Source: Kiritimatiellia bacterium | GTDB taxonomy: Bacteria > Verrucomicrobiota > Kiritimatiellia > RFP12 > UBA1067 | NCBI GenBank assembly: GCA_045641645.1 | Contig: JAZUHK010000047.1 | Coordinates: 51,316 to 115,315, forward strand | Length of the DNA: 64,000 bases | Direction of reading: 5' to 3' | In this document: positions 1-64,000 of the stretch, in pieces | Layout of the letters: the number at the start of each line of letters is the position of its first letter | How positions within the stretch are numbered: the stretch's first letter is position 1 | Translations under genes and position numbers: made by a program | The notes under the pieces: generated by a model | What the model saw: the letters and a program-made list of their open reading frames with translations, nothing else | Database searches by the model: none | Told to the model about the DNA's origin: nothing

Positions 1-2
1 CC

Positions 3-725
3 GCCTGCGAAGTGCCGGACCCGAATGAAATCGTGGATGCGATGGATGGCTTCTCCGCTACTTCGGGTTCTTCGGCTTTTCACTTCGTCGATGAGGCGAT
101 GCCGCCGAAACTCGTGGAGGGGGTGGCGCGCGAAATCCTGCGCCGCCGGCTCAAATGCATCTGGTGGGGCAATGTCCGCTTTGACCTGGGCTTCACGCCG
201 CAGCTCGTCAAGTTGATGGCCAAGGCGGGGTGTGTGGCGGTCACGGGCGGGCTCGAGTGCGCGAACGACCGGCTCCTGAAGCTGATGAACAAGGGCATTA
301 CGCTTGCTTCTGCAAAGCGGGTGCTGGCGCGTTTTCGCAGTGCGGGCATCCTGGTGCACGGCTATCTGATGTATGGTTTCCCCACCGAGACGGAGGCGGA
401 GGCGTTTGGCGCGCTCGACTTCGTGCGGGGGCTCTTCCGCGAGGGATTGTTGACGAGCGCCTTCTGGCATCGCTTCGCGCTCACCGTCCATTCGCCGATT
501 GCGGCCGAGCCCGGGCGTTTCGGCATCGAAGTCGTTCGTCCGCGGCAAAGGCGCGTCTTCTGCCGCAACGAGCTCGCCTATCGCGAGGCGGGTGCGCCTG
601 ACTGGGGACGGATCGGCAAGGTGCTGGAACTGGCGCTCTACAATTATCTGGAAGGGCGCGGTCTTGGGAAAAGCATGCGGTATTGGCGGCGTGCCGGTGG
701 TTCCAGGGCGGCCGTTGAAGATTGA
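3..725 (+). CDS. C-terminal part of a B12-binding-type radical SAM protein (DUF4070-like tail); 5' end lies outside the window
   Basis: Open frame runs to the window edge. The translation (…TGGLECANDRLLKLMNKGIT…GYLMYGFPTETEAE…SAFWHRFALTVHSP) resembles the C-terminal region of class-B radical SAM enzymes. Confidence 0.5.
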   Translation, partial: ACEVPDPNEIVDAMDGFSATSGSSAFHFVDEAMPPKLVEGVAREILRRRLKCIWWGNVRFDLGFTPQLVKLMAKAGCVAVTGGLECANDRLLKLMNKGITLASAKRVLARFRSAGILVHGYLMYGFPTETEAEAFGALDFVRGLFREGLLTSAFWHRFALTVHSPIAAEPGRFGIEVVRPRQRRVFCRNELAYREAGAPDWGRIGKVLELALYNYLEGRGLGKSMRYWRRAGGSRAAVED

Positions 726-897
726 AGATCGTGCCATTTGTCCGATGCCGCGGAAGCGGTTGGGTTGCTCGTGGTCGGCGAGAATGAGAATTTCCCGAAT
801 CTGCATACGGAAATGACGGCATATTCGGCGGTGATTGAAAAGTGCAATTATGTTGATTGCAACCGGTTCGTTTTGCGAGGAACGAGCAAAACTAACC

Positions 898-921
898 GAT
901 TGCGTCCCCGATTGCGTCCCC
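898..921. repeat. Perfect 12-bp tandem direct repeat gattgcgtcccc x2, immediately upstream of the pyrH promoter
   Basis: Seen directly: gattgcgtcccc gattgcgtcccc. Confidence 0.8.
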
Positions 922-924
922 GCT

Positions 925-953
925 TTGCAATCCGATCGGAAATATAGTATAAT
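925..953 (+). promoter_or_regulatory. Near-consensus sigma70 promoter TTGCAA-N17-TATAAT upstream of pyrH
   Basis: ttgcaa at 925-930 and tataat at 948-953 with a 17-nt spacer. The first in-frame start (GTG 961) is only ~8 nt downstream, implying a leaderless or very short-leader mRNA. Confidence 0.45.
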
Positions 954-960
954 TCCAATC

Positions 961-1689
961 GTGAAAAAACATCTTCCTCAGGTGAAGTACCGCCGGATCC
1001 TCCTGAAGCTCTCCGGCGAAGTTCTCGCTAACCGCGAGACGGGCGAATGCATTGACCCGAAGAATCTCGCCTTCATGGCGGAGCGGATCAAGAAAATCCA
1101 CGCGCTGGGCGTGGAAGTGGGCATCGTCCTCGGCGGCGGCAATATCTTCCGCGGGCTTACGGGCGCGGGGAAGGGCGTCAACCGCGTGACGGGCGATTCG
1201 ATGGGCATGCTCGCGACGATCATCAATGCGCTCGCGATGATGAACGCGCTCGAGTCGATCGGAGTTCCTACGCGCGTCATGACGGCAATCGAAATGCCGA
1301 AACTCGCCGAGCCCTTCATTCAGCGCCGGGCGCTGCGCCATCTGGAGAAGGGGCGCGTCGTCATTTTCGGCGGCGGCACGGGAAACCCCTATTTCTCCAC
1401 CGATTCGGCGGCGGCGCTGAAGGCGAGCGAAATCGGCGCGGACGCGCTGCTCAAGGCCACGAAGGTCGATGGCATCTACACGGCCGATCCCAAGAAGGAT
1501 CCGAAGGCGAAGAAGTACGGGTCGCTCAAGTACGAAACCGCGCTGGAGAAGCGGCTCAAGGTGATGGACTCCGCCGCCTTCGCCCTGTGCATGGACAACA
1601 ACATCCCGATCATCGTTTTCGATTTCTTCGACCCGCGCGCGCTGGAAGGCGTGGTCAAGGGCCGGACGATCGGCACGATTGTGAGCTGA
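961..1689 (+). CDS. pyrH: UMP kinase
   Basis: [12 protein letters not shown]…GGGNIFRG…[14 protein letters not shown] motifs are classic UMP kinase. The ORF track starts at 835, but that N-terminal extension would cover the promoter; GTG 961 gives the canonical N-terminal length. Confidence 0.85.
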
Positions 1690-1728
1690 AACTCGGGAAC
1701 GCTTGGATTTTTTCACGAAAGGAAGAAC

Positions 1729-2292
1729 ATGGAAACCGTTGCAGAAGTAATTAACGACGCGAATCAGAAAATCAACAAGAGCTTCGACGCCCTGAAGTCG
1801 CAGTTCGCGGGGCTCCGCACGGGCAAGGCCTCGCCGGCGATGGTCGATCAGATCAAGGTCGAATACTACGGCTCGCAGATGCCGATCAAGAATCTCGGCA
1901 CGATCTCCACGCCCGAGCCGCGGCAGCTCAAGATCACGCCCTTCGACCCTACGGTCATCGAGGCGATGAACAAGGCGATCCTTGCCGCCAACATCGGGGT
2001 CACTCCCCAGACCGACGGCAAGGTGCTGCGCATCACCGTGCCCGAACTTAACGAAGAGCGGCGCAAGGAGATCGTGAAGGTCGCCAAGACCCAGGCCGAA
2101 GCCCAGAAGGTGGCGATGCGCAACGTGCGTCGCGACGCGAACGAAGCGGCCAAGAAGCTGGAGAAGGACAAGAAGATCTCCGAAGACGAGCTCAAGGCCG
2201 CGCTCGACAAGATCCAGAAGGCGACCGACGCCGGCATCGCCAAGATCGACGCCGAACTCAAGGCCAAAGAGTCCGAGGTGATGGCCGTTTAA
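1729..2292 (+). CDS. frr: Ribosome recycling factor
   Basis: 187 aa directly downstream of pyrH (conserved pyrH-frr synteny). Charged helical RRF-like sequence (…LNEERRKEIVKVAKTQAEAQKVAMRNVRRDA…). Confidence 0.85.
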   Translation: METVAEVINDANQKINKSFDALKSQFAGLRTGKASPAMVDQIKVEYYGSQMPIKNLGTISTPEPRQLKITPFDPTVIEAMNKAILAANIGVTPQTDGKVLRITVPELNEERRKEIVKVAKTQAEAQKVAMRNVRRDANEAAKKLEKDKKISEDELKAALDKIQKATDAGIAKIDAELKAKESEVMAV

Positions 2293-2317
2293 GTTTTTTG
2301 AGAAAAGGGGGTTAAGC

Positions 2318-3364
2318 ATGGCTGAAAGTCCGCTCTCGCCGATAACGCCAATCACGCCGCCGCGTCCGCGCGCGCCAACGGTGAAGGCCGCACCCGCTCC
2401 CGCTGCGGCAGCGGCTTCTGCTCCTGCTTCCGAGCCCGTTGCGCCGCCGCCAGTGGCGCATCCGCTGGGTTCGCCAGCGGCGGAGAAGCCCGCCACCCTG
2501 AAGTTAAAGCCGGTTCTGCGGCAGGTTACGGTCGAGCGGACGCAGCAGATCGTGATGCCCGAGCCGAGCGTGGCGGAATTCAAGGCCGCTCCGCAACTTC
2601 GCGAAGTGACTACCCGCATTCCCGAAGTGGCGCTGGCGAACGACAGTCCCATGGACGCCCTCAAGCGCGTCACTCAGGATCTCAAGGGCATCACTTCTCC
2701 CATTTCCGATTCCGCGTTGGCGGCGGGCGCGGGCAAGTTGGACGCGGCGGCATTGGCGGCGGCGGCGAAGACGCGCACGGCGCGCATCACCCTCTCGGGT
2801 GGCGCTCCCGCAGTGCAGAAGCCGAGTCCCACGCCGACGCAGTCCAAGACGATTCGCATCAAGCGCCCGGTAGTGGGCGGCGCGCCTTCGCCGACTGTCG
2901 CTCCCGCTCCGCAACCGCAATCGGCCGGGCCCGCGGCAGCTCCGGTCGCCCCGGCGGAGGCCGAGAAGCCGGCCGCGGAAGCGCCGGCGGAGACTCCGCC
3001 GGCCAATGCCCCGGCGACGACGGTCACCCAGCGCAAGACGCTCAAGATCGCCCGTCCCGGCAAGGTGGCGAAGCCCTCGGCCAAGCCCATTGCCAAGAAG
3101 CCCGCGAATGAAAGTGCCGAACCGCCTGCGGAAGGCGAAGTCGCCGACATTCCCGAGATGGAGGCGGAGGAGAAGCCGGCTGCTTCGGCGCCGGTGCCGC
3201 CGCCGCATGCGGGGCAGGGCGGTCGGGTTGCCGATGTTCCCAACGGCGTCGCCGTGATGGGACTGATCCTGCAGGTGGCGGCGTGCGCGGTGATGGGTTA
3301 TCTCGGCTGGTGTCTCTATAACGACTGGCAGCTGCCGTTCTTCTGCGGCGGGTGCGCCCTGTGA
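2318..3364 (+). CDS. Pro/Ala-rich low-complexity protein with a C-terminal hydrophobic/Cys segment; function unknown
   Basis: 348 aa with an extreme Ala/Pro bias, repeated K(T/L)(L/I)(K/R)I(K/A)RP motifs, and a C-terminal VMGLILQVAACAVMGYLGWCLY…CGGCAL. Its end overlaps the next gene start (coupling). Confidence 0.45.
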   Translation: MAESPLSPITPITPPRPRAPTVKAAPAPAAAAASAPASEPVAPPPVAHPLGSPAAEKPATLKLKPVLRQVTVERTQQIVMPEPSVAEFKAAPQLREVTTRIPEVALANDSPMDALKRVTQDLKGITSPISDSALAAGAGKLDAAALAAAAKTRTARITLSGGAPAVQKPSPTPTQSKTIRIKRPVVGGAPSPTVAPAPQPQSAGPAAAPVAPAEAEKPAAEAPAETPPANAPATTVTQRKTLKIARPGKVAKPSAKPIAKKPANESAEPPAEGEVADIPEMEAEEKPAASAPVPPPHAGQGGRVADVPNGVAVMGLILQVAACAVMGYLGWCLYNDWQLPFFCGGCAL

Positions 3365-4236
3365 GGCGGTTTTCGGCCATTGCCCGGGCAACGGCGCTGG
3401 AGATCTTCTCCGAGCCGTTCGTCCTTTTGGTCACGCTTGCGGCGCTGGCGTTGGAAGTGCTGGCGCCGGCCATGCATTACCATCAGTTCGGTGAACCGAC
3501 CCGGATGGCGCGCGACGCGGTCATTTCCTCGGTTCTCGTGGGCTCGCTGGTGATCGCCGTCTTCGGTACGGCCAAGACCTGGCGGCGCGAGGTGGAGTCG
3601 GGAACGGCGCTGGTGGCGTTGGCGCATTCCGTCTCGCGGACTTCGTTTTTCTTCGCGAAGACCGCCGGGGCTGCGCTGGCGGTGCTGGCCTTCGCGCTGG
3701 CGGCGACGGGCGTGGGGCTTACGATGGTGAACGGGGCGGCGATCGGCGGGGCGGTGGGCAATTCGGCCGCGATGCTCGAACGGCTCTGGGGGCCATCGCT
3801 CGCGGTGGCGCTGGCGGCGATCGTCCTGCCGGTCTTTGCGGCGGCGGCGCTCAATCGCTTCGGCCGCTTCCGCTATGTGCTGACGGCGAATGCGTTGGCG
3901 TTGGCGCTGGGGGTGGCGGGGGTTCTCTATCGCTTCGACTTCGCGTTGGCCGCGAAGATGACGCCGGTTTTCGTTGTGGCCGCGATGCCTGCCTTTTTCT
4001 TCCTGGCGGTCGCTTCGGCGGCGGCGGCCGGCTTGCGGATGAATGCCGCGCTTTCGCTCACGGCGCTCGTCTTCGCGGCGTTTCTGCCGTTCCTGGGGAA
4101 CTACTGTCTCTCGGATGCCGTTGCCTACGAACGGTCGCTTTCGCCGGTTCGGGTGCTGTGGACGCTTTTGGCGCTGATGCCGGCGATTGGCGCGGCGCTG
4201 CTCGCCGGGACGATGGTGGCGGAGAGGAAGTTGTGA
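3352..4236 (+). CDS. Polytopic membrane protein, ABC-2-type permease-like
   Basis: About 8 predicted transmembrane helices, sitting immediately upstream of an ABC ATPase. Confidence 0.55.
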   Translation: MRPVRRFSAIARATALEIFSEPFVLLVTLAALALEVLAPAMHYHQFGEPTRMARDAVISSVLVGSLVIAVFGTAKTWRREVESGTALVALAHSVSRTSFFFAKTAGAALAVLAFALAATGVGLTMVNGAAIGGAVGNSAAMLERLWGPSLAVALAAIVLPVFAAAALNRFGRFRYVLTANALALALGVAGVLYRFDFALAAKMTPVFVVAAMPAFFFLAVASAAAAGLRMNAALSLTALVFAAFLPFLGNYCLSDAVAYERSLSPVRVLWTLLALMPAIGAALLAGTMVAERKL

Positions 4237-4273
4237 GTTGGAGTGAAAAGTTGGAGTTGGAGCAATGGCGGAT
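4236..4273. repeat. GGAG-rich spacer gagttggagtgaaaagttggagttggagcaatggcgga; near-identical copy at 41309-41347
   Basis: About 33 of 38 positions identical to the second locus. It ends at the ATG of the ABC ATPase. Confidence 0.7.
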
Positions 4274-5023
4274 GCGATTATCGAACTTAAGGGAGTTGCC
4301 AAGACCTTTCGCGATTTCTGGCTGCGGCCGACGGTGAAGGCCGTTTCCGGGCTTGATCTTACGGTGTCGCGCGGCGAGGTCTTCGGGCTTTTGGGGCCGA
4401 ACGGCAGCGGCAAATCGACGACCATCAAGATGATTCTCGGGCTGCTCAAGCCGGAGGCGGGGACGGTGCGGCTCTTCGGGCTTTCTCCGCGTGCGGTGAA
4501 GTCGCGGCAGAAGCTCGGCTATCTCCCCGAACTCAGCTATCTGCATCCGTTCCTTACGGCGCGGGAAACGCTGATGTACTATGCCGGGCTTTCGAATCTC
4601 GACCGCAAGACGGCCTCGTCGCGGGCGGCGGAGCTCCTTAAGATGGTGAAGCTGGAGGAGGTGGCGAATCGCCCGGTGGGCGGCTTTTCCAAGGGGATGG
4701 CGCGGCGGGTGGCGCTCGCTTCGGCGCTTATCGGCAAACCCGAGCTTCTCGTCCTGGACGAGCCCACCTCGGGGCTTGATCCGGTTTCGACCAAGGAGGT
4801 GAAGACCCTGGTGAAGGCGTTGGCGAAGGGCGGGATGACGGTGCTTACCACTTCGCATCTCCTCGCGGATGCGGAGGATATTTGCGACCGCGTGGCGATT
4901 CTCAACCATGGCGAGAAGGCGGCGGAGGGCCGGGTGGCGGAACTGGGGTCGAGCTTGGAGGATTTCTTCCTTGCGAAAGTCGGAGAGGCGGATGAATTCG
5001 TTTTGGCGGATTTTCTCGCTTGA
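4265..5023 (+). CDS. ABC transporter ATP-binding protein
   Basis: Walker A GPNGSGKST, signature-like FSKGMARR, Walker B LLVLDEPTSGLD, H-loop TSHLL. Confidence 0.9.
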   Translation: MADAIIELKGVAKTFRDFWLRPTVKAVSGLDLTVSRGEVFGLLGPNGSGKSTTIKMILGLLKPEAGTVRLFGLSPRAVKSRQKLGYLPELSYLHPFLTARETLMYYAGLSNLDRKTASSRAAELLKMVKLEEVANRPVGGFSKGMARRVALASALIGKPELLVLDEPTSGLDPVSTKEVKTLVKALAKGGMTVLTTSHLLADAEDICDRVAILNHGEKAAEGRVAELGSSLEDFFLAKVGEADEFVLADFLA

Positions 5024-6251
5024 GCTCAAGGCGTTTGTCCGCTCGAAGGCCCTTGCGCTGCTGGTGATCGCCGCCGTCGGGTGGATGTTGCTCGCTCCCT
5101 TCGTCTTCCGGGGGGACGGTACGGCCGAGGGCGCGCGGACGCTCGTCATCCACTATTCCCTCGGCGGTGTCGCCGCGCTCCTCGCGGTGGCGTTGACGGC
5201 TACGGCCACGGGACCGCTCGCCAAGGAGCGGGAAGCCAGGCGCCTGCAGCTGACGATGGTGCGTCCGGTCAGGTATTTCACGATTGCGCTCGGCAAGATC
5301 TGCGCGCTCTCGCTGATGGGTTTGCTGATTCTCGCGCTGGCTGCGGCCGTGGAGCTCATGCGGGCGGACGGCTCCCGCCGGTGCCGGCATCTCTATCGGC
5401 CGGTCCTCATGAGTCCGCGGGCCGAGGCAGAACTCCTCTATCCGCATTACATGGCCGATCCCGAGACGCCGGAGGCGGCGAAACGCGCGCCGAAGGAGAC
5501 GATCCTCCGCCTTCTCGTGCAGCGCGCCTGCGACCGTTACCAGACGGTGGATACCAACGAGACGGCGGTCTGGCACTTCCGCTTGCCGGCCGCGCTTGCC
5601 GAACGTCCGCGCGAAGTGCGGTTGCGCTTCACCAACAATTACGATCTCCGCGATGACGTCCGGGGGGAACTCCGCTTCGAGGCGTGGAGGGGGCTGGCGA
5701 GCAACATCACGCAGACGGTGACGGAGATACCGCTCGCGCAAGTCGCCGGGGAGGCGGCGGGGGCGGCAGGGGAGCTTGCCTTTGCGAATTGCGGCAAGAA
5801 TCCGCTGATGCTCCGTCCGCGCCGGGATGTCGAACTCCTCGTCCATGCCGACGGTTTCCGGCCGAATCTCGTCCGGGCGGTGCTGGAGCTGGCGGCGCTC
5901 ATTATGCTGCTCGTCGCCTTCGGGGTTTTCCTGGGGGCGGGATTGGGACGGCCGGTGGCGCTCTTCGTGGCGCTGGTGGTGCTGCTGCTCGGGGAGATGA
6001 CGCCGAGCGTGGTCGAACAGTATCCCGATCAGCTGGAGGAGGATGCGGTCGATCGGGTGGGGCTGGTGATTACGCGGGCCGCGGCGCGGATCACCCACCC
6101 GTTCAGTTCGCTCCGGCCGCTGGCGGCGCTCGCCGCCGACGAATGCGTGGAACCGCGCGAGCTGCTGCGGGTGCTCGCTGCGAATGTCGTTTTCTTCCCG
6201 CTGGTCTTTTCGCTTTTGACCGCGCTCGTCCTGCCGCGAAAGCACGAATGA
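4992..6251 (+). CDS. ABC-2 family permease-like membrane protein with a large soluble domain
   Basis: Transmembrane helices at the N- and C-termini with a central non-membrane domain. The ATG at 4992 was chosen because the ORF start at 4869 overlaps the upstream ATPase by ~150 nt. Confidence 0.5.
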   Translation: MNSFWRIFSLELKAFVRSKALALLVIAAVGWMLLAPFVFRGDGTAEGARTLVIHYSLGGVAALLAVALTATATGPLAKEREARRLQLTMVRPVRYFTIALGKICALSLMGLLILALAAAVELMRADGSRRCRHLYRPVLMSPRAEAELLYPHYMADPETPEAAKRAPKETILRLLVQRACDRYQTVDTNETAVWHFRLPAALAERPREVRLRFTNNYDLRDDVRGELRFEAWRGLASNITQTVTEIPLAQVAGEAAGAAGELAFANCGKNPLMLRPRRDVELLVHADGFRPNLVRAVLELAALIMLLVAFGVFLGAGLGRPVALFVALVVLLLGEMTPSVVEQYPDQLEEDAVDRVGLVITRAAARITHPFSSLRPLAALAADECVEPRELLRVLAANVVFFPLVFSLLTALVLPRKHE

Positions 6252-6297
6252 GCAGCGAGAAGCCGGTGCGGACCCGTTATCGAGAGGAGGACTGAAA

Positions 6298-6897
6298 ATG
6301 GCCAGGAAGGTTGATCATGCCGAGCGGCGGCGGGAGATCGCCGAGAAGGCGCTGCGGCTTTTTTCGCAGGTGGGGTACGAGAACGTCTCGCTCATCATGA
6401 TCGCGTCGGCGGCGGGGGTTTCGCGTACGGTCCTCTACCGCTATTTCTGCTCGAAGCGCGAAATCCTCGACGCGGCGATCCTGACGGTGACCGGCGACAT
6501 CGAGCGGCGGTGCTCGAAGATCGTCTCTTCGCGCGAGAAGGCGGTGGTCAAGCTCGAGCGCGTCTGCCAGACGGTCGTGGAGGTGATGTTCGAGAACAAG
6601 GCGTTCCTGGTGGCGGTGTTCGACTTCGTGGTGGGGATGGTGCGCACGGGGGCGGACATGAGCAGCAACATCTGCTCGTTCACCACCGGAACGCGCGATG
6701 TCCTGAAGCTGCTGATCGCGCATGCGAAGGCGGCGGGCGAGATTCCGGAAGTGCTGGTGGTCGAACGCATATCCGATGCGTTTTACGCGCAGTTCGAATC
6801 GGCGGCGATGCGCATCGTGATGGGCACGGAGCGCACTGCCGATGCGGCGAAGAAGCGTTTCGCCGACGCCATTCGGGCGATCTCGATCTGGCGGTAA
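6298..6897 (+). CDS. TetR/AcrR family transcriptional regulator
   Basis: N-terminal helix-turn-helix …FSQVGYENVSLIMIASAAGVSRTVLYRYFCSKREIL…, ~200 aa. Confidence 0.8.
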   Translation: MARKVDHAERRREIAEKALRLFSQVGYENVSLIMIASAAGVSRTVLYRYFCSKREILDAAILTVTGDIERRCSKIVSSREKAVVKLERVCQTVVEVMFENKAFLVAVFDFVVGMVRTGADMSSNICSFTTGTRDVLKLLIAHAKAAGEIPEVLVVERISDAFYAQFESAAMRIVMGTERTADAAKKRFADAIRAISIWR

Positions 6898-6945
6898 TGC
6901 CGGATGGCGGGCATGCGGATGCCGGTGAAGGTGAGGAGGTGACAT

Positions 6946-8112
6946 ATGGCTGGAACGATACTATTGATGGTGCTGGCGTCGGCGGCGATTACGTTCGCCG
7001 TGACGATGCTTTTCGTAGCGAAGGCGAAGGAACGGCTGTTCGCCGAGAAGGAGCGCGTGTTCGCGGAGATGACGCGGACCTTGCGTGAGCAGTTCGCCAA
7101 TCTGGCCGAACGCAAGCTCAAGGCCTCGACGGAGGGGCTTTCCGACCTTAATCGCAAGCAGATCGGCGAGATCGTCCGCCCGTTTCAGGAGGAGCTCGAC
7201 AAGTTCCGTCAGGCGTTCGAGGCGAACCGCCAGCAACAGGTGGCGAACAAGGCGAGCTTCGAGCAGGCGATCTCCGATCTCGGCCGGCGCGCCATGCAGA
7301 TCGGGACCGATGCCGAGAATCTCGCCAAGGCCCTCAAGTCGGAGTCGAAGACGCAGGGCGACTGGGGCGAAATGGTCCTCGCGAACATCCTCGCGGCGGC
7401 AGGGCTCAAGGAGGGGATTGACTTCATTCCGCAGGCGCAGGAAGCGGATGCCGCGGGCAACCGGCTGATTCCGGATGTGGAGATTCCGCTTCCGAACAGG
7501 GAGAAGCTGTTGATCGACTCCAAGGCGTCGGTGACGGCGTACCTCGATTACGTGGCTGCGCAGGACGAGGCGGCGAAGGACCGGGCGGTCAAGGAGCATG
7601 TCGCGTCAGTCCGCAAGCACATGGACGAACTCGCCGACAAGGATTACGTCAAGAAGGTGCGCGGCTCGCAGGGTTATATCCTGATGTTCATCCCGAACGA
7701 GGGAAGCTACCTCTTGGCGATGGAGCACGACCGGAAGCTCGCGACGGATGCGTTTAGGCGGCATGTCATCATCGTCAATCCGACGACCTTGCTCCTCTGC
7801 CTCCAGATCGTGGCGCTCCTCCGGTCGCGCGAAGCGCAGAACGAGAACGCGGAAAGGATTTCCGTCGCCGCGGCGAAGATGTACGAGAAGTTCGTCGGCT
7901 TCTCCGATACGTTTGCCGACCTCGGCAAGCGCGTACAAGGGCTTGCGGACGCCTATAACAAGGCGAACGGCCAGCTTTGCGACGGCAACGCCAATGTCAT
8001 CCGCCAGTTGGAACGGCTGAAGGAGATGGGCATCGTCACGACGAAGACGATCAATTCCAGGATGCTGGACGACGCGCTCGCGGCCGAAGCGGATTCCCCG
8101 AAACACCAGTGA
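6946..8112 (+). CDS. rmuC: DNA recombination protein RmuC
   Basis: N-terminal transmembrane helix then a long coiled coil, plus a conserved RmuC C-terminal block (…GSQGYILMFIPNEGSYL…IIVNPTTLLLCLQIV…). Confidence 0.8.
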   Translation: MAGTILLMVLASAAITFAVTMLFVAKAKERLFAEKERVFAEMTRTLREQFANLAERKLKASTEGLSDLNRKQIGEIVRPFQEELDKFRQAFEANRQQQVANKASFEQAISDLGRRAMQIGTDAENLAKALKSESKTQGDWGEMVLANILAAAGLKEGIDFIPQAQEADAAGNRLIPDVEIPLPNREKLLIDSKASVTAYLDYVAAQDEAAKDRAVKEHVASVRKHMDELADKDYVKKVRGSQGYILMFIPNEGSYLLAMEHDRKLATDAFRRHVIIVNPTTLLLCLQIVALLRSREAQNENAERISVAAAKMYEKFVGFSDTFADLGKRVQGLADAYNKANGQLCDGNANVIRQLERLKEMGIVTTKTINSRMLDDALAAEADSPKHQ

Positions 8113-8141
8113 ATGCGTTGACTGCGAATTTGTTCTTGCAG

Positions 8142-9527
8142 ATGCGCCGCGGACAGGTTGCGCTTTATCTGCTGACGGCTCTTGTCGCGCTTACGCTCCT
8201 GGTGGTGATGAACGCGCGGATCTTCCTCGCCGTCCGCTCCCGTAACCGCGTCGAAAACGCCGGCGACGCCGCCGCGCTTGCGGCCGCGCGCGCCCAGGGC
8301 GAAGCGCTGAACGCGATGGGATGGCTTAACCTTGAGCATATCGTCGCCGCGGCGGCGGGCGACGCGGCGAGATGCGAGGAGCTGGTGTTGCGCGCGCGGC
8401 GGGAGGCGCTCCTCGGGCCCGTTCGGGCGATTCGGGCTGCGAGCGAAGCGGCGAAGCTCAACGGGCTTTCCGAGAACCCCGACTTCACCGCCTGCGTTCG
8501 CGAACACGCCGAGACCGTGCGCACGCTTTACGCGCACCAGTTGGATGCGGACGGCGAACCTTATCCCGAGCCCTACCCTGGCGCCTGGGAGGAATATGCC
8601 GCGGCCCTTGAGGAAAGCGCCGCGGACGGTCTCGCGGCGGGGCCGGACAACACCGAGTATTTCGGCGCCCTCGGCGGGCATGTCCTGCTCGATCACAACT
8701 TCTACTACGCCGTCGCGGGCGAAACCTGGTGCTGGTTCAATTCGCACGCGAAGGGGCTCCTTGAGAGCTATCGCGACTATCGTTCGTGGCCGCCGCTCCC
8801 GAAGGCGAAGCGCGACGGCTTCAACGGTTCGGAGTTCTTTCCGCTGCATCTCAAGCCCTGGAAGGGGGCGCTCACGAATCTCATCTCGCGCGCGGAGATC
8901 TTCGAGCTCGCGGAGGAGTTCCTGGGGCGGCGTCCGGAGCCGCCGCCGCTCTTCGTCGAGGATCTGCTGGGTGACGAGGAGCAGGTCTGGTTTCTCTTCG
9001 ACGAGGAAATCTGGCGGCATTGGGTGGAGATCAGCCCCAAGGCGGAAGAAGATCATTTCCCGTTTCCGGTCGTCGCGGAAGCGAAGGAGGAGTACGATGT
9101 CCGCGGGGCGGCCGTCGTCACCCGCTGTGCGGCGGACGGCTTTTCCTGGTCGGCGGCGGCCAAGCCCTTCGGGTGCCTCAGGACGCGCGACGGCGGCGCG
9201 GAGGTGGTGACGGCGCGCGCGCGGCTGGCGTTGCCCGTCTTTGACGCGGTGCGTCTCGTGCCGCTTGATGCGGTGGGCGGCGGGGGACTGGGTTCGGCAG
9301 ATTACGCCTGGGCGAATCATGTCCGACGCCATCTCTACCACTATGTGGACGGCGGACCGGACATGCGCAACTGCTTTTACTGCCAGCAGCTGCTGCGGTG
9401 GGAAAACGAGCTTTTCCGGCTTAAGGGGATCAACTGGCTTAAGTTCCATGCCGGCGACTGCAACCGACCGGTGCGCGGCGGCGGTGGCGGCGGCGGACGA
9501 GGAGGAGGCACTGCGCATGGTCACTGA
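8142..9527 (+). CDS. TadE/TadG-like (Flp pilus-assembly family) membrane-anchored protein
   Basis: N-terminal MRRGQVALYLLTALVALTLLVV followed by …RNRVENAGDAAALAAARAQ, the hallmark of the TadE/G-like N-terminal domain. The ATG at 8142 is preferred over the long ORF start at 7977. Confidence 0.55.
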   Translation: MRRGQVALYLLTALVALTLLVVMNARIFLAVRSRNRVENAGDAAALAAARAQGEALNAMGWLNLEHIVAAAAGDAARCEELVLRARREALLGPVRAIRAASEAAKLNGLSENPDFTACVREHAETVRTLYAHQLDADGEPYPEPYPGAWEEYAAALEESAADGLAAGPDNTEYFGALGGHVLLDHNFYYAVAGETWCWFNSHAKGLLESYRDYRSWPPLPKAKRDGFNGSEFFPLHLKPWKGALTNLISRAEIFELAEEFLGRRPEPPPLFVEDLLGDEEQVWFLFDEEIWRHWVEISPKAEEDHFPFPVVAEAKEEYDVRGAAVVTRCAADGFSWSAAAKPFGCLRTRDGGAEVVTARARLALPVFDAVRLVPLDAVGGGGLGSADYAWANHVRRHLYHYVDGGPDMRNCFYCQQLLRWENELFRLKGINWLKFHAGDCNRPVRGGGGGGGRGGGTAHGH

Positions 9528-9849
9528 ACGGCGGCATAGCCGCGCCGGGCAGGCGCTGATGGAGCTTGCGTGCGGCCTTTTGGCGGTGGCATTGGTGCTG
9601 GCGGCGCTTTTCGGACTCGTGCGTTATATCGCCGAATCGCTGGACCGGACACGTTCGATGCGGGCGCAGGCGGGGCGTTCGGCGCTGGACGCGACCACGC
9701 CGCGCGGTTATTCCACCTCGTCGGTGCGGGATTCGGTCGAGGTCGAGCCGTTTGCCGCGGAGTACATCTTCGGAACGCGCACGCTCAGGATCCGCGAGGA
9801 GGTGGCGCTTCCGAACATGAGAGCCCTGGAGACGGTTGCCGAGGACTGA
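9517..9849 (+). CDS. TadE-like small protein
   Basis: …RAGQALMELACGLLAVALVLAALFGLV… is TadE-family N-terminal architecture. The start overlaps the upstream gene end. Confidence 0.5.
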   Translation: MVTERRHSRAGQALMELACGLLAVALVLAALFGLVRYIAESLDRTRSMRAQAGRSALDATTPRGYSTSSVRDSVEVEPFAAEYIFGTRTLRIREEVALPNMRALETVAED

Positions 9850-9869
9850 GTCACCGATGGTGAAAAATG

Positions 9870-9878
9870 TGGTATAAT
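9870..9878 (+). promoter_or_regulatory. Extended -10 element TGGTATAAT upstream of the tRNA
   Basis: tgGTATAAT lies ~15 nt before the tRNA 5' end. The same 9-mer recurs upstream of secY, the response regulator gene and the FAD-oxidoreductase gene. Confidence 0.4.
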
Positions 9879-9892
9879 ACATCCCTAATAGG

Positions 9893-9978
9893 GCCGGGGT
9901 GGCACAGTGGTTGACTGCGCCTGATTTGTAATCAGGATCCCTCGGGACGCGTCGGTTCGAATCCGACCCTCGGCTCCA
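9893..9978 (+). tRNA. Class II (long variable arm) tRNA with encoded CCA. Anticodon loop TTTGTAA reads as UGU by standard folding; identity uncertain (Leu-like body)
   Basis: Hand-folded. Acceptor GCCGGGG/CCTCGGC (one G-T pair). D-arm GCA-CAGTGGTTGAC-TGC. Anticodon stem CCTGA/TCAGG with loop TTTGTAA. A 14-nt variable arm ATCCCTCGGGACGC. T-arm GTCGG-TTCGAAT-CCGAC. Discriminator T then CCA. Confidence 0.75.
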
Positions 9979-10029
9979 GTGTTAACCTAAGAGATTACGA
10001 CACTAAGGCAAGAAAGGAAGGACTCGCAG

Positions 10030-11277
10030 ATGAACTCGTCGATTAAGAAGACCATGGGCATGACCGCGTTCGTGCTAGCGTTTGCCGGTTGTGCTACAAC
10101 TCCGTCGGTGCGCGATTCGGACACTACTTATATGAAAGACGCGATGGGGCCCGTCGTCGAGCAGGGGCTTTATCCTGGGTTTATCAGCGTTCTCTACAAT
10201 GACGGCGTCCAGGAGACGGCCTGCGTCGGCTATGCCGATGTCGAGAAGAAGCGTCCGATCGCGATGGACCAGGCCTTTCAGCAGTGCTCGCAGACGAAGG
10301 GCTTCTGCGGGGTGACGATCGCGAAGCTGGTCGAAGAAGGGAAAATCTCGCTGGACGATCCCGTCTCCAAGTATCTGCCCGAGTTCCAGAACACGATGTA
10401 CCGCGCCGAGGACGACATGAACTGGACGTGGGTCGTCAAGCGCTCCGACGTGCCGATCACCGTCAGGATGGTGATGAACCACACGGCGGGCTTCGATTTC
10501 GAACTCGCGGGCAAGGACGAGAAGATCCCCGGCGGCGGCTGGACGGGCGGGATGCCGCTCAGGATCGTCGCGGCCGAGGCCTCCAAGCAGGTGCTCAATT
10601 TCAAGCCCGGCACCCAGATGCGCTATTCTAACACCGGCATCGACGTTGGCGCGGCGATCGTCGAGGTCGTTTCGGGGATGAAGTGGGAGGATTACCTTCA
10701 GAAGTACGTCTTCGATCCGCTGGAGATGAAGGACACCACCTTCTGGCCGACCGACGAGCAGATTAAAAACCGCATTAACATCTATGCCTGCGAGACCAAC
10801 GCGCCTTGCGTGAAGCACGAGGCGGAGGGCTGGGCGCAGATGCCGTTCAACGATGCGCATGTTCACCCGTCGGCGGGTGCGGGCATCTGGACGACCGCGA
10901 ACGATCAGCTCAAGTTCTACAAGATGCTGATGAATCTCGGCGTCGGTGAGAACGGTGTTCGGGTCCTCAAGGAGGATACGGTCAAGAACCTCCTCGCCGC
11001 CTCCACGCGTCCGCGGGCTGCCGACGGGTCACACCCCTTGGGGGAGTATTCGCTTGGGCTATGGTGCAACGAGAAGACCGGCTGGTTCGGCCACGGCGGC
11101 GCGTGGGGCACCAATTGCGAGGTCAACTGGAAGACGAAGCAGCTGAAGCTCTGGGTCTGCCAGACGGTCGGCTGGAGCTGGAAGCTCGTGGAGCCGATGG
11201 GCGGGGCTCAGGAGAAGTTCTTCAAGACCGATTTCAAGCGCAGCGATTCCAGTGCCTACACTGGCAGGATGAAGTAA
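10030..11277 (+). CDS. Beta-lactamase-family serine hydrolase lipoprotein
   Basis: Lipobox LAFAGC and an SxxK motif (CSQTKGF) in a class-C beta-lactamase/PBP-like context. Confidence 0.65.
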   Translation: MNSSIKKTMGMTAFVLAFAGCATTPSVRDSDTTYMKDAMGPVVEQGLYPGFISVLYNDGVQETACVGYADVEKKRPIAMDQAFQQCSQTKGFCGVTIAKLVEEGKISLDDPVSKYLPEFQNTMYRAEDDMNWTWVVKRSDVPITVRMVMNHTAGFDFELAGKDEKIPGGGWTGGMPLRIVAAEASKQVLNFKPGTQMRYSNTGIDVGAAIVEVVSGMKWEDYLQKYVFDPLEMKDTTFWPTDEQIKNRINIYACETNAPCVKHEAEGWAQMPFNDAHVHPSAGAGIWTTANDQLKFYKMLMNLGVGENGVRVLKEDTVKNLLAASTRPRAADGSHPLGEYSLGLWCNEKTGWFGHGGAWGTNCEVNWKTKQLKLWVCQTVGWSWKLVEPMGGAQEKFFKTDFKRSDSSAYTGRMK

Positions 11278-11287
11278 GTAAACGCAG

Positions 11288-12823
11288 ATGGCAGATCTAA
11301 GCGGCATTCGCAGATTCAAGGACGCAGACGACTTTCGCAAGCGCATCATCGTCCAGTCGGAAATTGACCGATACCTCCCGGGCGGCAGGCATTTCATTGA
11401 CGAGCGGGAGATCGCCCGCTGCCTCGCGGAAATCGCGGAGCAACCGGCGGATCCCGTGCGTGTCCGCGAGATCATCGCGAAGAGCGAGACGACGCGCGAG
11501 ACGCTGAAGCCCGAGGAGACGGCGGTGCTGATGTCCGCCGCGAAGGACCCGGGTCTCTTCGCCGAGATGCGCGCGGCGGCGCTTCGGATCAAGCAGGCGG
11601 TTTACGACAACCGCATCGTCGTCTTCGCGCCGCTCTACATCTCGAACCTCTGCGTCAACGGCTGCCGGTATTGCGGCTTTCGCGAGGGGAACGAACTGCA
11701 AAAGCGCCGCGTCCTCACGATGGCCGAGTTGAAGGAGGAGCTCGATGTCCTCGCCGGCCGCATCGGGCACAAGCGCCTCATCGCGGTTTACGGCGAGCAT
11801 CCCACGACTTCCACCGAGTACATCGCCGAGACGATCGAGACCTGCTACGGGCATCTCGTCCCCGCACCGCGTTCGGGCTGCAAGGTGGGGATTCGCCGCG
11901 TCAACGTGAATGCCGCGCCGCTGCCGGTCGCGGACTTGAAGGTCCTCCGCTCGGTCGGCATCGGCACCTTCCAGGTCTTTCAGGAGACGTACAACCGCAA
12001 GCTCTACGAGGAGATGCATCCGGCGTGGAGTCCGAAGGGCAACTACGACTGGCGCGTCACCTGCTTCCACCGCTGTATGGAGGCGGGGGTAGATGACGTG
12101 GGGCTTGGGGTCCTCTACGGGCTTTGCGACTGGCGCTTCGAGCTCTTGGCGACGGTGATGCACGCGCGCGACCTCGAACGCTGGTTCAACATCGGTCCGC
12201 ATACGCTTTCCTTCCCGCGCTTGGAACCCGCGAGCGGCACGAAGGTCCCCGAGGAAAGCCCCTATCTCATCGACGACGCGACCTTCGAGAAGATCGTGAC
12301 GATCGCGCGGCTTTCGGTGCCTTACACGGGCATCATCATCACCGCGCGCGAGAACCCCGAAAGCCGCAACCGGCTCTTGGGCGGCGGCATGACCCAGCTC
12401 GATTGTTCGTCCAATATCGCCATCAAGGGCTACAGCGATTTCGCGAACGAGGCGCATCAGGAGAAGGATCGCCAGCAGTTCATGCTCGGCGACAACCGCT
12501 CGCTGGACGAGATGGTCCGTTACCTCGCTTCCCGCGGCACCATCACCTCGTTCTGCACGGCGGGCTACCGTTGCGGACGGACGGGAGGGTGCATCATGGA
12601 CGCGCTCAAGACGGGGCGCGAGGGGAAGTTCTGCAAGATCAACGCGGTGCTCACCTTCCGCGAGTGGCTGGACGATTTCGCGAGCGACGAGACGCGCAAA
12701 CTCGGCGGGGAGCTCATCGAAAGGGAACTCGCGGGCATCCGGGAGTGGCTCCCGAAGTTCTACCCCACGGTGATGAAGCAGTACGAGGCCACTTGCCGCG
12801 GCGAACGCGACCTCTTCTTCTGA
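11288..12823 (+). CDS. hydG: [FeFe]-hydrogenase maturase radical SAM protein HydG (ThiH-like tyrosine lyase)
   Basis: CVNGCRYC radical-SAM motif, ThiH/HydG-like core, and a C-terminal second cluster motif SFCTAGYRCGRTGGC. At 511 aa the length fits HydG rather than ThiH. Confidence 0.75.
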   Translation: MADLSGIRRFKDADDFRKRIIVQSEIDRYLPGGRHFIDEREIARCLAEIAEQPADPVRVREIIAKSETTRETLKPEETAVLMSAAKDPGLFAEMRAAALRIKQAVYDNRIVVFAPLYISNLCVNGCRYCGFREGNELQKRRVLTMAELKEELDVLAGRIGHKRLIAVYGEHPTTSTEYIAETIETCYGHLVPAPRSGCKVGIRRVNVNAAPLPVADLKVLRSVGIGTFQVFQETYNRKLYEEMHPAWSPKGNYDWRVTCFHRCMEAGVDDVGLGVLYGLCDWRFELLATVMHARDLERWFNIGPHTLSFPRLEPASGTKVPEESPYLIDDATFEKIVTIARLSVPYTGIIITARENPESRNRLLGGGMTQLDCSSNIAIKGYSDFANEAHQEKDRQQFMLGDNRSLDEMVRYLASRGTITSFCTAGYRCGRTGGCIMDALKTGREGKFCKINAVLTFREWLDDFASDETRKLGGELIERELAGIREWLPKFYPTVMKQYEATCRGERDLFF

Positions 12824-12877
12824 CACTTGCGCAGACGAGGTAAAAGATGATATACTATTCCTTCAACGGAGAAAAAG

Positions 12878-13195
12878 ATGAATAACGAACTTTTGAAGCG
12901 CGCCCACGAGAAGATTCCCTCGACCCCGGTGTTGATCAACCTCATTTCCCGGCGCGAGCGCGAGCTCATCAACGGCGCCAAGCCCCTCGTGAACCCCACC
13001 AAGCTCCTCACCAACGAAGACCGCCGGAAGAGCCGCACGGGCCTCGACGTCGATAAGTGCGATATCGCGCTCGCCGAGGTCGCCGAGGGCAAGCTCATCG
13101 CGGAAATCGACTTCGATGCCATCGCCAAGGCCGAGGAAGCCAAGACGAAATGGAATCAGAAGCACGTGAATGTCAATTCGCTCTTCGGTGACTGA
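12878..13195 (+). CDS. rpoZ: DNA-directed RNA polymerase subunit omega (divergent)
   Basis: HEKIPSTPVLINLISRRERELINGAKPLV aligns with E. coli RpoZ [29 protein letters not shown], and …IALAEVAEGKLI aligns with VIALREIEEGLI. Confidence 0.55.
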   Translation: MNNELLKRAHEKIPSTPVLINLISRRERELINGAKPLVNPTKLLTNEDRRKSRTGLDVDKCDIALAEVAEGKLIAEIDFDAIAKAEEAKTKWNQKHVNVNSLFGD

Positions 13196-13640
13196 GCGCA
13201 AGTTCAATCCCGTCTTCGCCGAGAACCGCAAGGCCCGGCACGACTATACCGTACTCGACCAGCTCGAGTGCGGTATTGAACTTTCCGGCACCGAGGTGAA
13301 GTCGATCCGCCGCGGCGGGGTGTCGCTCGCGGGGAGTTACGCCGCCGTACTCGGCGGAGAACTCTGGCTCGTCGGCGCCGACATCTCGGCGTACGAGTTC
13401 GGCAACCGCTTCAACCACGACCCCAAGCGCAATCGCAAGCTTCTGGTTCATGCGAAGGAGGTCATCGACCTGAAGCTCAAGACCGAGGCGAAGGGGCTTA
13501 CGCTTGTTCCGCTCAAGGTTTTTCTGAAGCGCGGGCGCATCAAGGTGGAGCTCGGCGTCTGCCGCGGCAAGGCGCTTCATGACAAGCGGGAGACGCTGAA
13601 GAAAAAGGCCTTGCGCCGTGACCTTGAAAGGGACGGCTGA
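13170..13640 (+). CDS. smpB: SsrA-binding protein
   Basis: …ENRKARHDYTVLDQLECGIELSGTEVKS…KRNRKLLVHAKEV… is a typical SmpB. Confidence 0.85.
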   Translation: MSIRSSVTERKFNPVFAENRKARHDYTVLDQLECGIELSGTEVKSIRRGGVSLAGSYAAVLGGELWLVGADISAYEFGNRFNHDPKRNRKLLVHAKEVIDLKLKTEAKGLTLVPLKVFLKRGRIKVELGVCRGKALHDKRETLKKKALRRDLERDG

Positions 13641-13644
13641 AATT

Positions 13645-13653
13645 TGGTATAAT
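13645..13653 (+). promoter_or_regulatory. Extended -10 TGGTATAAT upstream of secY
   Basis: aatttggtataatacc, ~40 nt before the secY ATG. Confidence 0.4.
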
Positions 13654-13691
13654 ACCCAAAAGTTTTTTCCAAGAAGAAGGAGAAGAAAACC

Positions 13692-15089
13692 ATGTCGATG
13701 ATGAAGGGCTTTTCAAACGCATTCCGCATTCCGGAGCTCCGGAAGAAAATCCTGATTACGCTCGGGCTCGTGTTCGTGTGCCGTCTCGTTTCGCAGATTC
13801 CCACGCCCGGCGTCGATTGGCAGGCGTTGCAGCGCGTCATCGCCGACTTCAAGGCCTCTTCGACGGCGGGCGGCATGCTCGACTGGTTCGAGGTCTTCAC
13901 GGGTGGTGCGCTCGGGCAGTGCGCCATCGGCTTCCTCTCGATCTGGCCCTACATCTCCGCGCAGATCGTCATCCAGCTCCTCGGCTCGGTGATTCCTTCG
14001 CTGGAGAAGCTGAAGAAGGAAGGGGAGTCGGGCCGGCAGCAGCTGGCGCAGATCACGCGCTATCTCACCATCGTCCTCTGCGTCTTCCAGTCGTGGGGCA
14101 TCGCGACCGCGCTCTCCCACCCGGGAATGCTCGGGCAGGCGTTCGCCGGCGTCGAGATCGTGGTCAATCCGGGGCTCGGCTTCCAGCTGATGACCGTTAT
14201 CGGCATGACCTCCGCGGCATTGTTCGTCATGTGGGTGGCCGATCAGATCACCACCTTCGGCATCGGCAACGGCGCTTCGCTCATCATCATGATCAACATC
14301 ACCTCGCGGCTTCCGCAGGCGCTCATCCAGGCGTGGGAGCGTTACTTCGGTCTCGCGGGCGTGCAGGCGTCGGCGCCGATCGCGGAGCTGCCGATCATCG
14401 TAATCTTCTTCCTCCTCGTCGTGATGGGCACGGTGATGCTCACGCAGGGCGTCCGGAAGGTCGCCATCCACTCCACGCGCCGCAGCGTGACGGGCGGCAG
14501 CACCTACGGGATGCAGCAGACGTTCATGCCGCTCAGGGTGAACTACACGGGCGTAATGCCCATCATCTTCGCCCAGCCGATCATCCAGATCGTCGCCGCG
14601 GTGATGATGAAGTTCACCGATCCCACCTCGCTCGGCTTCTCCGGCAAGCTCAACCGCTTCGCGCAGGATCTCTCGAACCCCACGGTTCTCCACCTCGCGG
14701 TGTACGCGGTCCTCATCATGTTCTTCGCGTTCTTCTGGGTGGCGACGCAGTTCAATGCGATCGACATCTCCGAGAACCTCAAGAAGGACGGCAGCTACAT
14801 TCCCGGCATCCGTCCCGGGCGGGCGACGGCGGAGTTTCTTGACGACATGATGACCAAGATCACCTTGATCGGCGGCACGGGGCTCTTGATCGTGGCGCTC
14901 ATCCCGATGGTGCTCATGGGCTGGATGTCGATTCCGTGGGCGATCGCCTCGTTCTTCGGCGGCACCTCGCTTCTCATTATCGTGGGCGTGGCGCTCGATA
15001 CGCTCCGCATCATGGAAAGCCACCTCCTCGTCAGGAAGTACGACGGCTTCCTCGCGCATGGTTCGTTGCGCGGGCGCGGCGGGGTCTGA
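13692..15089 (+). CDS. secY: Preprotein translocase subunit SecY
   Basis: 465 aa, 10-TM SecY signature regions (…GGALGQCAIGFLSIWPYISAQIVIQLLG…). Confidence 0.9.
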   Translation: MSMMKGFSNAFRIPELRKKILITLGLVFVCRLVSQIPTPGVDWQALQRVIADFKASSTAGGMLDWFEVFTGGALGQCAIGFLSIWPYISAQIVIQLLGSVIPSLEKLKKEGESGRQQLAQITRYLTIVLCVFQSWGIATALSHPGMLGQAFAGVEIVVNPGLGFQLMTVIGMTSAALFVMWVADQITTFGIGNGASLIIMINITSRLPQALIQAWERYFGLAGVQASAPIAELPIIVIFFLLVVMGTVMLTQGVRKVAIHSTRRSVTGGSTYGMQQTFMPLRVNYTGVMPIIFAQPIIQIVAAVMMKFTDPTSLGFSGKLNRFAQDLSNPTVLHLAVYAVLIMFFAFFWVATQFNAIDISENLKKDGSYIPGIRPGRATAEFLDDMMTKITLIGGTGLLIVALIPMVLMGWMSIPWAIASFFGGTSLLIIVGVALDTLRIMESHLLVRKYDGFLAHGSLRGRGGV

Positions 15090-15110
15090 TTATTGCGACC
15101 GGACGCAATG

Positions 15111-15150
15111 GAAAAGGGCCCCGCTTCGCGTGAAGCGCGGCCCTTTCGCT
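15111..15150 (+). terminator. Hairpin gaaaagggccccgcttcgcgtgaagcgcggccctttcgc downstream of secY
   Basis: GC-rich inverted repeat AAGGGCC…GGCCCTT followed by a short T-containing stretch. Confidence 0.4.
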
Positions 15151-15151
15151 T

Positions 15152-16531
15152 ATGAAAACGGGACTTCATCAGGGACAGGCGCAGGTTCAGACGCTCGCTC
15201 CTCGGCTTCGTCAGGGGCTGAAGATCCTCGCGTTGTCACTCCCCGAGCTGCGGAGCGAACTCCTGAGCGAGATGGCGAAGAACCCCGTCATCGACGACAT
15301 CGAACCGACGTTGGAGAAGACCACGATTTCCGAACAGGTCTCCGCGCGCGATGCGGCCGTCGAGGAGCGGGATTATCCCGAAGACGACAACACGCGCGAC
15401 GCGGCGTATCTCGACGGCTTCAATCGCGGCACTTCGGGGACAGACCCCGAAGCGATCGAGCGGCGGCAACAGTTCTTCGACCGGCAGGTGCGGGAGGAGA
15501 CGCTGGAGGAGCATCTGCTGGCGCAACTCGTCGGTTCGGATATCGACGAGCGGGACTATCCGGTCGCGGAGCTGCTCATCGGGGAACTGGACGCGAAAGG
15601 ATGGTTCGTGGGGTCTGTCCCCGACATCGCGATGGTGACGGGGGAGAGCGAACCGAAGGTGCGGGCGGTGTTGGCCGCGATCCGCGAATTCGATCCGCCC
15701 GGTTGCGGGGCGACCACGCTGGAGGAATGTCTCTTGGCGCAGCTCGATCAGATCGCCGACCGCGATTTGCGCGCGCGGGTCAAGGCGCTCATTCCGCAGC
15801 TTGCGGCGGTCGCGACCGGCGAGGTCGCCGACACGGAGGCGTTGAAGGTCCTGCGCACGCTGGAGCCGCGCCCGGGGCGCGGATACCGTCACGGCGGGCA
15901 TGGCGTCGAGTATGTGAATCCGGAGGTGCACGCCGTCCGCCGCGCCGACGGCTGGGAGGCGCGGGTGGACGCCCGCTCGCTCCCCGAGATCCGCATTTCC
16001 CGGAAGTATCTCGCGATGCTGGAGGACCCTGCGGCGACGCCGGAGACGAAGGCCTATATCCGCGAGCGCATCGCCGCGGCCAAGGCGCTTCGGGAGGCCG
16101 TGGAGAAGCGCCACGATACGGTCGTGGCCGTTGCGCAGGAGATTTTCGACCGCCAGGGCGCGTTTTTCGAAGCGGGGCTCAAGGGGCTTAAGCCGCTCAC
16201 AATGCAGGAGGTGGCGGAGGCGACGGGGGTGAGCCTTTCCACGGTGTCGCGGACGGTGAACGGCAAGTATGCCGCGACTCCCAAGGGCACGGTGGAGCTG
16301 CGCCGCTTCTTCACTCAGGGCGTCAAGACGGGAGCGGGCGAAGAGGTGGTGCGCGACGAAGTGCTGGCGCGGCTTCGGGAGCTGGTGGCGGCGGAGGACA
16401 AGGCGCAGCCGCTGGCCGACGAGCGCCTTGCGGCGCAGCTCAAGGAGTCCGGCTTTCCGGTCGCCCGGCGGACGGTGGCGAAATATCGGTCGCTCGCGGG
16501 GATTCCGGGCGCCGCCGAACGGAGGCGTTAG
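15152..16531 (+). CDS. rpoN: RNA polymerase sigma-54 factor
   Basis: C-terminal RpoN box ARRTVAKYR, an HTH, and an N-terminal Gln/Leu-rich region. Confidence 0.9.
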   Translation: MKTGLHQGQAQVQTLAPRLRQGLKILALSLPELRSELLSEMAKNPVIDDIEPTLEKTTISEQVSARDAAVEERDYPEDDNTRDAAYLDGFNRGTSGTDPEAIERRQQFFDRQVREETLEEHLLAQLVGSDIDERDYPVAELLIGELDAKGWFVGSVPDIAMVTGESEPKVRAVLAAIREFDPPGCGATTLEECLLAQLDQIADRDLRARVKALIPQLAAVATGEVADTEALKVLRTLEPRPGRGYRHGGHGVEYVNPEVHAVRRADGWEARVDARSLPEIRISRKYLAMLEDPAATPETKAYIRERIAAAKALREAVEKRHDTVVAVAQEIFDRQGAFFEAGLKGLKPLTMQEVAEATGVSLSTVSRTVNGKYAATPKGTVELRRFFTQGVKTGAGEEVVRDEVLARLRELVAAEDKAQPLADERLAAQLKESGFPVARRTVAKYRSLAGIPGAAERRR

Positions 16532-16548
16532 TACCTGGGGGCTATCCG

Positions 16549-17178
16549 ATGGCTTCGGTGCTGGTGTTAAACGGTTGGGCGGCGAGCGAGCGCGCATGGG
16601 AGCTTTGCCGGTTTCCGCGGGAGCGCATATTCTCGTATCGCGAGCATCTTGCCGGCGAGACGGAACGTGCGGTCGCGACGGGCGGGGAGCGCATCTTGGT
16701 CGGGTGGTCGATGGGCGGAACCTTCGCGCTTAAGCTCGCGCTTCGGTATCCCGAGAAGATCAAGGGCATGGTGCTGTTGGCGGGAACGCCGCGGATGATG
16801 GCGGACGGGCCCGACTGGCCTGGGTTCACCCCGCATAAGCTCGCCGCCTTCAAAAAAGGTTTGGATTACAGTTTGACCCATGGGCCGATGGGCTTGGATG
16901 CGAGATTGCCGAATCCCTATGCGCGCGATGCCGAGGAGAATCTGGAGGCGGGGCTGAAGTTCCTGTCCGAGGTGGATATTCGCTCGGAATTGACCGCGGC
17001 CCCTCCCGCGATGCCGGTGCGAATCTTCCATTCGGAACGGGATGCGGTGGTGAAGTTGCACGCCTCGCGGTTCTTGGCGCAGACGCTTCCGCATTCGACC
17101 TTGGAGGTGGTTCCTGGTTCCGAACATGCGCTACCGGTGATAATTCCGGCAAGGATCGACGCGGCGGTGCGGTTCTGA
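16549..17178 (+). CDS. Alpha/beta-fold hydrolase (BioH-like esterase family)
   Basis: GWSMGG nucleophile elbow, ~209 aa. Confidence 0.6.
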   Translation: MASVLVLNGWAASERAWELCRFPRERIFSYREHLAGETERAVATGGERILVGWSMGGTFALKLALRYPEKIKGMVLLAGTPRMMADGPDWPGFTPHKLAAFKKGLDYSLTHGPMGLDARLPNPYARDAEENLEAGLKFLSEVDIRSELTAAPPAMPVRIFHSERDAVVKLHASRFLAQTLPHSTLEVVPGSEHALPVIIPARIDAAVRF

Positions 17179-17292
17179 CGAGTCCCCGGAGATTGCCGGT
17201 TTACAAACGGGATGTTCAAAGTTTTACAAAAGGGATGTATGCGTGGCGTCCTTTTGTTATAATCGGCGCAAAACAATTCAAGGAGGAAAGCG

Positions 17293-17970
17293 ATGAAGAG
17301 ATCCGAATTAAACGCCATCATGCGCGAGGCGGTAAAGTTCATAAACGACATGAAATTCCTGTTGCCGCCGTTTGCGTATTGGAGCCCGGCGGAATGGGCG
17401 ACCAAGGGTCACGATTACGACGAGATCCGCGACAACATGCTCGGCTGGGACATCACGGATTTCGGTTCGGGCGACTATAAGAAGGTGGGGCTCCTCATGT
17501 TCACGCTCCGCAACGGTAATTTCAACGACAAGGAAAAGTACGTGAAGCCCTACGCCGAGAAGCTGCTGATCGTCGAGGAAGGACAGATCACGCCTTATCA
17601 TTTCCATTGGAGCAAGATGGAGGATATCATCAACCGTGGCGGCGGCGACCTGCTCGTTCAGGTCTATAATTCGGACGCGAAGGAGGATTTCGCCACGACG
17701 GACGTGCCGCTCGCGATCGACGGCCACCGCTATTCGGTGAAGGCCGGTTCGGTCGTGCGCATCCGGCCCGGCGAGTCGATCTCCATCCAGAGCGGCATGT
17801 ATCACAAGTTCTGGGCCGAGGGCGGCCGGACGCTCTTGGGCGAGGTCTCGAAGGTCAATGACGACCGCGTCGACAACCGCTTCCACGATCCCGTCGGACG
17901 GTTCCCCGCGATCGAAGAGGACGAGCCGGCGCTTTATCTGCTCGGGAACGAATATCCCGTCGCCCAATGA
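17293..17970 (+). CDS. D-lyxose/D-mannose-family sugar isomerase (cupin)
   Basis: About 225 aa cupin with …ITPYHFHWSKMEDIINRGGGDL…, typical of D-lyxose ketol-isomerases. Confidence 0.6.
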   Translation: MKRSELNAIMREAVKFINDMKFLLPPFAYWSPAEWATKGHDYDEIRDNMLGWDITDFGSGDYKKVGLLMFTLRNGNFNDKEKYVKPYAEKLLIVEEGQITPYHFHWSKMEDIINRGGGDLLVQVYNSDAKEDFATTDVPLAIDGHRYSVKAGSVVRIRPGESISIQSGMYHKFWAEGGRTLLGEVSKVNDDRVDNRFHDPVGRFPAIEEDEPALYLLGNEYPVAQ

Positions 17971-19388
17971 CCCTGATCGCCGGGCTGGACGTCGGCACGA
18001 CCGGCTGCAAGGTGACCGTGTTCACGGCCGAGGGCGAGAACCTCGGGCGTGAATATCGGGATTATCCCGTCCGCCGCGCCGTCGACGCCCAGGAGATCGA
18101 TGCCGCGCTGCTCGGCGAAAGCGTGCTCGCCTGCGTGAAGGCCGCCAAGGCGCGTTTCGGGCGGATCGAGGCGCTGGGAGTCACGAGTTTCGGCGAGGCG
18201 TTCGTCCTCACGGATGCGGAGGGGGTACCGCTGCGTCCGATCCTCCTGTGCACGGATGCGCGGGGCGCGGACGAGTGTCGCGCGTTTTGCGAGACCTTCG
18301 GCGCCGACCGTGCGGCGCAGATCGCGGGCGTGAAGCCGAGCGAGTCCTATTCCTTTCCGAAGCTGATGTGGGTGAAGGACCGCGAGCCGGAGATCTATGC
18401 CCGCGCCCGTCAGGTGATGCTGATCGAGGACTACGTCATTTATCTGCTGACGGGCAATCGGGTCATCGATTATTCGCTGGCAGCACGGACGGGGGCGTTC
18501 GACATCCGCGCGCTCCGCTGGAGCGACGCGATCCTTTCGGCGGCGGGGCTTGACGCGGACAAGTTCTCCACGCCCGTGCCGACGGGAACGGTCGCCGGCG
18601 TGACGGCGGACGGCATGAAGGTCGTCGCGGGCGGGCACGACCAAGTCGCCTGTGCCGTCGGCGCTGGCGTCTTCGCGCCCGGAGTCGCCGCCGAAGGGGC
18701 GGGGACGGTCGAGTGCGTGACGCCGGTCTTTGCCGCGATTCCGGAATCCGTGCGGTTTCAGGACGACAACTACTGTGTCGTTCCCTATTTCGGCAACTAT
18801 GTCTCGTATGCCTATTCCTACACGGGCGGCGAGCTTTTGCGCTGGTGCAAGGATGCGATCTGCAGGCGGGAGCACTCCGAACTGCAGGCAGGCGACTACT
18901 CGGGGCCGACGGGACTGCTGGTCCTGCCGCATTTCGCCGGGGCGGCGACGCCGTACATGGACTCCGGCTCGCGCGGCGCGGTGGTCGGGCTTTCCCTCGC
19001 GACCACCGACCGCGACCTCTATCTTGCGTGCATGGAGGCGGTGGCCTACGAGATGCGGCTCAATATGGAACGCCTTGCCGCGGCGGGGGTGACGTTCAAC
19101 CGCCTGGTCGCCACCGGCGGCGGAGCGAAGTCGAAGCTCTGGATGCAGATGAAGGCCGATGTCCTCGGGCTTCCGTTCGACACGCTGGAGACGGAAGACG
19201 CGGGCACGGTAGGGTGCGCGATGATGGCGGGGGTGGCGGCTGGCGTCTTCCGCGACCTGCCCGCGGCGCGGAAGACGATGGTGCGGGAGATCGGCACTTA
19301 CGAGCCGAACGCGGCGCGGCGTTCGGAATACGATTTGGTCTATCAACGTTACGAAAAACTGTATGATGCGGTGCGTCCGCTGGTGTAG
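17967..19388 (+). CDS. FGGY-family carbohydrate kinase
   Basis: N-terminal LIAGLDVGTTGCK and C-terminal GGGAKSKLWMQMKADVLGLP FGGY motifs. Confidence 0.8.
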   Translation: MTLIAGLDVGTTGCKVTVFTAEGENLGREYRDYPVRRAVDAQEIDAALLGESVLACVKAAKARFGRIEALGVTSFGEAFVLTDAEGVPLRPILLCTDARGADECRAFCETFGADRAAQIAGVKPSESYSFPKLMWVKDREPEIYARARQVMLIEDYVIYLLTGNRVIDYSLAARTGAFDIRALRWSDAILSAAGLDADKFSTPVPTGTVAGVTADGMKVVAGGHDQVACAVGAGVFAPGVAAEGAGTVECVTPVFAAIPESVRFQDDNYCVVPYFGNYVSYAYSYTGGELLRWCKDAICRREHSELQAGDYSGPTGLLVLPHFAGAATPYMDSGSRGAVVGLSLATTDRDLYLACMEAVAYEMRLNMERLAAAGVTFNRLVATGGGAKSKLWMQMKADVLGLPFDTLETEDAGTVGCAMMAGVAAGVFRDLPAARKTMVREIGTYEPNAARRSEYDLVYQRYEKLYDAVRPLV

Positions 19389-19391
19389 AAG

Positions 19392-20231
19392 ATGAAAGCG
19401 AAACTGCAAGAGGTCTTGGACTGGGCCGAGGCGCGGGAGTGTGCCGTCGGCGCGTTCAATACGCCGACCTTTGAGAATGTGACGGCGGTCATCGCCGCAG
19501 CGGAAAAGCTGGGGACTCCGGTCATCGTCTCGCATGCGGAGTTGCACGAAAACGAGGGCGCGCCCATCGACCGGATTGGGCCGATGATGCTTTGGGCGGC
19601 GGAACGGGCGAAAGTCCCCGTCTGCGTTTTCCTTGATCACGGCGAGACGATTGCGTACGTTAAGCACGCCGTCGATCTCGGCTTCACGGGCGTCATGTAC
19701 GACGCATCGCTCAAGTCCTACGAGGAGAATGTCGCCGGCACGAAGGAGATTGTCGCCTACGCTCACGCGCGCGGGGTGCAGGTCGAGGCGGAGATCGGTG
19801 CGCTCGCGACGCGCGAGGGCGGCGCGGATGGTGCCGGAGCTGCGGTCTATACCGAGCCGGAACTGGCGAAGCGGTTCGTCGCCGAAACGGGCATTGACGC
19901 GCTCGCCGCGTCCTTCGGTACGGCGCACGGCATCTACAAGGTGAAGCCGAAGCTCGACTTCGGCCGCATCCGCAGGATTCGCGAATTGACGGCGGTGCCG
20001 CTCGTGATGCACGGCGGGAGCGGCGTTTCGAGCGAGGATTACCGCACGGCGATTGGTTGCGGCGTCCGCAAGATCAACTACTATTCCTATATGGCGAGGG
20101 CGGGCAAGAACGCCGTCGCGGAGAAGCTTGCGGCGGAAGAGGTGACGTTTTTCCATGTGCTGGCGGCGGCCGCGCCCCCCGCCATGACCGAGGACGCGGC
20201 GAAGGCGATGGAGGTGTTTTGCGGACGATAA
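19392..20231 (+). CDS. Class II ketose-bisphosphate aldolase (FBA/tagatose-bisphosphate aldolase family)
   Basis: …AVGAFNTPTFE…LDHGE…MHGGSGVS… metal-dependent aldolase motifs. Confidence 0.75.
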   Translation: MKAKLQEVLDWAEARECAVGAFNTPTFENVTAVIAAAEKLGTPVIVSHAELHENEGAPIDRIGPMMLWAAERAKVPVCVFLDHGETIAYVKHAVDLGFTGVMYDASLKSYEENVAGTKEIVAYAHARGVQVEAEIGALATREGGADGAGAAVYTEPELAKRFVAETGIDALAASFGTAHGIYKVKPKLDFGRIRRIRELTAVPLVMHGGSGVSSEDYRTAIGCGVRKINYYSYMARAGKNAVAEKLAAEEVTFFHVLAAAAPPAMTEDAAKAMEVFCGR

Positions 20232-20310
20232 ATCGAAAAATTCCCCTCTTGCTTCTTGCTCAAACTTTTTTCGATTTTTCGTTTGTGAGCGGAGGGCGGG
20301 TGAGTCGCGA

Positions 20311-20400
20311 GGAGAAGAAGGTGGAGAAAGTCGGTGGAGGTGGACAGTGGTGGGGAGAAGAAGGTGGAGAAAGTAGGTGGAGGTGGAGAATGGTGGGGTT
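20311..20400. repeat. 45-bp tandem repeat x2 (gagaagaaggtggagaaagt[c/a]ggtggaggtgga[c/g]a[g/a]tggtgggg[a/t]) in a convergent intergenic region
   Basis: Seen directly; two units differ at 5 positions. Confidence 0.7.
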
Positions 20401-21535
20401 AGGATATGTTGGTGGAGTGGCGCCATTCGGTGGGGGTGAGGCCGGTTATGCGCTTGAAGGACCTGGTCATGTAGCTTGCGTTCGCGAAGCCGCAATTCCC
20501 GGCGATTTCGGCTATCGGCAGGTTTGTCGTTTTCAATAGCCGCTGCACCTGCGCAATGCGCGTCGAGAGGATGAAGGCGCCGATGGAAGTCCCCTTAAGC
20601 TGGCGGAACCGCAGTTCCGCGAGCCGCCGGGAGGTGCCCATGGCACGGGTGACGGAGAAGACCGAGATGCGCTGGTCGAAATTGGCGAGAATGAAGTCGA
20701 TGCCGATCTGGACCAGCGAAGAGGGCGAGGTGTCGGTCCGGGTGGAGGCGCGGACGATGACTTCCTTGTTGGGAACGAATTTCGGCTTCCAGACCGCCGC
20801 CCGAGGATTGCGCAGGAGGCGGTCGAGTTCCCTGGCGGCGACAAACCCCTCTTGCTCGAAGTCAGGCGCGATGCTGGAGAGCGTCGGCTTGCAGTAGCTG
20901 CAAAGGAAGACGTCGTTGTCAACGCCAAGCAGCGCCACCTGCCCGGGGACGTCGAGATGGGCGTCCCTGCAGACGTTCAGGACATCGGAGGCGCATTTAT
21001 CGTTGGCACAGAATACGGCCAGGGGCTTGGGGGCCGACGCCAGTCGCTTCGTCAGGGCCACGCCGTCATCGGTGGCGGGATGGGGAAGGACGAAGAACCG
21101 CTTCTTGCGGCGCGTTACTAATTTACGAAAGGCGGTTTCGCGAATCGCCGACCATTCGTTGAGAAGGGGATCGCGGACATAGAGATAGGCGTTGAATCTG
21201 CCCATCGCGTCGAAATGCGCCAGGGCCTTTTCCGCGATTTCCCGGTTGTTGACCTTGATATGCGCGACGCGAGCGGCGGCGGGAAAGATCTTGGCGTCGA
21301 TGTCGATGGCGACGGTCGGCACCTTGGCCGCCGCCAATTGTGCGGCTTCGGCGGCGTGCCATTCGTCGGCGATGCAGCCGTCGAAGCCGCCGGGCGCGGA
21401 AGGGCCGGGAAGGATTGACGTCTCCCAGACGGTATTGAGGGTGCGAAGGTGACGGAAGATGCCGATGATTCGCGCTTGATTGCAGGCGGTGCGGATGTCC
21501 AGCATCAGGGCGATGGAGAGCTTGCGGTTCCTCAT
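20399..21535 (-). CDS. XylR-type hybrid regulator (periplasmic-binding-protein-like sensor domain fused to an AraC-family HTH)
   Basis: C-terminal …IAEIAGNCGFANASYMTRSFKRITGLTPTEWR is an AraC HTH; the N-terminal ~270 aa is LacI/PBP-like. Confidence 0.7.
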   Translation of the reverse strand: MRNRKLSIALMLDIRTACNQARIIGIFRHLRTLNTVWETSILPGPSAPGGFDGCIADEWHAAEAAQLAAAKVPTVAIDIDAKIFPAAARVAHIKVNNREIAEKALAHFDAMGRFNAYLYVRDPLLNEWSAIRETAFRKLVTRRKKRFFVLPHPATDDGVALTKRLASAPKPLAVFCANDKCASDVLNVCRDAHLDVPGQVALLGVDNDVFLCSYCKPTLSSIAPDFEQEGFVAARELDRLLRNPRAAVWKPKFVPNKEVIVRASTRTDTSPSSLVQIGIDFILANFDQRISVFSVTRAMGTSRRLAELRFRQLKGTSIGAFILSTRIAQVQRLLKTTNLPIAEIAGNCGFANASYMTRSFKRITGLTPTEWRHSTNIS

Positions 21536-21650
21536 GGCGGGAATTATAGCATATTATCGCGGCTGTTTGCGCAAAAGTGATAATATTTTTTGCGCCAAAA
21601 TGATATCAGGTTTGTAATATAATATCCGCTGAATGGAAGCTGGAGGTTCT

Positions 21651-23705
21651 ATGCATCTGAAAAACGCTGCCAAGATCGTCGGTGCGGTCGGAGTCGCAAT
21701 CTGCATTGCGCAGAGCGCGGTTGCCAAGATTTCGACTGCGTCCTATGTGCAGGAGGGCTTGGTTGCCTGTTGGGACGGCTATGAGAATGCTGGCTCAAGC
21801 GGCGAGCATGTGGATACGCTGCCGAACGGCCAATGGCGCGATACCATCGGTGACATTCCGTTTGCGATGTCCGGGGTAACCATTGAGTGCGATGGTATAG
21901 TTTTCGCTGGCACCAGCAGTTCCTATGGTGAGCTGACCTCGGCTAATGCCGCGAGCACCTTCAATACCTGTGCCTCACAGGGTACACTGGAAATCGTCTA
22001 TGTCGCGAATTCGACCGCTAGCCAAATGCTCTTGCAGGGTAATTCCACCGCCGGCATATCCATCGGCTCGCTGGAAGGATCTGCGAAGTTCATCTGTTGG
22101 ACCGGTAATTCCAAGAAGAATTACTTTAACCTACCTTCGGGAAGCAGTTGGATTACGGATACGAATACAGTGGCGGTCACTTATTCGAGTTCCAATCCGC
22201 AAAACTTCTATATCAATTCCGTGAGTGGCACTTCGGCCGGCTCCGATCAGTATTGGGGAGGTCCGGCAAGTTCGATTTTCGTCGGCAAGCGGAACACTAA
22301 TAATATGTTGTTCAGCGGCAAGATCTATGCAATTCGTCTTTATAGCCAGGTGCTGACGGCGGAACAGCTCGCCGCCAATCGCGCGGTGGACGTCAAGCGA
22401 TTCATCGATCCGCCGCTTGAGAACGGCGAGCTACAGGTGCTATCGCTGGATGGCGTGCAGGGCGAAACCCAGCCGGCGATGGGGATTACCACCGGGTATG
22501 AGGTAGGGGAGATGGTGAATTTCAGCTGGAACGGAGCGGATGGTTTGCCGCGCCGCTGGACGGTACTCAATTGCGATGACGGCGAATGGAAGGTGGTCAA
22601 GCACGGTTATGGACAACGGGGGTCGCTTATTTATATGGAGGGCGGTATGCGGATTGCGTGGGATGGGGAGAAGGAGCGCGCCTCACCGATCTGCCGCTGG
22701 ACGTTCGACGACCAGACGGGGCGGAATACTGGCAGCTTGGGCGCGGACGGCGATTTGGAATTTTCGGGGAGCGTTTCTGCCGCCAACGGTTATCTGACGA
22801 TTCCTAACAATCAGCAATCCTTTGCCAATACGGCGGCGGCGGTTCCCTTGTCGACGGCCAACGGGGTGACGGTCGGATTCTGGGTGCGGAACCTGACGAG
22901 AAGGGACGCGGCGGTCTTTGAGTTATCACCGTATTACGGAAGTAACGCGGGGTGCTTTGGCGGCTGGTGGGGCGCCGATCATATATGGTCTGGGGCTTTC
23001 CGAGCGGTGCTGGGCAGTAATTCTGGGCAATCGATCGTGCAGTATTCGCTGTCGGCAAGTCAAGATGTGATGGCGGACGGTCAATGGCATTTCGCCACCT
23101 TCGTTTTCCGCAAGGCGACATGGCCGAATATCGAGATATACCTTGACGGGCAGGCGCTCTCGGATAAGGTGAGCGCGAGTAAGTATTATGATTATGTTGG
23201 AGACACCTCGAACGCGACATTCGCCGACGATCAGAGGTTTTATCTGGGTTATTATGACGGGAAGAATTCGGCGTATGGTGATTTTGACGAAATGGCGATT
23301 TATCCGCAGGAGTTGGTGAAGGAGGAGGTGGAAGAGCTTTATCAGCAGGAACGCAGAGCTGGCAAGGTGGTGCCGTTTGTGCCGTCGGCGGAGGAGAATC
23401 TGCTGATGGTGACGGTGCGGGGAGTGGTGCCGAGCGAGGAGTTGCCGACACCGATGCTGGACACTTTCATCGAGTGTGAGGAAGGCGAGGTGCAGTCGTT
23501 CGATTTCCGGCGGCAGGCGTTTACGGTGGAAGGCCGCAAGCGCAAGGTGGCGTTGATGAGATGGACGCTTTATCGCCATGTCGAGGGTGAGTGGACGGCG
23601 GATGCGGCGGGAACGAATCGGCTGATTGAGTTCGTGCATCCTGGCGGGGCGGTTAAACTGGAACTGGAGTTCGGAGTTCCTTCGACGGTGCTTTATTTGA
23701 AGTAG
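21651..23705 (+). CDS. Secreted protein with two LamG/concanavalin-like domains
   Basis: Signal peptide, then …LFSGKIYAIRLYSQVLTAEQLAANRA… and …DFDEMAIYPQELVKEEVEELYQ…, which are typical LamG jelly-roll C-terminal strands. Confidence 0.55.
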   Translation: MHLKNAAKIVGAVGVAICIAQSAVAKISTASYVQEGLVACWDGYENAGSSGEHVDTLPNGQWRDTIGDIPFAMSGVTIECDGIVFAGTSSSYGELTSANAASTFNTCASQGTLEIVYVANSTASQMLLQGNSTAGISIGSLEGSAKFICWTGNSKKNYFNLPSGSSWITDTNTVAVTYSSSNPQNFYINSVSGTSAGSDQYWGGPASSIFVGKRNTNNMLFSGKIYAIRLYSQVLTAEQLAANRAVDVKRFIDPPLENGELQVLSLDGVQGETQPAMGITTGYEVGEMVNFSWNGADGLPRRWTVLNCDDGEWKVVKHGYGQRGSLIYMEGGMRIAWDGEKERASPICRWTFDDQTGRNTGSLGADGDLEFSGSVSAANGYLTIPNNQQSFANTAAAVPLSTANGVTVGFWVRNLTRRDAAVFELSPYYGSNAGCFGGWWGADHIWSGAFRAVLGSNSGQSIVQYSLSASQDVMADGQWHFATFVFRKATWPNIEIYLDGQALSDKVSASKYYDYVGDTSNATFADDQRFYLGYYDGKNSAYGDFDEMAIYPQELVKEEVEELYQQERRAGKVVPFVPSAEENLLMVTVRGVVPSEELPTPMLDTFIECEEGEVQSFDFRRQAFTVEGRKRKVALMRWTLYRHVEGEWTADAAGTNRLIEFVHPGGAVKLELEFGVPSTVLYLK

Positions 23706-23745
23706 AAACAGTTGGAGCCGGAGCGAGGAGTCGGGAGTCGAAAAA

Positions 23746-26634
23746 ATGATGACAGGGGTGATGATGGTGGCGGTGCTCGCCGTGGGGAATGCCGCGTGGA
23801 GCGGGCGCGAGTCGCATCCGGCGGTGGTCAATCCGGTTTGCGGTTACGAAGAGGGCACGGTTGTTGATCTGGGCGGCGAATGGGAGTTTATGGCGCGCGG
23901 TGCTGCGGCCGATCGCCACCAGTTCTTCCGTCAGATCGAATATGACCGTGATTGGCCCGATGCGCGGAAGCTGCGTGTGCCCGGCAATTGGGAGGCGCAG
24001 GGCGTCGGGAAATCTGTACCGAAACAGGAACGCCGCACCTATGACGGCTACCGCCAGCTGCCGCTGAACCACTATTTCAACGGCCACGGTTGGTATCGGC
24101 GGACGGTGAAGATCCCCTCGGCATGGCAGGACCGCCGCATTTGGCTTAAGGTGGGCGGAGTTACCAGCGAGGGGTGGTTCTGGGTGAACGGACAGCCAGT
24201 CGCGCATGTCCTCGATTACTGCGCGACGCGCAAGTTCGAAATTACCGATCTCGTGAAGCCCGGCGAAGACGCGCGGCTGGTCGTCGAGGTTTCCAATGCC
24301 GGCGTCTCGAAGCACGGCTATCGCGACGCCTGTGGCATCTGGGGCGGAATCACGCGGGCGCTGGAGTTGGAGGCGACACCGCCGACCTTCATTGACGATG
24401 CGTGGGTGCGGGGCGATTTTGACCGGCAGGAGGCCGAGGTGCACGTCGAGGTCAATTGTTCGGATTGTTCAGATTGTTCGGATTGTTCGATTGGGGGGAG
24501 CGGGTCTTGGGCGGTTCGGGTGGAAATCGAGGGCAAGGTCGTTGAACAGGCAATCAAGCAATCGAACAATCCGAACAATCGAACAATTACGAGGGTTCCG
24601 CTTCGTAAGTTTCGGGCGTGGTCGCCGGAGTGTCCTAACCTCTACACGGCGCGGGTGGAGCTGGTCGTCGGCGGCAAGACGGTGCAGACGCGGTTGGAGC
24701 GGTTCGGCGTGCGTAAGCTGGAAGTGCGCGGGCGGGACATTTATCTCAACAATCTGCCGTTTTTCTGGCGGGGCGTCGGTTTCCATGAAATCGATCCGAT
24801 TCTCGGACAGCATCCAGCGGACCGCGGCTATTACCGCGACCGGGTGGCGAAAATCCGCGCCTGCGGTTTCAATGCGGTGCGGCTGCATACGCATTGCGAG
24901 TCGGCCGAGTTCTTCGAGGCCGCCGACGAGCTGGGGCTGATGGTTCAGGCGGAGCTGCCGTATTACGGCGATCATCCCGTTAATTACGCGCCGTTCGATC
25001 CGTTAGGTGATGCCGAGGAACTGTATCTGAACTTCCGGCGGTATCCGTCGTTCGCCGTCTATTCGGGCGGCAACGAGGGCTCGTTCGGACCGGTGCTGGG
25101 CAGGCGTTTCTACGATGAAGTCAAGGCGCGCGATCCCGATCGGCTGGTTCTTGAGCAGACGACGATGGGGTATACGCAGTGGCCGGAGCGCGGGCATGTG
25201 GGGACTACCGACTTCGTCTCGCAGCCGACGGAGATTTGGCCGCGCGGACAGTTGAACCCCGATCGTCCGCTGCTTGCGCACGAGTACATGAATCTCGCGA
25301 TCAAGCTGGATACGCGGCTTGAGGATCGTTATACGGGAGTATGGCGGGTGCCGCAGAAGCAGTCTGATCGTGACGCCTGGCTCGCGCGGTTCGGCCTTGA
25401 TCGCGCCTTTGGCGATCGGCTGCAGGATGCTCAGCACGCGCTGCAGGCGCTCTGGCAGAAGCGCGGCATCGAGGCGGCGCGCAAGGATCCTTACTGCGAC
25501 GGCTATTATTTCTGGTCGATGCTGGATGCGACCTGCATCAACATGATCGGCTGGACGGGCATGATCGACTGGGACAACGAGACGTATATGGCGCAGGGCG
25601 TCTTGAATGCGTTTTTCGAGGAGAAGCAGGGCGGGCAGACGATGGCGGGGTTTGCGGTCTTCAATTCACCAGTCGGAGTTTTCGCGGATACCGAGCCCGA
25701 GGATCTGCAGGTTTATGCCGGCGATCGGATCAAGGCGAAGGTGTGGCTGGCGAATTACGGCGAGGAGACGCTCAAGGCGGCGCGGCTCGATTGGCGGCTT
25801 ACGGATGCGCTGGGCGCGGTGTTGGCATCGGGCTTCAGGTCGATCGGGGATCGTCCGGTCGGAGCGGTCGCCGAGGTTGCTGCGCTCAATTTTGCCGCGC
25901 CCGAGGTCAAGGCGCCGACGGCGGCGAAACTGGAGGTGGCGATCGCCGGGCACGCGAACAGCTGGCCGTGCTGGCTCTTTCCGCGACGGGCGCGGCGCGA
26001 CGGACGAGATTTGGCGGTATGTGGGCGGATGCAGGCGGCGGTGGCGGCGTCCTATCAGGGGGTGCTACCGCCGGAGCGGGCGGCGGAGGCGAAGGTGGTG
26101 ATTGCCGATTACGGCTCGCCGGAGGCCGCCGCGGCGCTTCAGCGGGGGCAGTCGCTCATCGAGGTTGGCGGGATGGACGGAGCGTCGAATGTGGAGCTCG
26201 GCTGGTGGTTCTTCGACGGCATCGCCGGCGCGGTCTTCGACGTGAAGAGTCCGATGCTTAAGTATCTGCCGCCGTCGCCGACGCTCTCGACGCTGCATTT
26301 CCGGATTTTCAAGCAGGGTCTGCGCCTGCCGATCGAGGGCTTCGGGCAGGAGGGGCTGATCGCGGTCAGCGACGAGGCCAAAGGGTGCTTCGTGAATCTC
26401 GCCGAGCGGGCGCTGATGAACGGTGCGCGGCATTTGCTCGCCTACGGACTCGCGGTTGATGAACCGTTGCCGGAGGCGTTGGCGATTTTGGACGGTCTCA
26501 TCGATCGCGCGAGGATGCCGGTTGCCGCAGACGAGCGGCGGAGCGGCGGCGGGAGCGTCGGTGTGCGAGGGATGGCAACGGGCGGGCGGACCTCGTCGGC
26601 AGATGGGCAGGCGGGCGGCAAGGGTCGTGAGTAA
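23746..26634 (+). CDS. Glycoside hydrolase family 2 (beta-galactosidase / beta-glucuronidase-like), 962 aa
   Basis: …CPNLYTARVELVVGGKTVQTRLERFGVRKLEVRG…NLPFFWRGVGFHE… and a TIM-barrel block …NAVRLHTHCESAEFFEAADELGLMVQAELPYYG…. Confidence 0.75.
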   Translation: MMTGVMMVAVLAVGNAAWSGRESHPAVVNPVCGYEEGTVVDLGGEWEFMARGAAADRHQFFRQIEYDRDWPDARKLRVPGNWEAQGVGKSVPKQERRTYDGYRQLPLNHYFNGHGWYRRTVKIPSAWQDRRIWLKVGGVTSEGWFWVNGQPVAHVLDYCATRKFEITDLVKPGEDARLVVEVSNAGVSKHGYRDACGIWGGITRALELEATPPTFIDDAWVRGDFDRQEAEVHVEVNCSDCSDCSDCSIGGSGSWAVRVEIEGKVVEQAIKQSNNPNNRTITRVPLRKFRAWSPECPNLYTARVELVVGGKTVQTRLERFGVRKLEVRGRDIYLNNLPFFWRGVGFHEIDPILGQHPADRGYYRDRVAKIRACGFNAVRLHTHCESAEFFEAADELGLMVQAELPYYGDHPVNYAPFDPLGDAEELYLNFRRYPSFAVYSGGNEGSFGPVLGRRFYDEVKARDPDRLVLEQTTMGYTQWPERGHVGTTDFVSQPTEIWPRGQLNPDRPLLAHEYMNLAIKLDTRLEDRYTGVWRVPQKQSDRDAWLARFGLDRAFGDRLQDAQHALQALWQKRGIEAARKDPYCDGYYFWSMLDATCINMIGWTGMIDWDNETYMAQGVLNAFFEEKQGGQTMAGFAVFNSPVGVFADTEPEDLQVYAGDRIKAKVWLANYGEETLKAARLDWRLTDALGAVLASGFRSIGDRPVGAVAEVAALNFAAPEVKAPTAAKLEVAIAGHANSWPCWLFPRRARRDGRDLAVCGRMQAAVAASYQGVLPPERAAEAKVVIADYGSPEAAAALQRGQSLIEVGGMDGASNVELGWWFFDGIAGAVFDVKSPMLKYLPPSPTLSTLHFRIFKQGLRLPIEGFGQEGLIAVSDEAKGCFVNLAERALMNGARHLLAYGLAVDEPLPEALAILDGLIDRARMPVAADERRSGGGSVGVRGMATGGRTSSADGQAGGKGRE
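24454..24590. repeat. Imperfect ~40-bp inverted repeat (gattgttcg-type 9-bp units on one arm, their reverse complement on the other) inside the GH2 coding region
   Basis: Arm 1 is caattgttcggattgttcagattgttcggattgttcgattg and arm 2 is caatcaagcaatcgaacaatccgaacaatcgaacaattac. They encode CSDCSDCSDCS and QSNNPNNRT in frame. Confidence 0.75.
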
Positions 26635-26806
26635 GCCGGGTTTAGAGCAACTGGGGCATCAGGATCAGCTCCTTGTGCCACATCCTCGGCCTCATCCTCA
26701 TCTTCAACAAGAGGTAAGGATTTCGGTCCGCAGTGTTGGCTGGATCGTTGAGTGCGAGTTCGTAAGAAAAGGCCAACAGGTCATACTTGACCTTGTGGGT
26801 CATAAT

Positions 26807-26815
26807 ATGGTATGA
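26807..26815 (+). promoter_or_regulatory. -10-like TGGTATGAT upstream of the antitoxin gene
   Basis: ataatatggtatgatcttc, ~28 nt before the ATG. Confidence 0.3.
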
Positions 26816-26842
26816 TCTTCTCCTGAAGAGGGGGATTATTCC

Positions 26843-27073
26843 ATGCCGATGACAATGAGCATCAATGAGGCGAAGGCGAATTTCTCGGGTATGCTATCCG
26901 AGGTGGAGTCGCAGCTCGCGTCGTTCACGATCTTGAAATACGGACGGCCCATTGCGCGAATTGTTCCAATCGAGCGCACCCGCAGGATACGTCCGCTTCC
27001 GGGATACGGTCAGAAGATTGCGATCAAGGGTGATATCTTCGCGGATGACTCGGCCTTGTGGGAGAACGCCTGA
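26843..27073 (+). CDS. Type II antitoxin, Phd/YefM family
   Basis: 76 aa, …SINEAKANFSGMLSEVE…RPIARIVP…; overlaps the downstream PIN gene. Confidence 0.7.
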   Translation: MPMTMSINEAKANFSGMLSEVESQLASFTILKYGRPIARIVPIERTRRIRPLPGYGQKIAIKGDIFADDSALWENA

Positions 27074-27456
27074 TGAGTTATCTTCTCGATACCTGCGCGC
27101 TCATCTGGCTCGGGATGGGCGGCGGCGACTTGAGCGCGGATGCGAGAAAACGGATTTCCGTTGCGTCGGCCTTGCATTATTCCTCCATTTCCGCTTGGGA
27201 GATTGCGCGGCTCCAGCAGGAGGGGAAGATTGTTATTCCGAATACGCCGGACGGGTTCCTGTCGGACTTAGCGAACCAGTACGGGCTTTCGGCGATTCCG
27301 CCGACCGATGACATCATGATCCGTGCGGCGCAGCTGCCTCTGCACCATCGCGATCCGGCGGACCGCATCATCATCGCGACATCACTCGTGCACGATCTCA
27401 TAATTGTTACCGGCGATGAGAAATTCGCGCAGTACGGCATGCGTACGATTTGCTGA
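27058..27456 (+). CDS. vapC: PIN-domain toxin VapC
   Basis: MSYLLDTCALIW… N-terminus with the acidic PIN residues D6 and D…; 132 aa. Confidence 0.75.
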   Translation: MGERLMSYLLDTCALIWLGMGGGDLSADARKRISVASALHYSSISAWEIARLQQEGKIVIPNTPDGFLSDLANQYGLSAIPPTDDIMIRAAQLPLHHRDPADRIIIATSLVHDLIIVTGDEKFAQYGMRTIC

Positions 27457-27478
27457 GGAAAGGGAGGTAAGGAGAAAT

Positions 27479-28882
27479 ATGCGAGCGAAATGGTTATGGG
27501 CAGGCATTGTCGCGGCGGCGGCGGTCGCGGGCGAGGGTGCGGTCAAGGTCGAGGTCGATTTCACCGCGCGGCAGGGGCGGATCAAGCCCATGCACGCGGT
27601 AGGACAGGGGCCGCTCCTTTATTGGAGTGATTTTTCGCTGTATCATTATCTGAAGGAAGCGCATGTTCCCTATATCCGGTATCACGACGTGGGCGGTCCG
27701 TTCGGCAAGATGCTCTATGTCGATATCCCGAACCTCTTCCGCGATTTCGAGGCCGACGAGCAGGACCCGAAGAATTACGACTTCACCTTCACCGATATGC
27801 TCGTCAAGGCGTGTCTCGAAAATGGCATGAAGCCGTTTTTCCGCCTCGGCGTGACGATCGAGAACATGTCGCAGATCAAGAAGTACCGCATCTTCCCGCC
27901 AAAGGATTTCGACAAGTGGGCGCGCATTTGCGAGCGGGTGGTCGCCCACTACAACGAGGGCTGGGCCGACGGCATGCACGCGGGGATCGAGTACTGGGAA
28001 GTGTGGAACGAGCCAGACGACCGCGCCAAGCCCGAGGCGTCGTTCATGTGGTGCGGCACGATGGCGGAATATCATCGGCTTTACGAGGTGACGGCGAAGC
28101 TCCTTAAAGACCGTCACCCCAAATTGAAGGTGGGCGGGTACGCCTCGTGCGGCTATTATGCCGCGAAGGCGGGGGTGCCGATTTCCGAATCGCTGCCGCC
28201 CGATTGGAAGAGCGACGGCGAGCACCATGACAACTTCTACTTCATCAAGGCGACGCTCGACTTCCTCGACTTTGTGCGCGACCATAATTGCCCGCTCGAC
28301 TTCTTCTCGTTCCACAGCTATGACCGGGCGGAACGGGTATTGGAGCAGATCGAGAGCATTTCACTGGAGATGAAGCGTCGCGGCATTGCGCCGGAGCTGA
28401 TCTTGAACGAGTGGCTGCCGGAGCCGTCGTTGGAGCGGGTCTTTTCGCCCGAGCAGAATACGGATATCGCCTCCGTCCTCATCGGCGCCCAGCATTCGGA
28501 TCTCGCGATGCTGATGCTCTATGACGCGCGGATCGAGTGCCGCAACCCCTATGCGCCGCTTTTCGATCCTGTCACCGCGAAGCCGGCGGGGGCGTATTAC
28601 GCGCTCCAGTATTTCGGCGAACTCTATCGCCGCGGGTTCGAGGTGAAGAGCGCCCTCAAGGGCGATGGTCTTAAGGTCTGTGCGGCTTCGGACGGGCGGA
28701 CGGATGGCGCGGTGATGTTGGTCAATGCGGGGACGCAAGAGGTTGCGCTGGATTTCGGCGCGTTGGCGGGTAGATTCCGCTTTGGTTCGCTCACCGAACG
28801 CGACCGCATCGGCACGGCGCTCTTCGACTTGCCGAAAGCGCTCGCGGCGAAGTCGTTTGCGCTTCTCGTTTTCGGGCTTTGA
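27479..28882 (+). CDS. Clan GH-A glycoside hydrolase, GH39-like (beta-xylosidase family), with signal peptide
   Basis: YWEVWNEPDD acid/base motif in a TIM-barrel context, and an N-terminal signal peptide MRAKWLWAGIVAAAAVAG. Confidence 0.55.
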   Translation: MRAKWLWAGIVAAAAVAGEGAVKVEVDFTARQGRIKPMHAVGQGPLLYWSDFSLYHYLKEAHVPYIRYHDVGGPFGKMLYVDIPNLFRDFEADEQDPKNYDFTFTDMLVKACLENGMKPFFRLGVTIENMSQIKKYRIFPPKDFDKWARICERVVAHYNEGWADGMHAGIEYWEVWNEPDDRAKPEASFMWCGTMAEYHRLYEVTAKLLKDRHPKLKVGGYASCGYYAAKAGVPISESLPPDWKSDGEHHDNFYFIKATLDFLDFVRDHNCPLDFFSFHSYDRAERVLEQIESISLEMKRRGIAPELILNEWLPEPSLERVFSPEQNTDIASVLIGAQHSDLAMLMLYDARIECRNPYAPLFDPVTAKPAGAYYALQYFGELYRRGFEVKSALKGDGLKVCAASDGRTDGAVMLVNAGTQEVALDFGALAGRFRFGSLTERDRIGTALFDLPKALAAKSFALLVFGL

Positions 28883-28994
28883 ACGGCTATTGAGATTCCG
28901 ACTGTCTAATTATGAGGTTTCATTGTCTGTGTATGAGTCCGGCGATTGACGCCTGCGTGGCGCTGCCCTTGGTACGAGAGCTCCGTCGGTCACG

Positions 28995-29189
28995 ATGATC
29001 CGCCGCGCCATCCGTCTGGAGGGATTGGATGCGGAGCGGCGTTATCGGCTGAAGGAGATTAACCGCGGTGATCGCCTGCACGGGGATTTCGACGGCAAGG
29101 AGTTGACCGGCCGGGAGCTGATGGAGAACGGAGTTGTGGTGGAGATTGGCAATCTTTACGATTCAATGGCGATCGAACTTGCTCAATGA
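28995..29189 (+). other. Short ORF resembling the C-terminal beta-sandwich tail of a glycosidase; possible gene remnant
   Basis: 64 aa (…GDFDGKELTGRELMENGVVVEIGNLYDSMAIELAQ) with no upstream catalytic domain. Confidence 0.25.
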
Positions 29190-30341
29190 TGACGAGAAGA
29201 CGCGGGCGGGGGAACTTCTGATTTTATATTCCGACATGGTCACGCCGTAACGCGATTTGAAGCTGCGCATCAGCTGGGTGGAGGATCTCCAGCCGCAGAG
29301 ATTGGCGATGGCACCGAGCTTCATGTTCGGGCGGGAGAGAAGTTCCTGCACTTTTTCGAAGCGGGCGTCGAGAATGGCCGCGCCGATGCTTTTCCCAGTC
29401 ACCTCCAGAAACAGCTTTTCCGCAGTGCGTCGCGCTTTGCCCATCGCTTCCGCCACTTCGCTGATGCGGAGGCGGGTATCGGCGCGTTCGCGGATGAGCG
29501 TGAGCGCGCGGTTGACCGCCGCCGCGCCCAGCAAGGTCAGCGACGAATTGCGTCGCACGAGTGTCCGTGGCGGAATGTACGTGTGCCGCCGGCCGGCCGG
29601 CCGGTGTTCCATCAGCAGGGCGAGCGTCTGCGCGGCGGCCTCGCCGGCTTGTTCCATGTCCTGCTCGATGCTGGTGAGGGTGGGGTTCAGGTTCTCGCAA
29701 ATGGTCAGGTTGTTATCTACCGATACCACCTTGAGCTCGTGCGGAATCCTGAGGCCGCATTTTCTGGCGGCGGCATAAAGGGCGCTCGCCGCGAGATCGT
29801 TGACGGCAAAGGCGGCGATCGGAGGGTCGAGGCGGCGCAGGGCGGCGGCGATCTGGTCGCCGGACAGGATCGGATTGCCGTCGGTGGTTTCGATGAAACT
29901 TAAGGCGACCTGTCCGTGCTCGCATGATTTCGCGAAGGATGCGCGGCGCGCCTTGGACCAGGGGAGGTCGGATTGGACTGAAACGAAGATCGCCTGTGAG
30001 CCAGCGGCGGGGGCGAGTTCGTCGAAAGCCCGCTGAGCGATGACGGCGGCGTCACTTTCGACGGTATGGTATCGGCCCGGATGCGGGATGTTGGCATCGA
30101 GGAAGACGCGCGGCACTTTGGTGCCGGGGAGTTTTTCGAGAGCTTCGTTCGCGTGGTCGCCTTCGATGATGATGCCGTCGGGTTTGAGGGAGCGGCAGAG
30201 TTTGCGGACTTCGGCGGCAGGCGCCTCGGGTTCCAGGTAAAAGAGCTGCCACGCGGCGGCTTTGGCGACCCTGAACATGCCGATGAGTTTGTCGGCCTTG
30301 CGCATCTGGTTGGCATTGGTGAAGACGAGTACCTTTTTCAT
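29163..30341 (-). CDS. XylR-type hybrid regulator (PBP-like sensor + AraC HTH), paralog of 20399-21535
   Basis: MKKVLVFTNANQMRK… sugar-binding-fold N-terminus and a C-terminal …LGAIANLCGWRSSTQLMRSFKSRYGVTMSEY AraC HTH. Confidence 0.7.
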   Translation of the reverse strand: MKKVLVFTNANQMRKADKLIGMFRVAKAAAWQLFYLEPEAPAAEVRKLCRSLKPDGIIIEGDHANEALEKLPGTKVPRVFLDANIPHPGRYHTVESDAAVIAQRAFDELAPAAGSQAIFVSVQSDLPWSKARRASFAKSCEHGQVALSFIETTDGNPILSGDQIAAALRRLDPPIAAFAVNDLAASALYAAARKCGLRIPHELKVVSVDNNLTICENLNPTLTSIEQDMEQAGEAAAQTLALLMEHRPAGRRHTYIPPRTLVRRNSSLTLLGAAAVNRALTLIRERADTRLRISEVAEAMGKARRTAEKLFLEVTGKSIGAAILDARFEKVQELLSRPNMKLGAIANLCGWRSSTQLMRSFKSRYGVTMSEYKIRSSPARVFSSSLSKFDRH

Positions 30342-30436
30342 GCTGGAGGAGATTATAGCACATCATTTGCATAAAAGGATAGTAAAATAATTGCGTAATA
30401 CGCAATCTATTGACGCGGCAGAGATGGTAAAATGTC
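30312..30436. repeat. 125-bp block (regulator 5' end plus intergenic promoter/operator region); copy 1 of 2, second copy at 37517-37641
   Basis: About 96% identical to 37517-37641. Contains the perfect palindrome TTGCGTAATACGCAA (30391-30405) and TTGCATAAAAGG. Confidence 0.85.
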
Positions 30437-30472
30437 ATCACAATCAAAAGGATAAGAGAAAGGAAAGGGCAA

Positions 30473-33400
30473 ATGAAAGCTTATTCTCGCTTTTTGGGGG
30501 CTTGGATGTCCTGTGTCGGATTGGCGATAGCCGCACAGTCGCTCGCCGCTACGGGCTTACCCGAGGGCTATATCGAGCTTAGCTATATCAAATCGACGAG
30601 CACATCGTCGAATAGCGAAATCGCCCAGCAGTATCTCGATACGGGTTATACGCCGCAGGATGCCAAGTTGGGATTCGAGCTCGACTTCGTTTTTCATGGC
30701 GGCGTAAAGAAAAGCCCCGGGAACCGCATTATGGGTTCGAGCACCAAGAGCGGCAATTATGGTCTTTTCATCGGGGCTTATAGTGATCCAGCCCCTAGCG
30801 GTGGGGTTGGCGGGCAGTTTTACTTTTGTAATTCGCCCGTTAAGAACCCGTATATTAAGGGAGGTGTTCGTCAGTTGCTCGTCCTGCGAAATAAGCAGTA
30901 CTGGAGTTATGAAATTTCCGAGGACATTTTGAGTACGAATGAATTGGGCAAAATCGATTCCTTACCGGTACAGACGAGTAATTTGGGCTATGATGGATCG
31001 ATTTTGTTGGGATCGATTAAATGTGGAACCGAGAGAGCGGAACTTCGCGCCGTCTGCACTTTTTACCGCTTCAAGATTTACGATGGGGATACGCTCCTGC
31101 ACGATTTCGTGCCGGCGCTAAGTCCAGATGGTGTCGCTGGGCTTTATGATATTGTCGGCGAGCTTGGATTTAAGACGAGCAATGATCCAACTAATTATCC
31201 TTTTACCCCTGGCGACCCGGTTGATCTCGACGGTGGCACCGTGACGATCAATCCCGTACTCGTCGAGGCCACGATCACCGTGGCCGGAAGCGCGAAGGCA
31301 AGCGGGAGTTTCATCGAGGCGGGGTCGGAGGTGACGGTTACGGCGCATCCCCTCTTGGGCGGGGAGCGGGTGATCTCGTGGGAGAAGCCGCTACCTGCGG
31401 GGGCCGTCACTTCGATGTCGGGCGAGGATGCGGTATTGACTTTTACGATGGGCTTAGAGCCGGTCATAATCGGCGTAAGGTCGGTGGCGAATGTCAATAC
31501 GACCTTGCCGTCTGGGTATCGGTTACTTGAATATATCGAATCGACGGGAACGCAGTATGTGGATACGGGGGTTAAAATTGGAAGTGATGTCGCGATGGAA
31601 TTGGAGCTGGCGCTAACGCCGAATGAGACCGTCAACGATCAGTGCAACTACTCGGGCGCGGCGCTCAATCAATCGCAGGGATGGCTTTTGGTGGGCGATT
31701 ACGGCAAAGCCGAGAACAAGTTAGGCGCTTACTTCGCCAGGGGTACACGGGCTGGCGCGGAAATCGTCTATGATTCCGCTTTCCACTACTACTATTGCGG
31801 TGACGGCTTTCAGTGCGTGGATACGACTACGGCGAATAATTCGGCGACTTTTTCCAGTGAGCTCACGCTGTACCTTTTAGATGCCAATATCGAGTGGTCG
31901 CCGACGCATAGGCGCCGGCAGCGGCTTAAGTCGTGCATCATTTACGAGGATGGGGCGGTCGTGCGCAATTTCGTGCCGGCGCTGGAACTGGCTACCGAGA
32001 CCCCGGGGCTTTATGATGTGGAAAACGGAGCGTTTTACGGGAACGCCAATTCCAGTTCGTCGGATAAGTTTGCGTACAAGGAAGTGGAGGCACTCACGGT
32101 CGTCGGCAATCCGGTCGAGGTCGGCTCGCCGGTTCCCGATTATGGACTGGATCTGGCGGCGCGGCTGGACGAGGAGCGCACCTATACCTTTCCTAACGCG
32201 GGCTTCCCGTTTACCAATGCCGAGGAGACGGTCGTCTGTACGGGACTCAGCGGCTATACGCTCACTTTGAAAAACGGCGTCTCGTATTCGGGCGAAGGCA
32301 ATTCCACCTCTTTCGTTTATACGACGGAGCATTATGGGGCGACACTCGCGTGGAATTTCACCACCATCAGCCGCCTCACGTTTGCCGCGGCGGACGAGTT
32401 CGGTGCCGTCATTGGGGCAGAAGCGGGCTTTTATGCGCCTGGTACGGAGCTTACGCTGCGGGCGAAGCCCGTGCGGGAGGCGGTGTTCGCGGGATGGACG
32501 GGGGATGTCGATCCGGAGCACGCATTCGATAATCCGCTCACCGTCACGATGGGTTCGTCGCCGCTCAACCTCGTGGCGAATTTCCGTTCGAACACCCAGC
32601 CCACGGCGGAGGAGTGCTCGACGAAGGATCTCGTCGTTTCGATTATCGGCGACAGCTACAGTTCGTTTAGCGGCTATAATAACTTAGGCACGCCGTATTA
32701 TCCCGCTCGCGATGTCACTTCGGTCGAGCAGATGTGGTGGCGTAAGGTAATCAAAAACCTCGGGGCGAAGCTGGGGGTCTGCGATGCCTCTGGCGGGACA
32801 ACGCTCGGTTATAAGACGAAGAGTTCCTCGTTCCTTTCGCGAGTGCGGAAACTGGACGATGGCGCGAACGGTACGCCCGATATCATCTTCGTCTTCGGTG
32901 GGGCGAATGATCAGGCGCAGGGCGCGGGGCAGGGCGATTACCTTTACGATCCCACAACTTGGAATAATACGACGCTCGCCAGTTTCCGTCCCGCCTGCGC
33001 GGCGATGATCAATCACCTCCGTAATCTCTATCCCAAGGCGCGGATTTATTTTGTCGTCAATGCACCGGCGACTTCGGATACCGATATCTACCTTCAGCCC
33101 GCATATATCGATTCGATGACCAACGTCTGTGCGCATTGCGGAGTGCCGTATATCGAGCTTCACGATATTGATCGCGTAGAACGTCATCCGACGGCGGCTG
33201 GGATGGCGGCCATCGCCGAGCAGGTGACGGCGTTCGTCCAGGCGGATTTCGCCGCGCGCGCGACCTACGGTTATCAGGATAAGCTGTTTTATTCGAATGA
33301 CTCCTCTTTAAGCTGCCAAAAGGTGGGTAAGGAGTATGTCTATATTGCCACCAATACGGATCGCCGCATTACGCTCGTGGCGCGGCGCAATCTGGAGGTT

Positions 33401-34186
33401 AGGCGCTCGCTGGTGGTGGGCGGTGGCGGCGCGGGAGGCGCGACCATTGGCGGCGGCGGCGGTGGCGGCGGCGTGACGGAGGCAACGTATGCCGAGGGAG
33501 GTTTCCTGGTGAAGAAGGGCGAGCGGCTGACGCTGGTCGTGGGCGCGGGCGGCGGATATGACGCGGTGGTGCCGGCGGAGGCCTCGGGTTCGCCGATCAC
33601 GGTCGGTCATTGGCAAAGGGGCGTTAGCGGTACGGCGTCTCGGGTTTTGACTAATGGTGTTGAGCTCGCGTGCGCTGGCGGCGGTGGTGGTGGCGGCGGC
33701 TGGGAGAGTGTTGCTGGCGGTGCGGCGCAAGATGGCGCGAGTACTGGCGGCGGCGGTCGCGGCGGTGCAGCGGGAGCGGTTACCGGGGTTGGTCACGCGG
33801 GCGCGAATGGACCGAGTAACGGCAATGGCGGCGGTGGCGGCGCCGGGCTTGCGGGTGCGGCTTCAGGTGGCGGCGTGGGCGGCGCAGGCGGCGCGGGAGT
33901 CGAATCGGATATTACCGGTTTTGCGCTTGATTACGGCGCGGGCGGTGGTGGCGGTGCAGGTAATGGTAGCGGCCAGCCGGCGCAACCGGGCGCGGCGGGT
34001 GACGAAAGCGCTGGTGCAGGCGGTGCGGTCGGTGCGGTCGGCGGCAAGGGTGCTGACGGCTTGGGTGGCGGCGGTGGCGGCGGTGGCTACAACGGCACGG
34101 GCTATGTCGGCGGCAAGGGCGGCAATGGTGCGGTTATTTTGCGGGTGCGCTCGAAGGTCGAGGGGACGATATTGTTCTTAAGGTGA
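30473..34186 (+). CDS. Very large secreted modular protein (1237 aa): repeated type-A and type-B modules of unknown function, GYxFxGW repeats, an SGNH/GDSL hydrolase domain, and a ~240-aa Gly-rich tail
   Basis: Signal peptide. Module motifs include QYLDTGYTP…RIMGSS…YRFKIYDGDTLLHDFVPA…GLYDIVGELGFKTS and YRLLEYIESTGTQYVDTGV…HYYYCGDGFQCVD…VVRNFVPA. SGNH blocks IIGDSYSSFSG, FVFGGANDQ, DIDRVERHPT. Tail GGGGAGGATIGGGGGGGGV…. Confidence 0.6.
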   Translation: MKAYSRFLGAWMSCVGLAIAAQSLAATGLPEGYIELSYIKSTSTSSNSEIAQQYLDTGYTPQDAKLGFELDFVFHGGVKKSPGNRIMGSSTKSGNYGLFIGAYSDPAPSGGVGGQFYFCNSPVKNPYIKGGVRQLLVLRNKQYWSYEISEDILSTNELGKIDSLPVQTSNLGYDGSILLGSIKCGTERAELRAVCTFYRFKIYDGDTLLHDFVPALSPDGVAGLYDIVGELGFKTSNDPTNYPFTPGDPVDLDGGTVTINPVLVEATITVAGSAKASGSFIEAGSEVTVTAHPLLGGERVISWEKPLPAGAVTSMSGEDAVLTFTMGLEPVIIGVRSVANVNTTLPSGYRLLEYIESTGTQYVDTGVKIGSDVAMELELALTPNETVNDQCNYSGAALNQSQGWLLVGDYGKAENKLGAYFARGTRAGAEIVYDSAFHYYYCGDGFQCVDTTTANNSATFSSELTLYLLDANIEWSPTHRRRQRLKSCIIYEDGAVVRNFVPALELATETPGLYDVENGAFYGNANSSSSDKFAYKEVEALTVVGNPVEVGSPVPDYGLDLAARLDEERTYTFPNAGFPFTNAEETVVCTGLSGYTLTLKNGVSYSGEGNSTSFVYTTEHYGATLAWNFTTISRLTFAAADEFGAVIGAEAGFYAPGTELTLRAKPVREAVFAGWTGDVDPEHAFDNPLTVTMGSSPLNLVANFRSNTQPTAEECSTKDLVVSIIGDSYSSFSGYNNLGTPYYPARDVTSVEQMWWRKVIKNLGAKLGVCDASGGTTLGYKTKSSSFLSRVRKLDDGANGTPDIIFVFGGANDQAQGAGQGDYLYDPTTWNNTTLASFRPACAAMINHLRNLYPKARIYFVVNAPATSDTDIYLQPAYIDSMTNVCAHCGVPYIELHDIDRVERHPTAAGMAAIAEQVTAFVQADFAARATYGYQDKLFYSNDSSLSCQKVGKEYVYIATNTDRRITLVARRNLEVRRSLVVGGGGAGGATIGGGGGGGGVTEATYAEGGFLVKKGERLTLVVGAGGGYDAVVPAEASGSPITVGHWQRGVSGTASRVLTNGVELACAGGGGGGGGWESVAGGAAQDGASTGGGGRGGAAGAVTGVGHAGANGPSNGNGGGGGAGLAGAASGGGVGGAGGAGVESDITGFALDYGAGGGGGAGNGSGQPAQPGAAGDESAGAGGAVGAVGGKGADGLGGGGGGGGYNGTGYVGGKGGNGAVILRVRSKVEGTILFLR

Positions 34187-34190
34187 GGTG

Positions 34191-37100
34191 ATGGTTGATG
34201 GTCGGTGTTTGGGGGCGCTTTTGGGCGGCGTTGCCTTGGCGGTGCTGTCGGCCGTCGGCGGCGGGCTGCCGGATGGCTATGTTGAACTCACCTGCATCAC
34301 CTCTGACGGCAATCAATACCTGGATACGGGCTATACGCCGACATCGGTCGACTTTGGCTTTGAGCTGGAGTTCACCTTCAAGGGAACGGTCGGAACGGGT
34401 GGCACGCGCATTATCGGCTCCTCGACGCGGAAGGGGACGAACCCAGGCGTTTTTGTCGGCAGCTACCAAGGTGCTGCGGCTTCGTCGGGCGGTCAGATGT
34501 GGTTTTGCGGCGCCTGCGGAACCGGCAATCCGGGGATTGTCCCCAACCGCTGGATGTCGATCTCGCTCAAGCGCCGGCGCTACACGGCCAGCTCGGCCAG
34601 CACGTCTACGACCGTTGACTTGAGCGGGGCTTCAGATACGAGCGGGCTTGCCGGTTCCGTTTGGCTTGCGTCGGTTCACCAAAGTTCAGACAATAGGGCG
34701 CATTCCCCCGGCGACTGGTATCGGCTGAAGCTTTACGAGGGCGATGCGCTGGTGCATGACTTTGTGCCGGCGAAGGATTCCTCGGGGCAGGTAGGCCTCT
34801 ATGACGTGGCTGGCAATCTGGGCTTTAGGACGAGCGCGGTTTCCGGCAAGCCCTTTATCGCCGGGGCCGAAGTGGAGAGCGGCTCTGAAGATTCGTCTGC
34901 GCGGGTCGTTAAGGTTGACAACGAGTGGTATTATGAAGGTTCGATTGCGGGCGATCCGTCGGGTGACTACCTGCCAGACACCAATCTGACCTTTACGGCG
35001 GTGGCGAACGAGGGCTATCGCTTTGCCGGTTGGTCGGGCGATGTCGGCGCGGCTGAAATCGACGGGAACACGGCCGTGGTCAGGGTGACCGGCGAGTCGC
35101 CGCGGGGCATCGCGCTTTGGGCGAACTTTGAGAAGCTTCCCTGTCCGCATGTCTTCTCAATGTCGATCAAGGCGACGAGTTTTGCCGCGGGCGGCGACCT
35201 GGTGAATGAGGGTCGCCGGGATGAACTGATCGGCTGGCTTTTGGCGAACGGCTTCACGAAGGTCTACCTTGAGACCTACCGGCACAATGTCTATGCGCCC
35301 ACCGAGCTTTTGGCGACGGCGAGCAACGAGTTTGCGGCGGCGGGACTTGATGTGTGCGGGCTCATCACCCCGACTTGCCTTGACCTGGATCCCTCGGCGA
35401 CGCCGGTGAGCGGCAGCTATGAAACGTGCTTCAGCAATCCGTTCGCCCGCGAGCGGCTCTCGAATGAAGTGGCGCGGTGTGCGCGGCTTTTCAACACCAT
35501 CCTCTTTGACGACTTCCTCTTCGCCTCGTGTCAGCAGAGCTGCCCTCATTGCCGCAGCACATCGGTCGAGTTCCGCACGGAGCTCGTCAATGCCGTCTGC
35601 CGGGAGATCTTGGCGACGGCGAGGGAGGTGAACCCCCGCTGCCACTGCATCATCAAGTATGCCAACTGGTATGACCTCTGGACCGGCAGGGGACTGAACC
35701 CCGCCTTGCAGACCGCCATCTTCGGCGAGTGCTGGGTGGGGAGCGAGACGCGCGACGCAGGCAGCGATCCGCTCTGGGCCTGCAATGCCTATGACTATCT
35801 CAATTCGCGCTGCGGCGGGCGTTGCGGCGGCGTGTGGTTCGACCCGCTTGATTCGACGCCCGCCAAGTATGTGGAGCAGGCCTACTACTCGATTCTTTCG
35901 GGTGCGCCGGAGTCGCTGTTCCATTGCTTTGACTACATGCTGGCCGACAACGGCGGCACGACGCCCTATGGCGAGAGCTTTAAGGACGCCTATAAGTGTA
36001 CGGATCTCCTGGAGGAGCGCATGGAGGAGCTGCATGCGCTCGCCGATTTTTGCGATGCGGCCGAACGCGGTGAGGTGAAGAAGCTTTCAAACGGCATCTC
36101 GCAGCATTACTACACGCTGGACGGCGCCACTTATGTCGCCCGGGTCAACACAAGCAAGATGCAGGCGGGCGACGAGTTCGGGGTCTTGGCGCCGAACCAG
36201 TTCGGCTTCCCCTTGCTGGTGGCGGAGGCGACGGACGAGGATTGTCCTGACGAAGCGGAATATTTTGAGGATGGGCGGTATATGCGCGTACAGCATGTCT
36301 ATTCGGAAGATGGCGGCAATGGCTTTACCGCGAGCACCGAAAATTACATTGATACGGGCTACACCCCCGCTTCCACGAGCGTGGGCTTCTACTTTGACTT
36401 TGTCTTTGACGGCACAATTGGGACGGATGCGCCGCGAATCATGGGATCTTCAATCAGGGATAAGAACAACAACTGGGGCGGTCTTGAATTGGGCGCTTAT
36501 AATTCAACTGGCGGCGGCGAGTTCTTTGCCTTCGGCCACGGGCCCCAAGAGCTGGTCAATCCGCGCCTGCGGTCGGGCTGCCGCATGACGCTGGATTTCC
36601 GCAACGGCATTTTGCTCGCGGCGGATGGCGGCAGGGTGGACCTTTCGGCGCATCATGTCGATACGGATTTCAACGGGAACATTTGGATCGGCTGCGTTCA
36701 TTCGCCTGACTATGGCACGAAGAAGGGTTGTGCGCCTTTGAAGGTCTACCGTTACAAAATTTACGAGGGCGACGAGGTCGTCCATGATTTTGTGCCGGTG
36801 AAACGGGTGGAGGACGGAGCCGCCGGGCTTTACGACCTGGTGGGCGGGAAGGGCTTCCGGGTGGGAACGGGGTTTAAGGCCGGCACTTGGACGCCCCGGT
36901 CGAGCCGGGGCGCTTTCAGGCAGCTTCAGTATATCGAGTCGGACGGGCTGCAGTATTTTGACTTGGGCGTTCCGACGGCGACTAATGTGGCCTTCGAAGC
37001 CGAGATGGCGTCGGTTTACGAGGAGTCGACGGAGAACAACTACATCGGCGCGGTCTATGGCAGCAGTTCGGGCTGGATGGCGATTGGCGACTATGGAGAA

Positions 37101-37517
37101 GGGAAGCTCGTCTCCTATTATGCGACCAAGAGCCGGCAGGGAACTGGCGTCGAGATCCCCTATGATACGCTCTTCCACCATTACTATTGCGGGAACGGCT
37201 TGCAGGTGATTGACGGCGTGACCAATCACACGGTCTCGGCCAAGATGCCGGACAACGTCGCCACGGTCAACCTGTGGGCGTTTAAGGCGAATCTCACCTT
37301 CAGCGGCAGTTCCATGGCGAAGCTGAAGATCAAGTACCTGAATGTCTATCTGAACGGGGTCTTGGTTCGCCAGCTCGTGCCCGTCAACGCCGGCGGGCGG
37401 ATTGGCATGCTCGACAAGCTTAGCGGCCAGTTCTACCTGAACGAGGGCGCGGGGAGCTTTGCCGCCGGCCCTCCCTGCGCGAAACGGGGCTTGATCATCC
37501 GCTACCTTGGCCGTTAG
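34191..37517 (+). CDS. Very large secreted modular protein (1109 aa), paralogous modules to 30473-34186 plus a Cys-rich central domain
   Basis: YVELTCITSDGNQYLDTGYTP…YRLKLYEGDALVHDFVPA…GLYDVAGNLGFRTS, GYRFAGWSGD, a central …VYLETYRHNVYAPTELL…CPHCRS… domain, then a second A module (YRYKIYEGDEVVHDFVPV) and a B module (LQYIESDGLQYFDLGV…HHYYCGNGLQVIDG). Its start overlaps the upstream stop. Confidence 0.6.
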   Translation: MVDGRCLGALLGGVALAVLSAVGGGLPDGYVELTCITSDGNQYLDTGYTPTSVDFGFELEFTFKGTVGTGGTRIIGSSTRKGTNPGVFVGSYQGAAASSGGQMWFCGACGTGNPGIVPNRWMSISLKRRRYTASSASTSTTVDLSGASDTSGLAGSVWLASVHQSSDNRAHSPGDWYRLKLYEGDALVHDFVPAKDSSGQVGLYDVAGNLGFRTSAVSGKPFIAGAEVESGSEDSSARVVKVDNEWYYEGSIAGDPSGDYLPDTNLTFTAVANEGYRFAGWSGDVGAAEIDGNTAVVRVTGESPRGIALWANFEKLPCPHVFSMSIKATSFAAGGDLVNEGRRDELIGWLLANGFTKVYLETYRHNVYAPTELLATASNEFAAAGLDVCGLITPTCLDLDPSATPVSGSYETCFSNPFARERLSNEVARCARLFNTILFDDFLFASCQQSCPHCRSTSVEFRTELVNAVCREILATAREVNPRCHCIIKYANWYDLWTGRGLNPALQTAIFGECWVGSETRDAGSDPLWACNAYDYLNSRCGGRCGGVWFDPLDSTPAKYVEQAYYSILSGAPESLFHCFDYMLADNGGTTPYGESFKDAYKCTDLLEERMEELHALADFCDAAERGEVKKLSNGISQHYYTLDGATYVARVNTSKMQAGDEFGVLAPNQFGFPLLVAEATDEDCPDEAEYFEDGRYMRVQHVYSEDGGNGFTASTENYIDTGYTPASTSVGFYFDFVFDGTIGTDAPRIMGSSIRDKNNNWGGLELGAYNSTGGGEFFAFGHGPQELVNPRLRSGCRMTLDFRNGILLAADGGRVDLSAHHVDTDFNGNIWIGCVHSPDYGTKKGCAPLKVYRYKIYEGDEVVHDFVPVKRVEDGAAGLYDLVGGKGFRVGTGFKAGTWTPRSSRGAFRQLQYIESDGLQYFDLGVPTATNVAFEAEMASVYEESTENNYIGAVYGSSSGWMAIGDYGEGKLVSYYATKSRQGTGVEIPYDTLFHHYYCGNGLQVIDGVTNHTVSAKMPDNVATVNLWAFKANLTFSGSSMAKLKIKYLNVYLNGVLVRQLVPVNAGGRIGMLDKLSGQFYLNEGAGSFAAGPPCAKRGLIIRYLGR

Positions 37518-37641
37518 CATTGGTGAAGACGAGTACCTTTTTCATGCTGGAGAAGATTATAGCACACCATTTGCATAAAAGGATAGTAAAATAATTGCGT
37601 AATACGCAATCTATTGACGCGGCAGAGATGGTAGAATATGT
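37517..37641. repeat. Second copy of the 125-bp promoter/operator block, including the palindrome TTGCGTAATACGCAA at 37595-37609
   Basis: Begins exactly at the stop codon of the upstream gene and ends at the start of the downstream gene. Confidence 0.85.
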
Positions 37642-38840
37642 TGACACCTAAAATGGGATGGAGTATGATTCTACTGATAGCTACGATTTTTTCGATGTCC
37701 TTCAAGGTGACCGCGCTCAACGGCGAGTTGACGCGCCCGGGAGTGAAGGAGCGGGCGGCGGCTTGGCTCAAGACGCATCACATCACCAAGGTCTATTTGG
37801 AGACCTACCGTCACGCCGAGTATGTGCCGACTGAGCGGCTGGTCGCCTATCGGGACTGGTTTCGGACGAATGGCTTCGAGGTGGCGGGACTGTTGACCCC
37901 GACGATGCTCAACGATCCGGAAAAGCCAGGGGAAAAGCCGCCTTACTGTTGCTGTTGGAGTGATCCTAAATGCCGCGAGCGATTAGCGGCAGAGTCCGTG
38001 CGCGCGGCGGGCGTTTTCGATACGGTGCTGTTGGATGATTTTCTCTTCGATTGCTGCACCTGTCCGCGTTGCACGCGGCTTAAGGAGGAGAGCGGCAAGT
38101 CGCTGGACGATTTTCGCTTCGACCACATGGAGGATCTTTGCCGTAAGGCGATCTATGAGCCCGCGAAGGCGGCGCATCCGAAGAGCCGCTTCATCATCAA
38201 GTTCCAGTGCTGGTATAAGGGGTGGTCCACGTCGGGGACGGATCCGAAGCGGCTCACTAATGTCTTCGGCGCGTGTTGGATCGGCACCGAGTCGCGTGAC
38301 AATTGTGACGATCCGATGCAATCGGCGTGGATTACGCCGTATGTGGACGATTTGACGGGCGGCCGTTGCGAGGGCTGCTGGTTTGATCCGCTCGACTCGA
38401 CGCCCGAGCGTTATGTGCAGCAGGCGCGCTATACGATTCTCGGCGGTACGCGGGAAACGCTTTTCCACGCTTATGACTATCTGCTCGCCGAAGACCCCGG
38501 CGGCGTGCCGTTCGGGCAGAGCCCGAAAGGCGGTCACGCATGCCGCGCGGCGCTGGAAGCGGAGATTGACGGGCTCTGGCGTCTCGCGGAGATAGTGGGA
38601 CCGCTCAGGCCCGTTGAGCAGAAGTTGGAGCCAAATGGCGTCTCGCGGCATCTTTTCCGCGAGGGCCAAACGCTCTATACGGCTTATCAGAATACAACCA
38701 ATGAAGCGCGAGCGGTGGTTATGCCGGCGAGAGCAAAGGTGAGCTTGATTCTACCCGACGATTCCGGCTACGAGCCGTCCACGGTGGTGCTTAAGCCGCA
38801 TGCTTTCGTGCTGTTTGCGCATCCGGTGGTGCAGAAGTAA
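37638..38840 (+). CDS. Standalone paralog of the Cys-rich central domain of 34191-37517 (unknown function; possibly a TIM-barrel glycosidase-like fold)
   Basis: …ITKVYLETYRHAEYVPTERL…CCCWSDPKCRERL…LLDDFLFDCCTCPRCT…CWIGTESRD…GRCEGCWFDPLDSTPERYVQQARYTILGG… aligns with residues ~330-640 of the upstream protein. Confidence 0.55.
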   Translation: MLTPKMGWSMILLIATIFSMSFKVTALNGELTRPGVKERAAAWLKTHHITKVYLETYRHAEYVPTERLVAYRDWFRTNGFEVAGLLTPTMLNDPEKPGEKPPYCCCWSDPKCRERLAAESVRAAGVFDTVLLDDFLFDCCTCPRCTRLKEESGKSLDDFRFDHMEDLCRKAIYEPAKAAHPKSRFIIKFQCWYKGWSTSGTDPKRLTNVFGACWIGTESRDNCDDPMQSAWITPYVDDLTGGRCEGCWFDPLDSTPERYVQQARYTILGGTRETLFHAYDYLLAEDPGGVPFGQSPKGGHACRAALEAEIDGLWRLAEIVGPLRPVEQKLEPNGVSRHLFREGQTLYTAYQNTTNEARAVVMPARAKVSLILPDDSGYEPSTVVLKPHAFVLFAHPVVQK

Positions 38841-38967
38841 TCGGCTTTATTACGCGGCGTTGAAAGAGCGTTTCTGACACGGTTGCGCGGTGAAAGCCGA
38901 ATAGCCGACGTTGCCGTCAATTTCGCCGACGTGCCGGACTGGGCGGCGACAGGGTTCGCGAATAATG

Positions 38968-38976
38968 TGCTATAAT
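38968..38976 (+). promoter_or_regulatory. Extended -10 TGcTATAAT upstream of the GH92 gene
   Basis: aatgtgctataatatttggc. Confidence 0.35.
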
Positions 38977-39070
38977 ATTTGGCATGAGAGCATTGCGTAA
39001 CTTCATGTCCAATCGCGGTTATCAGCTGATCAGCAGGGTTGTACGCCGTGCGTTCTTGCTTGACCCTCGA

Positions 39071-41320
39071 ATGCTGATAACTTTCATGGCCGCGGCCTTG
39101 GCCGCGGGAGTGTCCGCGGCGGAAGCGCCGCAGGAAACGCCGCTCGCGGCGCCGGATCTGTTCATCGGCACGCAGGGGCTCGGGCATGTTTCGCCGGCGG
39201 CGGCGTGGCCGTTCGGCATGGTGCAGGCGGGGCCCGATACGTCGAAGACGCCGGAGCGCTATTTCGGCGATTGGCCGCATACCTGCGGCTACCAGCATAA
39301 TGACCGGTTCCTCTGGCGTTTCTCGCAATGCCGGTTCTACGGCATCGGATGCGGCTCGATGGGATTCTTCGGGCTGTTGCCGTCCGCGAGTCCCTTTGAT
39401 GCGGCGAATCACGCCTATGCGAAGGAGATGGACAAGGCGACCGAGAAGGCCATTCCCGGATACTACACGGTGACGCTGAAGGAGGGGAAGGTGCGTTGCG
39501 AGATGACGGCGCTCGCCCGTTCGGCGGCGTATCGTTTCGACTTCGCTCGCGGCGGCCGCGCCTATCTTCTGGTCGATCCGGGATGGGGCTGTCAGCTGGA
39601 CGAGCCGAAGCGCAGGGTGGATATGGCCGGTATCGACGCGTGCTTCGGCCGTTACGTGCTCGACTCAGAAGCGCGCGTTCAGACGCCGACGCGCCTTGCC
39701 TTGCACACGCGGCAGATGGATTGGAATGACGTTGAATGCTGGGGCGTCGCCGAGCTCTCTTCGCCGATCGTCTCGTCCCGGAAACTTCGCGCGGCGAAGT
39801 TTCCGCATGGCGAGATCGTCGAATACGGCTTCGACCTGCCGACGAACGGCGTTTTGGAGGTGCGACTCGCCTTGTCCCGCACGTCGATTCGGGCGGCGGC
39901 GAAGAATCTGGCATCGGAGATGCCGGACTTCGATTTCGACGGGGCGAGGGCGAAGGTCGCCGCCGAATGGAAACGGCGGCTATCGGCGCTTAGGCTCGAT
40001 CCGGCGACGCCAGAGCCGGTGAAGACGATCTTCGAGTCGGCTTTTTACCGCACGATGATCCATCCGAGCGATCTTGGTGATGTTGGCGGTAAGCGCGCTT
40101 ATTCCAATCTCTCGCTCTGGGACATCTTCCGCTCCTGTTCGCCGCTGCAGACGATCTTCGCGCCGGAGGTGACAGGCGGACTTGTCGAGTCGATGTGCGA
40201 TATCTTCGACCGTCAGGGGTATCTTCCGATTCTGCATACGTGGGGCGTCGATAACCACTGCATGATCGGGCATCACGCGGTGCCGATCATCGTGGACGCC
40301 TATCTTAAGGGCATCGGCGGCTTTGACGCCGAACGCGCTTACGAGGCGGTGAAGGATTCGCTGACCGTGATGCATGTGAAAGCCGGTAACGGCACTTGGG
40401 GGCTTTTGAAGGAGGATTGGGATGTCTATGACGCCTACGGCTACTATCCGTTTGACAAGTTGACCGGCGAATATCACGGGCAGGTGGTGAAGGGCGAATC
40501 CGTCTCCCGTACGCTCGAGTGCGCCTACAATGACGCCTGCGCGGCGAAATTCGCCGCGGCGCTCGGCAAGCGGGAGGACGCGGCGTTTTTCGCGAAGCGC
40601 GCGCAGAGCTGGAAGAACGTCTTCGATGCGTCCGTCGGCTTCATGCGCGGCAAGGATTCGAAAGGCCGCTGGCGCGAGCCGTTCGACCCGAAGTCGTGCG
40701 GCGCGGGGCCGTGGGCGGAGAACGACTTCACCGAAGGTAACTCCTGGCAATATACGTGGCATGTGATGCACGATATCCCGGGGCTTGTCGCGGCGATGGG
40801 CGGCAAGGAGAAGTTCGGCGCGAAGCTGCAGGCGCTCTTTGAGCAGACGGACGAGGTTTACGGCAGTTCGTTCACGCACGATGTCTCGGGGCTGATCGGG
40901 CAGTATGCGCACGGCAACGAGCCGAGCCATCATGTCGCGTATCTCTTTCGCTGGTCGGACCGTCCGGAGAAGACCGATGAATACGTCGGCCGCATCTGCC
41001 GCGAGCTTTACGGGCCTAAGCCGGACGGCTGTTGCGGCAATGACGATTCGGGGGCGATGGCGGCGTGGTATGTCTTTTCGGCGCTCGGGTTCTATCCGGT
41101 GGATGCCTGTGGCGGGGAATACGTCATCGGCGCGCCGCAGGTGCCGGGTGCGACCTTGCGGTTGCCGAACGGCAAGGTGTTCAGGATGGAAGCGAAGGGA
41201 TTCGGTGGGGAGAAGAGGTATGTGAAGTCGGTGACTTGGAATGGGCGCAAGATTGTGAATTGGCGTTTTCGGCATGAGGAACTGTTGGCGGGGGGAGTGC
41301 TTGGTTTTGAGTTGGAGTAA
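39071..41320 (+). CDS. GH92 family alpha-mannosidase (secreted)
   Basis: Signal peptide MLITFMAAALAAGVSAAEA. GH92-like blocks …YSNLSLWDIFRS…, …HAVPIIVDAYLKGIGGFD…, …GNEPSHHVAYLF…CGNDDSGAMAAWYVFSALGFYPV…. The ORF track offers an earlier ATG at 38984. Confidence 0.65.
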   Translation: MLITFMAAALAAGVSAAEAPQETPLAAPDLFIGTQGLGHVSPAAAWPFGMVQAGPDTSKTPERYFGDWPHTCGYQHNDRFLWRFSQCRFYGIGCGSMGFFGLLPSASPFDAANHAYAKEMDKATEKAIPGYYTVTLKEGKVRCEMTALARSAAYRFDFARGGRAYLLVDPGWGCQLDEPKRRVDMAGIDACFGRYVLDSEARVQTPTRLALHTRQMDWNDVECWGVAELSSPIVSSRKLRAAKFPHGEIVEYGFDLPTNGVLEVRLALSRTSIRAAAKNLASEMPDFDFDGARAKVAAEWKRRLSALRLDPATPEPVKTIFESAFYRTMIHPSDLGDVGGKRAYSNLSLWDIFRSCSPLQTIFAPEVTGGLVESMCDIFDRQGYLPILHTWGVDNHCMIGHHAVPIIVDAYLKGIGGFDAERAYEAVKDSLTVMHVKAGNGTWGLLKEDWDVYDAYGYYPFDKLTGEYHGQVVKGESVSRTLECAYNDACAAKFAAALGKREDAAFFAKRAQSWKNVFDASVGFMRGKDSKGRWREPFDPKSCGAGPWAENDFTEGNSWQYTWHVMHDIPGLVAAMGGKEKFGAKLQALFEQTDEVYGSSFTHDVSGLIGQYAHGNEPSHHVAYLFRWSDRPEKTDEYVGRICRELYGPKPDGCCGNDDSGAMAAWYVFSALGFYPVDACGGEYVIGAPQVPGATLRLPNGKVFRMEAKGFGGEKRYVKSVTWNGRKIVNWRFRHEELLAGGVLGFELE

Positions 41321-41347
41321 GAGTTGGAGTTGGAGAGTGGCGGAAAG
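41309..41347. repeat. Second copy of the GGAG-rich spacer (gagttggagtaagagttggagttggagagtggcggaaag)
   Basis: Matches 4236-4273; here it overlaps the GH92 stop codon. Confidence 0.7.
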
Positions 41348-41421
41348 ATTCTGAGTGAAGGAGATTTTGACCACGTCGGTCGTGGTCTGTCCTATGGCCG
41401 CCGCAGCCGCGGATCCGCGGA

Positions 41422-43203
41422 TCAGTCGTCGAGCGCGCGGAGATCGAGCTTAAGGACCTTCGCCGCCGAGCCCTGGCGCTGGCCCGGCTCTTGCTTGGCT
41501 CCACTGACGTATTCGCGCCCCATTACCGCATTGGTGGGAAGCCCCACGTCGCTCGGCAGATCGGCGGGATTCGCGATGCCGATCGTCACGCACACGATGA
41601 TCTCCTTCTGCACCTTCTGGCGGCTCTTCCAGCCGAAGAGCTTCGGACCGATCCACGGGATCTTGCGGAGATAGGGGATGCCGGAATCGACATCGTCCTC
41701 CACGGTGCGCGAGAGTCCGCCGATGACCGCCGTTGAGCCGTCCTTCATCGTGAACTCGGTGGTGATGCGCTTCATTGCGATTACCGGGAAGAGCCCGTAG
41801 GAACTGTCGCTCTGGATGTTGTAGAAGCCGGTGGCGGTGGTCTCGGTATCGAGTTGCGAAATGGTGGGGATGATCTCGACGGAAATGAGACCGTCGGGCG
41901 AGATGCGCGGCTTGACGCTCAGCTCGATGCCCCACTGGTAGAAGCAGGAGCCGGAGAAGAGCGCCTTGTCGCGGTAGTCGAGCTCTTTGTGCCCGCGCTC
42001 GCCGGGGATCTCCTGGATCTCGGCGGCAGTGTCGAGATAGGCGCCGTAGCTGGTGTCGTTGCGCTGCGAGGTGAGTTTCACGTTCGGAAACTTGGTGGTC
42101 ATATCGACGACGGCCTCCTTGCCGTTGGAGACGATGACCTTCGGGTTGGAGAAGATCCTGCCTTCGCCGAACTCCTCGAAGGCCGAGAGTGCGAGGCGGA
42201 AGTCGTCGGCGGAGAGCTGGCCGGAAAAGCCGGAGGCGTTGCGCCAACCCATCGATTCCGCCGAAAGCCCGGCGCCCGTCGCTTCCTTGATGGCGTCCGG
42301 GCGCAGAAAATTCGCAGTGGTATAGTCGCGTACGGACTTGCCGTCGGAGATGTCGTTGCCTTCGGCATTGAACTGCTTGGGCTGGTAGAAGTGGTCGGAC
42401 TTGCCGTTCGAATAGTGAGCGGCCTTGCCGCTGTTGAATTCGATGCCGCCGGAGATGTTCTTGGCCGTCATCCCCCAGCTTTCGAGCTGGTTCCACTGGA
42501 TGCCCAGCTTGTGCATCGCCTCGCTCGAAAGTTCGAGGAAACGCGCCTCGATGTAGATCTGGGCGACGGCCTTGTCCACGGCCTTGACGATCGATTCGCA
42601 GTCGGCGATGGTCTTTTCGGTGGCGGTGACGACCACCACGTTGGCGCCCGCGAAGCAGGTGGCGACGGGAATGGTGATTTCGCCCTTGTCGTCCTTCTGG
42701 CCGTAGGACTGGTTGAAGAGCACGGTCAGCTCGGAGGCGGAGGCGTGATTGAGCGTGAAGGTCTTGGTGAGGATGGGATCCGCGACCTTGTCTTCCTTGA
42801 CGAAGTAGATTTCGCCGCGTTTCTCCAGCCGATAGTTGCGCGAATTGAGGATCGACTGAAGGGCGTCGAACCAGGGGACACGGTGAAGGTTCACCGAGAC
42901 GCGCCGCAGGAGGTTGGTGGAATCGTCGGAGATGATGTTCGCATCCGTCACCTTGCGGAACTGCCGCAGGACATCGGCCAGCGTGGTGTCGTCGCAGGCG
43001 ATATCGACGAGCGTCGTCGCCGCCGGCGAGTCGAGCCGCGAGATCCGCGCCTGATGCGCGGCATCGGCGGAATCGTCGATTTCCCCGAGATCGATCACGT
43101 CGGCCTTCATCTCTACGGCGGCGGCCGGGGTGACGGCGCTTTCTTCGGCGAAGGCGCCGAAGCAGGCGAGCAGCAAGGCAAAGAGGACGTGTTTCTGGTT
43201 CAT
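41422..43203 (-). CDS. Secretin (GspD/PilQ family outer-membrane channel)
   Basis: Signal peptide, N-domains, and a C-terminal secretin block …VIGGLSRTVEDDVDSGIPYLRKIPWIGPKLFGWKSRQKVQKEIIVCVT…. Confidence 0.8.
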   Translation of the reverse strand: MNQKHVLFALLLACFGAFAEESAVTPAAAVEMKADVIDLGEIDDSADAAHQARISRLDSPAATTLVDIACDDTTLADVLRQFRKVTDANIISDDSTNLLRRVSVNLHRVPWFDALQSILNSRNYRLEKRGEIYFVKEDKVADPILTKTFTLNHASASELTVLFNQSYGQKDDKGEITIPVATCFAGANVVVVTATEKTIADCESIVKAVDKAVAQIYIEARFLELSSEAMHKLGIQWNQLESWGMTAKNISGGIEFNSGKAAHYSNGKSDHFYQPKQFNAEGNDISDGKSVRDYTTANFLRPDAIKEATGAGLSAESMGWRNASGFSGQLSADDFRLALSAFEEFGEGRIFSNPKVIVSNGKEAVVDMTTKFPNVKLTSQRNDTSYGAYLDTAAEIQEIPGERGHKELDYRDKALFSGSCFYQWGIELSVKPRISPDGLISVEIIPTISQLDTETTATGFYNIQSDSSYGLFPVIAMKRITTEFTMKDGSTAVIGGLSRTVEDDVDSGIPYLRKIPWIGPKLFGWKSRQKVQKEIIVCVTIGIANPADLPSDVGLPTNAVMGREYVSGAKQEPGQRQGSAAKVLKLDLRALDD

Positions 43204-43703
43204 TGGCCGGATCCTTTCTCTTCCGGGGAGGTTGGGATTTCGCGCAATTTGACGCGCAGAAGCTTCAGGGTGTTGGTTGCCGCCGACATCTGGAGGCGCC
43301 AGGTGAAGCGGTAGCCATTGTGGTTGACGGAAATGAGGTCGCCGTCGGCATAGACCTTGCCGTTGACGGTGACGGCCGAACGGCCGGCGTCGGCGTCGGT
43401 TCTCAGGGTGCTGCCGAATCTGAGCGTCTTGCGCGCCCGCGTCCAGAGGCGGTCGATGCCGGGGCCGTCTGCCATGTTGACGGGCTCGAATTCGGCAGCG
43501 GCCGTGGCGGTGACATTGGTGGCGGCGGTTTTCGTGTCGGGCGCTGCCGCCGGAGCCGCAATCCGGACCTGCGGGTCCTCGACGATCGCTTCGCGTTCGC
43601 CGACGTAGCCCTCCGGCCAGAAGGGATTGCGCAGCGGCGTGGCGGCGGCGAGGAGCGCGGCGAGGAGCATGGTCATCGGACGGCTCCTTTCTTCATGGGC
43701 CAT
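43200..43703 (-). CDS. PilP-like pilus assembly protein (hypothetical)
   Basis: Small protein with signal/lipoprotein-like N-terminus and a beta-rich C-terminus, encoded between the PilO-like gene and the secretin (pilMNOPQ order). Confidence 0.4.
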   Translation of the reverse strand: MAHEERSRPMTMLLAALLAAATPLRNPFWPEGYVGEREAIVEDPQVRIAAPAAAPDTKTAATNVTATAAAEFEPVNMADGPGIDRLWTRARKTLRFGSTLRTDADAGRSAVTVNGKVYADGDLISVNHNGYRFTWRLQMSAATNTLKLLRVKLREIPTSPEEKGSGQ

Positions 43704-44260
43704 TCGAAAACGAAGGTGATCTGCTGCAGTTCGGGATCGGCCGTCGCCGTGACCGAGAGCGCGGTGAGGGATACGAGCTCGAAGCGCTTTTCCACGCAGC
43801 GAACGAGGGATACGGCCGCTTGGTAACTGCCGCGGCAGGTGATCCGGATCGGTTCGCGCACGAATTGCTCCTGCGCGGCGAGACCGAAGACGGGCAGTGC
43901 GACGGGTTCTTGGGCCTCGTACTCGAGATTGATGAGCCCGCAGCCGGTGGCAAGCGGATCGATCAGCGCCTTTGCGCGCATGGCCGTCGATTCGAGGAGG
44001 GGCGTCATCAGCCCCGCATCGTAGGTAGCGCGGCGGACGGATTTCTCGTTCAGCCCGCGGAGGATGATCTCCTTTTGCGCGAGATCGTCAAGGACGGTGC
44101 GCTGGCGGACGATCTGCTCTTCCAGGACGGCGTGGGCCGCCGTCAGGTTGAGATCGGCAGGTTCGATGACGCCGAAGTAGAACGCCGCGCCGACGACGCC
44201 GAAGGCGAGCGTGAGCAGGAGGGATTGCCGGGTGTCTGGCGGCCTTAGCTGGAGTTTCAC
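43673..44260 (-). CDS. PilO-like inner-membrane pilus assembly protein
   Basis: GTG start 8 nt after an AGGAGG RBS, single N-terminal TM (LLLTLAFGVVGAAFYFGVI) then a coiled coil. The longer ORF start at 44791 lacks an RBS and overlaps the PilN-like gene. Confidence 0.5.
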   Translation of the reverse strand: MKLQLRPPDTRQSLLLTLAFGVVGAAFYFGVIEPADLNLTAAHAVLEEQIVRQRTVLDDLAQKEIILRGLNEKSVRRATYDAGLMTPLLESTAMRAKALIDPLATGCGLINLEYEAQEPVALPVFGLAAQEQFVREPIRITCRGSYQAAVSLVRCVEKRFELVSLTALSVTATADPELQQITFVFEWPMKKGAVR

Positions 44261-44913
44261 GGCGTGAACCTCCTCTCCTGGACGAGATATTCGATATCGA
44301 AGACGAGTTTCCGCTGTTCTTCGCCTTTCTTCGGCAGGTCCTGCTTGAACGCCTTGACCCGCGGACTGACGATCCCTTCTTCGGGATGCTGACAGACCTC
44401 CAGCAGGTTGGTGAAGGGCTCGGCCGTGAGCGAACGCATCAGCATAAGCACCGGCTGTTCCTGCGGGGTGCGCCCGACGAGCGAGAAGGTAGTGCGTTCG
44501 ACATATCCCGTCGATGGCTCGGCAATCTCCGGCAAGGCCGGCGGCGGCATCGAGAGGGTGACGAGCTGGACTTGCGGCGGCATCACTTCGGCGAGCGCGC
44601 CGAGCGCCGAACCGACGCGGCGAACCGATTTGCGGTAGCAGTCGAGCTGCTCCAGCTGGGCATCGAGCTCGTTGGCTTCCGCCATCAGCTCGATGATCTC
44701 CTGGTGGGGATTGGTCTGTTGGACGAGCTCTTGGTCGATCCGTCCGCTCATGGACTTGGTGAGCATCAGCTGCCCGACGAGGATCGCCCACCAGATGACC
44801 AGCCCCACGCAGGCGAAAAGCGCGAAGATTGGAGCCATCACGCGGAAGCGGACGGGCGAGGAGCTCACGCGCTCCGAAGGACGGAGGAGATTGAGATGAA
44901 GCGGCGTCTTCAT
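44257..44913 (-). CDS. PilN-like protein
   Basis: N-terminal LNLLRP-type motif, one TM (MAPIFALFACVGLVIWWAILV), and a coiled coil. Confidence 0.5.
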   Translation of the reverse strand: MKTPLHLNLLRPSERVSSSPVRFRVMAPIFALFACVGLVIWWAILVGQLMLTKSMSGRIDQELVQQTNPHQEIIELMAEANELDAQLEQLDCYRKSVRRVGSALGALAEVMPPQVQLVTLSMPPPALPEIAEPSTGYVERTTFSLVGRTPQEQPVLMLMRSLTAEPFTNLLEVCQHPEEGIVSPRVKAFKQDLPKKGEEQRKLVFDIEYLVQERRFTP

Positions 44914-45965
44914 GCGACGCGCTCCTCTCCCATCAGTGCCAACGCCGCCCCCAGCGCGGCGGCGAAGGCCTCGGATCCGGCGGCTCCCGGTACGGCAGAC
45001 AGATCGATGTCTAATTTAAGCCCGTCGAGGGGATTGACGCTGCAGAGCGGCAGCTTGAGCCGTTCTTCGACGAGGGCTCCGAAATAGCGGTCGTCAGGCG
45101 GAATGCCCAGCGCGAGGATGCGGGCGGGGGCGGCACCGAGCGTGCCGACGAGATAGTCGCGAGAGGCGCCGAGTTCGTTGAGAAGCGGCGCGAGGAGCGG
45201 CTCCAGCGCGGGCCGAGGATCGATGAGCGTGTCGCTCAGGACGCATGCGGCCATGTTCTCGCCGAGCCCCAGCCGCCGTTCGAGCGCGGCGGAAAGTTCG
45301 CGCCAGCCGGCGAGTTCGCGACAGTTCCGCCAGAGGACGAGTTCGCCGCCCTTGTAGCCGGCGACGGAGAATTCCGCAGGCGAAGCGAAGAGCACGACGG
45401 CGGTGCCGCCGTCGGCGATGAAGGCGGGCGTATTGTGCAGACAGGCGGCGAGCGCGGCGTGACGCACTTGGATGGAGGCCGCCGTGGGACGGTATCCCTC
45501 GGGCAGCAGTCGCGAGAGCCAGAGCACTTGGTATTCGGGGAGCGACGCTTCCATCACGAAGCCCGCGCTCGCGGCGAGCGGCTTCATTACATGGCGTATG
45601 CCGCCGTGGGATACGGGAACACCGGGAGCGATGTCAAAAGCGAAGGCGTCGCGCGTCGTCTGCGAAAAGGTGGCGTTGGCTGCGGAAACCGCGAGCGCGG
45701 CGACGGGAGATTGAAAAGGCGAAGGGAGCGACCACGAACAGCTTTTCGCCGCTGCTTCCCACGAGGTGGGCAGGGGTGCGGAGGGCGGCGGTACGAAGCC
45801 GACGGCGGCGAGATGGATGACGCCTTTGCGCTTGACGAGCCGTACGGCCGGTGCGCCGAGCGCTTCGCCGGAAGTAAGATCGATGCCGCAGACATCAACA
45901 AACGACAGACCTTTCGGTTCGCCGCCGAGAGTCAGGGTTTTCGTCTTAGTAAGTTGGATTTCCAT
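44910..45965 (-). CDS. PilM-like actin-fold pilus assembly ATPase-like protein
   Basis: About 350 aa at the first position of the pilMNOPQ-like operon, with an actin-like fold pattern (GIDLTSG…). Confidence 0.5.
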   Translation of the reverse strand: MEIQLTKTKTLTLGGEPKGLSFVDVCGIDLTSGEALGAPAVRLVKRKGVIHLAAVGFVPPPSAPLPTSWEAAAKSCSWSLPSPFQSPVAALAVSAANATFSQTTRDAFAFDIAPGVPVSHGGIRHVMKPLAASAGFVMEASLPEYQVLWLSRLLPEGYRPTAASIQVRHAALAACLHNTPAFIADGGTAVVLFASPAEFSVAGYKGGELVLWRNCRELAGWRELSAALERRLGLGENMAACVLSDTLIDPRPALEPLLAPLLNELGASRDYLVGTLGAAPARILALGIPPDDRYFGALVEERLKLPLCSVNPLDGLKLDIDLSAVPGAAGSEAFAAALGAALALMGEERVA

Positions 45966-46003
45966 CAGCGGAAAATATTATACCAAAAATTCGGGCACAA
46001 AAT

Positions 46004-46012
46004 ATGGTATAA
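46004..46012 (+). promoter_or_regulatory. Extended -10 TGGTATAAT upstream of the response-regulator gene
   Basis: aaatatggtataatgttcg, ~12 nt before the ATG. Confidence 0.4.
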
Positions 46013-46023
46013 TGTTCGCCGAC

Positions 46024-46545
46024 ATGACACAACTCCTGTTAGTTAATAACGAGCCGCGAAACCTCCAGCTGATGCGGAGTCTTTTGGAGTCGAACGGCTA
46101 TGGAGTGGTGACGGCGACCGACGGTTTTTCGGCTTTGGAGATTGTCAGGAACGGGCAGGTACGGGCGGTGCTGGCCGATTTGCGAACGGGGTCGATGGAC
46201 GGCTTGGCGTTTTTGCGTGAAGTCAGGAAGTCAAATCCCGGGCTTCCCGTGGTGTTGCTGACGGAAGAGGTCGGTTTCGAAGCGGCGCTCGCGGCGATGC
46301 AAGAGGGGGTCTTCGATTATCTCGTCAAGCCATTCAGAGTGGACGAACTGCTCGCTTGCCTGCGGCGCGCGGAAGGGCGGGAAGCCGGCGGCGAACGGGT
46401 GTTGCTAAAAGGGTTCTTGCGGAAAAAGGAGAAGGAGTGCATCGGCGAGCTGCTGTCGGCGGCAGACGAGGCGGACGATCGTGCGGCGGCGGCAATGAAA
46501 TCGTCGCTCGCGGCGTTGGATAGCCGCCTATCCGCCGAATCTTGA
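46024..46545 (+). CDS. Response regulator, receiver domain with a short C-terminal extension and no DNA-binding domain
   Basis: …LLLVNNEPRNLQLMRSLLE…VLADLRTGSMDGLAFLREVR…LVKPF… has the CheY-like D/D/K residues. Divergent from the pilM operon. Confidence 0.75.
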   Translation: MTQLLLVNNEPRNLQLMRSLLESNGYGVVTATDGFSALEIVRNGQVRAVLADLRTGSMDGLAFLREVRKSNPGLPVVLLTEEVGFEAALAAMQEGVFDYLVKPFRVDELLACLRRAEGREAGGERVLLKGFLRKKEKECIGELLSAADEADDRAAAAMKSSLAALDSRLSAES

Positions 46546-46626
46546 TTCTTCATCACGAAATTTGCTACAATGTCTTTCGTAATCGGCAAAGTGTCGGTTG
46601 CGGCTACAAAAAAGGAAAAACAAAAA

Positions 46627-46989
46627 ATGAATATGAAAATGAAGTCGGGCTTTACGCTCGTTGAAATCATGATTGTGGTCGCAATCATCGCCATCTTGGC
46701 TGCGATTGCGATTCCGAACTTCGTCAAGTACCGCAAGGAGTCGCAACTTAGCGCCTGCCTCAGCAGTCAGGCGTCGATTACTACGGCGGCCGAGAGCTGG
46801 TTGTCCAAGCCGGCGAACGCCACCGCGACGTCGATCAAGGATACGGATATCGCGCCGGCGGACGGCTCTGGGTATCTCAAGACCTTTCCCACCTGCCCGG
46901 CTGGCGGCAAGTACACGATTACGGTTGATTCGAAGACCAAGGCGGTCGTCGTCAAGTGTTCGCTGACTGAACACGCGGCCACCAAGTAA
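46627..46989 (+). CDS. Type IV pilin / pseudopilin, probable major subunit
   Basis: Prepilin leader MNMKMKSG|FTLVEIMIVVAIIAILAAIAIPNF with a conserved Glu5. A strong terminator lies downstream. Confidence 0.8.
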   Translation: MNMKMKSGFTLVEIMIVVAIIAILAAIAIPNFVKYRKESQLSACLSSQASITTAAESWLSKPANATATSIKDTDIAPADGSGYLKTFPTCPAGGKYTITVDSKTKAVVVKCSLTEHAATK

Positions 46990-47011
46990 CCCGCTTTGCT
47001 TAAAGGGATAA

Positions 47012-47050
47012 AAAAGAGGAGCGGATTTTCAAGGTCTGCTCCTCTTTTTG
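47012..47050 (+). terminator. Rho-independent terminator (stem agaggagc / gctcctct, 15-nt loop, TTTT)
   Basis: aaaaagaggagcggattttcaaggtctgctcctctttttg. Confidence 0.7.
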
Positions 47051-48715
47051 ATAAAAGCCCGCCTTTATATGGCCAAACTCCACGCGATACGACCGGGAAA
47101 CAAGACGCTTGAGGAAATCAAGGCGCTTGCCAATCCGGTCGAGTACGTACTGTCGGCGGCCGAGTACTTTTCCCTGCCGCCGATGGTGGTGCCTTCGGGA
47201 TTCGTCCCCGCAGAGTCGCTTTTAAGCGGGCAGGCAATCGGCTTTTGGCTGAAGGCCAAGGCCGTGCCGCTGTGCCGGGTGGCGGGCAAGCTGACGGTTG
47301 CCTTTGCCGATCCCTTCGATCTTCCGTCGCGCGAAGAGGTCGCGCGCGTCGCCGGCGGCTCCCTGTGGGCGGTAGTGGCGGCGGAAGAGGCGATTCTCAA
47401 TGCGCTCACGCGCGCGAAGATGTCGGAAGCCGCCGCCGATCCCGCATTGGCGCTGGAGAATGTGATGAAGGGGTCGGAGGGAGTGGTCGAGATTGCCGAG
47501 AGCGCGGCAGCTCCGGAAACTTCCTTTGATGCGACGGAGGATGCGTCGGGCGAGGCCCCGGTCATCCGCATGGTCAATTCGATGCTGGTGGAGGCCCTGA
47601 AGACGAACGCCTCCGACATCCACTTCGAGGCGATGGAGAAGACCTCGCGCCTGCGCTTCCGCATCGACGGCGCGCTCGTCGAACGGCCGGCGCCGCCGAA
47701 GGCGCTCCATAACGCCGTCGTCTCGCGCATCAAGATCATGGCGAACCTCGATATCGCCGAGCGGCGGCAGCCGCAGGACGGGCGCTTCAAGGTGCATGCG
47801 CTCAAGAAGGAGGTCGATGTGCGCGTTTCGATCCTCCCCACGGTACATGGCGAGAAGGTGGTGATGCGCATTCTCGACAAGGAGAACCTGGCGCCGGGCC
47901 TCGGCTCGCTCGGGCTCGACGACTACGCCTTCGAGGCGATGAAGTTTGCGATCGAGCAGCCGCACGGCATCATCCTGGTGACGCGCCCGACCGGCTCCGG
48001 CAAGACCACCACGCTCTATTCGTGTCTGCAGGATCTCAATCGCGGCGAGGTAAATATCGTCACGGCCGAAGATCCGGTCGAATACGAGCTGCCCGGCGTC
48101 AATCAGTGTCATGTCAATGTGGCGCAGGGGCTGACATTCGCGGGCATTCTCCGCTCGGTCTTGCGGCAGGATCCCGATATCGTGCTCGTCGGCGAAATCC
48201 GCGACGGCGAAACGGCCGATATCGCGGTGAAGGCGGCCCTGACCGGCCACCTCGTCCTTTCCACCCTGCATACGAATGACGCCTGCGGCGTGGTGCCGCG
48301 GCTTATCGATATGGGCGTGCAGCCGTTTATGCTCGGCTCGTCGCTTATTCTCGCGCAGGCCCAGCGGCTCTATCGGCGGCTTTGTCCCCATTGCCGGCAA
48401 AGGGTCGAAGTCAATCGCGAACTTCTGGAGGCGAACAATGTCGATCCCGCGCCGTTCGAGGGTGTGGAGGTCTTCGGCCCCGGCGGGTGTCCGAAGTGCA
48501 ACGGCACCGGCTACAAGGGGCGGGGCGCGATGATGGAGGTGTTGCCGATTACGCCGAAGATCCGTTCGATCATTTCGACTGGGGGTAATGCCGGGATATT
48601 GCGGGCGGCGGCGCTGGAAGAGGGGATGGTCACTTTGAAGGAAGCGGGGATGATGAAGGTGCGTGCGGGGCTTACCTCGCTGGAGGCGGCGCTGATGGTC
48701 ACGGGAGGAGAGTGA
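47048..48715 (+). CDS. GspE/PilB-family secretion ATPase, copy 1
   Basis: Walker A GPTGSGKTTT, Asp box, Walker B, His box, and a C-terminal tetracysteine CPHC…CPKC. Confidence 0.85.
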   Translation: MIKARLYMAKLHAIRPGNKTLEEIKALANPVEYVLSAAEYFSLPPMVVPSGFVPAESLLSGQAIGFWLKAKAVPLCRVAGKLTVAFADPFDLPSREEVARVAGGSLWAVVAAEEAILNALTRAKMSEAAADPALALENVMKGSEGVVEIAESAAAPETSFDATEDASGEAPVIRMVNSMLVEALKTNASDIHFEAMEKTSRLRFRIDGALVERPAPPKALHNAVVSRIKIMANLDIAERRQPQDGRFKVHALKKEVDVRVSILPTVHGEKVVMRILDKENLAPGLGSLGLDDYAFEAMKFAIEQPHGIILVTRPTGSGKTTTLYSCLQDLNRGEVNIVTAEDPVEYELPGVNQCHVNVAQGLTFAGILRSVLRQDPDIVLVGEIRDGETADIAVKAALTGHLVLSTLHTNDACGVVPRLIDMGVQPFMLGSSLILAQAQRLYRRLCPHCRQRVEVNRELLEANNVDPAPFEGVEVFGPGGCPKCNGTGYKGRGAMMEVLPITPKIRSIISTGGNAGILRAAALEEGMVTLKEAGMMKVRAGLTSLEAALMVTGGE

Positions 48716-48722
48716 GAAGGGG

Positions 48723-49793
48723 TTGGGAGTTAGCATGGAAAAAGTCAGAGGAGCAAGGCGAATCGTCAAGCGGGAGTTGGTGCCTTTCACCAAACAACTG
48801 GCGTCGATGAACGGCGCCGGGCTTTCCATTCTTACCACTTTGCAGACCCTGGAAGAGCAGGCCGAAAATCCCGAATTCAAACACCTCCTGAAGCAACTTC
48901 TCAAAACCATCGAGAGCGGTGAGCCGCTCTCCAAGGGGCTGTCGGAATATCCGCAGGTCTTTGACGAACTTTACATCAACATGACGATGGCGGGCGAACA
49001 GTCGGGACAGTTCGCGCTGGTGATGCGGCGGTTGGCGTCGATCTTGGAGAATTCCGCGCGTCTGCGGCGTCGGGTCAAAAGCGCCATGGCCTATCCGACG
49101 GTCGTCTTGTCCATTGCGGTGCTTCTCTGCTGGGGGCTTATCCAGTTCGTCGTCCCGACCTTCGCGGAAATGTTCGCGGATGCCGGCAAACCCCTCCCGG
49201 CACTGACGCAGGCGCTGGTGGATTTCGCCGATTTCATCAAGCACCGTTGGTCGTTCGTGATCGGCGCGATGGTCTTGGGCGTCGGCGGATTTCGCCGGTG
49301 GCGGCGGACGGAGCGCGGACGCTTTGCGTTCGACGAATTCATGCTGAAGGTGCCTGTCTTCGGCGAACTTCGGCACAAGGCGAGCATCGGGCGTTTCGCG
49401 CGGCTCCTTTCGCAGATGATGTCGGCGGGCGTGCCGATTCTGAAGGCCCTTGCGGTGACGGCGGGTTCGCTCGATAACTATGTCCTGGAAAAGTCGATTC
49501 GCGATGCGCGTCTGGAAGTGGAGCAGGGTAATCAGCTCAATACCGCCCTTGCCGGCAAGCCCTATATGCCCATCATTCTCATCCGGATGATTGCCGCAGG
49601 CGAGAAATCGGGCCAGATCGACGAGATGCTGACTTCCGTCGCCGATGCCTATGACGAGGAGGTGGAGACGCTGCTTTCGACGTTGACGGCATTGATGGAG
49701 CCGTTCCTGATGGTCTTTCTGGGCGGAATCATCGGTACGGTGGTAGTGGCGATGTTTCTGCCGATTTTCAATATGGGATCGTTGGCGCATTGA
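48723..49793 (+). CDS. GspF/PilC-family platform protein
   Basis: Two GspF repeats and 3 TM helices (…LSKGLSEYPQVFDELYINM…; …AGEKSGQIDEML…). Confidence 0.8.
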   Translation: MGVSMEKVRGARRIVKRELVPFTKQLASMNGAGLSILTTLQTLEEQAENPEFKHLLKQLLKTIESGEPLSKGLSEYPQVFDELYINMTMAGEQSGQFALVMRRLASILENSARLRRRVKSAMAYPTVVLSIAVLLCWGLIQFVVPTFAEMFADAGKPLPALTQALVDFADFIKHRWSFVIGAMVLGVGGFRRWRRTERGRFAFDEFMLKVPVFGELRHKASIGRFARLLSQMMSAGVPILKALAVTAGSLDNYVLEKSIRDARLEVEQGNQLNTALAGKPYMPIILIRMIAAGEKSGQIDEMLTSVADAYDEEVETLLSTLTALMEPFLMVFLGGIIGTVVVAMFLPIFNMGSLAH

Positions 49794-49803
49794 GGGGTAG
49801 GGG

Positions 49804-50499
49804 ATGCAAGATTTTACGATAAAACTACAGCAAAGCATTGACTTCTTCGAGCAGGTGCTCAAGGCACTGCCCGATGATCCCGTGGCGCTTGAGTTTCTTG
49901 CGGCCGTCTATTCTTATCTCGGCCAGCACGAAAAAGCCGAGGAAATGCAGTTCGCGCTTGCCCGCGTCCGTCGGCAAGAGCAAGTCGGCAAAAGCGCCGC
50001 CGAACCGCCGTTGCCGCCCGATTTCATTCCGGTCGCCGCAACGGAAGGGGAGCTTGTCGCGCAGGCCGTCGAAAGCGAAGCTTCGCTGGCGGAGGAACTC
50101 GGCGAATCGGCGCTGGCGGAGCGCCTTCGCAAGTCACCCGTCGGCGGGAAGCTGTCGCTCGTTTCTGCACTCGCGGGGTTGGCTAAGGAAAATCCAAGCG
50201 CGGCAGAGTCCGCCCTTAGGTCGCTTGCCGACCGGTATGGCGTTCCGCCGGTGCCACTGGAGGCCTTTGAGCCCGAGGCAGCGTTGGTGAAGCGGATCCC
50301 CGAAGAGCTTTTGCGCGTCCGCGGCGTCATTCCCTTCGCTCGGCTCGGCGATTGGGCGCTGGTGGCCTTGCTTTCGCCGCAGGATTCCCAGTTGCGGAAT
50401 TCCGTTTCCAAGGCGCTGGGCGGCAAGGTTCAGTTCTATCTCGGCGAACCGCGGGCGGTGACGGCCGCGCTCGCCAAGCTTTTCCCGGAGGCGGATTAG
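49804..50499 (+). CDS. Standalone GspE-N (T2SSE_N / MshEN-like) domain protein
   Basis: C-terminal half …ELLRVRGVIPFARLGDWALVALLSPQD… matches the N-terminal domain of GspE ATPases; no ATPase domain is present. Confidence 0.45.
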   Translation: MQDFTIKLQQSIDFFEQVLKALPDDPVALEFLAAVYSYLGQHEKAEEMQFALARVRRQEQVGKSAAEPPLPPDFIPVAATEGELVAQAVESEASLAEELGESALAERLRKSPVGGKLSLVSALAGLAKENPSAAESALRSLADRYGVPPVPLEAFEPEAALVKRIPEELLRVRGVIPFARLGDWALVALLSPQDSQLRNSVSKALGGKVQFYLGEPRAVTAALAKLFPEAD

Positions 50500-50503
50500 G
50501 ACG

Positions 50504-50839
50504 ATGCGCCGGGGCTTTACGCTCGTGGAATGCCTGGTGGCGGGAATGATCCTTGCGCTGGTCGCGACCGCCGTCCTGAAGGGCTTTGCCGTAGTGGGGC
50601 GCGTGGCGAATGAAAACGCCCAGTATCTGGAGGCGGACGCGATCGTGTGGGATGCGCTCGCCGAGGCCTTTACCAATGAGGTTTGCGAGCTGGACGCGGC
50701 GGTGAGCGTTCAGGGTTTTCCGGGCGAAATCCACCGACGGCTGGCCGGTGATCGGATCGTCGCGTGGGTCGAGTGGAACGGGCAGATGCACTCGAACGAA
50801 CTCCTGCGCGCCTGCTGCAAGCGGGGGAAGGGGAAATGA
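50504..50839 (+). CDS. Minor pseudopilin, prepilin-type N-terminal domain
   Basis: MRRG|FTLVECLVAGMILALV. Confidence 0.65.
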   Translation: MRRGFTLVECLVAGMILALVATAVLKGFAVVGRVANENAQYLEADAIVWDALAEAFTNEVCELDAAVSVQGFPGEIHRRLAGDRIVAWVEWNGQMHSNELLRACCKRGKGK

Positions 50840-51084
50840 GCGCGCGCCGTGCGGGCTTCACGCTTTTGGAACTGCTGATCGCTTCGGCCATCGGCACGCT
50901 GTGTCTCGCCGGAGTGCTCGTCTTCTTCACCGGAACCAATCGGCTGAACCGCGAAACCTTCGGCAAGCTCAAGGGGGCGCTGGACGAGCGGGTGGAGCGC
51001 GAGAAGACCTTGTTCGTCAGGGCTCGTGAAACGGCCACGGTCGATCTGCCGTTCGTCAAGCGCGCCTGGGAGGTGGTGAAGTGA
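50836..51084 (+). CDS. Minor pseudopilin, prepilin-type N-terminal domain
   Basis: MSARRAG|FTLLELLIASAIGTL; ATGA overlap with the upstream gene. Confidence 0.6.
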   Translation: MSARRAGFTLLELLIASAIGTLCLAGVLVFFTGTNRLNRETFGKLKGALDERVEREKTLFVRARETATVDLPFVKRAWEVVK

Positions 51085-53060
51085 ATGCGCGGCGATGGCG
51101 GCGGGGGTTTGCGCTTCCGCTGGTCCTGGTGGTCACTTCGCTCGCCACGGTCGCGCTGGCCGCGCTCGGCGGCTATGCGGCGTTTTCGTCACGGATGACG
51201 CGCTATTACCTGGCCGAGACCCGCTGCCGGCTGGCCGCGCAGTCCGCGCTGGAGATGACCAAGGCGGATTTGCAGGCGGCGTTCCTGCAGTATGTGGGCG
51301 AGGTATCGCCGGGCGTGAAGATCACGCCAGTGCGGCTTGGGGACGATGTGCTCGAATGGTTTGACGCGGGGGATGCGCGCAGCATCGGAACGCGCGTCGT
51401 CTATGAGGCGGCGGAATCGGTGCGGTTGGGCGGGTGTGAGGTTCGGGTGTGGTTCGGCAACCACCGAAACGCGCGCGTCGAGATCCGCGCACGTGCGACT
51501 TGCCGCGTTTTCGGCGGACCGGTGGCATCTTCGACCTTGCAGGAGACGGTGGAGTTTTCCTTCGTGCCCGAGCAGAGCCCGGTTTTCGACAATGCCTATT
51601 TCGTCAACAACTTCGGCTGGATGACGGGCAGTTCCCTGGTCGTCAACGGGCGGATGCGGGCGAACGGCAACATCAGCTTGTCGGCTTCGACGGTGAACGG
51701 TTTCATCTATGCGGCGAGAAACGAGGAGGTGGGAGCCGACGGCAGGGTGTCGCTCTCCTCCAGTCCGCAGATCAAAAGCGCCGCGGCCTATCGTTCCGGC
51801 TATGGCAACCGCACCTGCCCCGATGTGGGCGACTATCCGATTTCCGATGCCTATGACGCGCCGAAGGCGAGCGGAACCCTCGCCAAGCCGACGCGCTATG
51901 AATATGACGAAAGCGGCTGGTTGGTCAAGAACCGGATCGGCGGTACGCGCGCGGCGGATTCGGAGGAGGCGATCATCAACGAATATGCTGCGGCCGTCCC
52001 CATGCCGTTCGTTTCGGACCTTAAGGATTATGTCGATTACGCGCAAATGCTGAAGGCCGGCGCGAACGGCGTTTCCGCGCGTCTTACCTATCCCGGCTAC
52101 AGTTATACGGATGCGGCGGGGACGGTTCACCGACAGGCGGGGGGCGTGGTGGAGGTCCGTCATTCGGGCGCCGGTCCTTCGGGGGACGCCTCGCTCGCCG
52201 ACCGGGGCGCGCTCGTCCTTGTCGGTACGCAGACCGACCCCATCGTGATCGACGGCCCCGTGGTGGTGGATTCCGATGTCGTCATCAAGGGCTACGTGAA
52301 GGGACAGGGAACGATCTACTCAGGGCGGAACATCCATATTATCGGTGACATTAAGTACGTGAACCCGCCGTCCTGGGGCCATCCCGACGCGGATGACGCG
52401 GCGGTCGCCGAACGGAATGCGGGCAAGGACATGCTCGGCCTCGTCGCCAAGGGGAATATCGTCTTCGGCGATGCGCGTACGGAGAATCAGAAATGGCATG
52501 AGAAGGTGGACGAATACATCAACGGCGCTTCGTCCGCCTCGGTGGTCAAGCGCTATGCCTGCGACCCGAGTGACGCCGACATCGGCTATCCCGCCGTCTT
52601 CCAGGGCGACTACACGGCGGTCGAGACGGTGAACGGCAAGACCTTCGGCAAGGTGCGCTCGCGGACGGTGACGAACGCGGACGGTTCGAAGCAGGTGGAG
52701 TTCTATACCGCCGACGACCGCCGCTACTACGAGACGGTGTGTGACGACTCGCTCATCAGGTCACTGCGGGATTCTCCGCAGAAAGACATGGTGGAAATCA
52801 CCCAGATCGACGCCGTACTCTACAATAACCACGGCATCTTCGGGGAGATCGGCCGCCCGAGCGCGAACTTCAACCTCAACGGTGCGCTCGTCTGTCGCGA
52901 CGAGGCGCTGCACTTCACGGGCAACAGCTGCCGCTTCAACTGGGATTTCCGGCTGGGGAGGGCGAGCGGCGAGAAGTTCCGTGCGCGCCTCGGCTTGCCC
53001 GTGGGGATGCCGGAGGACGTGATGCGCACGGTCGAATGGAAGGAGCTTGCGGACGAATGA
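51081..53060 (+). CDS. Large (659 aa) pilus-associated protein with an N-terminal hydrophobic anchor (GspK/PilX/PilY-like tip or adhesin candidate)
   Basis: MNARRWRRGFALPLVLVVTSLATVALAAL N-terminus followed by a large beta-rich domain; sits in pseudopilin operon context. Confidence 0.45.
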   Translation: MNARRWRRGFALPLVLVVTSLATVALAALGGYAAFSSRMTRYYLAETRCRLAAQSALEMTKADLQAAFLQYVGEVSPGVKITPVRLGDDVLEWFDAGDARSIGTRVVYEAAESVRLGGCEVRVWFGNHRNARVEIRARATCRVFGGPVASSTLQETVEFSFVPEQSPVFDNAYFVNNFGWMTGSSLVVNGRMRANGNISLSASTVNGFIYAARNEEVGADGRVSLSSSPQIKSAAAYRSGYGNRTCPDVGDYPISDAYDAPKASGTLAKPTRYEYDESGWLVKNRIGGTRAADSEEAIINEYAAAVPMPFVSDLKDYVDYAQMLKAGANGVSARLTYPGYSYTDAAGTVHRQAGGVVEVRHSGAGPSGDASLADRGALVLVGTQTDPIVIDGPVVVDSDVVIKGYVKGQGTIYSGRNIHIIGDIKYVNPPSWGHPDADDAAVAERNAGKDMLGLVAKGNIVFGDARTENQKWHEKVDEYINGASSASVVKRYACDPSDADIGYPAVFQGDYTAVETVNGKTFGKVRSRTVTNADGSKQVEFYTADDRRYYETVCDDSLIRSLRDSPQKDMVEITQIDAVLYNNHGIFGEIGRPSANFNLNGALVCRDEALHFTGNSCRFNWDFRLGRASGEKFRARLGLPVGMPEDVMRTVEWKELADE

Positions 53061-53368
53061 TCGACTCGACGGTAGATCCCCGGTTCGCCGCGTTCGAGCG
53101 CGCGGAGGTGCGGAAGGCGGCGGCGGCCGCTCTCGCGCGGCGGGACGCCGCACCCGAACACCGGGTCTATCGCGGCGAACTCGCCGCGCTCGCCAGGCCG
53201 CCGGCGGTGGCCGCGGAGACGGCTTTGGTGGCGACGGAGGGCGTGCCGGACGCGCCGACGGAGCCGTCCGTCGCCGCGTCGGCCGACTGGCTTTGGCTGC
53301 TCTTGGGCGTCGTCATGGCCGCTTTCGGCGTCTGGCTGGGCGCTTGCAGGCGCAGGCGGGCCACTTGA
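53036..53368 (+). CDS. Small protein with a C-terminal TM anchor plus RRRR tail (hypothetical)
   Basis: …DWLWLLLGVVMAAFGVWLGACRRRRAT. Confidence 0.3.
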   Translation: MEGACGRMIDSTVDPRFAAFERAEVRKAAAAALARRDAAPEHRVYRGELAALARPPAVAAETALVATEGVPDAPTEPSVAASADWLWLLLGVVMAAFGVWLGACRRRRAT

Positions 53369-53404
53369 TTTCCCAAAGGGGTTTCGCTATAATTCTCACC
53401 AACA

Positions 53405-55072
53405 ATGACAAGTAACGACGAATATGTCCTGCAGTTGCTGACCGAGCGCGGGTTCCTCACGCAGGAACAGGTTGACGACGCCGCGTCGTCAATGCGCGCC
53501 GAGAACGAAACGACGCTCGATGCGCTCCTGTCGAGCGGCGTGGTCAACGAGGACGAGGTCCTCGGGACGGTGGCCGACCAGTTCGGCCTCAAATACTGCC
53601 ATGTCAACGCCGAGGTGATCAACCCCGAGGTCGTCAAGGAGCTTCCGGCCGATATCGCCAAGAAGTATTCGGTCGTGCCCGTGATGGCCGACGAGTATGC
53701 GATCACGGTGGCGCTCTCCGACCCGATGGCCTACGATACCATCGATTCGCTGCGCTATGTGCTCCACGGGCGCGACGTCGAGGCGGTCATCGCGCCGCGC
53801 GCCGAGGTGAAGGCGGCGATGGTGAAGCTCTATCAGGAGGAGGCGCCGGCCGATGTCACCACGCGCGACGAGGGGATCGTGGGGCTCGAAACCGATCCCG
53901 GCGACGAGACCCCGGTGGTGAAGCTGACCACGATGCTCATCACCACGGCCATCAAGATGAAGGCGTCGGATATCCACATTGAGCCGATGGAGAAGGAGCT
54001 GCGCGTCCGCTACCGCATCGACGGCGCGCTCCGCAAGATGGATTCGCCGCCGAAGCGCCTGCAGTCGGCGATTATCTCGCGCCTCAAGATCATGTCGCAC
54101 ATGAAGATCTCGGAGAAGCGCATCCCGCAGGACGGCCGCATTCAGATTACGGTGAACGGCAAGGATCTCGACCTCCGCGTCAACTCCGTGCCCACCAATC
54201 ACGGCGAGTCGATCGTCATGCGTATTCTCGACAAGACGACCTTCTCGCTGGGGCTTCCCCAGCTCGGCTTCCTGACCGACGACCAGGCCACCTTTGAGCG
54301 GCTCATCAAGCTCCCGGACGGCGTCGTGCTGGTGACGGGGCCGACAGGTTCCGGCAAGACGACTACGCTTTACGCCTGCCTCGGGCAGATCAACACCCCC
54401 GACAAGAAGCTCATCACCGTCGAGGACCCGGTCGAATACCAGATGAGCGGCATCAACCAGGTGCAGGTCAACAAGGACGTGGGGCTCGACTTCTCGGCGG
54501 CCCTCCGCTCGATCCTCCGTCAGGCGCCGAACATCGTGATGGTCGGCGAAATCCGTGACGAGGAGACGGCCGATATCGCGATGGAGGCGGCGCTCACCGG
54601 CCACCTCGTGTTCTCGACCCTCCATACCAACGACGCGCCGAGCGCGGTCACCCGTCTCTTGGATATCGGCGTCAAGCCGTTCCTCGTCGCCTCGGCCCTG
54701 CGCGCCGCGATGGCGCAGCGTCTCGTCCGCGCCATTTGCGAGAACTGCAAGGAGCCGTACCAACCCACCGAGCGCGAGGTGAAGATGCTCGGTTCGATCG
54801 CGAAGACGATGCCCGAGCGCATGTTCCACGGCGCCGGCTGCGACAAGTGCGGCAAGACCGGCTACAAGGGCCGCAAGGGCATTTTCGAGATCTTCAAGGT
54901 TGACGACACCATCCAGCGGCTCATCTTCGACCACGCTCCCGCGACGCTCCTCCGGCAACGCGCGCGTGAGATGGGGATGCGCACGCTGCGCGAGGACGGG
55001 ATGCTCAAGGTGGCGAGCGGAATGACTTCGCTTGCGGAGATCCTGCGGGTGACAATGGGAGATGCGGACTGA
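53405..55072 (+). CDS. GspE/MshE-family ATPase, copy 2, with an MshEN-type N-terminal domain
   Basis: N-terminal LQLLTERGFLTQEQVDDA and LDALLSSGVVNEDEVLGTVA repeats (MshEN-like), Walker A GPTGSGKTTT, and tetracysteine CENC…CDKC. Confidence 0.85.
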   Translation: MTSNDEYVLQLLTERGFLTQEQVDDAASSMRAENETTLDALLSSGVVNEDEVLGTVADQFGLKYCHVNAEVINPEVVKELPADIAKKYSVVPVMADEYAITVALSDPMAYDTIDSLRYVLHGRDVEAVIAPRAEVKAAMVKLYQEEAPADVTTRDEGIVGLETDPGDETPVVKLTTMLITTAIKMKASDIHIEPMEKELRVRYRIDGALRKMDSPPKRLQSAIISRLKIMSHMKISEKRIPQDGRIQITVNGKDLDLRVNSVPTNHGESIVMRILDKTTFSLGLPQLGFLTDDQATFERLIKLPDGVVLVTGPTGSGKTTTLYACLGQINTPDKKLITVEDPVEYQMSGINQVQVNKDVGLDFSAALRSILRQAPNIVMVGEIRDEETADIAMEAALTGHLVFSTLHTNDAPSAVTRLLDIGVKPFLVASALRAAMAQRLVRAICENCKEPYQPTEREVKMLGSIAKTMPERMFHGAGCDKCGKTGYKGRKGIFEIFKVDDTIQRLIFDHAPATLLRQRAREMGMRTLREDGMLKVASGMTSLAEILRVTMGDAD

Positions 55073-56205
55073 TGCAATTTCATCGCGACGAGCTTTTGCA
55101 GGCGATTATCGACGAAGGGGGCAGCGCCCTCCACATCCGTGCGCGCATGGCGCCGGAACTGCGCGTCCACGGCGAGCTGCTGCCGCTCGCCGAGGAGGTG
55201 ATGAATGACGACGAGGCCGAGGCGCTCGTGCACGAGTTCGTGCAAGGCGTGGCCGATCAGGACAAGGACCCTCGCCGCCAGAAGGACGTCGAGAAGCTCC
55301 TGAACGAACTGGAGACGAACGGCGGCGCCGACTTCGCGCTCGCCCATCCCGACGGCACCCGTTTCCGTGTCTCGGTCTTCAAGGAGAGAAAGCGCTACGG
55401 CGCCGTCCTCCGTCAGATTCCGAGCGGGCTCCTCACGCTGGAGCAGATCGGCCTGCCGCCGACCGTGCGCGAACTCCTCTTCAAGCCGCGCGGACTCATC
55501 CTCGTGACGGGCCCCACGGGTTCCGGCAAATCGACGACGCTCGCCTCGATGATTGACGTCATCAACCGCGAGCGCTCGGTGCATATCATCACCATCGAGG
55601 ACCCGATCGAATTCTATCATGAGTCGAAGCGCTCGATCATCACCCAACGCGAGGTGGGCGACGACGTGCCGAGCTTTGCCGAGGCGATCCGCCGCGCGCT
55701 CCGTCAGGACCCGGACGTCATCCTCGTCGGCGAAATGCGCGACCTGGAGACGATCGCCGCGGCCATCACCGCGGCGGAAACCGGCCACCTCGTCTTCGGC
55801 ACCCTGCATACGACCGGGTCGGCCGAGACGATCGACCGTATCGTCGATGCCTTCCCGATGAACCAGCAGGCGCAGATCCGCACGCAGCTTGCCGCCGGCA
55901 TGCAGGCCGTCATTTCGCAGATCCTGCTGCCGAAGCTCGATGCGAACGGCGAGGTCCACGGGCGTATCGCCGCGTTCGAGATCATGACCTCCACCGACTC
56001 CATCCGCAGCCGCATCCGCGACAACAAGACGAACATGATCAAGTCCGACTTGCAGACGGGCGCGAAGTACGGCATGTTCACGCTCGACTCGCACCTCACC
56101 TCGCTTTACAAGCAGGGGCTCATCTCCTACGAGGAGCTGATCACCAAGTCGCAGGACCCGGAGTCGGTCGTGCAGAAGCTCAAAGAGGAAGGATACGGCG
56201 AATGA
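55072..56205 (+). CDS. pilT: Twitching-motility retraction ATPase PilT/PilU family
   Basis: 377 aa with Walker A GPTGSGKSTT and a PilT-specific C-terminal region; no N-terminal GspE-N domain. Confidence 0.85.
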   Translation: MQFHRDELLQAIIDEGGSALHIRARMAPELRVHGELLPLAEEVMNDDEAEALVHEFVQGVADQDKDPRRQKDVEKLLNELETNGGADFALAHPDGTRFRVSVFKERKRYGAVLRQIPSGLLTLEQIGLPPTVRELLFKPRGLILVTGPTGSGKSTTLASMIDVINRERSVHIITIEDPIEFYHESKRSIITQREVGDDVPSFAEAIRRALRQDPDVILVGEMRDLETIAAAITAAETGHLVFGTLHTTGSAETIDRIVDAFPMNQQAQIRTQLAAGMQAVISQILLPKLDANGEVHGRIAAFEIMTSTDSIRSRIRDNKTNMIKSDLQTGAKYGMFTLDSHLTSLYKQGLISYEELITKSQDPESVVQKLKEEGYGE

Positions 56206-57890
56206 CAGATCCGGTTCTCCAGATCCTCATCCAGAACGGCTATCTCGACGAAGAGGGTGCCCAAGACCTCGCCGAAATCGCCAAGAGCGAGCAGAAGCCC
56301 ATCCGCCGCCTCGTGGTGGACCAGGGCGTCCTGTCGGAGGAGGATCTCCTGGCGGCGATGGCCGCCTATCAGGACACCGAGGCGATCGACCTTGCGTCGA
56401 TGACGATCGAGACCGACGTCACCGAGGCGATTCCCGCCTCGACCGCGCGCATGTACAATGTCTTCCCGATCGCCGCCGACGACTGCTCGGTGACGCTCGC
56501 GACCTTCGATCTCATCGATCCGCGCATTTCCGACGAGATGCTCTTCACGCTCTCGAAGGAGGTGCGGTTCGTCTTTGCGAAGGAACAGGACGTGATGGAT
56601 CGCATCGCCCAGTACTACGGCGATGCGAACGAGTCGGTTGCCGACATGATCAAGTCGCTCGGCGAGGGCATGACCGACGAGGAGGGGCTTACCGGCAACG
56701 CGAACGACATCGCCTCGATGGAGAACGCGGCGAACGCCTCGGCGATCATCCGCTTCGTGAACCGCGTCCTCTATCAGGGCGTGGTGGACCGCGCCTCCGA
56801 CATCCACATCGAGCCCTTCGAGAAGGACTTCAAGATCCGCTACCGCGTCGATGGCGCGCTTTACGAGATGAAGGCGCCGGATGTGTCGATGGCGCCGGCG
56901 ATCATCTCGCGCATCAAGATCCTCTCCAACCTCAATATCGCCGAGAAGCGCATTCCGCAGGACGGGCGCATTGCGCTCACCGTCGCGGGGAAGCCCGTCG
57001 ATCTGCGTGTCTCGTGCCTTCCCACCGCTCACGGCGAATCGGTGGTAATGCGTATTCTCGACCAGTCCGCGACTTCGCTCGACCTCGAGAACGTGGGGCT
57101 CCCCGAGGACGTTTACGAGCAGATCACGATGGACGTCGAAAAGCCAAACGGCATCTTCATCGTGACGGGGCCGACGGGTTCCGGCAAGACCACCACGCTC
57201 TATTCCATCCTCCGCCGCATCAACCAAATCGATACCAAGCTCCTCACGGCCGAGGAGCCGGTCGAATACAATGTGGACGGCATCGTCCAGGTGCCCATCG
57301 ACGCGCACGTCGGCAATACCTTCGCGAAGGTGCTCCGCGCCTTCCTGCGTCAGGACCCGGACGTGATGATGATCGGCGAGATCCGCGACCTGGAGACGGC
57401 GGTAATCGCCGTGCAGGCGGCGCTCCCCGGCCACTTCGTCTTCTCGACCCTGCACACCAACGACGCCGCGGGCGCGGTGATGCGACTGGTGGACATGAAT
57501 GTCGCGCCCTACCTCCTCTCGGCCACGCTCGAAGGCGTCCTCGGCCAGCGACTCGTGAGAACCTGCTGCCGCGAGTGCCGCCAGTCCTACGAGCCCGATG
57601 ACGAGACGCTCGACCGCATCAACATGACGCGCGACCAGACCGGCGGGCGGCCGTTCTACTTCGGCCAGGGCTGCAAGGCCTGCAACGGCACCGGCTATAA
57701 GGGCCGCAAGGGCGTTTTCGAGTATCTCCGGATGCTCGATCCGCTGAAAGAACTGGTCAATAACCGCGCACCCACGCTGGTCATTCGCGAAAAGGCACGC
57801 GAACTCGGCATGCGGACGATGCGCGAAGACGGCATTCGCTCGATTCTCGACGGCTATACGACGGTTGACGAAGTGCTGCGCTATACCTAA
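56202..57890 (+). CDS. PilB/GspE-family ATPase, copy 3, with an MshEN-type N-terminal domain
   Basis: N-terminal LQILIQNGYLDEEGAQDLA and IRRLVVDQGVLSEEDLLAAMA, Walker A GPTGSGKTTT, tetracysteine CREC…CKAC. Confidence 0.85.
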   Translation: MTDPVLQILIQNGYLDEEGAQDLAEIAKSEQKPIRRLVVDQGVLSEEDLLAAMAAYQDTEAIDLASMTIETDVTEAIPASTARMYNVFPIAADDCSVTLATFDLIDPRISDEMLFTLSKEVRFVFAKEQDVMDRIAQYYGDANESVADMIKSLGEGMTDEEGLTGNANDIASMENAANASAIIRFVNRVLYQGVVDRASDIHIEPFEKDFKIRYRVDGALYEMKAPDVSMAPAIISRIKILSNLNIAEKRIPQDGRIALTVAGKPVDLRVSCLPTAHGESVVMRILDQSATSLDLENVGLPEDVYEQITMDVEKPNGIFIVTGPTGSGKTTTLYSILRRINQIDTKLLTAEEPVEYNVDGIVQVPIDAHVGNTFAKVLRAFLRQDPDVMMIGEIRDLETAVIAVQAALPGHFVFSTLHTNDAAGAVMRLVDMNVAPYLLSATLEGVLGQRLVRTCCRECRQSYEPDDETLDRINMTRDQTGGRPFYFGQGCKACNGTGYKGRKGVFEYLRMLDPLKELVNNRAPTLVIREKARELGMRTMREDGIRSILDGYTTVDEVLRYT

Positions 57891-57900
57891 ATCATGCTCG

Positions 57901-59709
57901 ATGACGCTTGAGAACATTCGCAATTTCTGCATTATCGCCCATGTCGATCATGGGAAGACGACGCTTTCCGACCGCATTCTCGAACTGACTCACGCCATCT
58001 CGGCGCGGGAGCTCAAGGAACAGACGCTGGACGCGATGGACTTGGAGCGCGAGCGCGGCATCACCATCAAGTCGCACCCGGTGTCGATGCACTACGAGGC
58101 GAAGGACGGCAAGACCTATCTCTTCAACCTCCTCGACACTCCAGGCCACGTCGGTTTCGCCTACGAGGTCTCGCGGTCGAGGGGCGCGTGCGAAGGGGCG
58201 CGGTTAGTCGTGGACGCGGCGCAGGGCGTGGAGGCACAGACGGTCGCCAACACCTATTTCGCCCAGGCCGCGAAGATCGAGATCGTGCCCGTCCTCAACA
58301 AGGTGGACTTGCCCGGTGCTGACGTGAAGGAGGTGAGTCGCGAGATCGAGGACATCCTCGCCATCCCGATGGACGATCCGCTCCTCGTTTCGGCGAAGAC
58401 CGGGGTCGGCTGTCCCGAGGTGCTGGAGGCGATTGTCAAGCGCATTCCGCCGCCGACGACGCTTGGTACCGATGCCCCCTTAAGGGCGCTCGTCTTCGAT
58501 TCGGTGTTCGACGAATTCCGCGGGGTGATCACCTATGTGCGGGTGATGGACGGGTCGCTTTCGGCGGGGCAGAACGTCCGCTTCATGGGTTCGGGCGTGA
58601 CCACTACCGTTCACGAAGTGGGCATCTTCTCGCCCGGCAAGAAGCCGGTTCAGTGGCTTTCGGCGGGCGAGGTCGGCTACATCGTGGGGACGGTGAAGGA
58701 TCCGAGCGAGATTAAGATTGGCGATACGGTCACCTCGGCGCGGTTGGGCGCCTCCGAGCCGTTGCCGGGTTTCCAGGATATCCGCCCGACGGTCTTCTGC
58801 GGCATCTATCCGATGTCCACCGACGAGTTCCAGAAGGTGGAGCAGGGGCTGGAGAAGCTGCATCTCAACGACGCTGCCTTCACCTTCCACCACGAAAGTT
58901 CGCTGGCGCTCGGCTTCGGCTTTCGCTGCGGGTTCCTGGGGCTTCTGCATATGGAGATTGTGCAGGAGCGTTTGCGGCGCGAGTTCAATCTCGACATCAT
59001 CTCCACGAGTCCCGGCGTCGTCTATAAGCTCAAGCTCAAGTCGGGCGAGGAGAAGGATCTCGACAATCCCCTGCAGATGCCCGATCCGTCGGTGCTGGAG
59101 ACGATTTCGGAGCCCATCCTCAAGGCGCGCATCATCACGCCGTCGGAGTCGATCGGCGATGTGATGCGCATCGTGATGGATCGCCGCGGGACAGTGGAGG
59201 GGACGGAGACGATCGACGCGAAGCGCGTGATGCTGCACTGCCTGTTGCCGCTCAACGAGATCCTGCTCGACTTCCACGATACGCTCAAGTCCGTTTCCCA
59301 CGGTTACGCTTCGATGGATTACGAGCCCGCGGGCTATCAGGTCTCGGATATAGTCAGGATGGATATCCTCTTGTACGGCGAGACGGTGGATGCGTTTGCG
59401 ACGATGGTCCATCGCGACAAGGCGCGGACGCGAGGGATGCAGATGTGCAAGGCGCTCTCCGAGACGATTCCGCCGCATCAGTTCAAGATTCCGGTGCAGG
59501 CGGCGATCGGGCGGGAGATCATCGCGCGCGAGGACATCCGTCCGTTCCGCAAGGACGTGCTCGCGAAGCTTTACGGCGGCGACGTGACGCGCAAGATGAA
59601 GGTCTTGGAGAAGCAGAAGCGCGGCAAGGCGCGGATGAAGGAGTTCGGGCACGTGAACGTGCCGCAGTCCGCGTTCATCGCCGTCCTCAAGGGCACCATC
59701 AAGGAATAA
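57901..59709 (+). CDS. lepA: Elongation factor 4
   Basis: [21 protein letters not shown]-domain and a LepA-specific C-terminal domain. Confidence 0.9.
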
Positions 59710-59731
59710 TCAAGAAAGGGGATTGCAAACT

Positions 59732-60739
59732 ATGAAACGCGCACTCATTACCGGCATCACCGGGCAGGACGGCAGCTACCTGGCGGAACTGCTGATCAAG
59801 AAGGGCTACGAGGTACACGGCATCGTGCGCCGCGCCTCCACCTTCAACACCGAACGGATCGATCACCTCTATCAGGATCCGCACGTGAACGGGCGCGTCC
59901 TCTTTCTGCACTACGGCGATCTGAGCGACAGCTCCAACCTGATCCGGCTCGTCTACGACATCAAGCCCGACGAGGTCTACAATCTTGCCGCGCAGAGCCA
60001 TGTGCGCGTCTCCTTCGATTCGCCCGAGTTCACGGGCGACGTGGACGCGCTCGGTACGATGCGGCTCTTGGAGGCGATTCGCCTGACGGGGCTCGCGAAG
60101 ACCACGCGTTTCTATCAGGCCTCCACCTCGGAGCTCTTCGGTCTCGTCCAGGAGGTCCCGCAGAAGGAGACGACGCCTTTCTATCCGCGTTCGCCCTATG
60201 CGGTCGCTAAGCTCTACGGCTACTGGGCGGTGAGGAACTACCGCGAGGCCTACGGGATGTTCGCCTCGAACGGCATCCTCTTCAACCACGAATCGCCGCG
60301 GCGCGGCGAGACCTTCGTGACGCGCAAGATCACGCGGGCGGTCGGGCGCATCAAGTACGGGTTGCAGGAAAAGCTCTACATGGGCAATGTCAACTCGCTG
60401 CGCGACTGGGGTTTTGCGGGCGATTACGTGGAGGGGATGTGGAGGATCCTTCAGCACGAGCGCCCCGACGAGTTCGTGCTGGCGACCGGCGAAATGCATT
60501 CGGTGAAAGAGTTCCTGGAGGCGGCGTTCTCGCGCGTGGGGCTGGACTGGCAAAAGTATGTCGAATGCGATACGCGCTATCTGCGTCCGACCGAGGTCGA
60601 TCAGCTGCTGGGCGACGCGACCAAGGCGAAGCGCGAGCTTGGCTGGGAGCCGAAGGTGAAGTTCCCCGAGCTGGTGGCGATGATGGTGGACGCCGACTTG
60701 GAGAAGGCGCGCAAGGAAAGGGCGCTTGTCGATGCATAA
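59732..60739 (+). CDS. gmd: GDP-mannose 4,6-dehydratase
   Basis: [21 protein letters not shown]…, a YxxxK SDR motif, and high similarity to bacterial Gmd. Confidence 0.9.
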
Positions 60740-61679
60740 GGACGCGAAGATCTTTGTCGCCGGCCACCGCGGGATGGTGGGCTCGGCGGTCTGCCGGGCG
60801 CTTGCGAGGGCGGGTTACGGCAACGTCGTCACGCGCACGCACGCCGAACTGGACCTCTTGGATCCGCGCGCGGTGCGCGAATTCTACGCCGCCGAAAAGC
60901 CCGAGGTCGCGGTGATCGCCGCGGCGCGCGTAGGCGGGATCGGCGCGAACAGCGCGGCGAACGCGAGGTTTCTCTACGAGAACGAGATGATCGCCTTGAA
61001 TACGGTCTATGAAGCGGCGGCGGCGGGAGTGGGGAGACTGCTCTTCCTCGGCTCCACCTGCATTTATCCGCGGCTCGCCCCGCAGCCGATCCCCGAGGGG
61101 GCGCTGCTCACTTCGGAACTTGAGAAGACCAACGAGGGCTATGCGCTCGCGAAGATCTCGGGCCTGAAGCTCTGCGAATTCCTGCGGCGCGAAAGGGGGC
61201 TGTGCTACCACTCGCTGATGCCCACGAATCTCTACGGGCCCGGCGATAACTACGACATCGTCCACGGCCATGTGCTGCCTACGCTCGTTCGGAAGTTCGA
61301 GACGGCGCGCGAGACGGGGGCGAAGGAAGTGACGCTCTGGGGGTCGGGAAAGCCGCTCCGCGAATTCCTGCACGTGGACGATCTCGCCTCGGCCTGTCTT
61401 TTTGCGCTGGGGCTTGAGAATCCTCCGGACGTCCTCAATGTCGGCTCGGGTAGCGAGGTGACGATTCGCGAACTCGCCGAAGCGGTGAAGCGCGCTACCG
61501 GCTGCAGTGCCGCAATCGTCTGGGACGGCACCCGTCCCGACGGCACTCCGCGCAAGCTTTGCGACACCTCGCTCATCCGGTCGCTCGGGTGGATGCCGCT
61601 TATCTCGCTTGAAGAGGGGCTGGCGCGGACGGTTGCCGACTATCGTCGGGAGCTGGCGGCGGGGACGATTCGGCTCTGA
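60726..61679 (+). CDS. fcl: GDP-L-fucose synthase
   Basis: …[13 protein letters not shown]…[11 protein letters not shown]… typical of Fcl/WcaG; overlaps the gmd stop. Confidence 0.85.
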
Positions 61680-61687
61680 AGGGGATT

Positions 61688-61939
61688 ATGCCGCTGTACG
61701 TTTATGAGGCCAGGGATCCGAAGCGCGGCTGCGCCAAGTGCCGCGGCGGTTTCGAGGTGACGCAGTCGCTTAAAGACGCGAAGCTCGCCGCCTGTCCTGC
61801 GTGCGGAGCGGAGGTCTTTCGCGTCATTCAGGCGCCGGGGCTCACGCATTCGAAGACCGACCTCCATTATCGCGCCAAGCGGGCGGGGTTCCATACCCTC
61901 AAGAAGGTTTCGAAGGGCGAATACGAGAAACTCTACTGA
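61688..61939 (+). CDS. FmdB-family zinc-ribbon protein
   Basis: MPLYVYEARDPKRGCAKCRGGFE…CPACG. Confidence 0.6.
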   Translation: MPLYVYEARDPKRGCAKCRGGFEVTQSLKDAKLAACPACGAEVFRVIQAPGLTHSKTDLHYRAKRAGFHTLKKVSKGEYEKLY

Positions 61940-61950
61940 TTGAAGACACC

Positions 61951-63057
61951 ATGCGCGTTTGGATCGTCAATCCCTTCGACAATCTTCCCGGCGAGGGCTT
62001 TCGCGCGGGGCGCTATGAGCTGATGGCGCGCGCCTTCGCCGCCGCCGGGCATGAGGTGACCTGGTTTTCGGCCGATTTCAGTCACGCGCTCAAGCGCCCG
62101 CGGCAGGTGGATTCGCCGCGCGGCTATGCGCTCCGGCTGCTGGCGGTGCCGCCTTATCGCCAAAACGTTTCGCTTCGGCGCGTCCGTAGCCACTATGCCT
62201 TTGCGCGGGCGTTCACCGCGGCGGCGGCGGCGACGCCGCTCGGCGAACGCCCCGAGGTGGTCATTGCAAGTACGCCGCCGCTGTCGGCGGCGAATGCCGC
62301 GTTCCGCTTTTGCCGCACCGTTGGCGCGAAATTCGTCTTGGACGTGCAGGACCTCTGGCCGGAGACCTTCTATCGGTTGTTGCCGCGCCCGCTGAGGTTC
62401 TTGGGGCCGATCGTCTTTTTCCGGCAGGTGCGGAAGGCGCGCCGGCTTTACCGGGAGGCGGCTCTGGTTACGGGTACCGCCCGCTCTTATGCGGCGCTCG
62501 TGCCGCAGGCGTATCATTACGCGCCGCTGGGGATCGAGAAGGTCGAGCCGGCCGCGGGGGTTGGGCGGGCGGGATCTCGGACCTTGCGGCTCGTCTATCT
62601 CGGGAACCTCGGGCGCAGCTACGATCTCAAGACGGTGATTGCCGCCGTGCAGGCGATGGAAGGGGTGTCGCTGGATATCGCGGGGGCGGCGGCGCCCAGG
62701 ACGGAAGGAAGGGTGACTTACCACGGATATCTGCAGGAGCGGGAGCTTTCGGCGTTGCTCGCTACGGCGCAGATCGGGGTGGTGCCGATGACGGCCGATT
62801 CGTTCGTGGGCATCCCCAACAAGGTGGCGGACTATGCGCGCGCGGGGCTGAAGATCGTCAGTTCCCTCGAAGGCGAATGTGCGGAGCTGCTGGCGCGCAC
62901 CGGGACGGGAGTTACCTATCGTCCAGGCGAGGTGGCGTCGCTGAAGGCGGCGATTCGGGCGGCGGCGCGGCTGACGGGGAACAATGAGGCGCTGCTCCGC
63001 GAGCTGGATGCCGCACGCATCTATGGCGATTATGTTCATTGCGTCACGAAGTTGTGA
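61951..63057 (+). CDS. GT4-family glycosyltransferase
   Basis: MRVWIVNPFDNLPGEG… N-terminus and a C-terminal GT-B (E-x7-E-like) region. Confidence 0.65.
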   Translation: MRVWIVNPFDNLPGEGFRAGRYELMARAFAAAGHEVTWFSADFSHALKRPRQVDSPRGYALRLLAVPPYRQNVSLRRVRSHYAFARAFTAAAAATPLGERPEVVIASTPPLSAANAAFRFCRTVGAKFVLDVQDLWPETFYRLLPRPLRFLGPIVFFRQVRKARRLYREAALVTGTARSYAALVPQAYHYAPLGIEKVEPAAGVGRAGSRTLRLVYLGNLGRSYDLKTVIAAVQAMEGVSLDIAGAAAPRTEGRVTYHGYLQERELSALLATAQIGVVPMTADSFVGIPNKVADYARAGLKIVSSLEGECAELLARTGTGVTYRPGEVASLKAAIRAAARLTGNNEALLRELDAARIYGDYVHCVTKL

Positions 63058-63062
63058 AATTT

Positions 63063-63071
63063 TGGTATAAT
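63063..63071 (+). promoter_or_regulatory. Extended -10 TGGTATAAT upstream of the FAD-oxidoreductase gene
   Basis: aattttggtataatgccc, with RBS AAGGAG before the ATG at 63105. Confidence 0.4.
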
Positions 63072-63104
63072 GCCCTTGAACCTTTCAGGAAGGAGTTGAA
63101 TGCC

Positions 63105-64000
63105 ATGCAGATTACCAAGCGTGAATTCTTGAAGAAACTCGGCCTCGGCGGCGCGGCGGTGGCCACGGGCGCGGCGTTTGCCGACCAGTATGTCGCCACC
63201 ACCAATCCGTTGCCTCCGGGGAGCGTCGGCGATCCGGAAGCCGCTTGGTTCGGCCGGCATATCTTCCCCATTGACAAGCCCCTGGAGATCGACGGGCCGA
63301 GTTGCTGTCTGAAGGATGGCAAGATCATCGAGCCCGCGCGCGAGATTCCGAAGTTTCATGAGACCGATGTGGTGGTGGTCGGCGGCGGGCCTGCGGGCTT
63401 CTCGGCGGCGGTCTCCGCCGCGCGCGCAGGCGCGAAGGTGGCGCTGGTCGAGCGCTACGGGTCGCTCGGCGGGCTCTTCACCAACGGTATGGTGCTGATC
63501 GTTCTTTCTACCTGTCGGCAGGAAGGGGATAACAAGTGGACGCTGGTGGCGCGCGGCACGTGCGAGGAGTTCATGACGCGCGCTCAGGCGCTGGGAAGCG
63601 ACTTCTGCACGCCGCGTTCGATTCCGCAGGAGCATTGGCAGGCGACGGTCGATCCCGAGGCGGGCAAGTACCTGATGGACCGCATCGTTGAGGAGGCCAA
63701 GATCGACATGTTCTTCCATGCTTGGGGTGTGGACGTGATTCAGGACGGCGACAAGGTGCTGGGAGTGGTCTTCGAGTCGAAGCAGGGGCGGCAGGCGATT
63801 CTGGCCAAGCAGGTGGTGGATGCGACTGGCGATGCCGACATGCTCTTCCGGGCGGGCGGCGCCTACAAGCAGGTTACGCACGCTTTCGGGTTCGTCTCGC
63901 GTTGGGCCAACATGGATAAGATCACCGCCACCAAGCCGCTGATGTGGAACGAGGTTCCGGGCGGGGCTCCGCTCAGGGGCAACGAGGGCAATCCCTCCAC
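63105..64000 (+). CDS. Tat-secreted FAD-dependent oxidoreductase (3' end lies outside the window)
   Basis: Hand translation gives MQITKREFLKKLGLGGAAVATGAAFA (twin-arginine-like signal) then VVVVGGGPAGFSAAVSAARAGAKVALVERYGSLGG (FAD Rossmann). It is absent from the ORF track because no stop codon falls in the window. Confidence 0.65.
   Translation, partial: MQITKREFLKKLGLGGAAVATGAAFADQYVATTNPLPPGSVGDPEAAWFGRHIFPIDKPLEIDGPSCCLKDGKIIEPAREIPKFHETDVVVVGGGPAGFSAAVSAARAGAKVALVERYGSLGGLFTNGMVLIVLSTCRQEGDNKWTLVARGTCEEFMTRAQALGSDFCTPRSIPQEHWQATVDPEAGKYLMDRIVEEAKIDMFFHAWGVDVIQDGDKVLGVVFESKQGRQAILAKQVVDATGDADMLFRAGGAYKQVTHAFGFVSRWANMDKITATKPLMWNEVPGGAPLRGNEGNPS

Follow-up and report, generated by a model that had tools for sequence, protein, structure and literature searches.

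Two neighboring genes in the genome of a Kiritimatiellia bacterium, probably from a gut, encode paralogous copies of a single protein domain, one embedded in a large modular protein (ORF A) and one standing alone (ORF B). The window, the whole 64,000-nt stretch that we analyzed, lies on contig JAZUHK010000047.1. Judged by sequence, both copies are short forms of the Pfam family PF28584 (GH_cat), and we consider it likely that the domain is a barrel related to glycoside hydrolase families GH42 and GH164, with a probable zinc site, acting as a predicted Asp-based glycosidase. The copies are positioned as follows:

34188–37517, forward strand: ORF A, 1109 aa from a GTG start (ORF list).
35151–36209, forward strand: embedded GH_cat copy within ORF A (aa 322–674), barrel plus beta-sandwich, located by its identity to ORF B (tblastn).
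37638–38840, forward strand: ORF B, the standalone GH_cat protein, 400 aa from the ATG at 37638.

A BLASTP comparison of the two proteins gave a single strong segment joining aa 322–674 of ORF A to aa 17–378 of ORF B (144/367 identical residues, 39%; E = 3e-82), and a tblastn search of the window found no third copy. This bears out a preliminary description of the DNA, which had seen the domain both inside a large protein and on its own. That description located the aligned block correctly, at residues ∼330–640 of ORF A, and underestimated its extent (about 322–674); it also opened ORF A at 34191, where the listed ORF opens at GTG 34188. The motifs VYLETYRH, (F/L)DDFLF, C(W)(V/I)G(S/T)E(T/S)RD, and WFDPLDSTP were all found as quoted, and from CCCW, likewise given as common to both proteins, only the third Cys is conserved (C106 in ORF B, C414 in ORF A). 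We rejected a pseudogene or chance similarity on the strength of the E = 3e-82 alignment and the retention of all invariant residues. A recent tandem duplication was rejected on the basis of only 39% identity and placement of the two domains in separate clades of a rough neighbor-joining tree.

Single-sequence searches of Pfam-A (2025 copy), NCBIfam, and PDB sequences returned no match to the domain, and a family profile searched against PDB sequences returned only an insignificant match to the GH164 enzyme Bs164 (E = 0.15), mainly via the middle domain. The newer Pfam entry PF28584 was precomputed on 63 out of 63 ORF B homologs, and we established membership of the window proteins through such precomputed matches to near-identical homologs. 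P0001, which is 95% identical to ORF B, carries PF28584, and P0105, equal to ORF B from M10, belongs to the 90% cluster of P0001; the ORF A orthologs P0107 (98%), P0108 (55%), and P0109 (51%) carry PF28584 together with PF18998. The earlier description did not recognize a named family; the newest Pfam, which it could not have known, does list one. No confident assignment to a characterized family, which had been proposed as the decisive counterevidence, was reached: the Pfam-A, NCBIfam, and PDB searches were blank, and PF28584 itself appears to be a predicted, uncharacterized family. Literature searches found no characterized member and no paper on the family, and to our knowledge no member has been tested. 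The domain is a new member of this catalogued GH42-related family and a probable glycoside hydrolase.

The family is large, with 1666 clusters (50% identity, E ≤ 1e-3). Species-representative genomes contain at least 570 of its loci and span many phyla, among them Kiritimatiellae, Planctomycetota, Verrucomicrobiota, Acidobacteriota, Bacillota, and Bacteroidota. The nearest homologs of ORF B in these genomes are from Kiritimatiellae (44%–47% identity). Most members are three-domain proteins of 510–630 aa, mostly standalone, and the long forms also carry PF27250 (SSO3021_2nd) and PF28585 (GH_C). The window copies, in contrast, are short forms of about 360–400 aa, consisting of a barrel and a divergent beta-sandwich; they lack the GH42M-like PF27250 middle domain and have no PF28585 match, and one of them sits inside an 1109-aa modular protein.

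The AlphaFold model of ORF B (pLDDT 94.1, pTM 0.91) consists of eight strand/helix units followed by a beta-sandwich:

37686–38597, forward strand: (beta/alpha)8 barrel, ORF B aa 17–320 (DSSP on the AlphaFold model).
Barrel strands b1–b4 (DSSP): b1, aa 17–22; b2, aa 51–58; b3, aa 81–86; b4, aa 129–132.
Barrel strands b5–b8 (DSSP): b5, aa 184–189; b6, aa 213–216; b7, aa 244–249; b8, aa 273–276.
38607–38825, forward strand: C-terminal beta-sandwich, ORF B aa 324–396 (AlphaFold secondary structure; Foldseek matches to barrel-plus-sandwich glycosidases).

The modeled fold of the domain is thus a (beta/alpha)8 barrel with a small beta-sandwich. Its confident prediction agrees with the TIM-barrel glycosidase-like fold suggested earlier, as do the 50 Foldseek matches listed for this model, all of them GH-type barrels or the GH13-like 4F2hc ectodomain (GH13, GH30, GH35, GH36), with a best E-value of 1.6e-11 yet TM scores of just 0.42–0.57. 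Esterase activity, raised as an alternative, found no support. The start codon of ORF B may be at 37638, 37653, or 37665; NCBI annotates an identical protein from M10 (ATG 37665; 391 aa). ORF B has no canonical signal peptide and would be a separate predicted enzyme without an obvious export signal of that kind.

An alignment of 51 sequences revealed 14 invariant columns (ORF B numbering: K51, E55, F127, D133, D134, K188, W192, G200, G216, E218, R220, G246, W248, and D250). The candidate catalytic acids, whose conservation had been singled out for checking, are among them (D133, D134, E218, and D250). Four further positions, C106, C140, C142, and C145, are Cys in 94%–96% of the sequences. ORF A and ORF B both retain 14/14 invariant residues and 4/4 Cys, with a 2-residue insertion in the embedded copy that yields CxxxCxxC in place of CxCxxC. 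On the AlphaFold model, invariant R58, D133/D134, W192, E218/R220, and W248/D250 lie at or just past the C-terminal ends of strands. The principal sites are:

37953–37955, forward strand: C106 codon, first putative Cys4 zinc ligand, in the b3–a3 loop (96% conserved; aligned by hhalign to the first GH42 zinc Cys).
38034–38072, forward strand: D133-D134 and C140-x-C142-x-x-C145, putative acid/base doublet and three putative zinc ligands after strand 4 (hhalign to GH42).
ORF A C414, D441-D442, C448/C452/C455, E520, R522, W550, and D552: candidate site residues of the embedded copy.

A zinc cluster of four Cys is found in many, though not all, GH42 enzymes. GH42 enzymes have their acid/base motif, Asn-Glu, after strand 4 and their nucleophile, a Glu, after strand 7, and the series around the first of these reads C113 (the first zinc Cys), N147-E148, and C153-x-C155-x-x-C158 (PMC8573354). 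The ORF B series C106, D133-D134, and C140-x-C142-x-x-C145 parallels it element by element. A profile–profile comparison of the family with GH42 aligned these Cys and DD/NE elements (hhalign P = 9.5e-4, score 38.5), against scores of about 20 for reversed profiles and at most 26.4 for 30 column shuffles; the reported probability was only 22% and the alignment spanned strands 3–5 only. Global and low-threshold hhalign runs gave no trustworthy alignment past those strands, and the counterpart of the strand-7 GH42 Glu was ambiguous in sequence between D250 and D253, of which we chose D250 for its invariance and strand position. The Pfam model PF02449 (Glyco_hydro_42) found no match at E ≤ 0.1 in either of the two window proteins or in five family members; a true GH42 included for comparison (an ORF of locus L075) has precomputed PF02449/PF08532/PF08533. 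The long forms, as modeled, have a GH42-like architecture: for the long homolog P0062 (AlphaFold pLDDT 91.2), GH42 was the first Foldseek match (3tts, E = 1.5e-20).

A metal- or disulfide-stabilized fold had been proposed on the basis of the Cys motifs, and the four family-wide Cys, which repeat the pattern and the position of the zinc cluster of GH42, lend it support. They most likely hold a structural zinc as in GH42. A [4Fe-4S] site is not favored because the Cys pattern fits the GH42 zinc cluster. Clan GH-A enzymes have catalytic carboxylates where strands 4 and 7 end. Here, the invariant carboxylates that terminate strand 4 (D133/D134) and strand 7 (D250), putatively catalytic, are Asp instead of Glu, and an extra invariant Glu comes after strand 6. 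We know of no clan GH-A family with Asp in both catalytic roles. Taken on profile and model evidence, a remote relationship to the GH42 and GH164 catalytic domains, on a clan GH-A-type scaffold, offers the best explanation.

From this framework we infer a mechanism in which a glycosidic bond would be cut on the barrel's C-terminal face, with the invariant D133-D134 after strand 4 standing in for the GH42 Asn-Glu acid/base motif and the invariant D250 after strand 7 taking the role of nucleophile. The sugar would be bound by R58, W192, E218, R220, and W248.

The same fold and family could be read with a GH-H- or GH-D-like layout, in which D133 or D134 would be the nucleophile, E218 the acid/base, and D250 a transition-state stabilizer. 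GH13 enzymes use a b4 Asp, a b5 Glu, and a b7 Asp, and GH27/31/36 enzymes a b4 and a b6 Asp, and the invariant acidic residues after strands 4, 6, and 7 fit GH13 and GH27/31/36; the top Foldseek matches of the ORF B model are likewise GH13 (4F2hc, neopullulanase, branching enzyme, isomaltulose synthases) and GH36. However, with TM at only 0.42–0.57, the clan GH-A families GH30 and GH35 score equally, and the full-length family architecture fits GH42/GH164 and not GH13. The Cys4 cluster and DD align with the GH42 acid/base motif, and Pfam searches gave no Alpha-amylase or Melibiase match in the window proteins, leaving the GH13 likeness at the level of fold only. We regard this layout as unlikely.

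A substrate-assisted N-acetylhexosaminidase seems more improbable still. One Asp of D133-D134 would polarize the 2-acetamido group and the other would act as acid/base, with D250 binding hydroxyls only and no enzyme nucleophile. GH84 O-GlcNAcases have an Asp-Asp and GH20 enzymes an Asp-Glu catalytic pair after strand 4, resembling the invariant Asp-Asp directly after strand 4 here; association with GH92 would suit N-glycan breakdown, and GH20b- and GH67N-type domains occur among the neighbors of family members. Yet the 50 Foldseek matches listed for either model include no GH84, GH20, or GH18, the shared domain has no match in our local Pfam library (which presumably contains the GH20 and GH84 models), and the one significant profile alignment places DD on the GH42 NE motif. 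It is very improbable that the domain is no hydrolase at all (an inert barrel that binds glycans or serves as a scaffold, or an enzyme of another kind such as a phosphorylase, lyase, or esterase), for although the canonical Glu/Glu pair is missing and the domain recurs, like binding modules, as an appendage of catalytic GH92, GH43, and GDSL modules, 14 residues are invariant across phyla, most at or just past strand C termini, where TIM barrels usually have their active site, and most members stand alone in sugar-utilization operons, which an inert module would leave unexplained.

The surroundings of the two genes are consistent with a role of the predicted glycosidase in carbohydrate degradation. 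ORF A is built from a signal-peptide-like N terminus, an X domain, an InlB B-repeat (aa 250–301; Pfam Flg_new_2), GH_cat, a further pair of X domains, and, at the C terminus, a short hydrophobic tail whose last residue is Arg. Its X domains were recognized as internal repeats by sequence comparison, and a PDB sequence search with the X domain returned only an insignificant match to a porphyranase (E = 0.057). ORF A would carry its domain on a secreted modular protein that is probably surface associated. Around ORF A and ORF B lie:

29163–30341, reverse strand: AraC-HTH/periplasmic-binding-protein (AraC/PBP) hybrid regulator (Pfam Peripla_BP_3 and HTH_18).
30309–30449, forward strand: 141-nt repeat copy 1, the native site between the regulator gene and the GDSL protein gene.
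30473–34186, forward strand: gene for a 1237-aa GDSL protein (Pfam Lipase_GDSL_lke, 4e-29).
37513–37653, forward strand: 141-nt repeat copy 2, 92% identical to 30309–30449, between ORF A and ORF B.
38984–41320, forward strand: GH92 alpha-mannosidase-family gene, immediately downstream from ORF B (Pfam Glyco_hydro_92, 3e-149).

The GDSL protein gene, ORF A, ORF B, and the GH92 gene follow one another in an order that parallels two known kinds of GH_cat fusion. The 1237-aa protein combines X domains, which it has in common with ORF A, with an InlB B-repeat, a GDSL/SGNH esterase-like domain (aa 722–921), and a Gly-rich C terminus; at locus L004 a GDSL protein gene directly precedes the ORF B ortholog. 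The regulator gene is divergent from the cluster, and at locus L088 the ORF A ortholog adjoins a regulator of the same type. Copy 2 of the 141-nt repeat contains the opening ∼33 nt of the regulator gene plus the divergent promoter region, which includes a palindrome, TTGCGTAATACGCAA. This copy overlaps the first possible ORF B start codons, and promoter-like sites lie at 37614–37642 and 37641–37669. ORF A and ORF B probably share a glycan with the GDSL esterase-domain protein and the GH92 alpha-mannosidase, and probably act under the adjacent AraC/PBP regulator.

Among relatives, the domain is fused to GH92 (P0110, L007), GDSL esterase, GH43, FAD oxidoreductase, and beta-helix modules. One long form lies in an operon with LacI, an ABC sugar transporter, and hexokinase, and others lie in sugar-sensing loci. 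In a census of 103 operon-like neighbors in 80 genomes, no partner family dominated: ThiE/ThiD2, sulfatases, GH67N, GH92, and DUF4838 appeared at only two to six loci each, and gene neighborhood thus points to no particular substrate.

A more ambitious reading, which we offer tentatively and think doubtful as a whole, is that PF28584 is an uncharacterized GH family derived from the GH42/GH164 scaffold that kept the Cys4 cluster and replaced Asn-Glu/Glu with Asp-Asp/Asp and E-x-R, and would therefore have a different substrate or mechanism. The short form would then be an obligate partner of GH92 and SGNH esterase in gut Kiritimatiellae, a partnership proposed because gene fusions suggest it, acting on an acetylated mannose-containing glycan that has no assigned degrading enzyme.

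If active, PF28584 would constitute a sizeable glycosidase family (about 1700 clusters at 50% identity, many phyla), with its recurrent GH92, GH43, and SGNH esterase fusions providing a concrete entry to substrate discovery. An Asp-Asp/Asp swap on a GH42-like scaffold would interest CAZyme specialists mechanistically. Both genes merit the annotation "GH42-like predicted glycoside hydrolase (PF28584)" rather than "hypothetical." Current understanding is unchallenged: glycan degraders of the PVC group (Planctomycetota-Verrucomicrobiota-Chlamydiota) normally shuffle catalytic domains as modules, and beyond a useful enzyme lead, the locus reflects ordinary modular carbohydrate-degradation biology.

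The GH42 beta-galactosidases (PF02449/PF08532/PF08533; 3tts, 4oif, 5dfa) are among the closest known systems. Like the domain, they are built around a (beta/alpha)8 catalytic barrel, and many have the C...CxCxxC Cys4 cluster at the corresponding place, flanking the strand-4 catalytic motif. Their three-domain architecture is also that of the long family members, as seen by Foldseek on the long-form model. They differ in overall sequence (about 10% identity), in the family's Asp-Asp for Asn-Glu and Asp for the Glu nucleophile, and after strand 6, with E-x-R in the family and a strand-6 motif that includes a Tyr (WDxY) in GH42; the window proteins also lack the GH42M trimerization domain, the barrel leading directly into the sandwich in the ORF B model. 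The GH164 beta-mannosidase Bs164 (6t5o, 6t7g) gives the best TM to the long-form model (0.61–0.64), whereas its sequence match is not significant (about 8% identity); the GH164 catalytic pair is Glu/Glu. GH13-type barrels that end in a beta-sandwich (the ectodomain of 4F2hc, neopullulanase, branching enzymes) have the same barrel-plus-sandwich layout as ORF B and, with GH30 XynC, are the top Foldseek matches of the short-form model, but they differ from it by TM 0.42–0.57, rmsd 7–10 Å, and identity of 8%–14%, with no sequence-profile relationship.

The GH_cat domain occurs exactly twice in the 64-kb window, in the adjacent genes ORF A and ORF B; a tblastn search of the window returned no third copy. 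The ORF list places the genes as follows:

34188-37517, plus strand: ORF A, 1109 aa
37638-38840, plus strand: ORF B, 400 aa

BLASTP aligned residues 322–674 of ORF A with residues 17–378 of ORF B, with 39% of the 367 columns identical (E=3e-82), bearing out the preliminary description, which had reported a Cys-rich domain embedded in a giant protein and also present as a standalone paralog. The motifs quoted there are present, except that "CCCW" does not hold as a common motif: its third Cys alone is conserved, and the Cys spacing differs (CxxxCxxC in ORF A, CxCxxC in ORF B). The two domains are a pair of old paralogs of PF28584, a GH42-related predicted glycoside hydrolase domain, within a glycan-utilisation cluster; one copy was recruited into a modular protein that is probably secreted, and the other is standalone. 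A recent duplication giving rise to both was rejected, given their low identity and their separate clades in a rough neighbor-joining tree. In that tree the ORF A-type embedded domains (ORF A and homologs P0107–P0109) formed their own clade, and GH_cat fusions had several independent origins.

The shared domain had no match in local Pfam-A, NCBIfam, and PDB sequence libraries. PF28584.1 was, however, precomputed on all 63 of 63 homologs found in a large protein collection, and distant homologs of 580–630 aa additionally carry PF28585 and PF27250 (gene tables name the three families GH_cat, GH_C, and SSO3021_2nd, respectively). Because near-identical proteins carry PF28584, both ORFs are members of this family, already catalogued by the newest Pfam: ORF B is 95% identical to P0001 and, from Met10 on, identical to the cluster member P0105, and ORF A is 98% identical to P0107, which has PF28584 and an InlB B-repeat. 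We found no paper on the PF28584 family, and its proteins go by "hypothetical protein" or, in a stray case, "permease" at source; the family is catalogued but, it appears, uncharacterised. In a full HMMER search across 1.84 billion representatives, 1,666 clusters matched at E≤1e-3, of which 461 passed E≤1e-30. In species-representative genomes the family occupies at least 570 loci, spread over Kiritimatiellae, Planctomycetota, Verrucomicrobiota, Acidobacteriota, Bacillota (Cohnella, Gorillibacterium, and Lachnospiraceae), and Bacteroidota, with the closest matches (44%–47%) in Kiritimatiellae. Members are mostly 510–630 aa long; fewer have the short form of ∼400 aa, which occurs in the closest, Kiritimatiellae-like relatives.

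The gene order in the window is regulator, GDSL protein, ORF A, ORF B, GH92, with another regulator and Laminin_G_3, GH2, and GH39 genes upstream of this cluster and secretin and T2SS-like genes downstream:

29163-30341, minus strand: AraC/PBP hybrid regulator, first in cluster order
30473-34186: GDSL protein, modular, 1237 aa, carrying a GDSL/SGNH esterase domain; after the regulator
38984-41320: GH92, after ORF B
41422-43203, minus strand: secretin, directly downstream of the CAZyme cluster
47048-48715, plus strand: T2SSE ATPase, downstream of the CAZyme cluster

The interval 41422-48715 holds a type II secretion/type IV pilus-like gene set whose order is kept in the database locus L004; the L004 gene table additionally has response-regulator, prepilin-type N_methyl, and T2SSF genes. 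The AraC-HTH/periplasmic-binding-protein hybrid regulators are two paralogs (20399-21535 and 29163-30341, both minus strand). Each is divergent from a CAZyme block, the first from Laminin_G_3, GH2, and GH39 and the second from the GDSL protein, ORF A, ORF B, and GH92, which suggests PUL-like regulons.

Fusion partners of GH_cat among close relatives are GH92 (P0110, L007), a GDSL esterase (P0111, P0112, L005), GH43 (L077), an FAD oxidoreductase (L030), and a beta-helix (L054). Fusions with GH92 and GDSL parallel the window order, an argument for one substrate shared by the GH_cat, GH92, and GDSL activities. A census of 103 operon-like neighbours revealed no single dominant partner family. Long forms were seen in a LacI/ABC sugar transporter/hexokinase operon and in a Cohnella sugar-sensing two-component locus. 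In a Bacillota MAG (L075), a long-form gene has both a ROK regulator and a bona fide GH42 gene as neighbours:

5621-7684 of L075: GH42 beta-galactosidase gene
7908-9629 of L075: long-form GH_cat gene, directly downstream

Since the two related families co-occur in this locus, they are probably not redundant.

Comparison of loci bears on how the arrangement arose. In L004, which has an ORF B ortholog (95% identical), the GDSL gene is followed after an 11-nt gap by that ortholog, and neither ORF A nor the copy of a 141-nt repeat lying ahead of ORF B in the window is present; the indel spans ∼3.46 kb (window ∼34203-37661 vs. L004 3395-3420). The strain of L089, 98% identical, is arranged like the window, and in L088 an ORF A ortholog (55%) stands alone beside its own AraC/PBP regulator. 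The repeated elements are:

30309-30449 and 37513-37653: 141-nt direct repeat, copies 92% identical
30391-30405 and 37595-37609: palindrome TTGCGTAATACGCAA, its only two sites in the window

The repeat spans the divergent promoter region, with the palindrome, plus the initial ∼33 nt of the AraC/PBP regulator gene; the palindrome occurs in none of the 89 loci compared. The copy at 37513-37653 looks like a duplicated promoter/operator before ORF B and GH92, and these genes may thereby have gained a duplicate of the cluster's regulatory region.

Just past the repeat, 37641-37669 holds the region's best sigma-70-like match (TTGACA-17-TATGAT, 11/12). The ATG at 37665 and the −10 element of this match overlap, and the next ATG is at 37695. 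This promoter, if used, could put the transcript start past the three candidate starts of ORF B (37638, 37653, and 37665), so the start is uncertain. No canonical signal peptide was found in ORF B, whose barrel begins ∼8–17 residues from the N terminus, unlike P0002 (77% identical) and most short forms, which have one. Long antisense ORFs (228–338 aa) over ORF A and ORF B (35157-36035, 36504-37520, and 37983-38669, all minus strand) were taken to be the usual high-GC artefacts, not genes.

ORF A and the GDSL protein follow a common module plan: signal peptide, X domains (an unnamed ∼200-aa module), InlB B-repeat, then enzyme domain.

34248-34892, 36273-36887, and 36888-37487: X domains of ORF A
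30539-31225 and 31493-32092: X domains of the GDSL protein

The X domain has two subtypes, starts with LPxGY..L.YI.S.G.QY.DTG, and has Y(R/K)hKIY.G..LVHDFVP...G..GLYD near its end. It had no Pfam match, and its sole PDB match, a GH16 porphyranase, was insignificant (E=0.057); it is possibly a lectin-like jelly-roll. All the modular proteins finish in a very short hydrophobic tail that closes on Arg at the stop codon (GTILFLR, RGLIIRYLGR, GLVLILR, and GMLIFVR, at 37488-37517, at 34160-34186, and in P0108 and P0109). The tail does not have the length of a PEP-CTERM-type helix; possibly it serves as a sorting or anchoring signal particular to this lineage. The C-terminal ∼250 aa of the GDSL protein (∼33430-34186) are extremely Gly-rich, with GGGGxG runs, and the DNA beneath contains several imperfect direct-repeat families.

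AlphaFold, suggested in the preliminary description as a check, was run on ORF B with 51 aligned sequences, namely ORF B itself, the domain from ORF A, and 49 homologs from the databases (mean pLDDT 94.1, pTM 0.91). In the model, eight beta-strand/helix units (strands 17-22, 51-58, 81-86, 129-132, 184-189, 213-216, 244-249, and 273-276) lead into a beta-sandwich at 324-396. The matches listed by Foldseek against the PDB were all glycosidase-type barrels with a C-terminal sandwich, including GH13 (with 4F2hc), GH30, GH35, and GH36; among them was no close solved structure (best E-value 1.6e-11, TM-scores 0.42–0.57, identity 8%–14%). Barrel, sandwich, and matches support the earlier proposal of a TIM-barrel glycosidase-like domain. 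Family-invariant residues in the alignment are K51, E55, F127, D133, D134, K188, W192, G200, G216, E218, R220, G246, W248, and D250. At or just after strand C-termini lie D133/D134 (strand 4), E218/R220 (strand 6), and W248/D250 (strand 7); W192 is in the loop after strand 5 and the near-invariant R58 at the end of strand 2. This side of the barrel is where TIM-barrel enzymes usually have their active site.

The model of a long homolog, P0062 (pLDDT 91.2), had GH42 beta-galactosidases as first Foldseek matches (3tts, E=1.5e-20; also 5dfa, 4oif, 5e9a, 8ibr, and 4uoq) and its highest TM-scores (0.61–0.64) to the GH164 beta-mannosidase Bs164. Next came the GH35 exo-beta-D-glucosaminidases (6jow, 8oug, and 5gsm/5gsl), then GH5 Op5Man5 and GH167. 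All share a GH42-type barrel/middle domain/sandwich architecture with P0062.

In ORF B, C106, D133-D134, C140, C142, and C145 reproduce the GH42 layout C...[two catalytic residues]...CxCxxC. GH42 has the acid/base motif N147-E148, the nucleophile E305, and a structural zinc bound by C113, C153, C155, and C158 (PMC8573354). The four ORF B cysteines are 94%–96% conserved across the family and retained in both ORFs, and their layout lends support to the suggested metal- or disulfide-stabilised fold; three of the additional cysteines seen in the short clade (positions 83, 230, and 278) are absent from ORF B. With a GH42 alignment built from the bona fide gene in L075, hhalign gave one local alignment to the family (P=9.5e-4, score 38.5), which pairs the first Cys, DD with NE, and CxCxxC with CxCxxC and extends to strand 5. 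Reversed profiles scored ∼20 and 30 column-shuffled profiles at most 26.4. Structure, motif, and profile evidence thus make the relationship of PF28584 to GH42 remote but coherent.

The best-supported reading is a glycosidase with catalytic residues at clan GH-A positions: D134, after strand 4, would be the acid/base and D250, after strand 7, the nucleophile, with a putative structural zinc in the Cys4 site. A less likely GH13/GH-D-like layout, in which a strand-4 Asp would be the nucleophile and E218 the acid/base, agrees with the short-form Foldseek list, but neither the one significant profile alignment nor the family architecture favours it. Nor do these favour a GH84-like substrate-assisted Asp-Asp pair, which is likewise less likely. 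The Asp-Asp/Asp active-site candidates are unusual and, with the GH92 and SGNH esterase linkage, merit experiment. The family is not GH42 itself, since it has no PF02449 HMM match, DD in place of NE, an Asp as the strand-7 carboxylate, and an invariant E-x-R on strand 6.

Follow-up and report, generated by a model that had tools for sequence, protein, structure and literature searches.

Why should a single locus hold three extension motors, one retraction motor and only one platform protein? Within a 64-kb window of a gut Kiritimatiellae genome (the whole stretch analysed), positions 41422-57890 carry 17 genes, including three PilB/GspE-type ATPases (E1, E2 and E3), one PilT and one GspF/PilC. 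The initial annotation, whose inventory of 17 genes we recovered gene by gene, read them as one machine driven by alternative motors. We found no further paralog of the locus genes elsewhere within the 64-kb window; glycoside hydrolase genes, GH92 among them, flank the locus itself. After comparison with 93 related loci, we favor a different answer, to which we give a probability of roughly 0.72: the locus is a composite of two separately evolved type IV filament modules, module A and module B, that are adjacent only in this lineage.

We investigated the ATPases. The individual labels ‘GspE’ and ‘PilB’ first given to the copies proved baseless, as E1, E2 and E3 all fall under the NCBIfam cutoffs of both families, and each is closer to solved PilB than to EpsE. 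Their pairwise identity is 41–45%, indicating that they are old paralogs and not recent duplicates. In a neighbor-joining tree with only three outside references, E1, E2 and E3 each form a clade with 100% bootstrap support, E2 and E3 are sisters (98.5%), and all three together are set apart from E. coli GspE, E. coli HofB and A. baumannii PilB in 86% of replicates. The E2, E3 and PilT subtrees show mostly the same genome groupings. On this sequence evidence, the E2/E3 duplication predates the divergence of Kiritimatiellia, Lentisphaerae and Verrucomicrobiota. The first ~68 residues of E1 lie outside the alignment to the PilB model, which begins at residue 69 in E1 and at residue 6–9 in E2 and E3. 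These old, differentiated clades and the distinct N-terminus of E1 show that the three ATPases are not recent tandem duplicates with identical domain content, a point that supports the initial reading.

E2, PilT and E3 make up module B (53405-57890), which comprises the following features.

53365..53393, + strand: sigma-70-type promoter-like site of E2-PilT-E3 (TTGATT-17-TATAAT, 10/12 matches)
53405..55072, + strand: E2, extension-type ATPase, 555 aa (T2SSE 453 bits, MshEN 58.7 bits)
55072..56205, + strand: PilT retraction-type ATPase, 377 aa (TIGR01420 419.1 bits, cutoff 319.1)
56202..57890, + strand: E3, second extension-type ATPase, 562 aa (T2SSE 430 bits, MshEN 52.4 bits)

Module B is a pilB-pilT-pilB' operon whose genes are translationally coupled. 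It has a promoter-like site of its own, the best-scoring one in a 12.4-kb scan. The PilT gene overlaps the E2 gene by one base (TGATG) and the E3 gene through an ATGA. The operon is conserved across Kiritimatiellia, Lentisphaerae and Verrucomicrobiota, where orthologs of E2 are 49–88% and those of E3 48–91% identical, with a within-group conservation of 62.9% for E2 and 62.5% for E3. Residues 9-551 of E2 align to the PilB model. The catalytic motifs are all conserved in both proteins; E3 keeps Walker A/B, the His box and the four zinc cysteines, and its Asp box is often EEP rather than EDP.

Synteny sets the two modules apart. Downstream sequence of 3.2 kb or more is available for 64 E2 loci; 46 of these have E2-PilT-E3 and 9 have E2-E3. 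The E1, platform, TPR-MshEN and giant pilin genes of module A lie upstream in 0/59 E2 loci with at least 3 kb of upstream sequence. Likewise, E2-PilT-E3 is present in none of the seven E1-cassette loci of relatives with a visible downstream end, where a hybrid kinase or unrelated genes come after module A (in L091, the sequence stops inside E1). An own PilC paralog lies 3' of module B in 24 loci. These paralogs (the F2 family) share 45–89% identity among themselves and 34–39% with the platform protein of the window. A pilin follows this PilC in three inspected loci (L062, L065 and L069); in L057, the genes 3' of it encode a PilM_2 protein and a secretin. In the closest relatives no PilC adjoins E2-PilT-E3; L006 and L016 have only a divergent PilC, 29–30% identical to the platform protein of the window, with three unrelated genes between in L006.

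In the window, E2-PilT-E3 begins 37 bp downstream of module A on the same strand. The junction is genuine, since the independent Logan assembly L092 has the same small anchored gene, the same 37-bp gap and an E2 N-terminus identical at 58/58 residues. We found no convincing terminator between module A and E2-PilT-E3, and read-through transcription from the former into the latter is possible. DNA homology to other E2 loci extends from about 53378-53405 to 57890. E2-PilT-E3 is the only part with a negative + strand GC skew, and GC3 is 0.87–0.89 there versus 0.71–0.87 in module A; both values fit a recent relocation.

Alternatively, one platform and secretin complex might be served alternately by E1, E2, E3 and PilT, which would allow distinct modes such as pilus extension and secretion, or initiation and processive extension. 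Within the 64 kb there is indeed a single platform gene and a single secretin set, and an independent assembly shows the same arrangement, on one strand and 37 bp apart. Immediately upstream of E2-PilT-E3 in L024 is a PilM/N/O/P/secretin operon of module A type; together with the lack of a PilT in module A, this arrangement fits a shared machine. ATPase-ATPase interactions and dual extension motors are also documented in other systems (PMC11656802, PMC8213720). However, an extension ATPase is, as a rule, dedicated to its own machinery (review PMC11656802), and the adjacency is missing in every relative outside this lineage. A separate promoter-like site precedes E2-PilT-E3, whose homology has sharp edges and which was ancestrally accompanied by its own PilC, pilin, PilM and secretin. 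We therefore consider a single machine unlikely; two separately conserved gene sets, unlinked in relatives, argue against three interchangeable motors, and the ‘single platform’ stoichiometry is probably an effect of viewing one locus. The idea of alternative motors survives in part: two extension motors per platform look conserved, but for E2/E3 and not for all three.

We then investigated module A (41422-53368), which would be a Kiritimatiellae-specific, self-contained machine of the type IVa-pilus class under the composite reading. Its leftward genes encode a putative envelope conduit.

41422..43203, - strand: secretin, 593 aa (Pfam Secretin 95.1 bits, with weak Secretin_N and STN matches)
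43200..43703, - strand: PilP-position protein, 158–167 aa (assigned by position only)
43673..44260, - strand: PilO-like protein, 195 aa (weak T2SSM match, E 0.0087, 16.7 bits; conserved position)
44257..44913, - strand: PilN-like protein, 218 aa (N-terminus with an invariant HLNLL motif, then a membrane segment)
44910..45965, - strand: PilM-like actin-fold protein, 351 aa (AlphaFold model, pLDDT 84.2)

The secretin scores 148 bits for the PilQ subfamily (cutoff 284) and 117 bits for GspD (cutoff 351) in NCBIfam, and has ~52% identical orthologs in L001, L024, L084-86 and L090. The PilP/O/N/M-like assignments of the initial annotation hold to different degrees: PilM by fold, PilN by motif, PilO through weak hits and PilP by position. 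The PilM-like protein has no match in Pfam and NCBIfam and only 246 homologs were found. All ten of the best Foldseek PDB matches of its model are PilM (E 3.6e-13 to 4.5e-11), with 5eou at the top (E 3.6e-13, TM 0.53) and FtsA next. A profile of the PilN-like protein gives only a weak collinear match to Myxococcus PilN (E 0.11), and the L001 ortholog of the PilO-like protein a weak PF04350 PilO match. The PilP-position protein has zero matches to Pfam and NCBIfam models; its gene lies between the PilO-like gene and the secretin gene in all relatives.

The rightward genes of module A encode the predicted filament proteins and their motor.

46627..46989, + strand: major prepilin, 118–120 aa (N_methyl 34 bits; leader ...KSG/FTLVEIM)
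47011..47054, + strand: intrinsic terminator 3' of the pilin gene (18-bp stem, then U-tract)
47069..48715, + strand: E1, extension-type ATPase, 548 aa given its probable start at 47069 (T2SSE 435 bits, MshEN 41.7 bits)
48723..49793, + strand: GspF/PilC-type platform protein with a short N-terminus, 352–356 aa (T2SSF 193.5 bits, two repeats)
49804..50499, + strand: stand-alone TPR + MshEN protein, 231 aa (MshEN 47 bits at residues 145-230; TPR weak)
50504..50839, + strand: minor pilin 1, 111 aa (N_methyl 22.9 bits; TIGR02532 23.8 bits)
50836..51084, + strand: minor pilin 2, 82 aa (N_methyl 30.1 bits; TIGR02532 24.8 bits)
51081..53060, + strand: giant minor pilin, 659 aa (predicted beta-rich, solenoid-like body)
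53057..53368, + strand: small C-terminally anchored protein, 103 aa (conserved last gene of module A)

The major prepilin exceeds the TIGR02532 cutoff (33.6 bits), stays under the PilA and GspG equivalog cutoffs, and has a C-terminal loop flanked by Cys. The strong terminator reported behind its gene is real (dG -27.8 kcal/mol, z -4.45, equalled by 0/200 shuffles). E1 orthologs with 70–82% identity occur in many Kiritimatiellae. The platform protein covers positions 55-399 of the 401 of the GspF model and is 65–73% identical to its module A orthologs. The protein described as a standalone GspE-N domain is indeed a TPR + MshEN protein; it matches the NfrB MshEN region at 101-229, and its gene adjoins the platform gene in all module A loci. 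An EN-like gene also lies beside an E1-like ATPase in L069. Both minor pseudopilins were likewise correctly recognized, as each has an N_methyl motif; minor pilin 2 is 81–82 aa long in the closest relatives too, and its gene has ATGA start/stop overlaps at both ends.

The 659-aa ‘pseudopilin-like giant’ begins with RRGFALPLVLVV, without Glu5, and matches no Pfam or NCBIfam family model. We found 502 homologs, and the family is confined to Kiritimatiellae-like sequences. Its AlphaFold model (pLDDT 89) has a long helix at residues 11-74 with beta structure after it, and the sole significant PDB match is Thermus ComZ (6qvi; E 1.3e-5, prob 0.99), with a TM of only 0.20–0.24. Thus, the initial description is supported by a predicted pilin-type helix and the ComZ match, and by no sequence-family hit. 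Thermus thermophilus ComZ is a giant competence-associated minor pilin in which a large beta-rich insertion likewise accompanies a pilin-type helix at the N-terminus; the likeness is structural, between a predicted model and a protein to which it is only 9% identical. To the initial gene list we added the 103-aa tail-anchored protein as a module A gene: its gene has an ATGA overlap with the giant pilin gene, and it shares a DPxFAAFERAE motif with its L084 counterpart. Both the L084 and the L001 counterparts also have its C-terminal membrane segment and RRRR.

Is module A a secretion system? It could act as a T2SS-like endopilus for the export of glycan-degrading enzymes, a task for which no retraction motor is required, and module B would then belong to a true, retractile type IVa pilus. 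As in type II secretion systems (Gsp/Eps), the locus combines a secretin and short pilin-like proteins with an ATPase and platform of the GspE/GspF family, and PilT is absent from module A. The order of ATPase, platform, small minor pilins and a large last pilin without Glu5, which recalls GspK, resembles gspE-F...I-J-K. The minor pilins have weak GspI, GspH and GspJ matches, the PilO-like protein has its weak T2SSM match, and the glycoside hydrolase genes lie close by. On the other hand, we detected neither GspC nor GspL in the locus, the GspD, GspE, GspF and GspG equivalog scores are all under cutoff, and E1 scores lower on GspE than on PilB. The alignment complex is of PilM/PilN type and encoded by separate genes, the Cys-flanked loop of the pilin is typical of type IV pilins, and the giant pilin resembles ComZ, which is part of a true pilus. 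No ATPase copy was of T2SS type in any test run, and we hold the endopilus to be improbable.

The type IVa pili of Myxococcus xanthus, Geobacter and Pseudomonas aeruginosa provide a closer comparison. The locus shares with them a short-leader prepilin, PilT, a PilC-type platform, PilB-type ATPases (the nearest solved relatives are Geobacter and Myxococcus PilB), the PilM fold, the PilN-type motif and a secretin, and module B has the pilB-pilT-(x)-pilC order. Unlike them, it has a second PilB-type gene (E3) after pilT, conserved in three phyla, and module A has the extra TPR-MshEN protein and an N-terminally short platform. The PilB, PilC and PilQ equivalog cutoffs are all missed here, and the PilM, PilN and PilP-position proteins are too divergent for any family model, the PilO-like protein having its T2SSM match only.

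Control of the pilin gene also differs between this lineage and its relatives.

46012..46545, + strand: response regulator, 177 aa (Response_reg 83.6 bits; receiver plus Fis-type HTH remnant)
46542..46571, + strand: sigma-70-type promoter-like site of the pilin gene (TTGATT-18-TACAAT)

The regulator was first described as receiver-only. The receiver domain is there, but the protein derives from an NtrC/PilR-type sigma-54 activator through in-frame loss of the AAA+ core and retains a C-terminal HTH remnant. Its best NCBIfam matches are receiver domains of sigma-54 regulators. Its residues 5-125 correspond to residues 11-131 of the L090 activator in BLAST (50% identity), and a second segment covers activator residues 378-464, the tail of the regulator (133-176) matching the C-terminal HTH region of the activator. 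Full-length activators in relatives have 450–464 aa; the short form recurs in the independent assembly L093. The loci of relatives match PilR/NtrC-type pilin control, with an adjacent rpoN, the activator, a hybrid kinase and a sigma-54 promoter before the pilin gene (TGGCAC-N5-TTGCA in L085, TGGCAC-N5-CTGCT in L084). In the window, the kinase is gone, no sigma-54 promoter was found upstream of the pilin gene, and the sigma-70-type site is present instead. Sigma-54 control has thus been lost in the source species.

These losses could mean that module A is decaying and that the locus is a relic. The regulator lacks its AAA+ core; relatives have a hybrid kinase, an adjacent rpoN and a 120-aa gene that are missing here; and the Walker A motif of E1 has a unique Gly-to-Arg change (RPTGSGKT, versus GPTGSGKT in 119/119 orthologs and in a conspecific copy). 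However, all 14 reading frames of module A are intact with coding-type GC3, and the short regulator and gene set are unchanged in L092 and L093. The canonical Walker A of the conspecific assembly indicates that the E1 change either occurs in this assembly alone or reflects a sequencing error, and a new sigma-70-type site in place of the sigma-54 one points to rewiring rather than decay. A relic is thus very improbable.

In the composite that we favor, the secretin and the PilM/N/O/P-type alignment complex would form the envelope conduit of module A, and the terminator would let pilin transcripts exceed machinery transcripts. E1 would be the dedicated motor, polymerizing the filament with the short PilC-type platform. 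The TPR-MshEN protein probably gives, in trans, the N-terminal adaptor function missing from E1, and filament priming and tip capping probably fall to the two small minor pilins and the ComZ-like giant pilin. Module B, an ancient operon of two paralogs with intact catalytic motifs plus the retraction motor PilT, would ancestrally work on its own PilC paralog and pilin. Since only 64 kb of this genome are visible, we infer, rather than observe, a second platform gene beyond the window and a second pilin.

What the filaments do may be suggested by Akkermansia muciniphila MUL2 (amuc_1098-1102). This type IV pilus-like system is required for the uptake of mucin, and for it a role in glycan attachment or uptake has been proposed (PMC13174399). 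Both organisms are glycan-degrading PVC bacteria, and both loci have a secretin followed by small proteins, alike by position, and a PilM-like gene; the secretin of the window matches the Amuc_1098 family weakly (65 bits, cutoff 750). By pure analogy with MUL2, and given the flanking glycoside hydrolase genes, the filaments here may serve glycan attachment or capture.

The closest analogue of the E2/E3 pair is PilB and TfpB of Acinetobacter baylyi, two motors that extend the same type IV pilus (Ellison et al. 2021, PMC8213720; review PMC11656802). None of E1, E2 and E3 is a TfpB ortholog (NF053534 scores 422–468, cutoff 850). Each organism has two phylogenetically distinct extension-type ATPases, with a mutual divergence about that of PilB versus GspE; in contrast, E2 and E3 are sister paralogs flanking pilT in one operon, known here from sequence. 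By this analogy, E2 and E3 would act as an extension-motor pair on one platform. The unusual feature of the locus is this pair of extension motors, which is worth study.

We found that the gene list claimed for 41422-57890 in the initial annotation is borne out by an ORF listing and family scans, as follows.

Genes of the pilus locus, from the ORF listing and family scans
41422-45965, minus strand: secretin and four small genes
Plus strand, in this order: response regulator, prepilin, E1, platform (F), stand-alone TPR-MshEN protein (EN), two small prepilin-like genes, 659-aa protein, 103-aa protein, E2, PilT, E3

E1, E2 and E3 are three PilB/GspE-type extension ATPases. The data support a composite locus: the genes from the secretin to the small anchored protein (41422-53368, module A) constitute a complete type IVa-pilus-class machine with E1 as its probable dedicated motor, and the E2-PilT-E3 triad (53405-57890, module B) is a pilB-pilT-pilB' motor operon conserved in the PVC group. 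The closest relatives of the window proteins belong to metagenome-assembled Kiritimatiellae from gut and rumen samples, and the G+C content of the window is about 62%. A tblastn search with all locus proteins detected no extra copies within the 64 kb, and a motif scan of the window detected no additional strict prepilin. An E. coli GspO query gave no tblastn match to a prepilin peptidase (PilD/GspO) in the 64-kb window or the fetched PVC loci. No riboswitch was found near the pilus genes, the one Rfam match being a tRNA.

The major pilin has a short leader and a G↓FTLxE N-methylation motif (N_methyl, 34 bits; TIGR02532, 33.6 bits), and both small minor pilins exceed the cutoff for the prepilin motif (N_methyl/TIGR02532). 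The strong terminator noted earlier after the pilin gene was confirmed (dG −27.8 kcal/mol, z −4.45). The secretin carries a Pfam Secretin domain (95 bits) and scores 148 bits against PilQ TIGR02515, below the cutoff of 284.35. Neither Pfam nor NCBIfam recognizes the 351-aa protein, for which only 246 homologs are detectable. Its AlphaFold model (pLDDT 84, from a 38-sequence alignment) matches PilM in all of the top ten PDB hits (E down to 3.6e-13), followed by FtsA, and the protein is thus predicted by its modelled fold to be the actin-like protein PilM. The PilN-like protein resembles PilN in its N-terminal HLNLL (an INLLP-type motif), invariant in four orthologs, and in the membrane segment after it. 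Neither of these two proteins has a sequence-family match, and searching the PDB sequences with profiles of their alignments brought no significant hit, PilM being recognized by the fold search only. The PilO-like protein shows weak T2SSM and PilO matches; the PilP-like protein, which has no family match, is named by its position alone. The model of the 659-aa protein (pLDDT 89) consists of a 64-residue N-terminal helix and a beta-rich body. In the PDB it matches one structure significantly, the Thermus giant competence pilin ComZ, and the TM score of that match is low. The locus differs from type II secretion systems: it has no match to GspC or GspL, T2SSM reaches 16.7 bits against a cutoff of 27.8 and GspG 32.7 against 88.85, and the minor-pilin matches to GspI, GspH and GspJ are under cutoff and cover the N-terminal motif only.

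All three extension ATPases are T2SSE family members at the Pfam level (430-453 bits), and none reaches an equivalog cutoff. E1, E2 and E3 score 572.7, 602.0 and 550.6 bits against PilB TIGR02538 (cutoff 675.65), 550.3, 600.5 and 585.2 bits against GspE TIGR02533 (cutoff 630.25), and 422 to 468 bits against TfpB NF053534 (cutoff 850). By sequence, solved PilB is nearer than EpsE to each of them (E1, 431 vs 386 bits; E2, 483 vs 418; E3, 436 vs 396). The retraction ATPase belongs to the PilT/PilU family, with 419.1 bits to TIGR01420 (cutoff 319.1) over residues 6-364. The Walker A, Walker B, Asp box, His box and four zinc cysteines are kept in the E1, E2 and E3 groups, although the Asp box of E3 is often EEP.

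An MshEN domain (PF05157, cutoff 23.1) is found in E1 (41.7 bits), E2 (58.7), E3 (52.4) and EN (47), and E2 and E3 also align to the MshEN region of NfrB. The PilB model alignment begins at residue 6-9 in E2 and E3 and at residue 69 in E1. E1 is not simply shorter at its N-terminus, as it has 548 residues vs 555 in E2; rather, its first ~68 residues fall outside the alignment with the PilB model. By eye, the R-L-G of the tandem RLGxx(L/V/I)(L/V/I)xxG...Q motifs is replaced in E2 (YVL, TLD) and E3 (PVL, PIR), and E1 has no alignable first half of these c-di-GMP-binding motifs. The platform F (48723-49793) contains two T2SSF repeats (Pfam T2SSF, 193.5 bits) and falls under both the PilC and GspF equivalog cutoffs. 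The module A platform is consistently about 352-357 aa long and matches GspF models from position 55 on, while the module B platforms (the PilC paralogs F2, in L041-L083) have 421-464 aa. At the sequence level, three features that occur together suggest a rearranged motor-platform interface: the short platform, the non-alignable N-terminus of E1 and the separate TPR-MshEN protein. In the window, the Walker A motif of E1 reads VTRPTGSGKT (codon CGC at 47984-47986), but VTGPTGSGKT in 119/119 other E1-family sequences and in the conspecific copy (P0361). This single-base Gly-to-Arg change in the P-loop, private to the window assembly, may be either an inactivating mutation or a MAG consensus error. 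Given the canonical conspecific copy, we rejected the idea that E1 is dead throughout the species.

E1, E2 and E3 share 41-45% protein identity pairwise and about 68-71% across the conserved DNA core. In a bootstrapped neighbor-joining tree (69 sequences, 494 columns; distance-based, with few outside references), E1, E2, E3 and PilT each form one clade with 100% bootstrap. The three ATPases are therefore not the recent, undifferentiated tandem duplicates that would have refuted the initial annotation. E2 and E3 are sisters (98.5% bootstrap), and their subtrees largely recover the same genome groupings; thus, the E2/E3 duplication is older than the split of the phyla that carry the pair (Kiritimatiellia, Lentisphaerae and Verrucomicrobiota). 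The references, namely E. coli GspE, E. coli HofB and an A. baumannii ATPase taken as PilB by its pilB-pilC-pilD context, fall outside E1+E2+E3 in 86% of replicates, and a grouping of E1, E2 or E3 with E. coli GspE occurs in at most 2% of bootstraps.

We then read the genomic context of E1 and E2 from ortholog loci in other assemblies, in which the gene calls are heuristic. E1 orthologs with 70-82% identity are plentiful in Kiritimatiellae, and eight relatives' loci were compared for module A: L001-L003 (near-identical contigs from three samples), L084-L086, L090 and L091. All eight have the secretin and the P, O, N and M genes on one strand and a full NtrC-type sigma-54 activator, the pilin, E1 and F on the other. 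A 120-aa gene follows F in the closer relatives. The cassette ends with the TPR-MshEN protein, two minor pilins, the giant pilin and the small anchored protein; beyond it there is often a hybrid histidine kinase, and rpoN often lies beside the secretin. E2-PilT-E3 follows the cassette in none of the seven loci showing the downstream end (L091 stops inside E1). In the window species, the direct neighbors of the secretin are a GH92 alpha-mannosidase-family gene and a further glycoside hydrolase-like gene (38984-41320 and 37638-38840 in the window; L093:594-4255), a place taken by rpoN in the relatives.

A genome-wide scan with E2 yielded 80 loci in Kiritimatiellia, Lentisphaerae and Verrucomicrobiota, including Chthoniobacter, Opitutales, Cerasicoccus and one MAG labelled Akkermansia. 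When locus ORFs were assigned to window proteins, E1, F, EN or the giant pilin was found upstream of E2 in none of the 59 loci with at least 3 kb of upstream sequence. The 64 loci with enough downstream sequence comprise 46 with E2-PilT-E3, nine with E2-E3 and nine without E3, so that the triad is common, not universal. E2 is directly followed by E3, without PilT between them, in nine Verrucomicrobiota loci (L065, L067, L074, L076, L077 and L079-L082), the Akkermansia-labelled one included. Five loci (L013, L014, L018, L060 and L068) have E2-PilT without E3 downstream, three of them from close Kiritimatiellia relatives. In other lineages, module B has its own platform and pilin: F2 follows E3 in 24 loci, and the F2 proteins are 45-89% identical among themselves and 34-39% identical to the F of the window. 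A pilin follows F2 in L062, L065 and L069, and a PilM_2 protein and a secretin follow it in L057. The pilins linked to module B platforms in Verrucomicrobiota share a C-terminal W-I/T-K/T-N-W (L062:16019-16741, L065:5897-6487 and L069:15883-16515). In L069, a Verrucomicrobiae MAG, about 3 kb separate an E1-like ATPase (47% identity) and its neighbor, an EN-like MshEN protein (19477-22146), from a block of the order E2-PilT-E3-PilC-pilin. The pairing of E1 with EN is therefore not confined to Kiritimatiellae, and the two modules came close independently at least once.

Since the locus is best read as a composite of modules that relatives carry apart, the stoichiometry of three motors on one platform, read in the initial annotation as a single machine, is most likely the product of a single-locus view. 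The triad motors could instead serve the module A platform, and three observations speak for this: module A is without a PilT, L024 has a module-A-type PilM/N/O/P/secretin operon beside its triad, and the closest relatives have no adjacent F2, save for a divergent copy in L006 and L016. Given that relatives carry the modules apart, we consider such sharing unlikely. Still more doubtful is a scheme in which E2 and E3 would be an obligate extension pair (as a hetero-oligomer or by initiation/processive hand-over) acting with PilT on a single platform across Verrucomicrobiota, Lentisphaerota and Kiritimatiellota, and recruited here to the E1 machine as a three-motor glycan-capture pilus.

DNA homology between the window and the triad loci sets in at about 53378-53405 and stops at 57886-57893. 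The best sigma-70-type match of the region, a predicted promoter-like TTGATT-17-TATAAT (53365-53393), lies just 5' of E2. E2 and PilT overlap by TGATG, and PilT and E3 by ATGA. The lepA gene begins 10 bases past the E3 stop codon (57888-57903; probable lepA start 57901), with no terminator-like site between them; lepA likewise follows E3 in L046, a Verrucomicrobiota MAG. The plus-strand GC skew is negative (−0.006 to −0.057) across 53405-57890 only, every neighboring gene on either coding strand having +0.01 to +0.22. In orthologs, the coding-strand skew lies anywhere between about −0.22 and +0.18. The value in the window is thus not intrinsic to these genes and is consistent with the block having been relocated or inverted recently. 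The triad genes also hold the highest GC3 values of the locus. A misassembled chimeric MAG was rejected as the source of the juxtaposition, because L092, a 4.4-kb Logan contig from another sample, reproduces the junction. It contains F, EN, both minor pilins, the giant pilin (91-93% identical) and the small anchored gene, and then, after a 37-bp gap, an E2 N-terminus identical at 58/58 residues. An ENA contig of the same species (L093) runs from GH92 and the secretin through PilM, a short regulator, the pilin and E1 onward to the giant pilin.

The regulator of the window (177 aa, 46012-46545) had been described as receiver-only. The receiver is present (83.6 bits; 50% identical to that of the L090 activator, L090:7830-9224), but the protein retains an HTH remnant of an NtrC-type sigma-54 activator: its tail matches the C-terminal HTH region of the L090 protein, as a degenerate, BLAST-level remnant. 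The sigma-54 AAA+ domain is absent from the window regulator, while the receiver, AAA+ and Fis-type HTH are all found in the relatives. The two matches to the L090 activator indicate that the AAA+ core, about 285 residues, was lost in frame. Sigma-54 promoters precede the pilin in the relatives, and TTGATT-18-TACAAT does so in the window, where a scan for sigma-54 promoter patterns gave 20 matches against 20.5 expected by chance. The hybrid kinase, adjacent rpoN and pilin sigma-54 promoter of the relatives are all missing from the window locus, and the triad sits where the hybrid kinase stands in relatives. The locus shows a sigma-54-controlled pilin operon rewired through the in-frame loss of its activator's AAA+ core.

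The filaments may help to attach to glycans or take them up, a suggestion that comes only from the analogy with Akkermansia MUL2 (PMC13174399) and from the glycoside hydrolase genes next to the locus. What stands out most is the E2/E3 pair, whose nearest analogue is PilB/TfpB of Acinetobacter baylyi. To our knowledge, this is so far the only species with genetic evidence that one pilus uses two extension motors. Both PilB and TfpB are required there for full piliation (PMC8213720; PMC11656802), and a 2024 review of PilB counts what multiple PilB homologs are for among the unanswered questions (PMC11656802). In the literature, of which our coverage was incomplete, no account of a pilB-pilT-pilB arrangement turned up for PVC bacteria. 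For annotation, per-locus counts of motors and platforms can mislead where modules are merely juxtaposed. The pilB-pilT-pilB' operon also points to testable organisms; E2-PilT-E3-PilC is present in the genome of Cerasicoccus frondis, and an Akkermansia muciniphila-labelled MAG has a locus of the order E2-E3-PilC-pilin. The two paralogs are equally conserved (mean within-group identity, 62.9% for E2 and 62.5% for E3) and catalytically intact over at least three phyla, which argues for a lasting, non-redundant role of the second extension motor.
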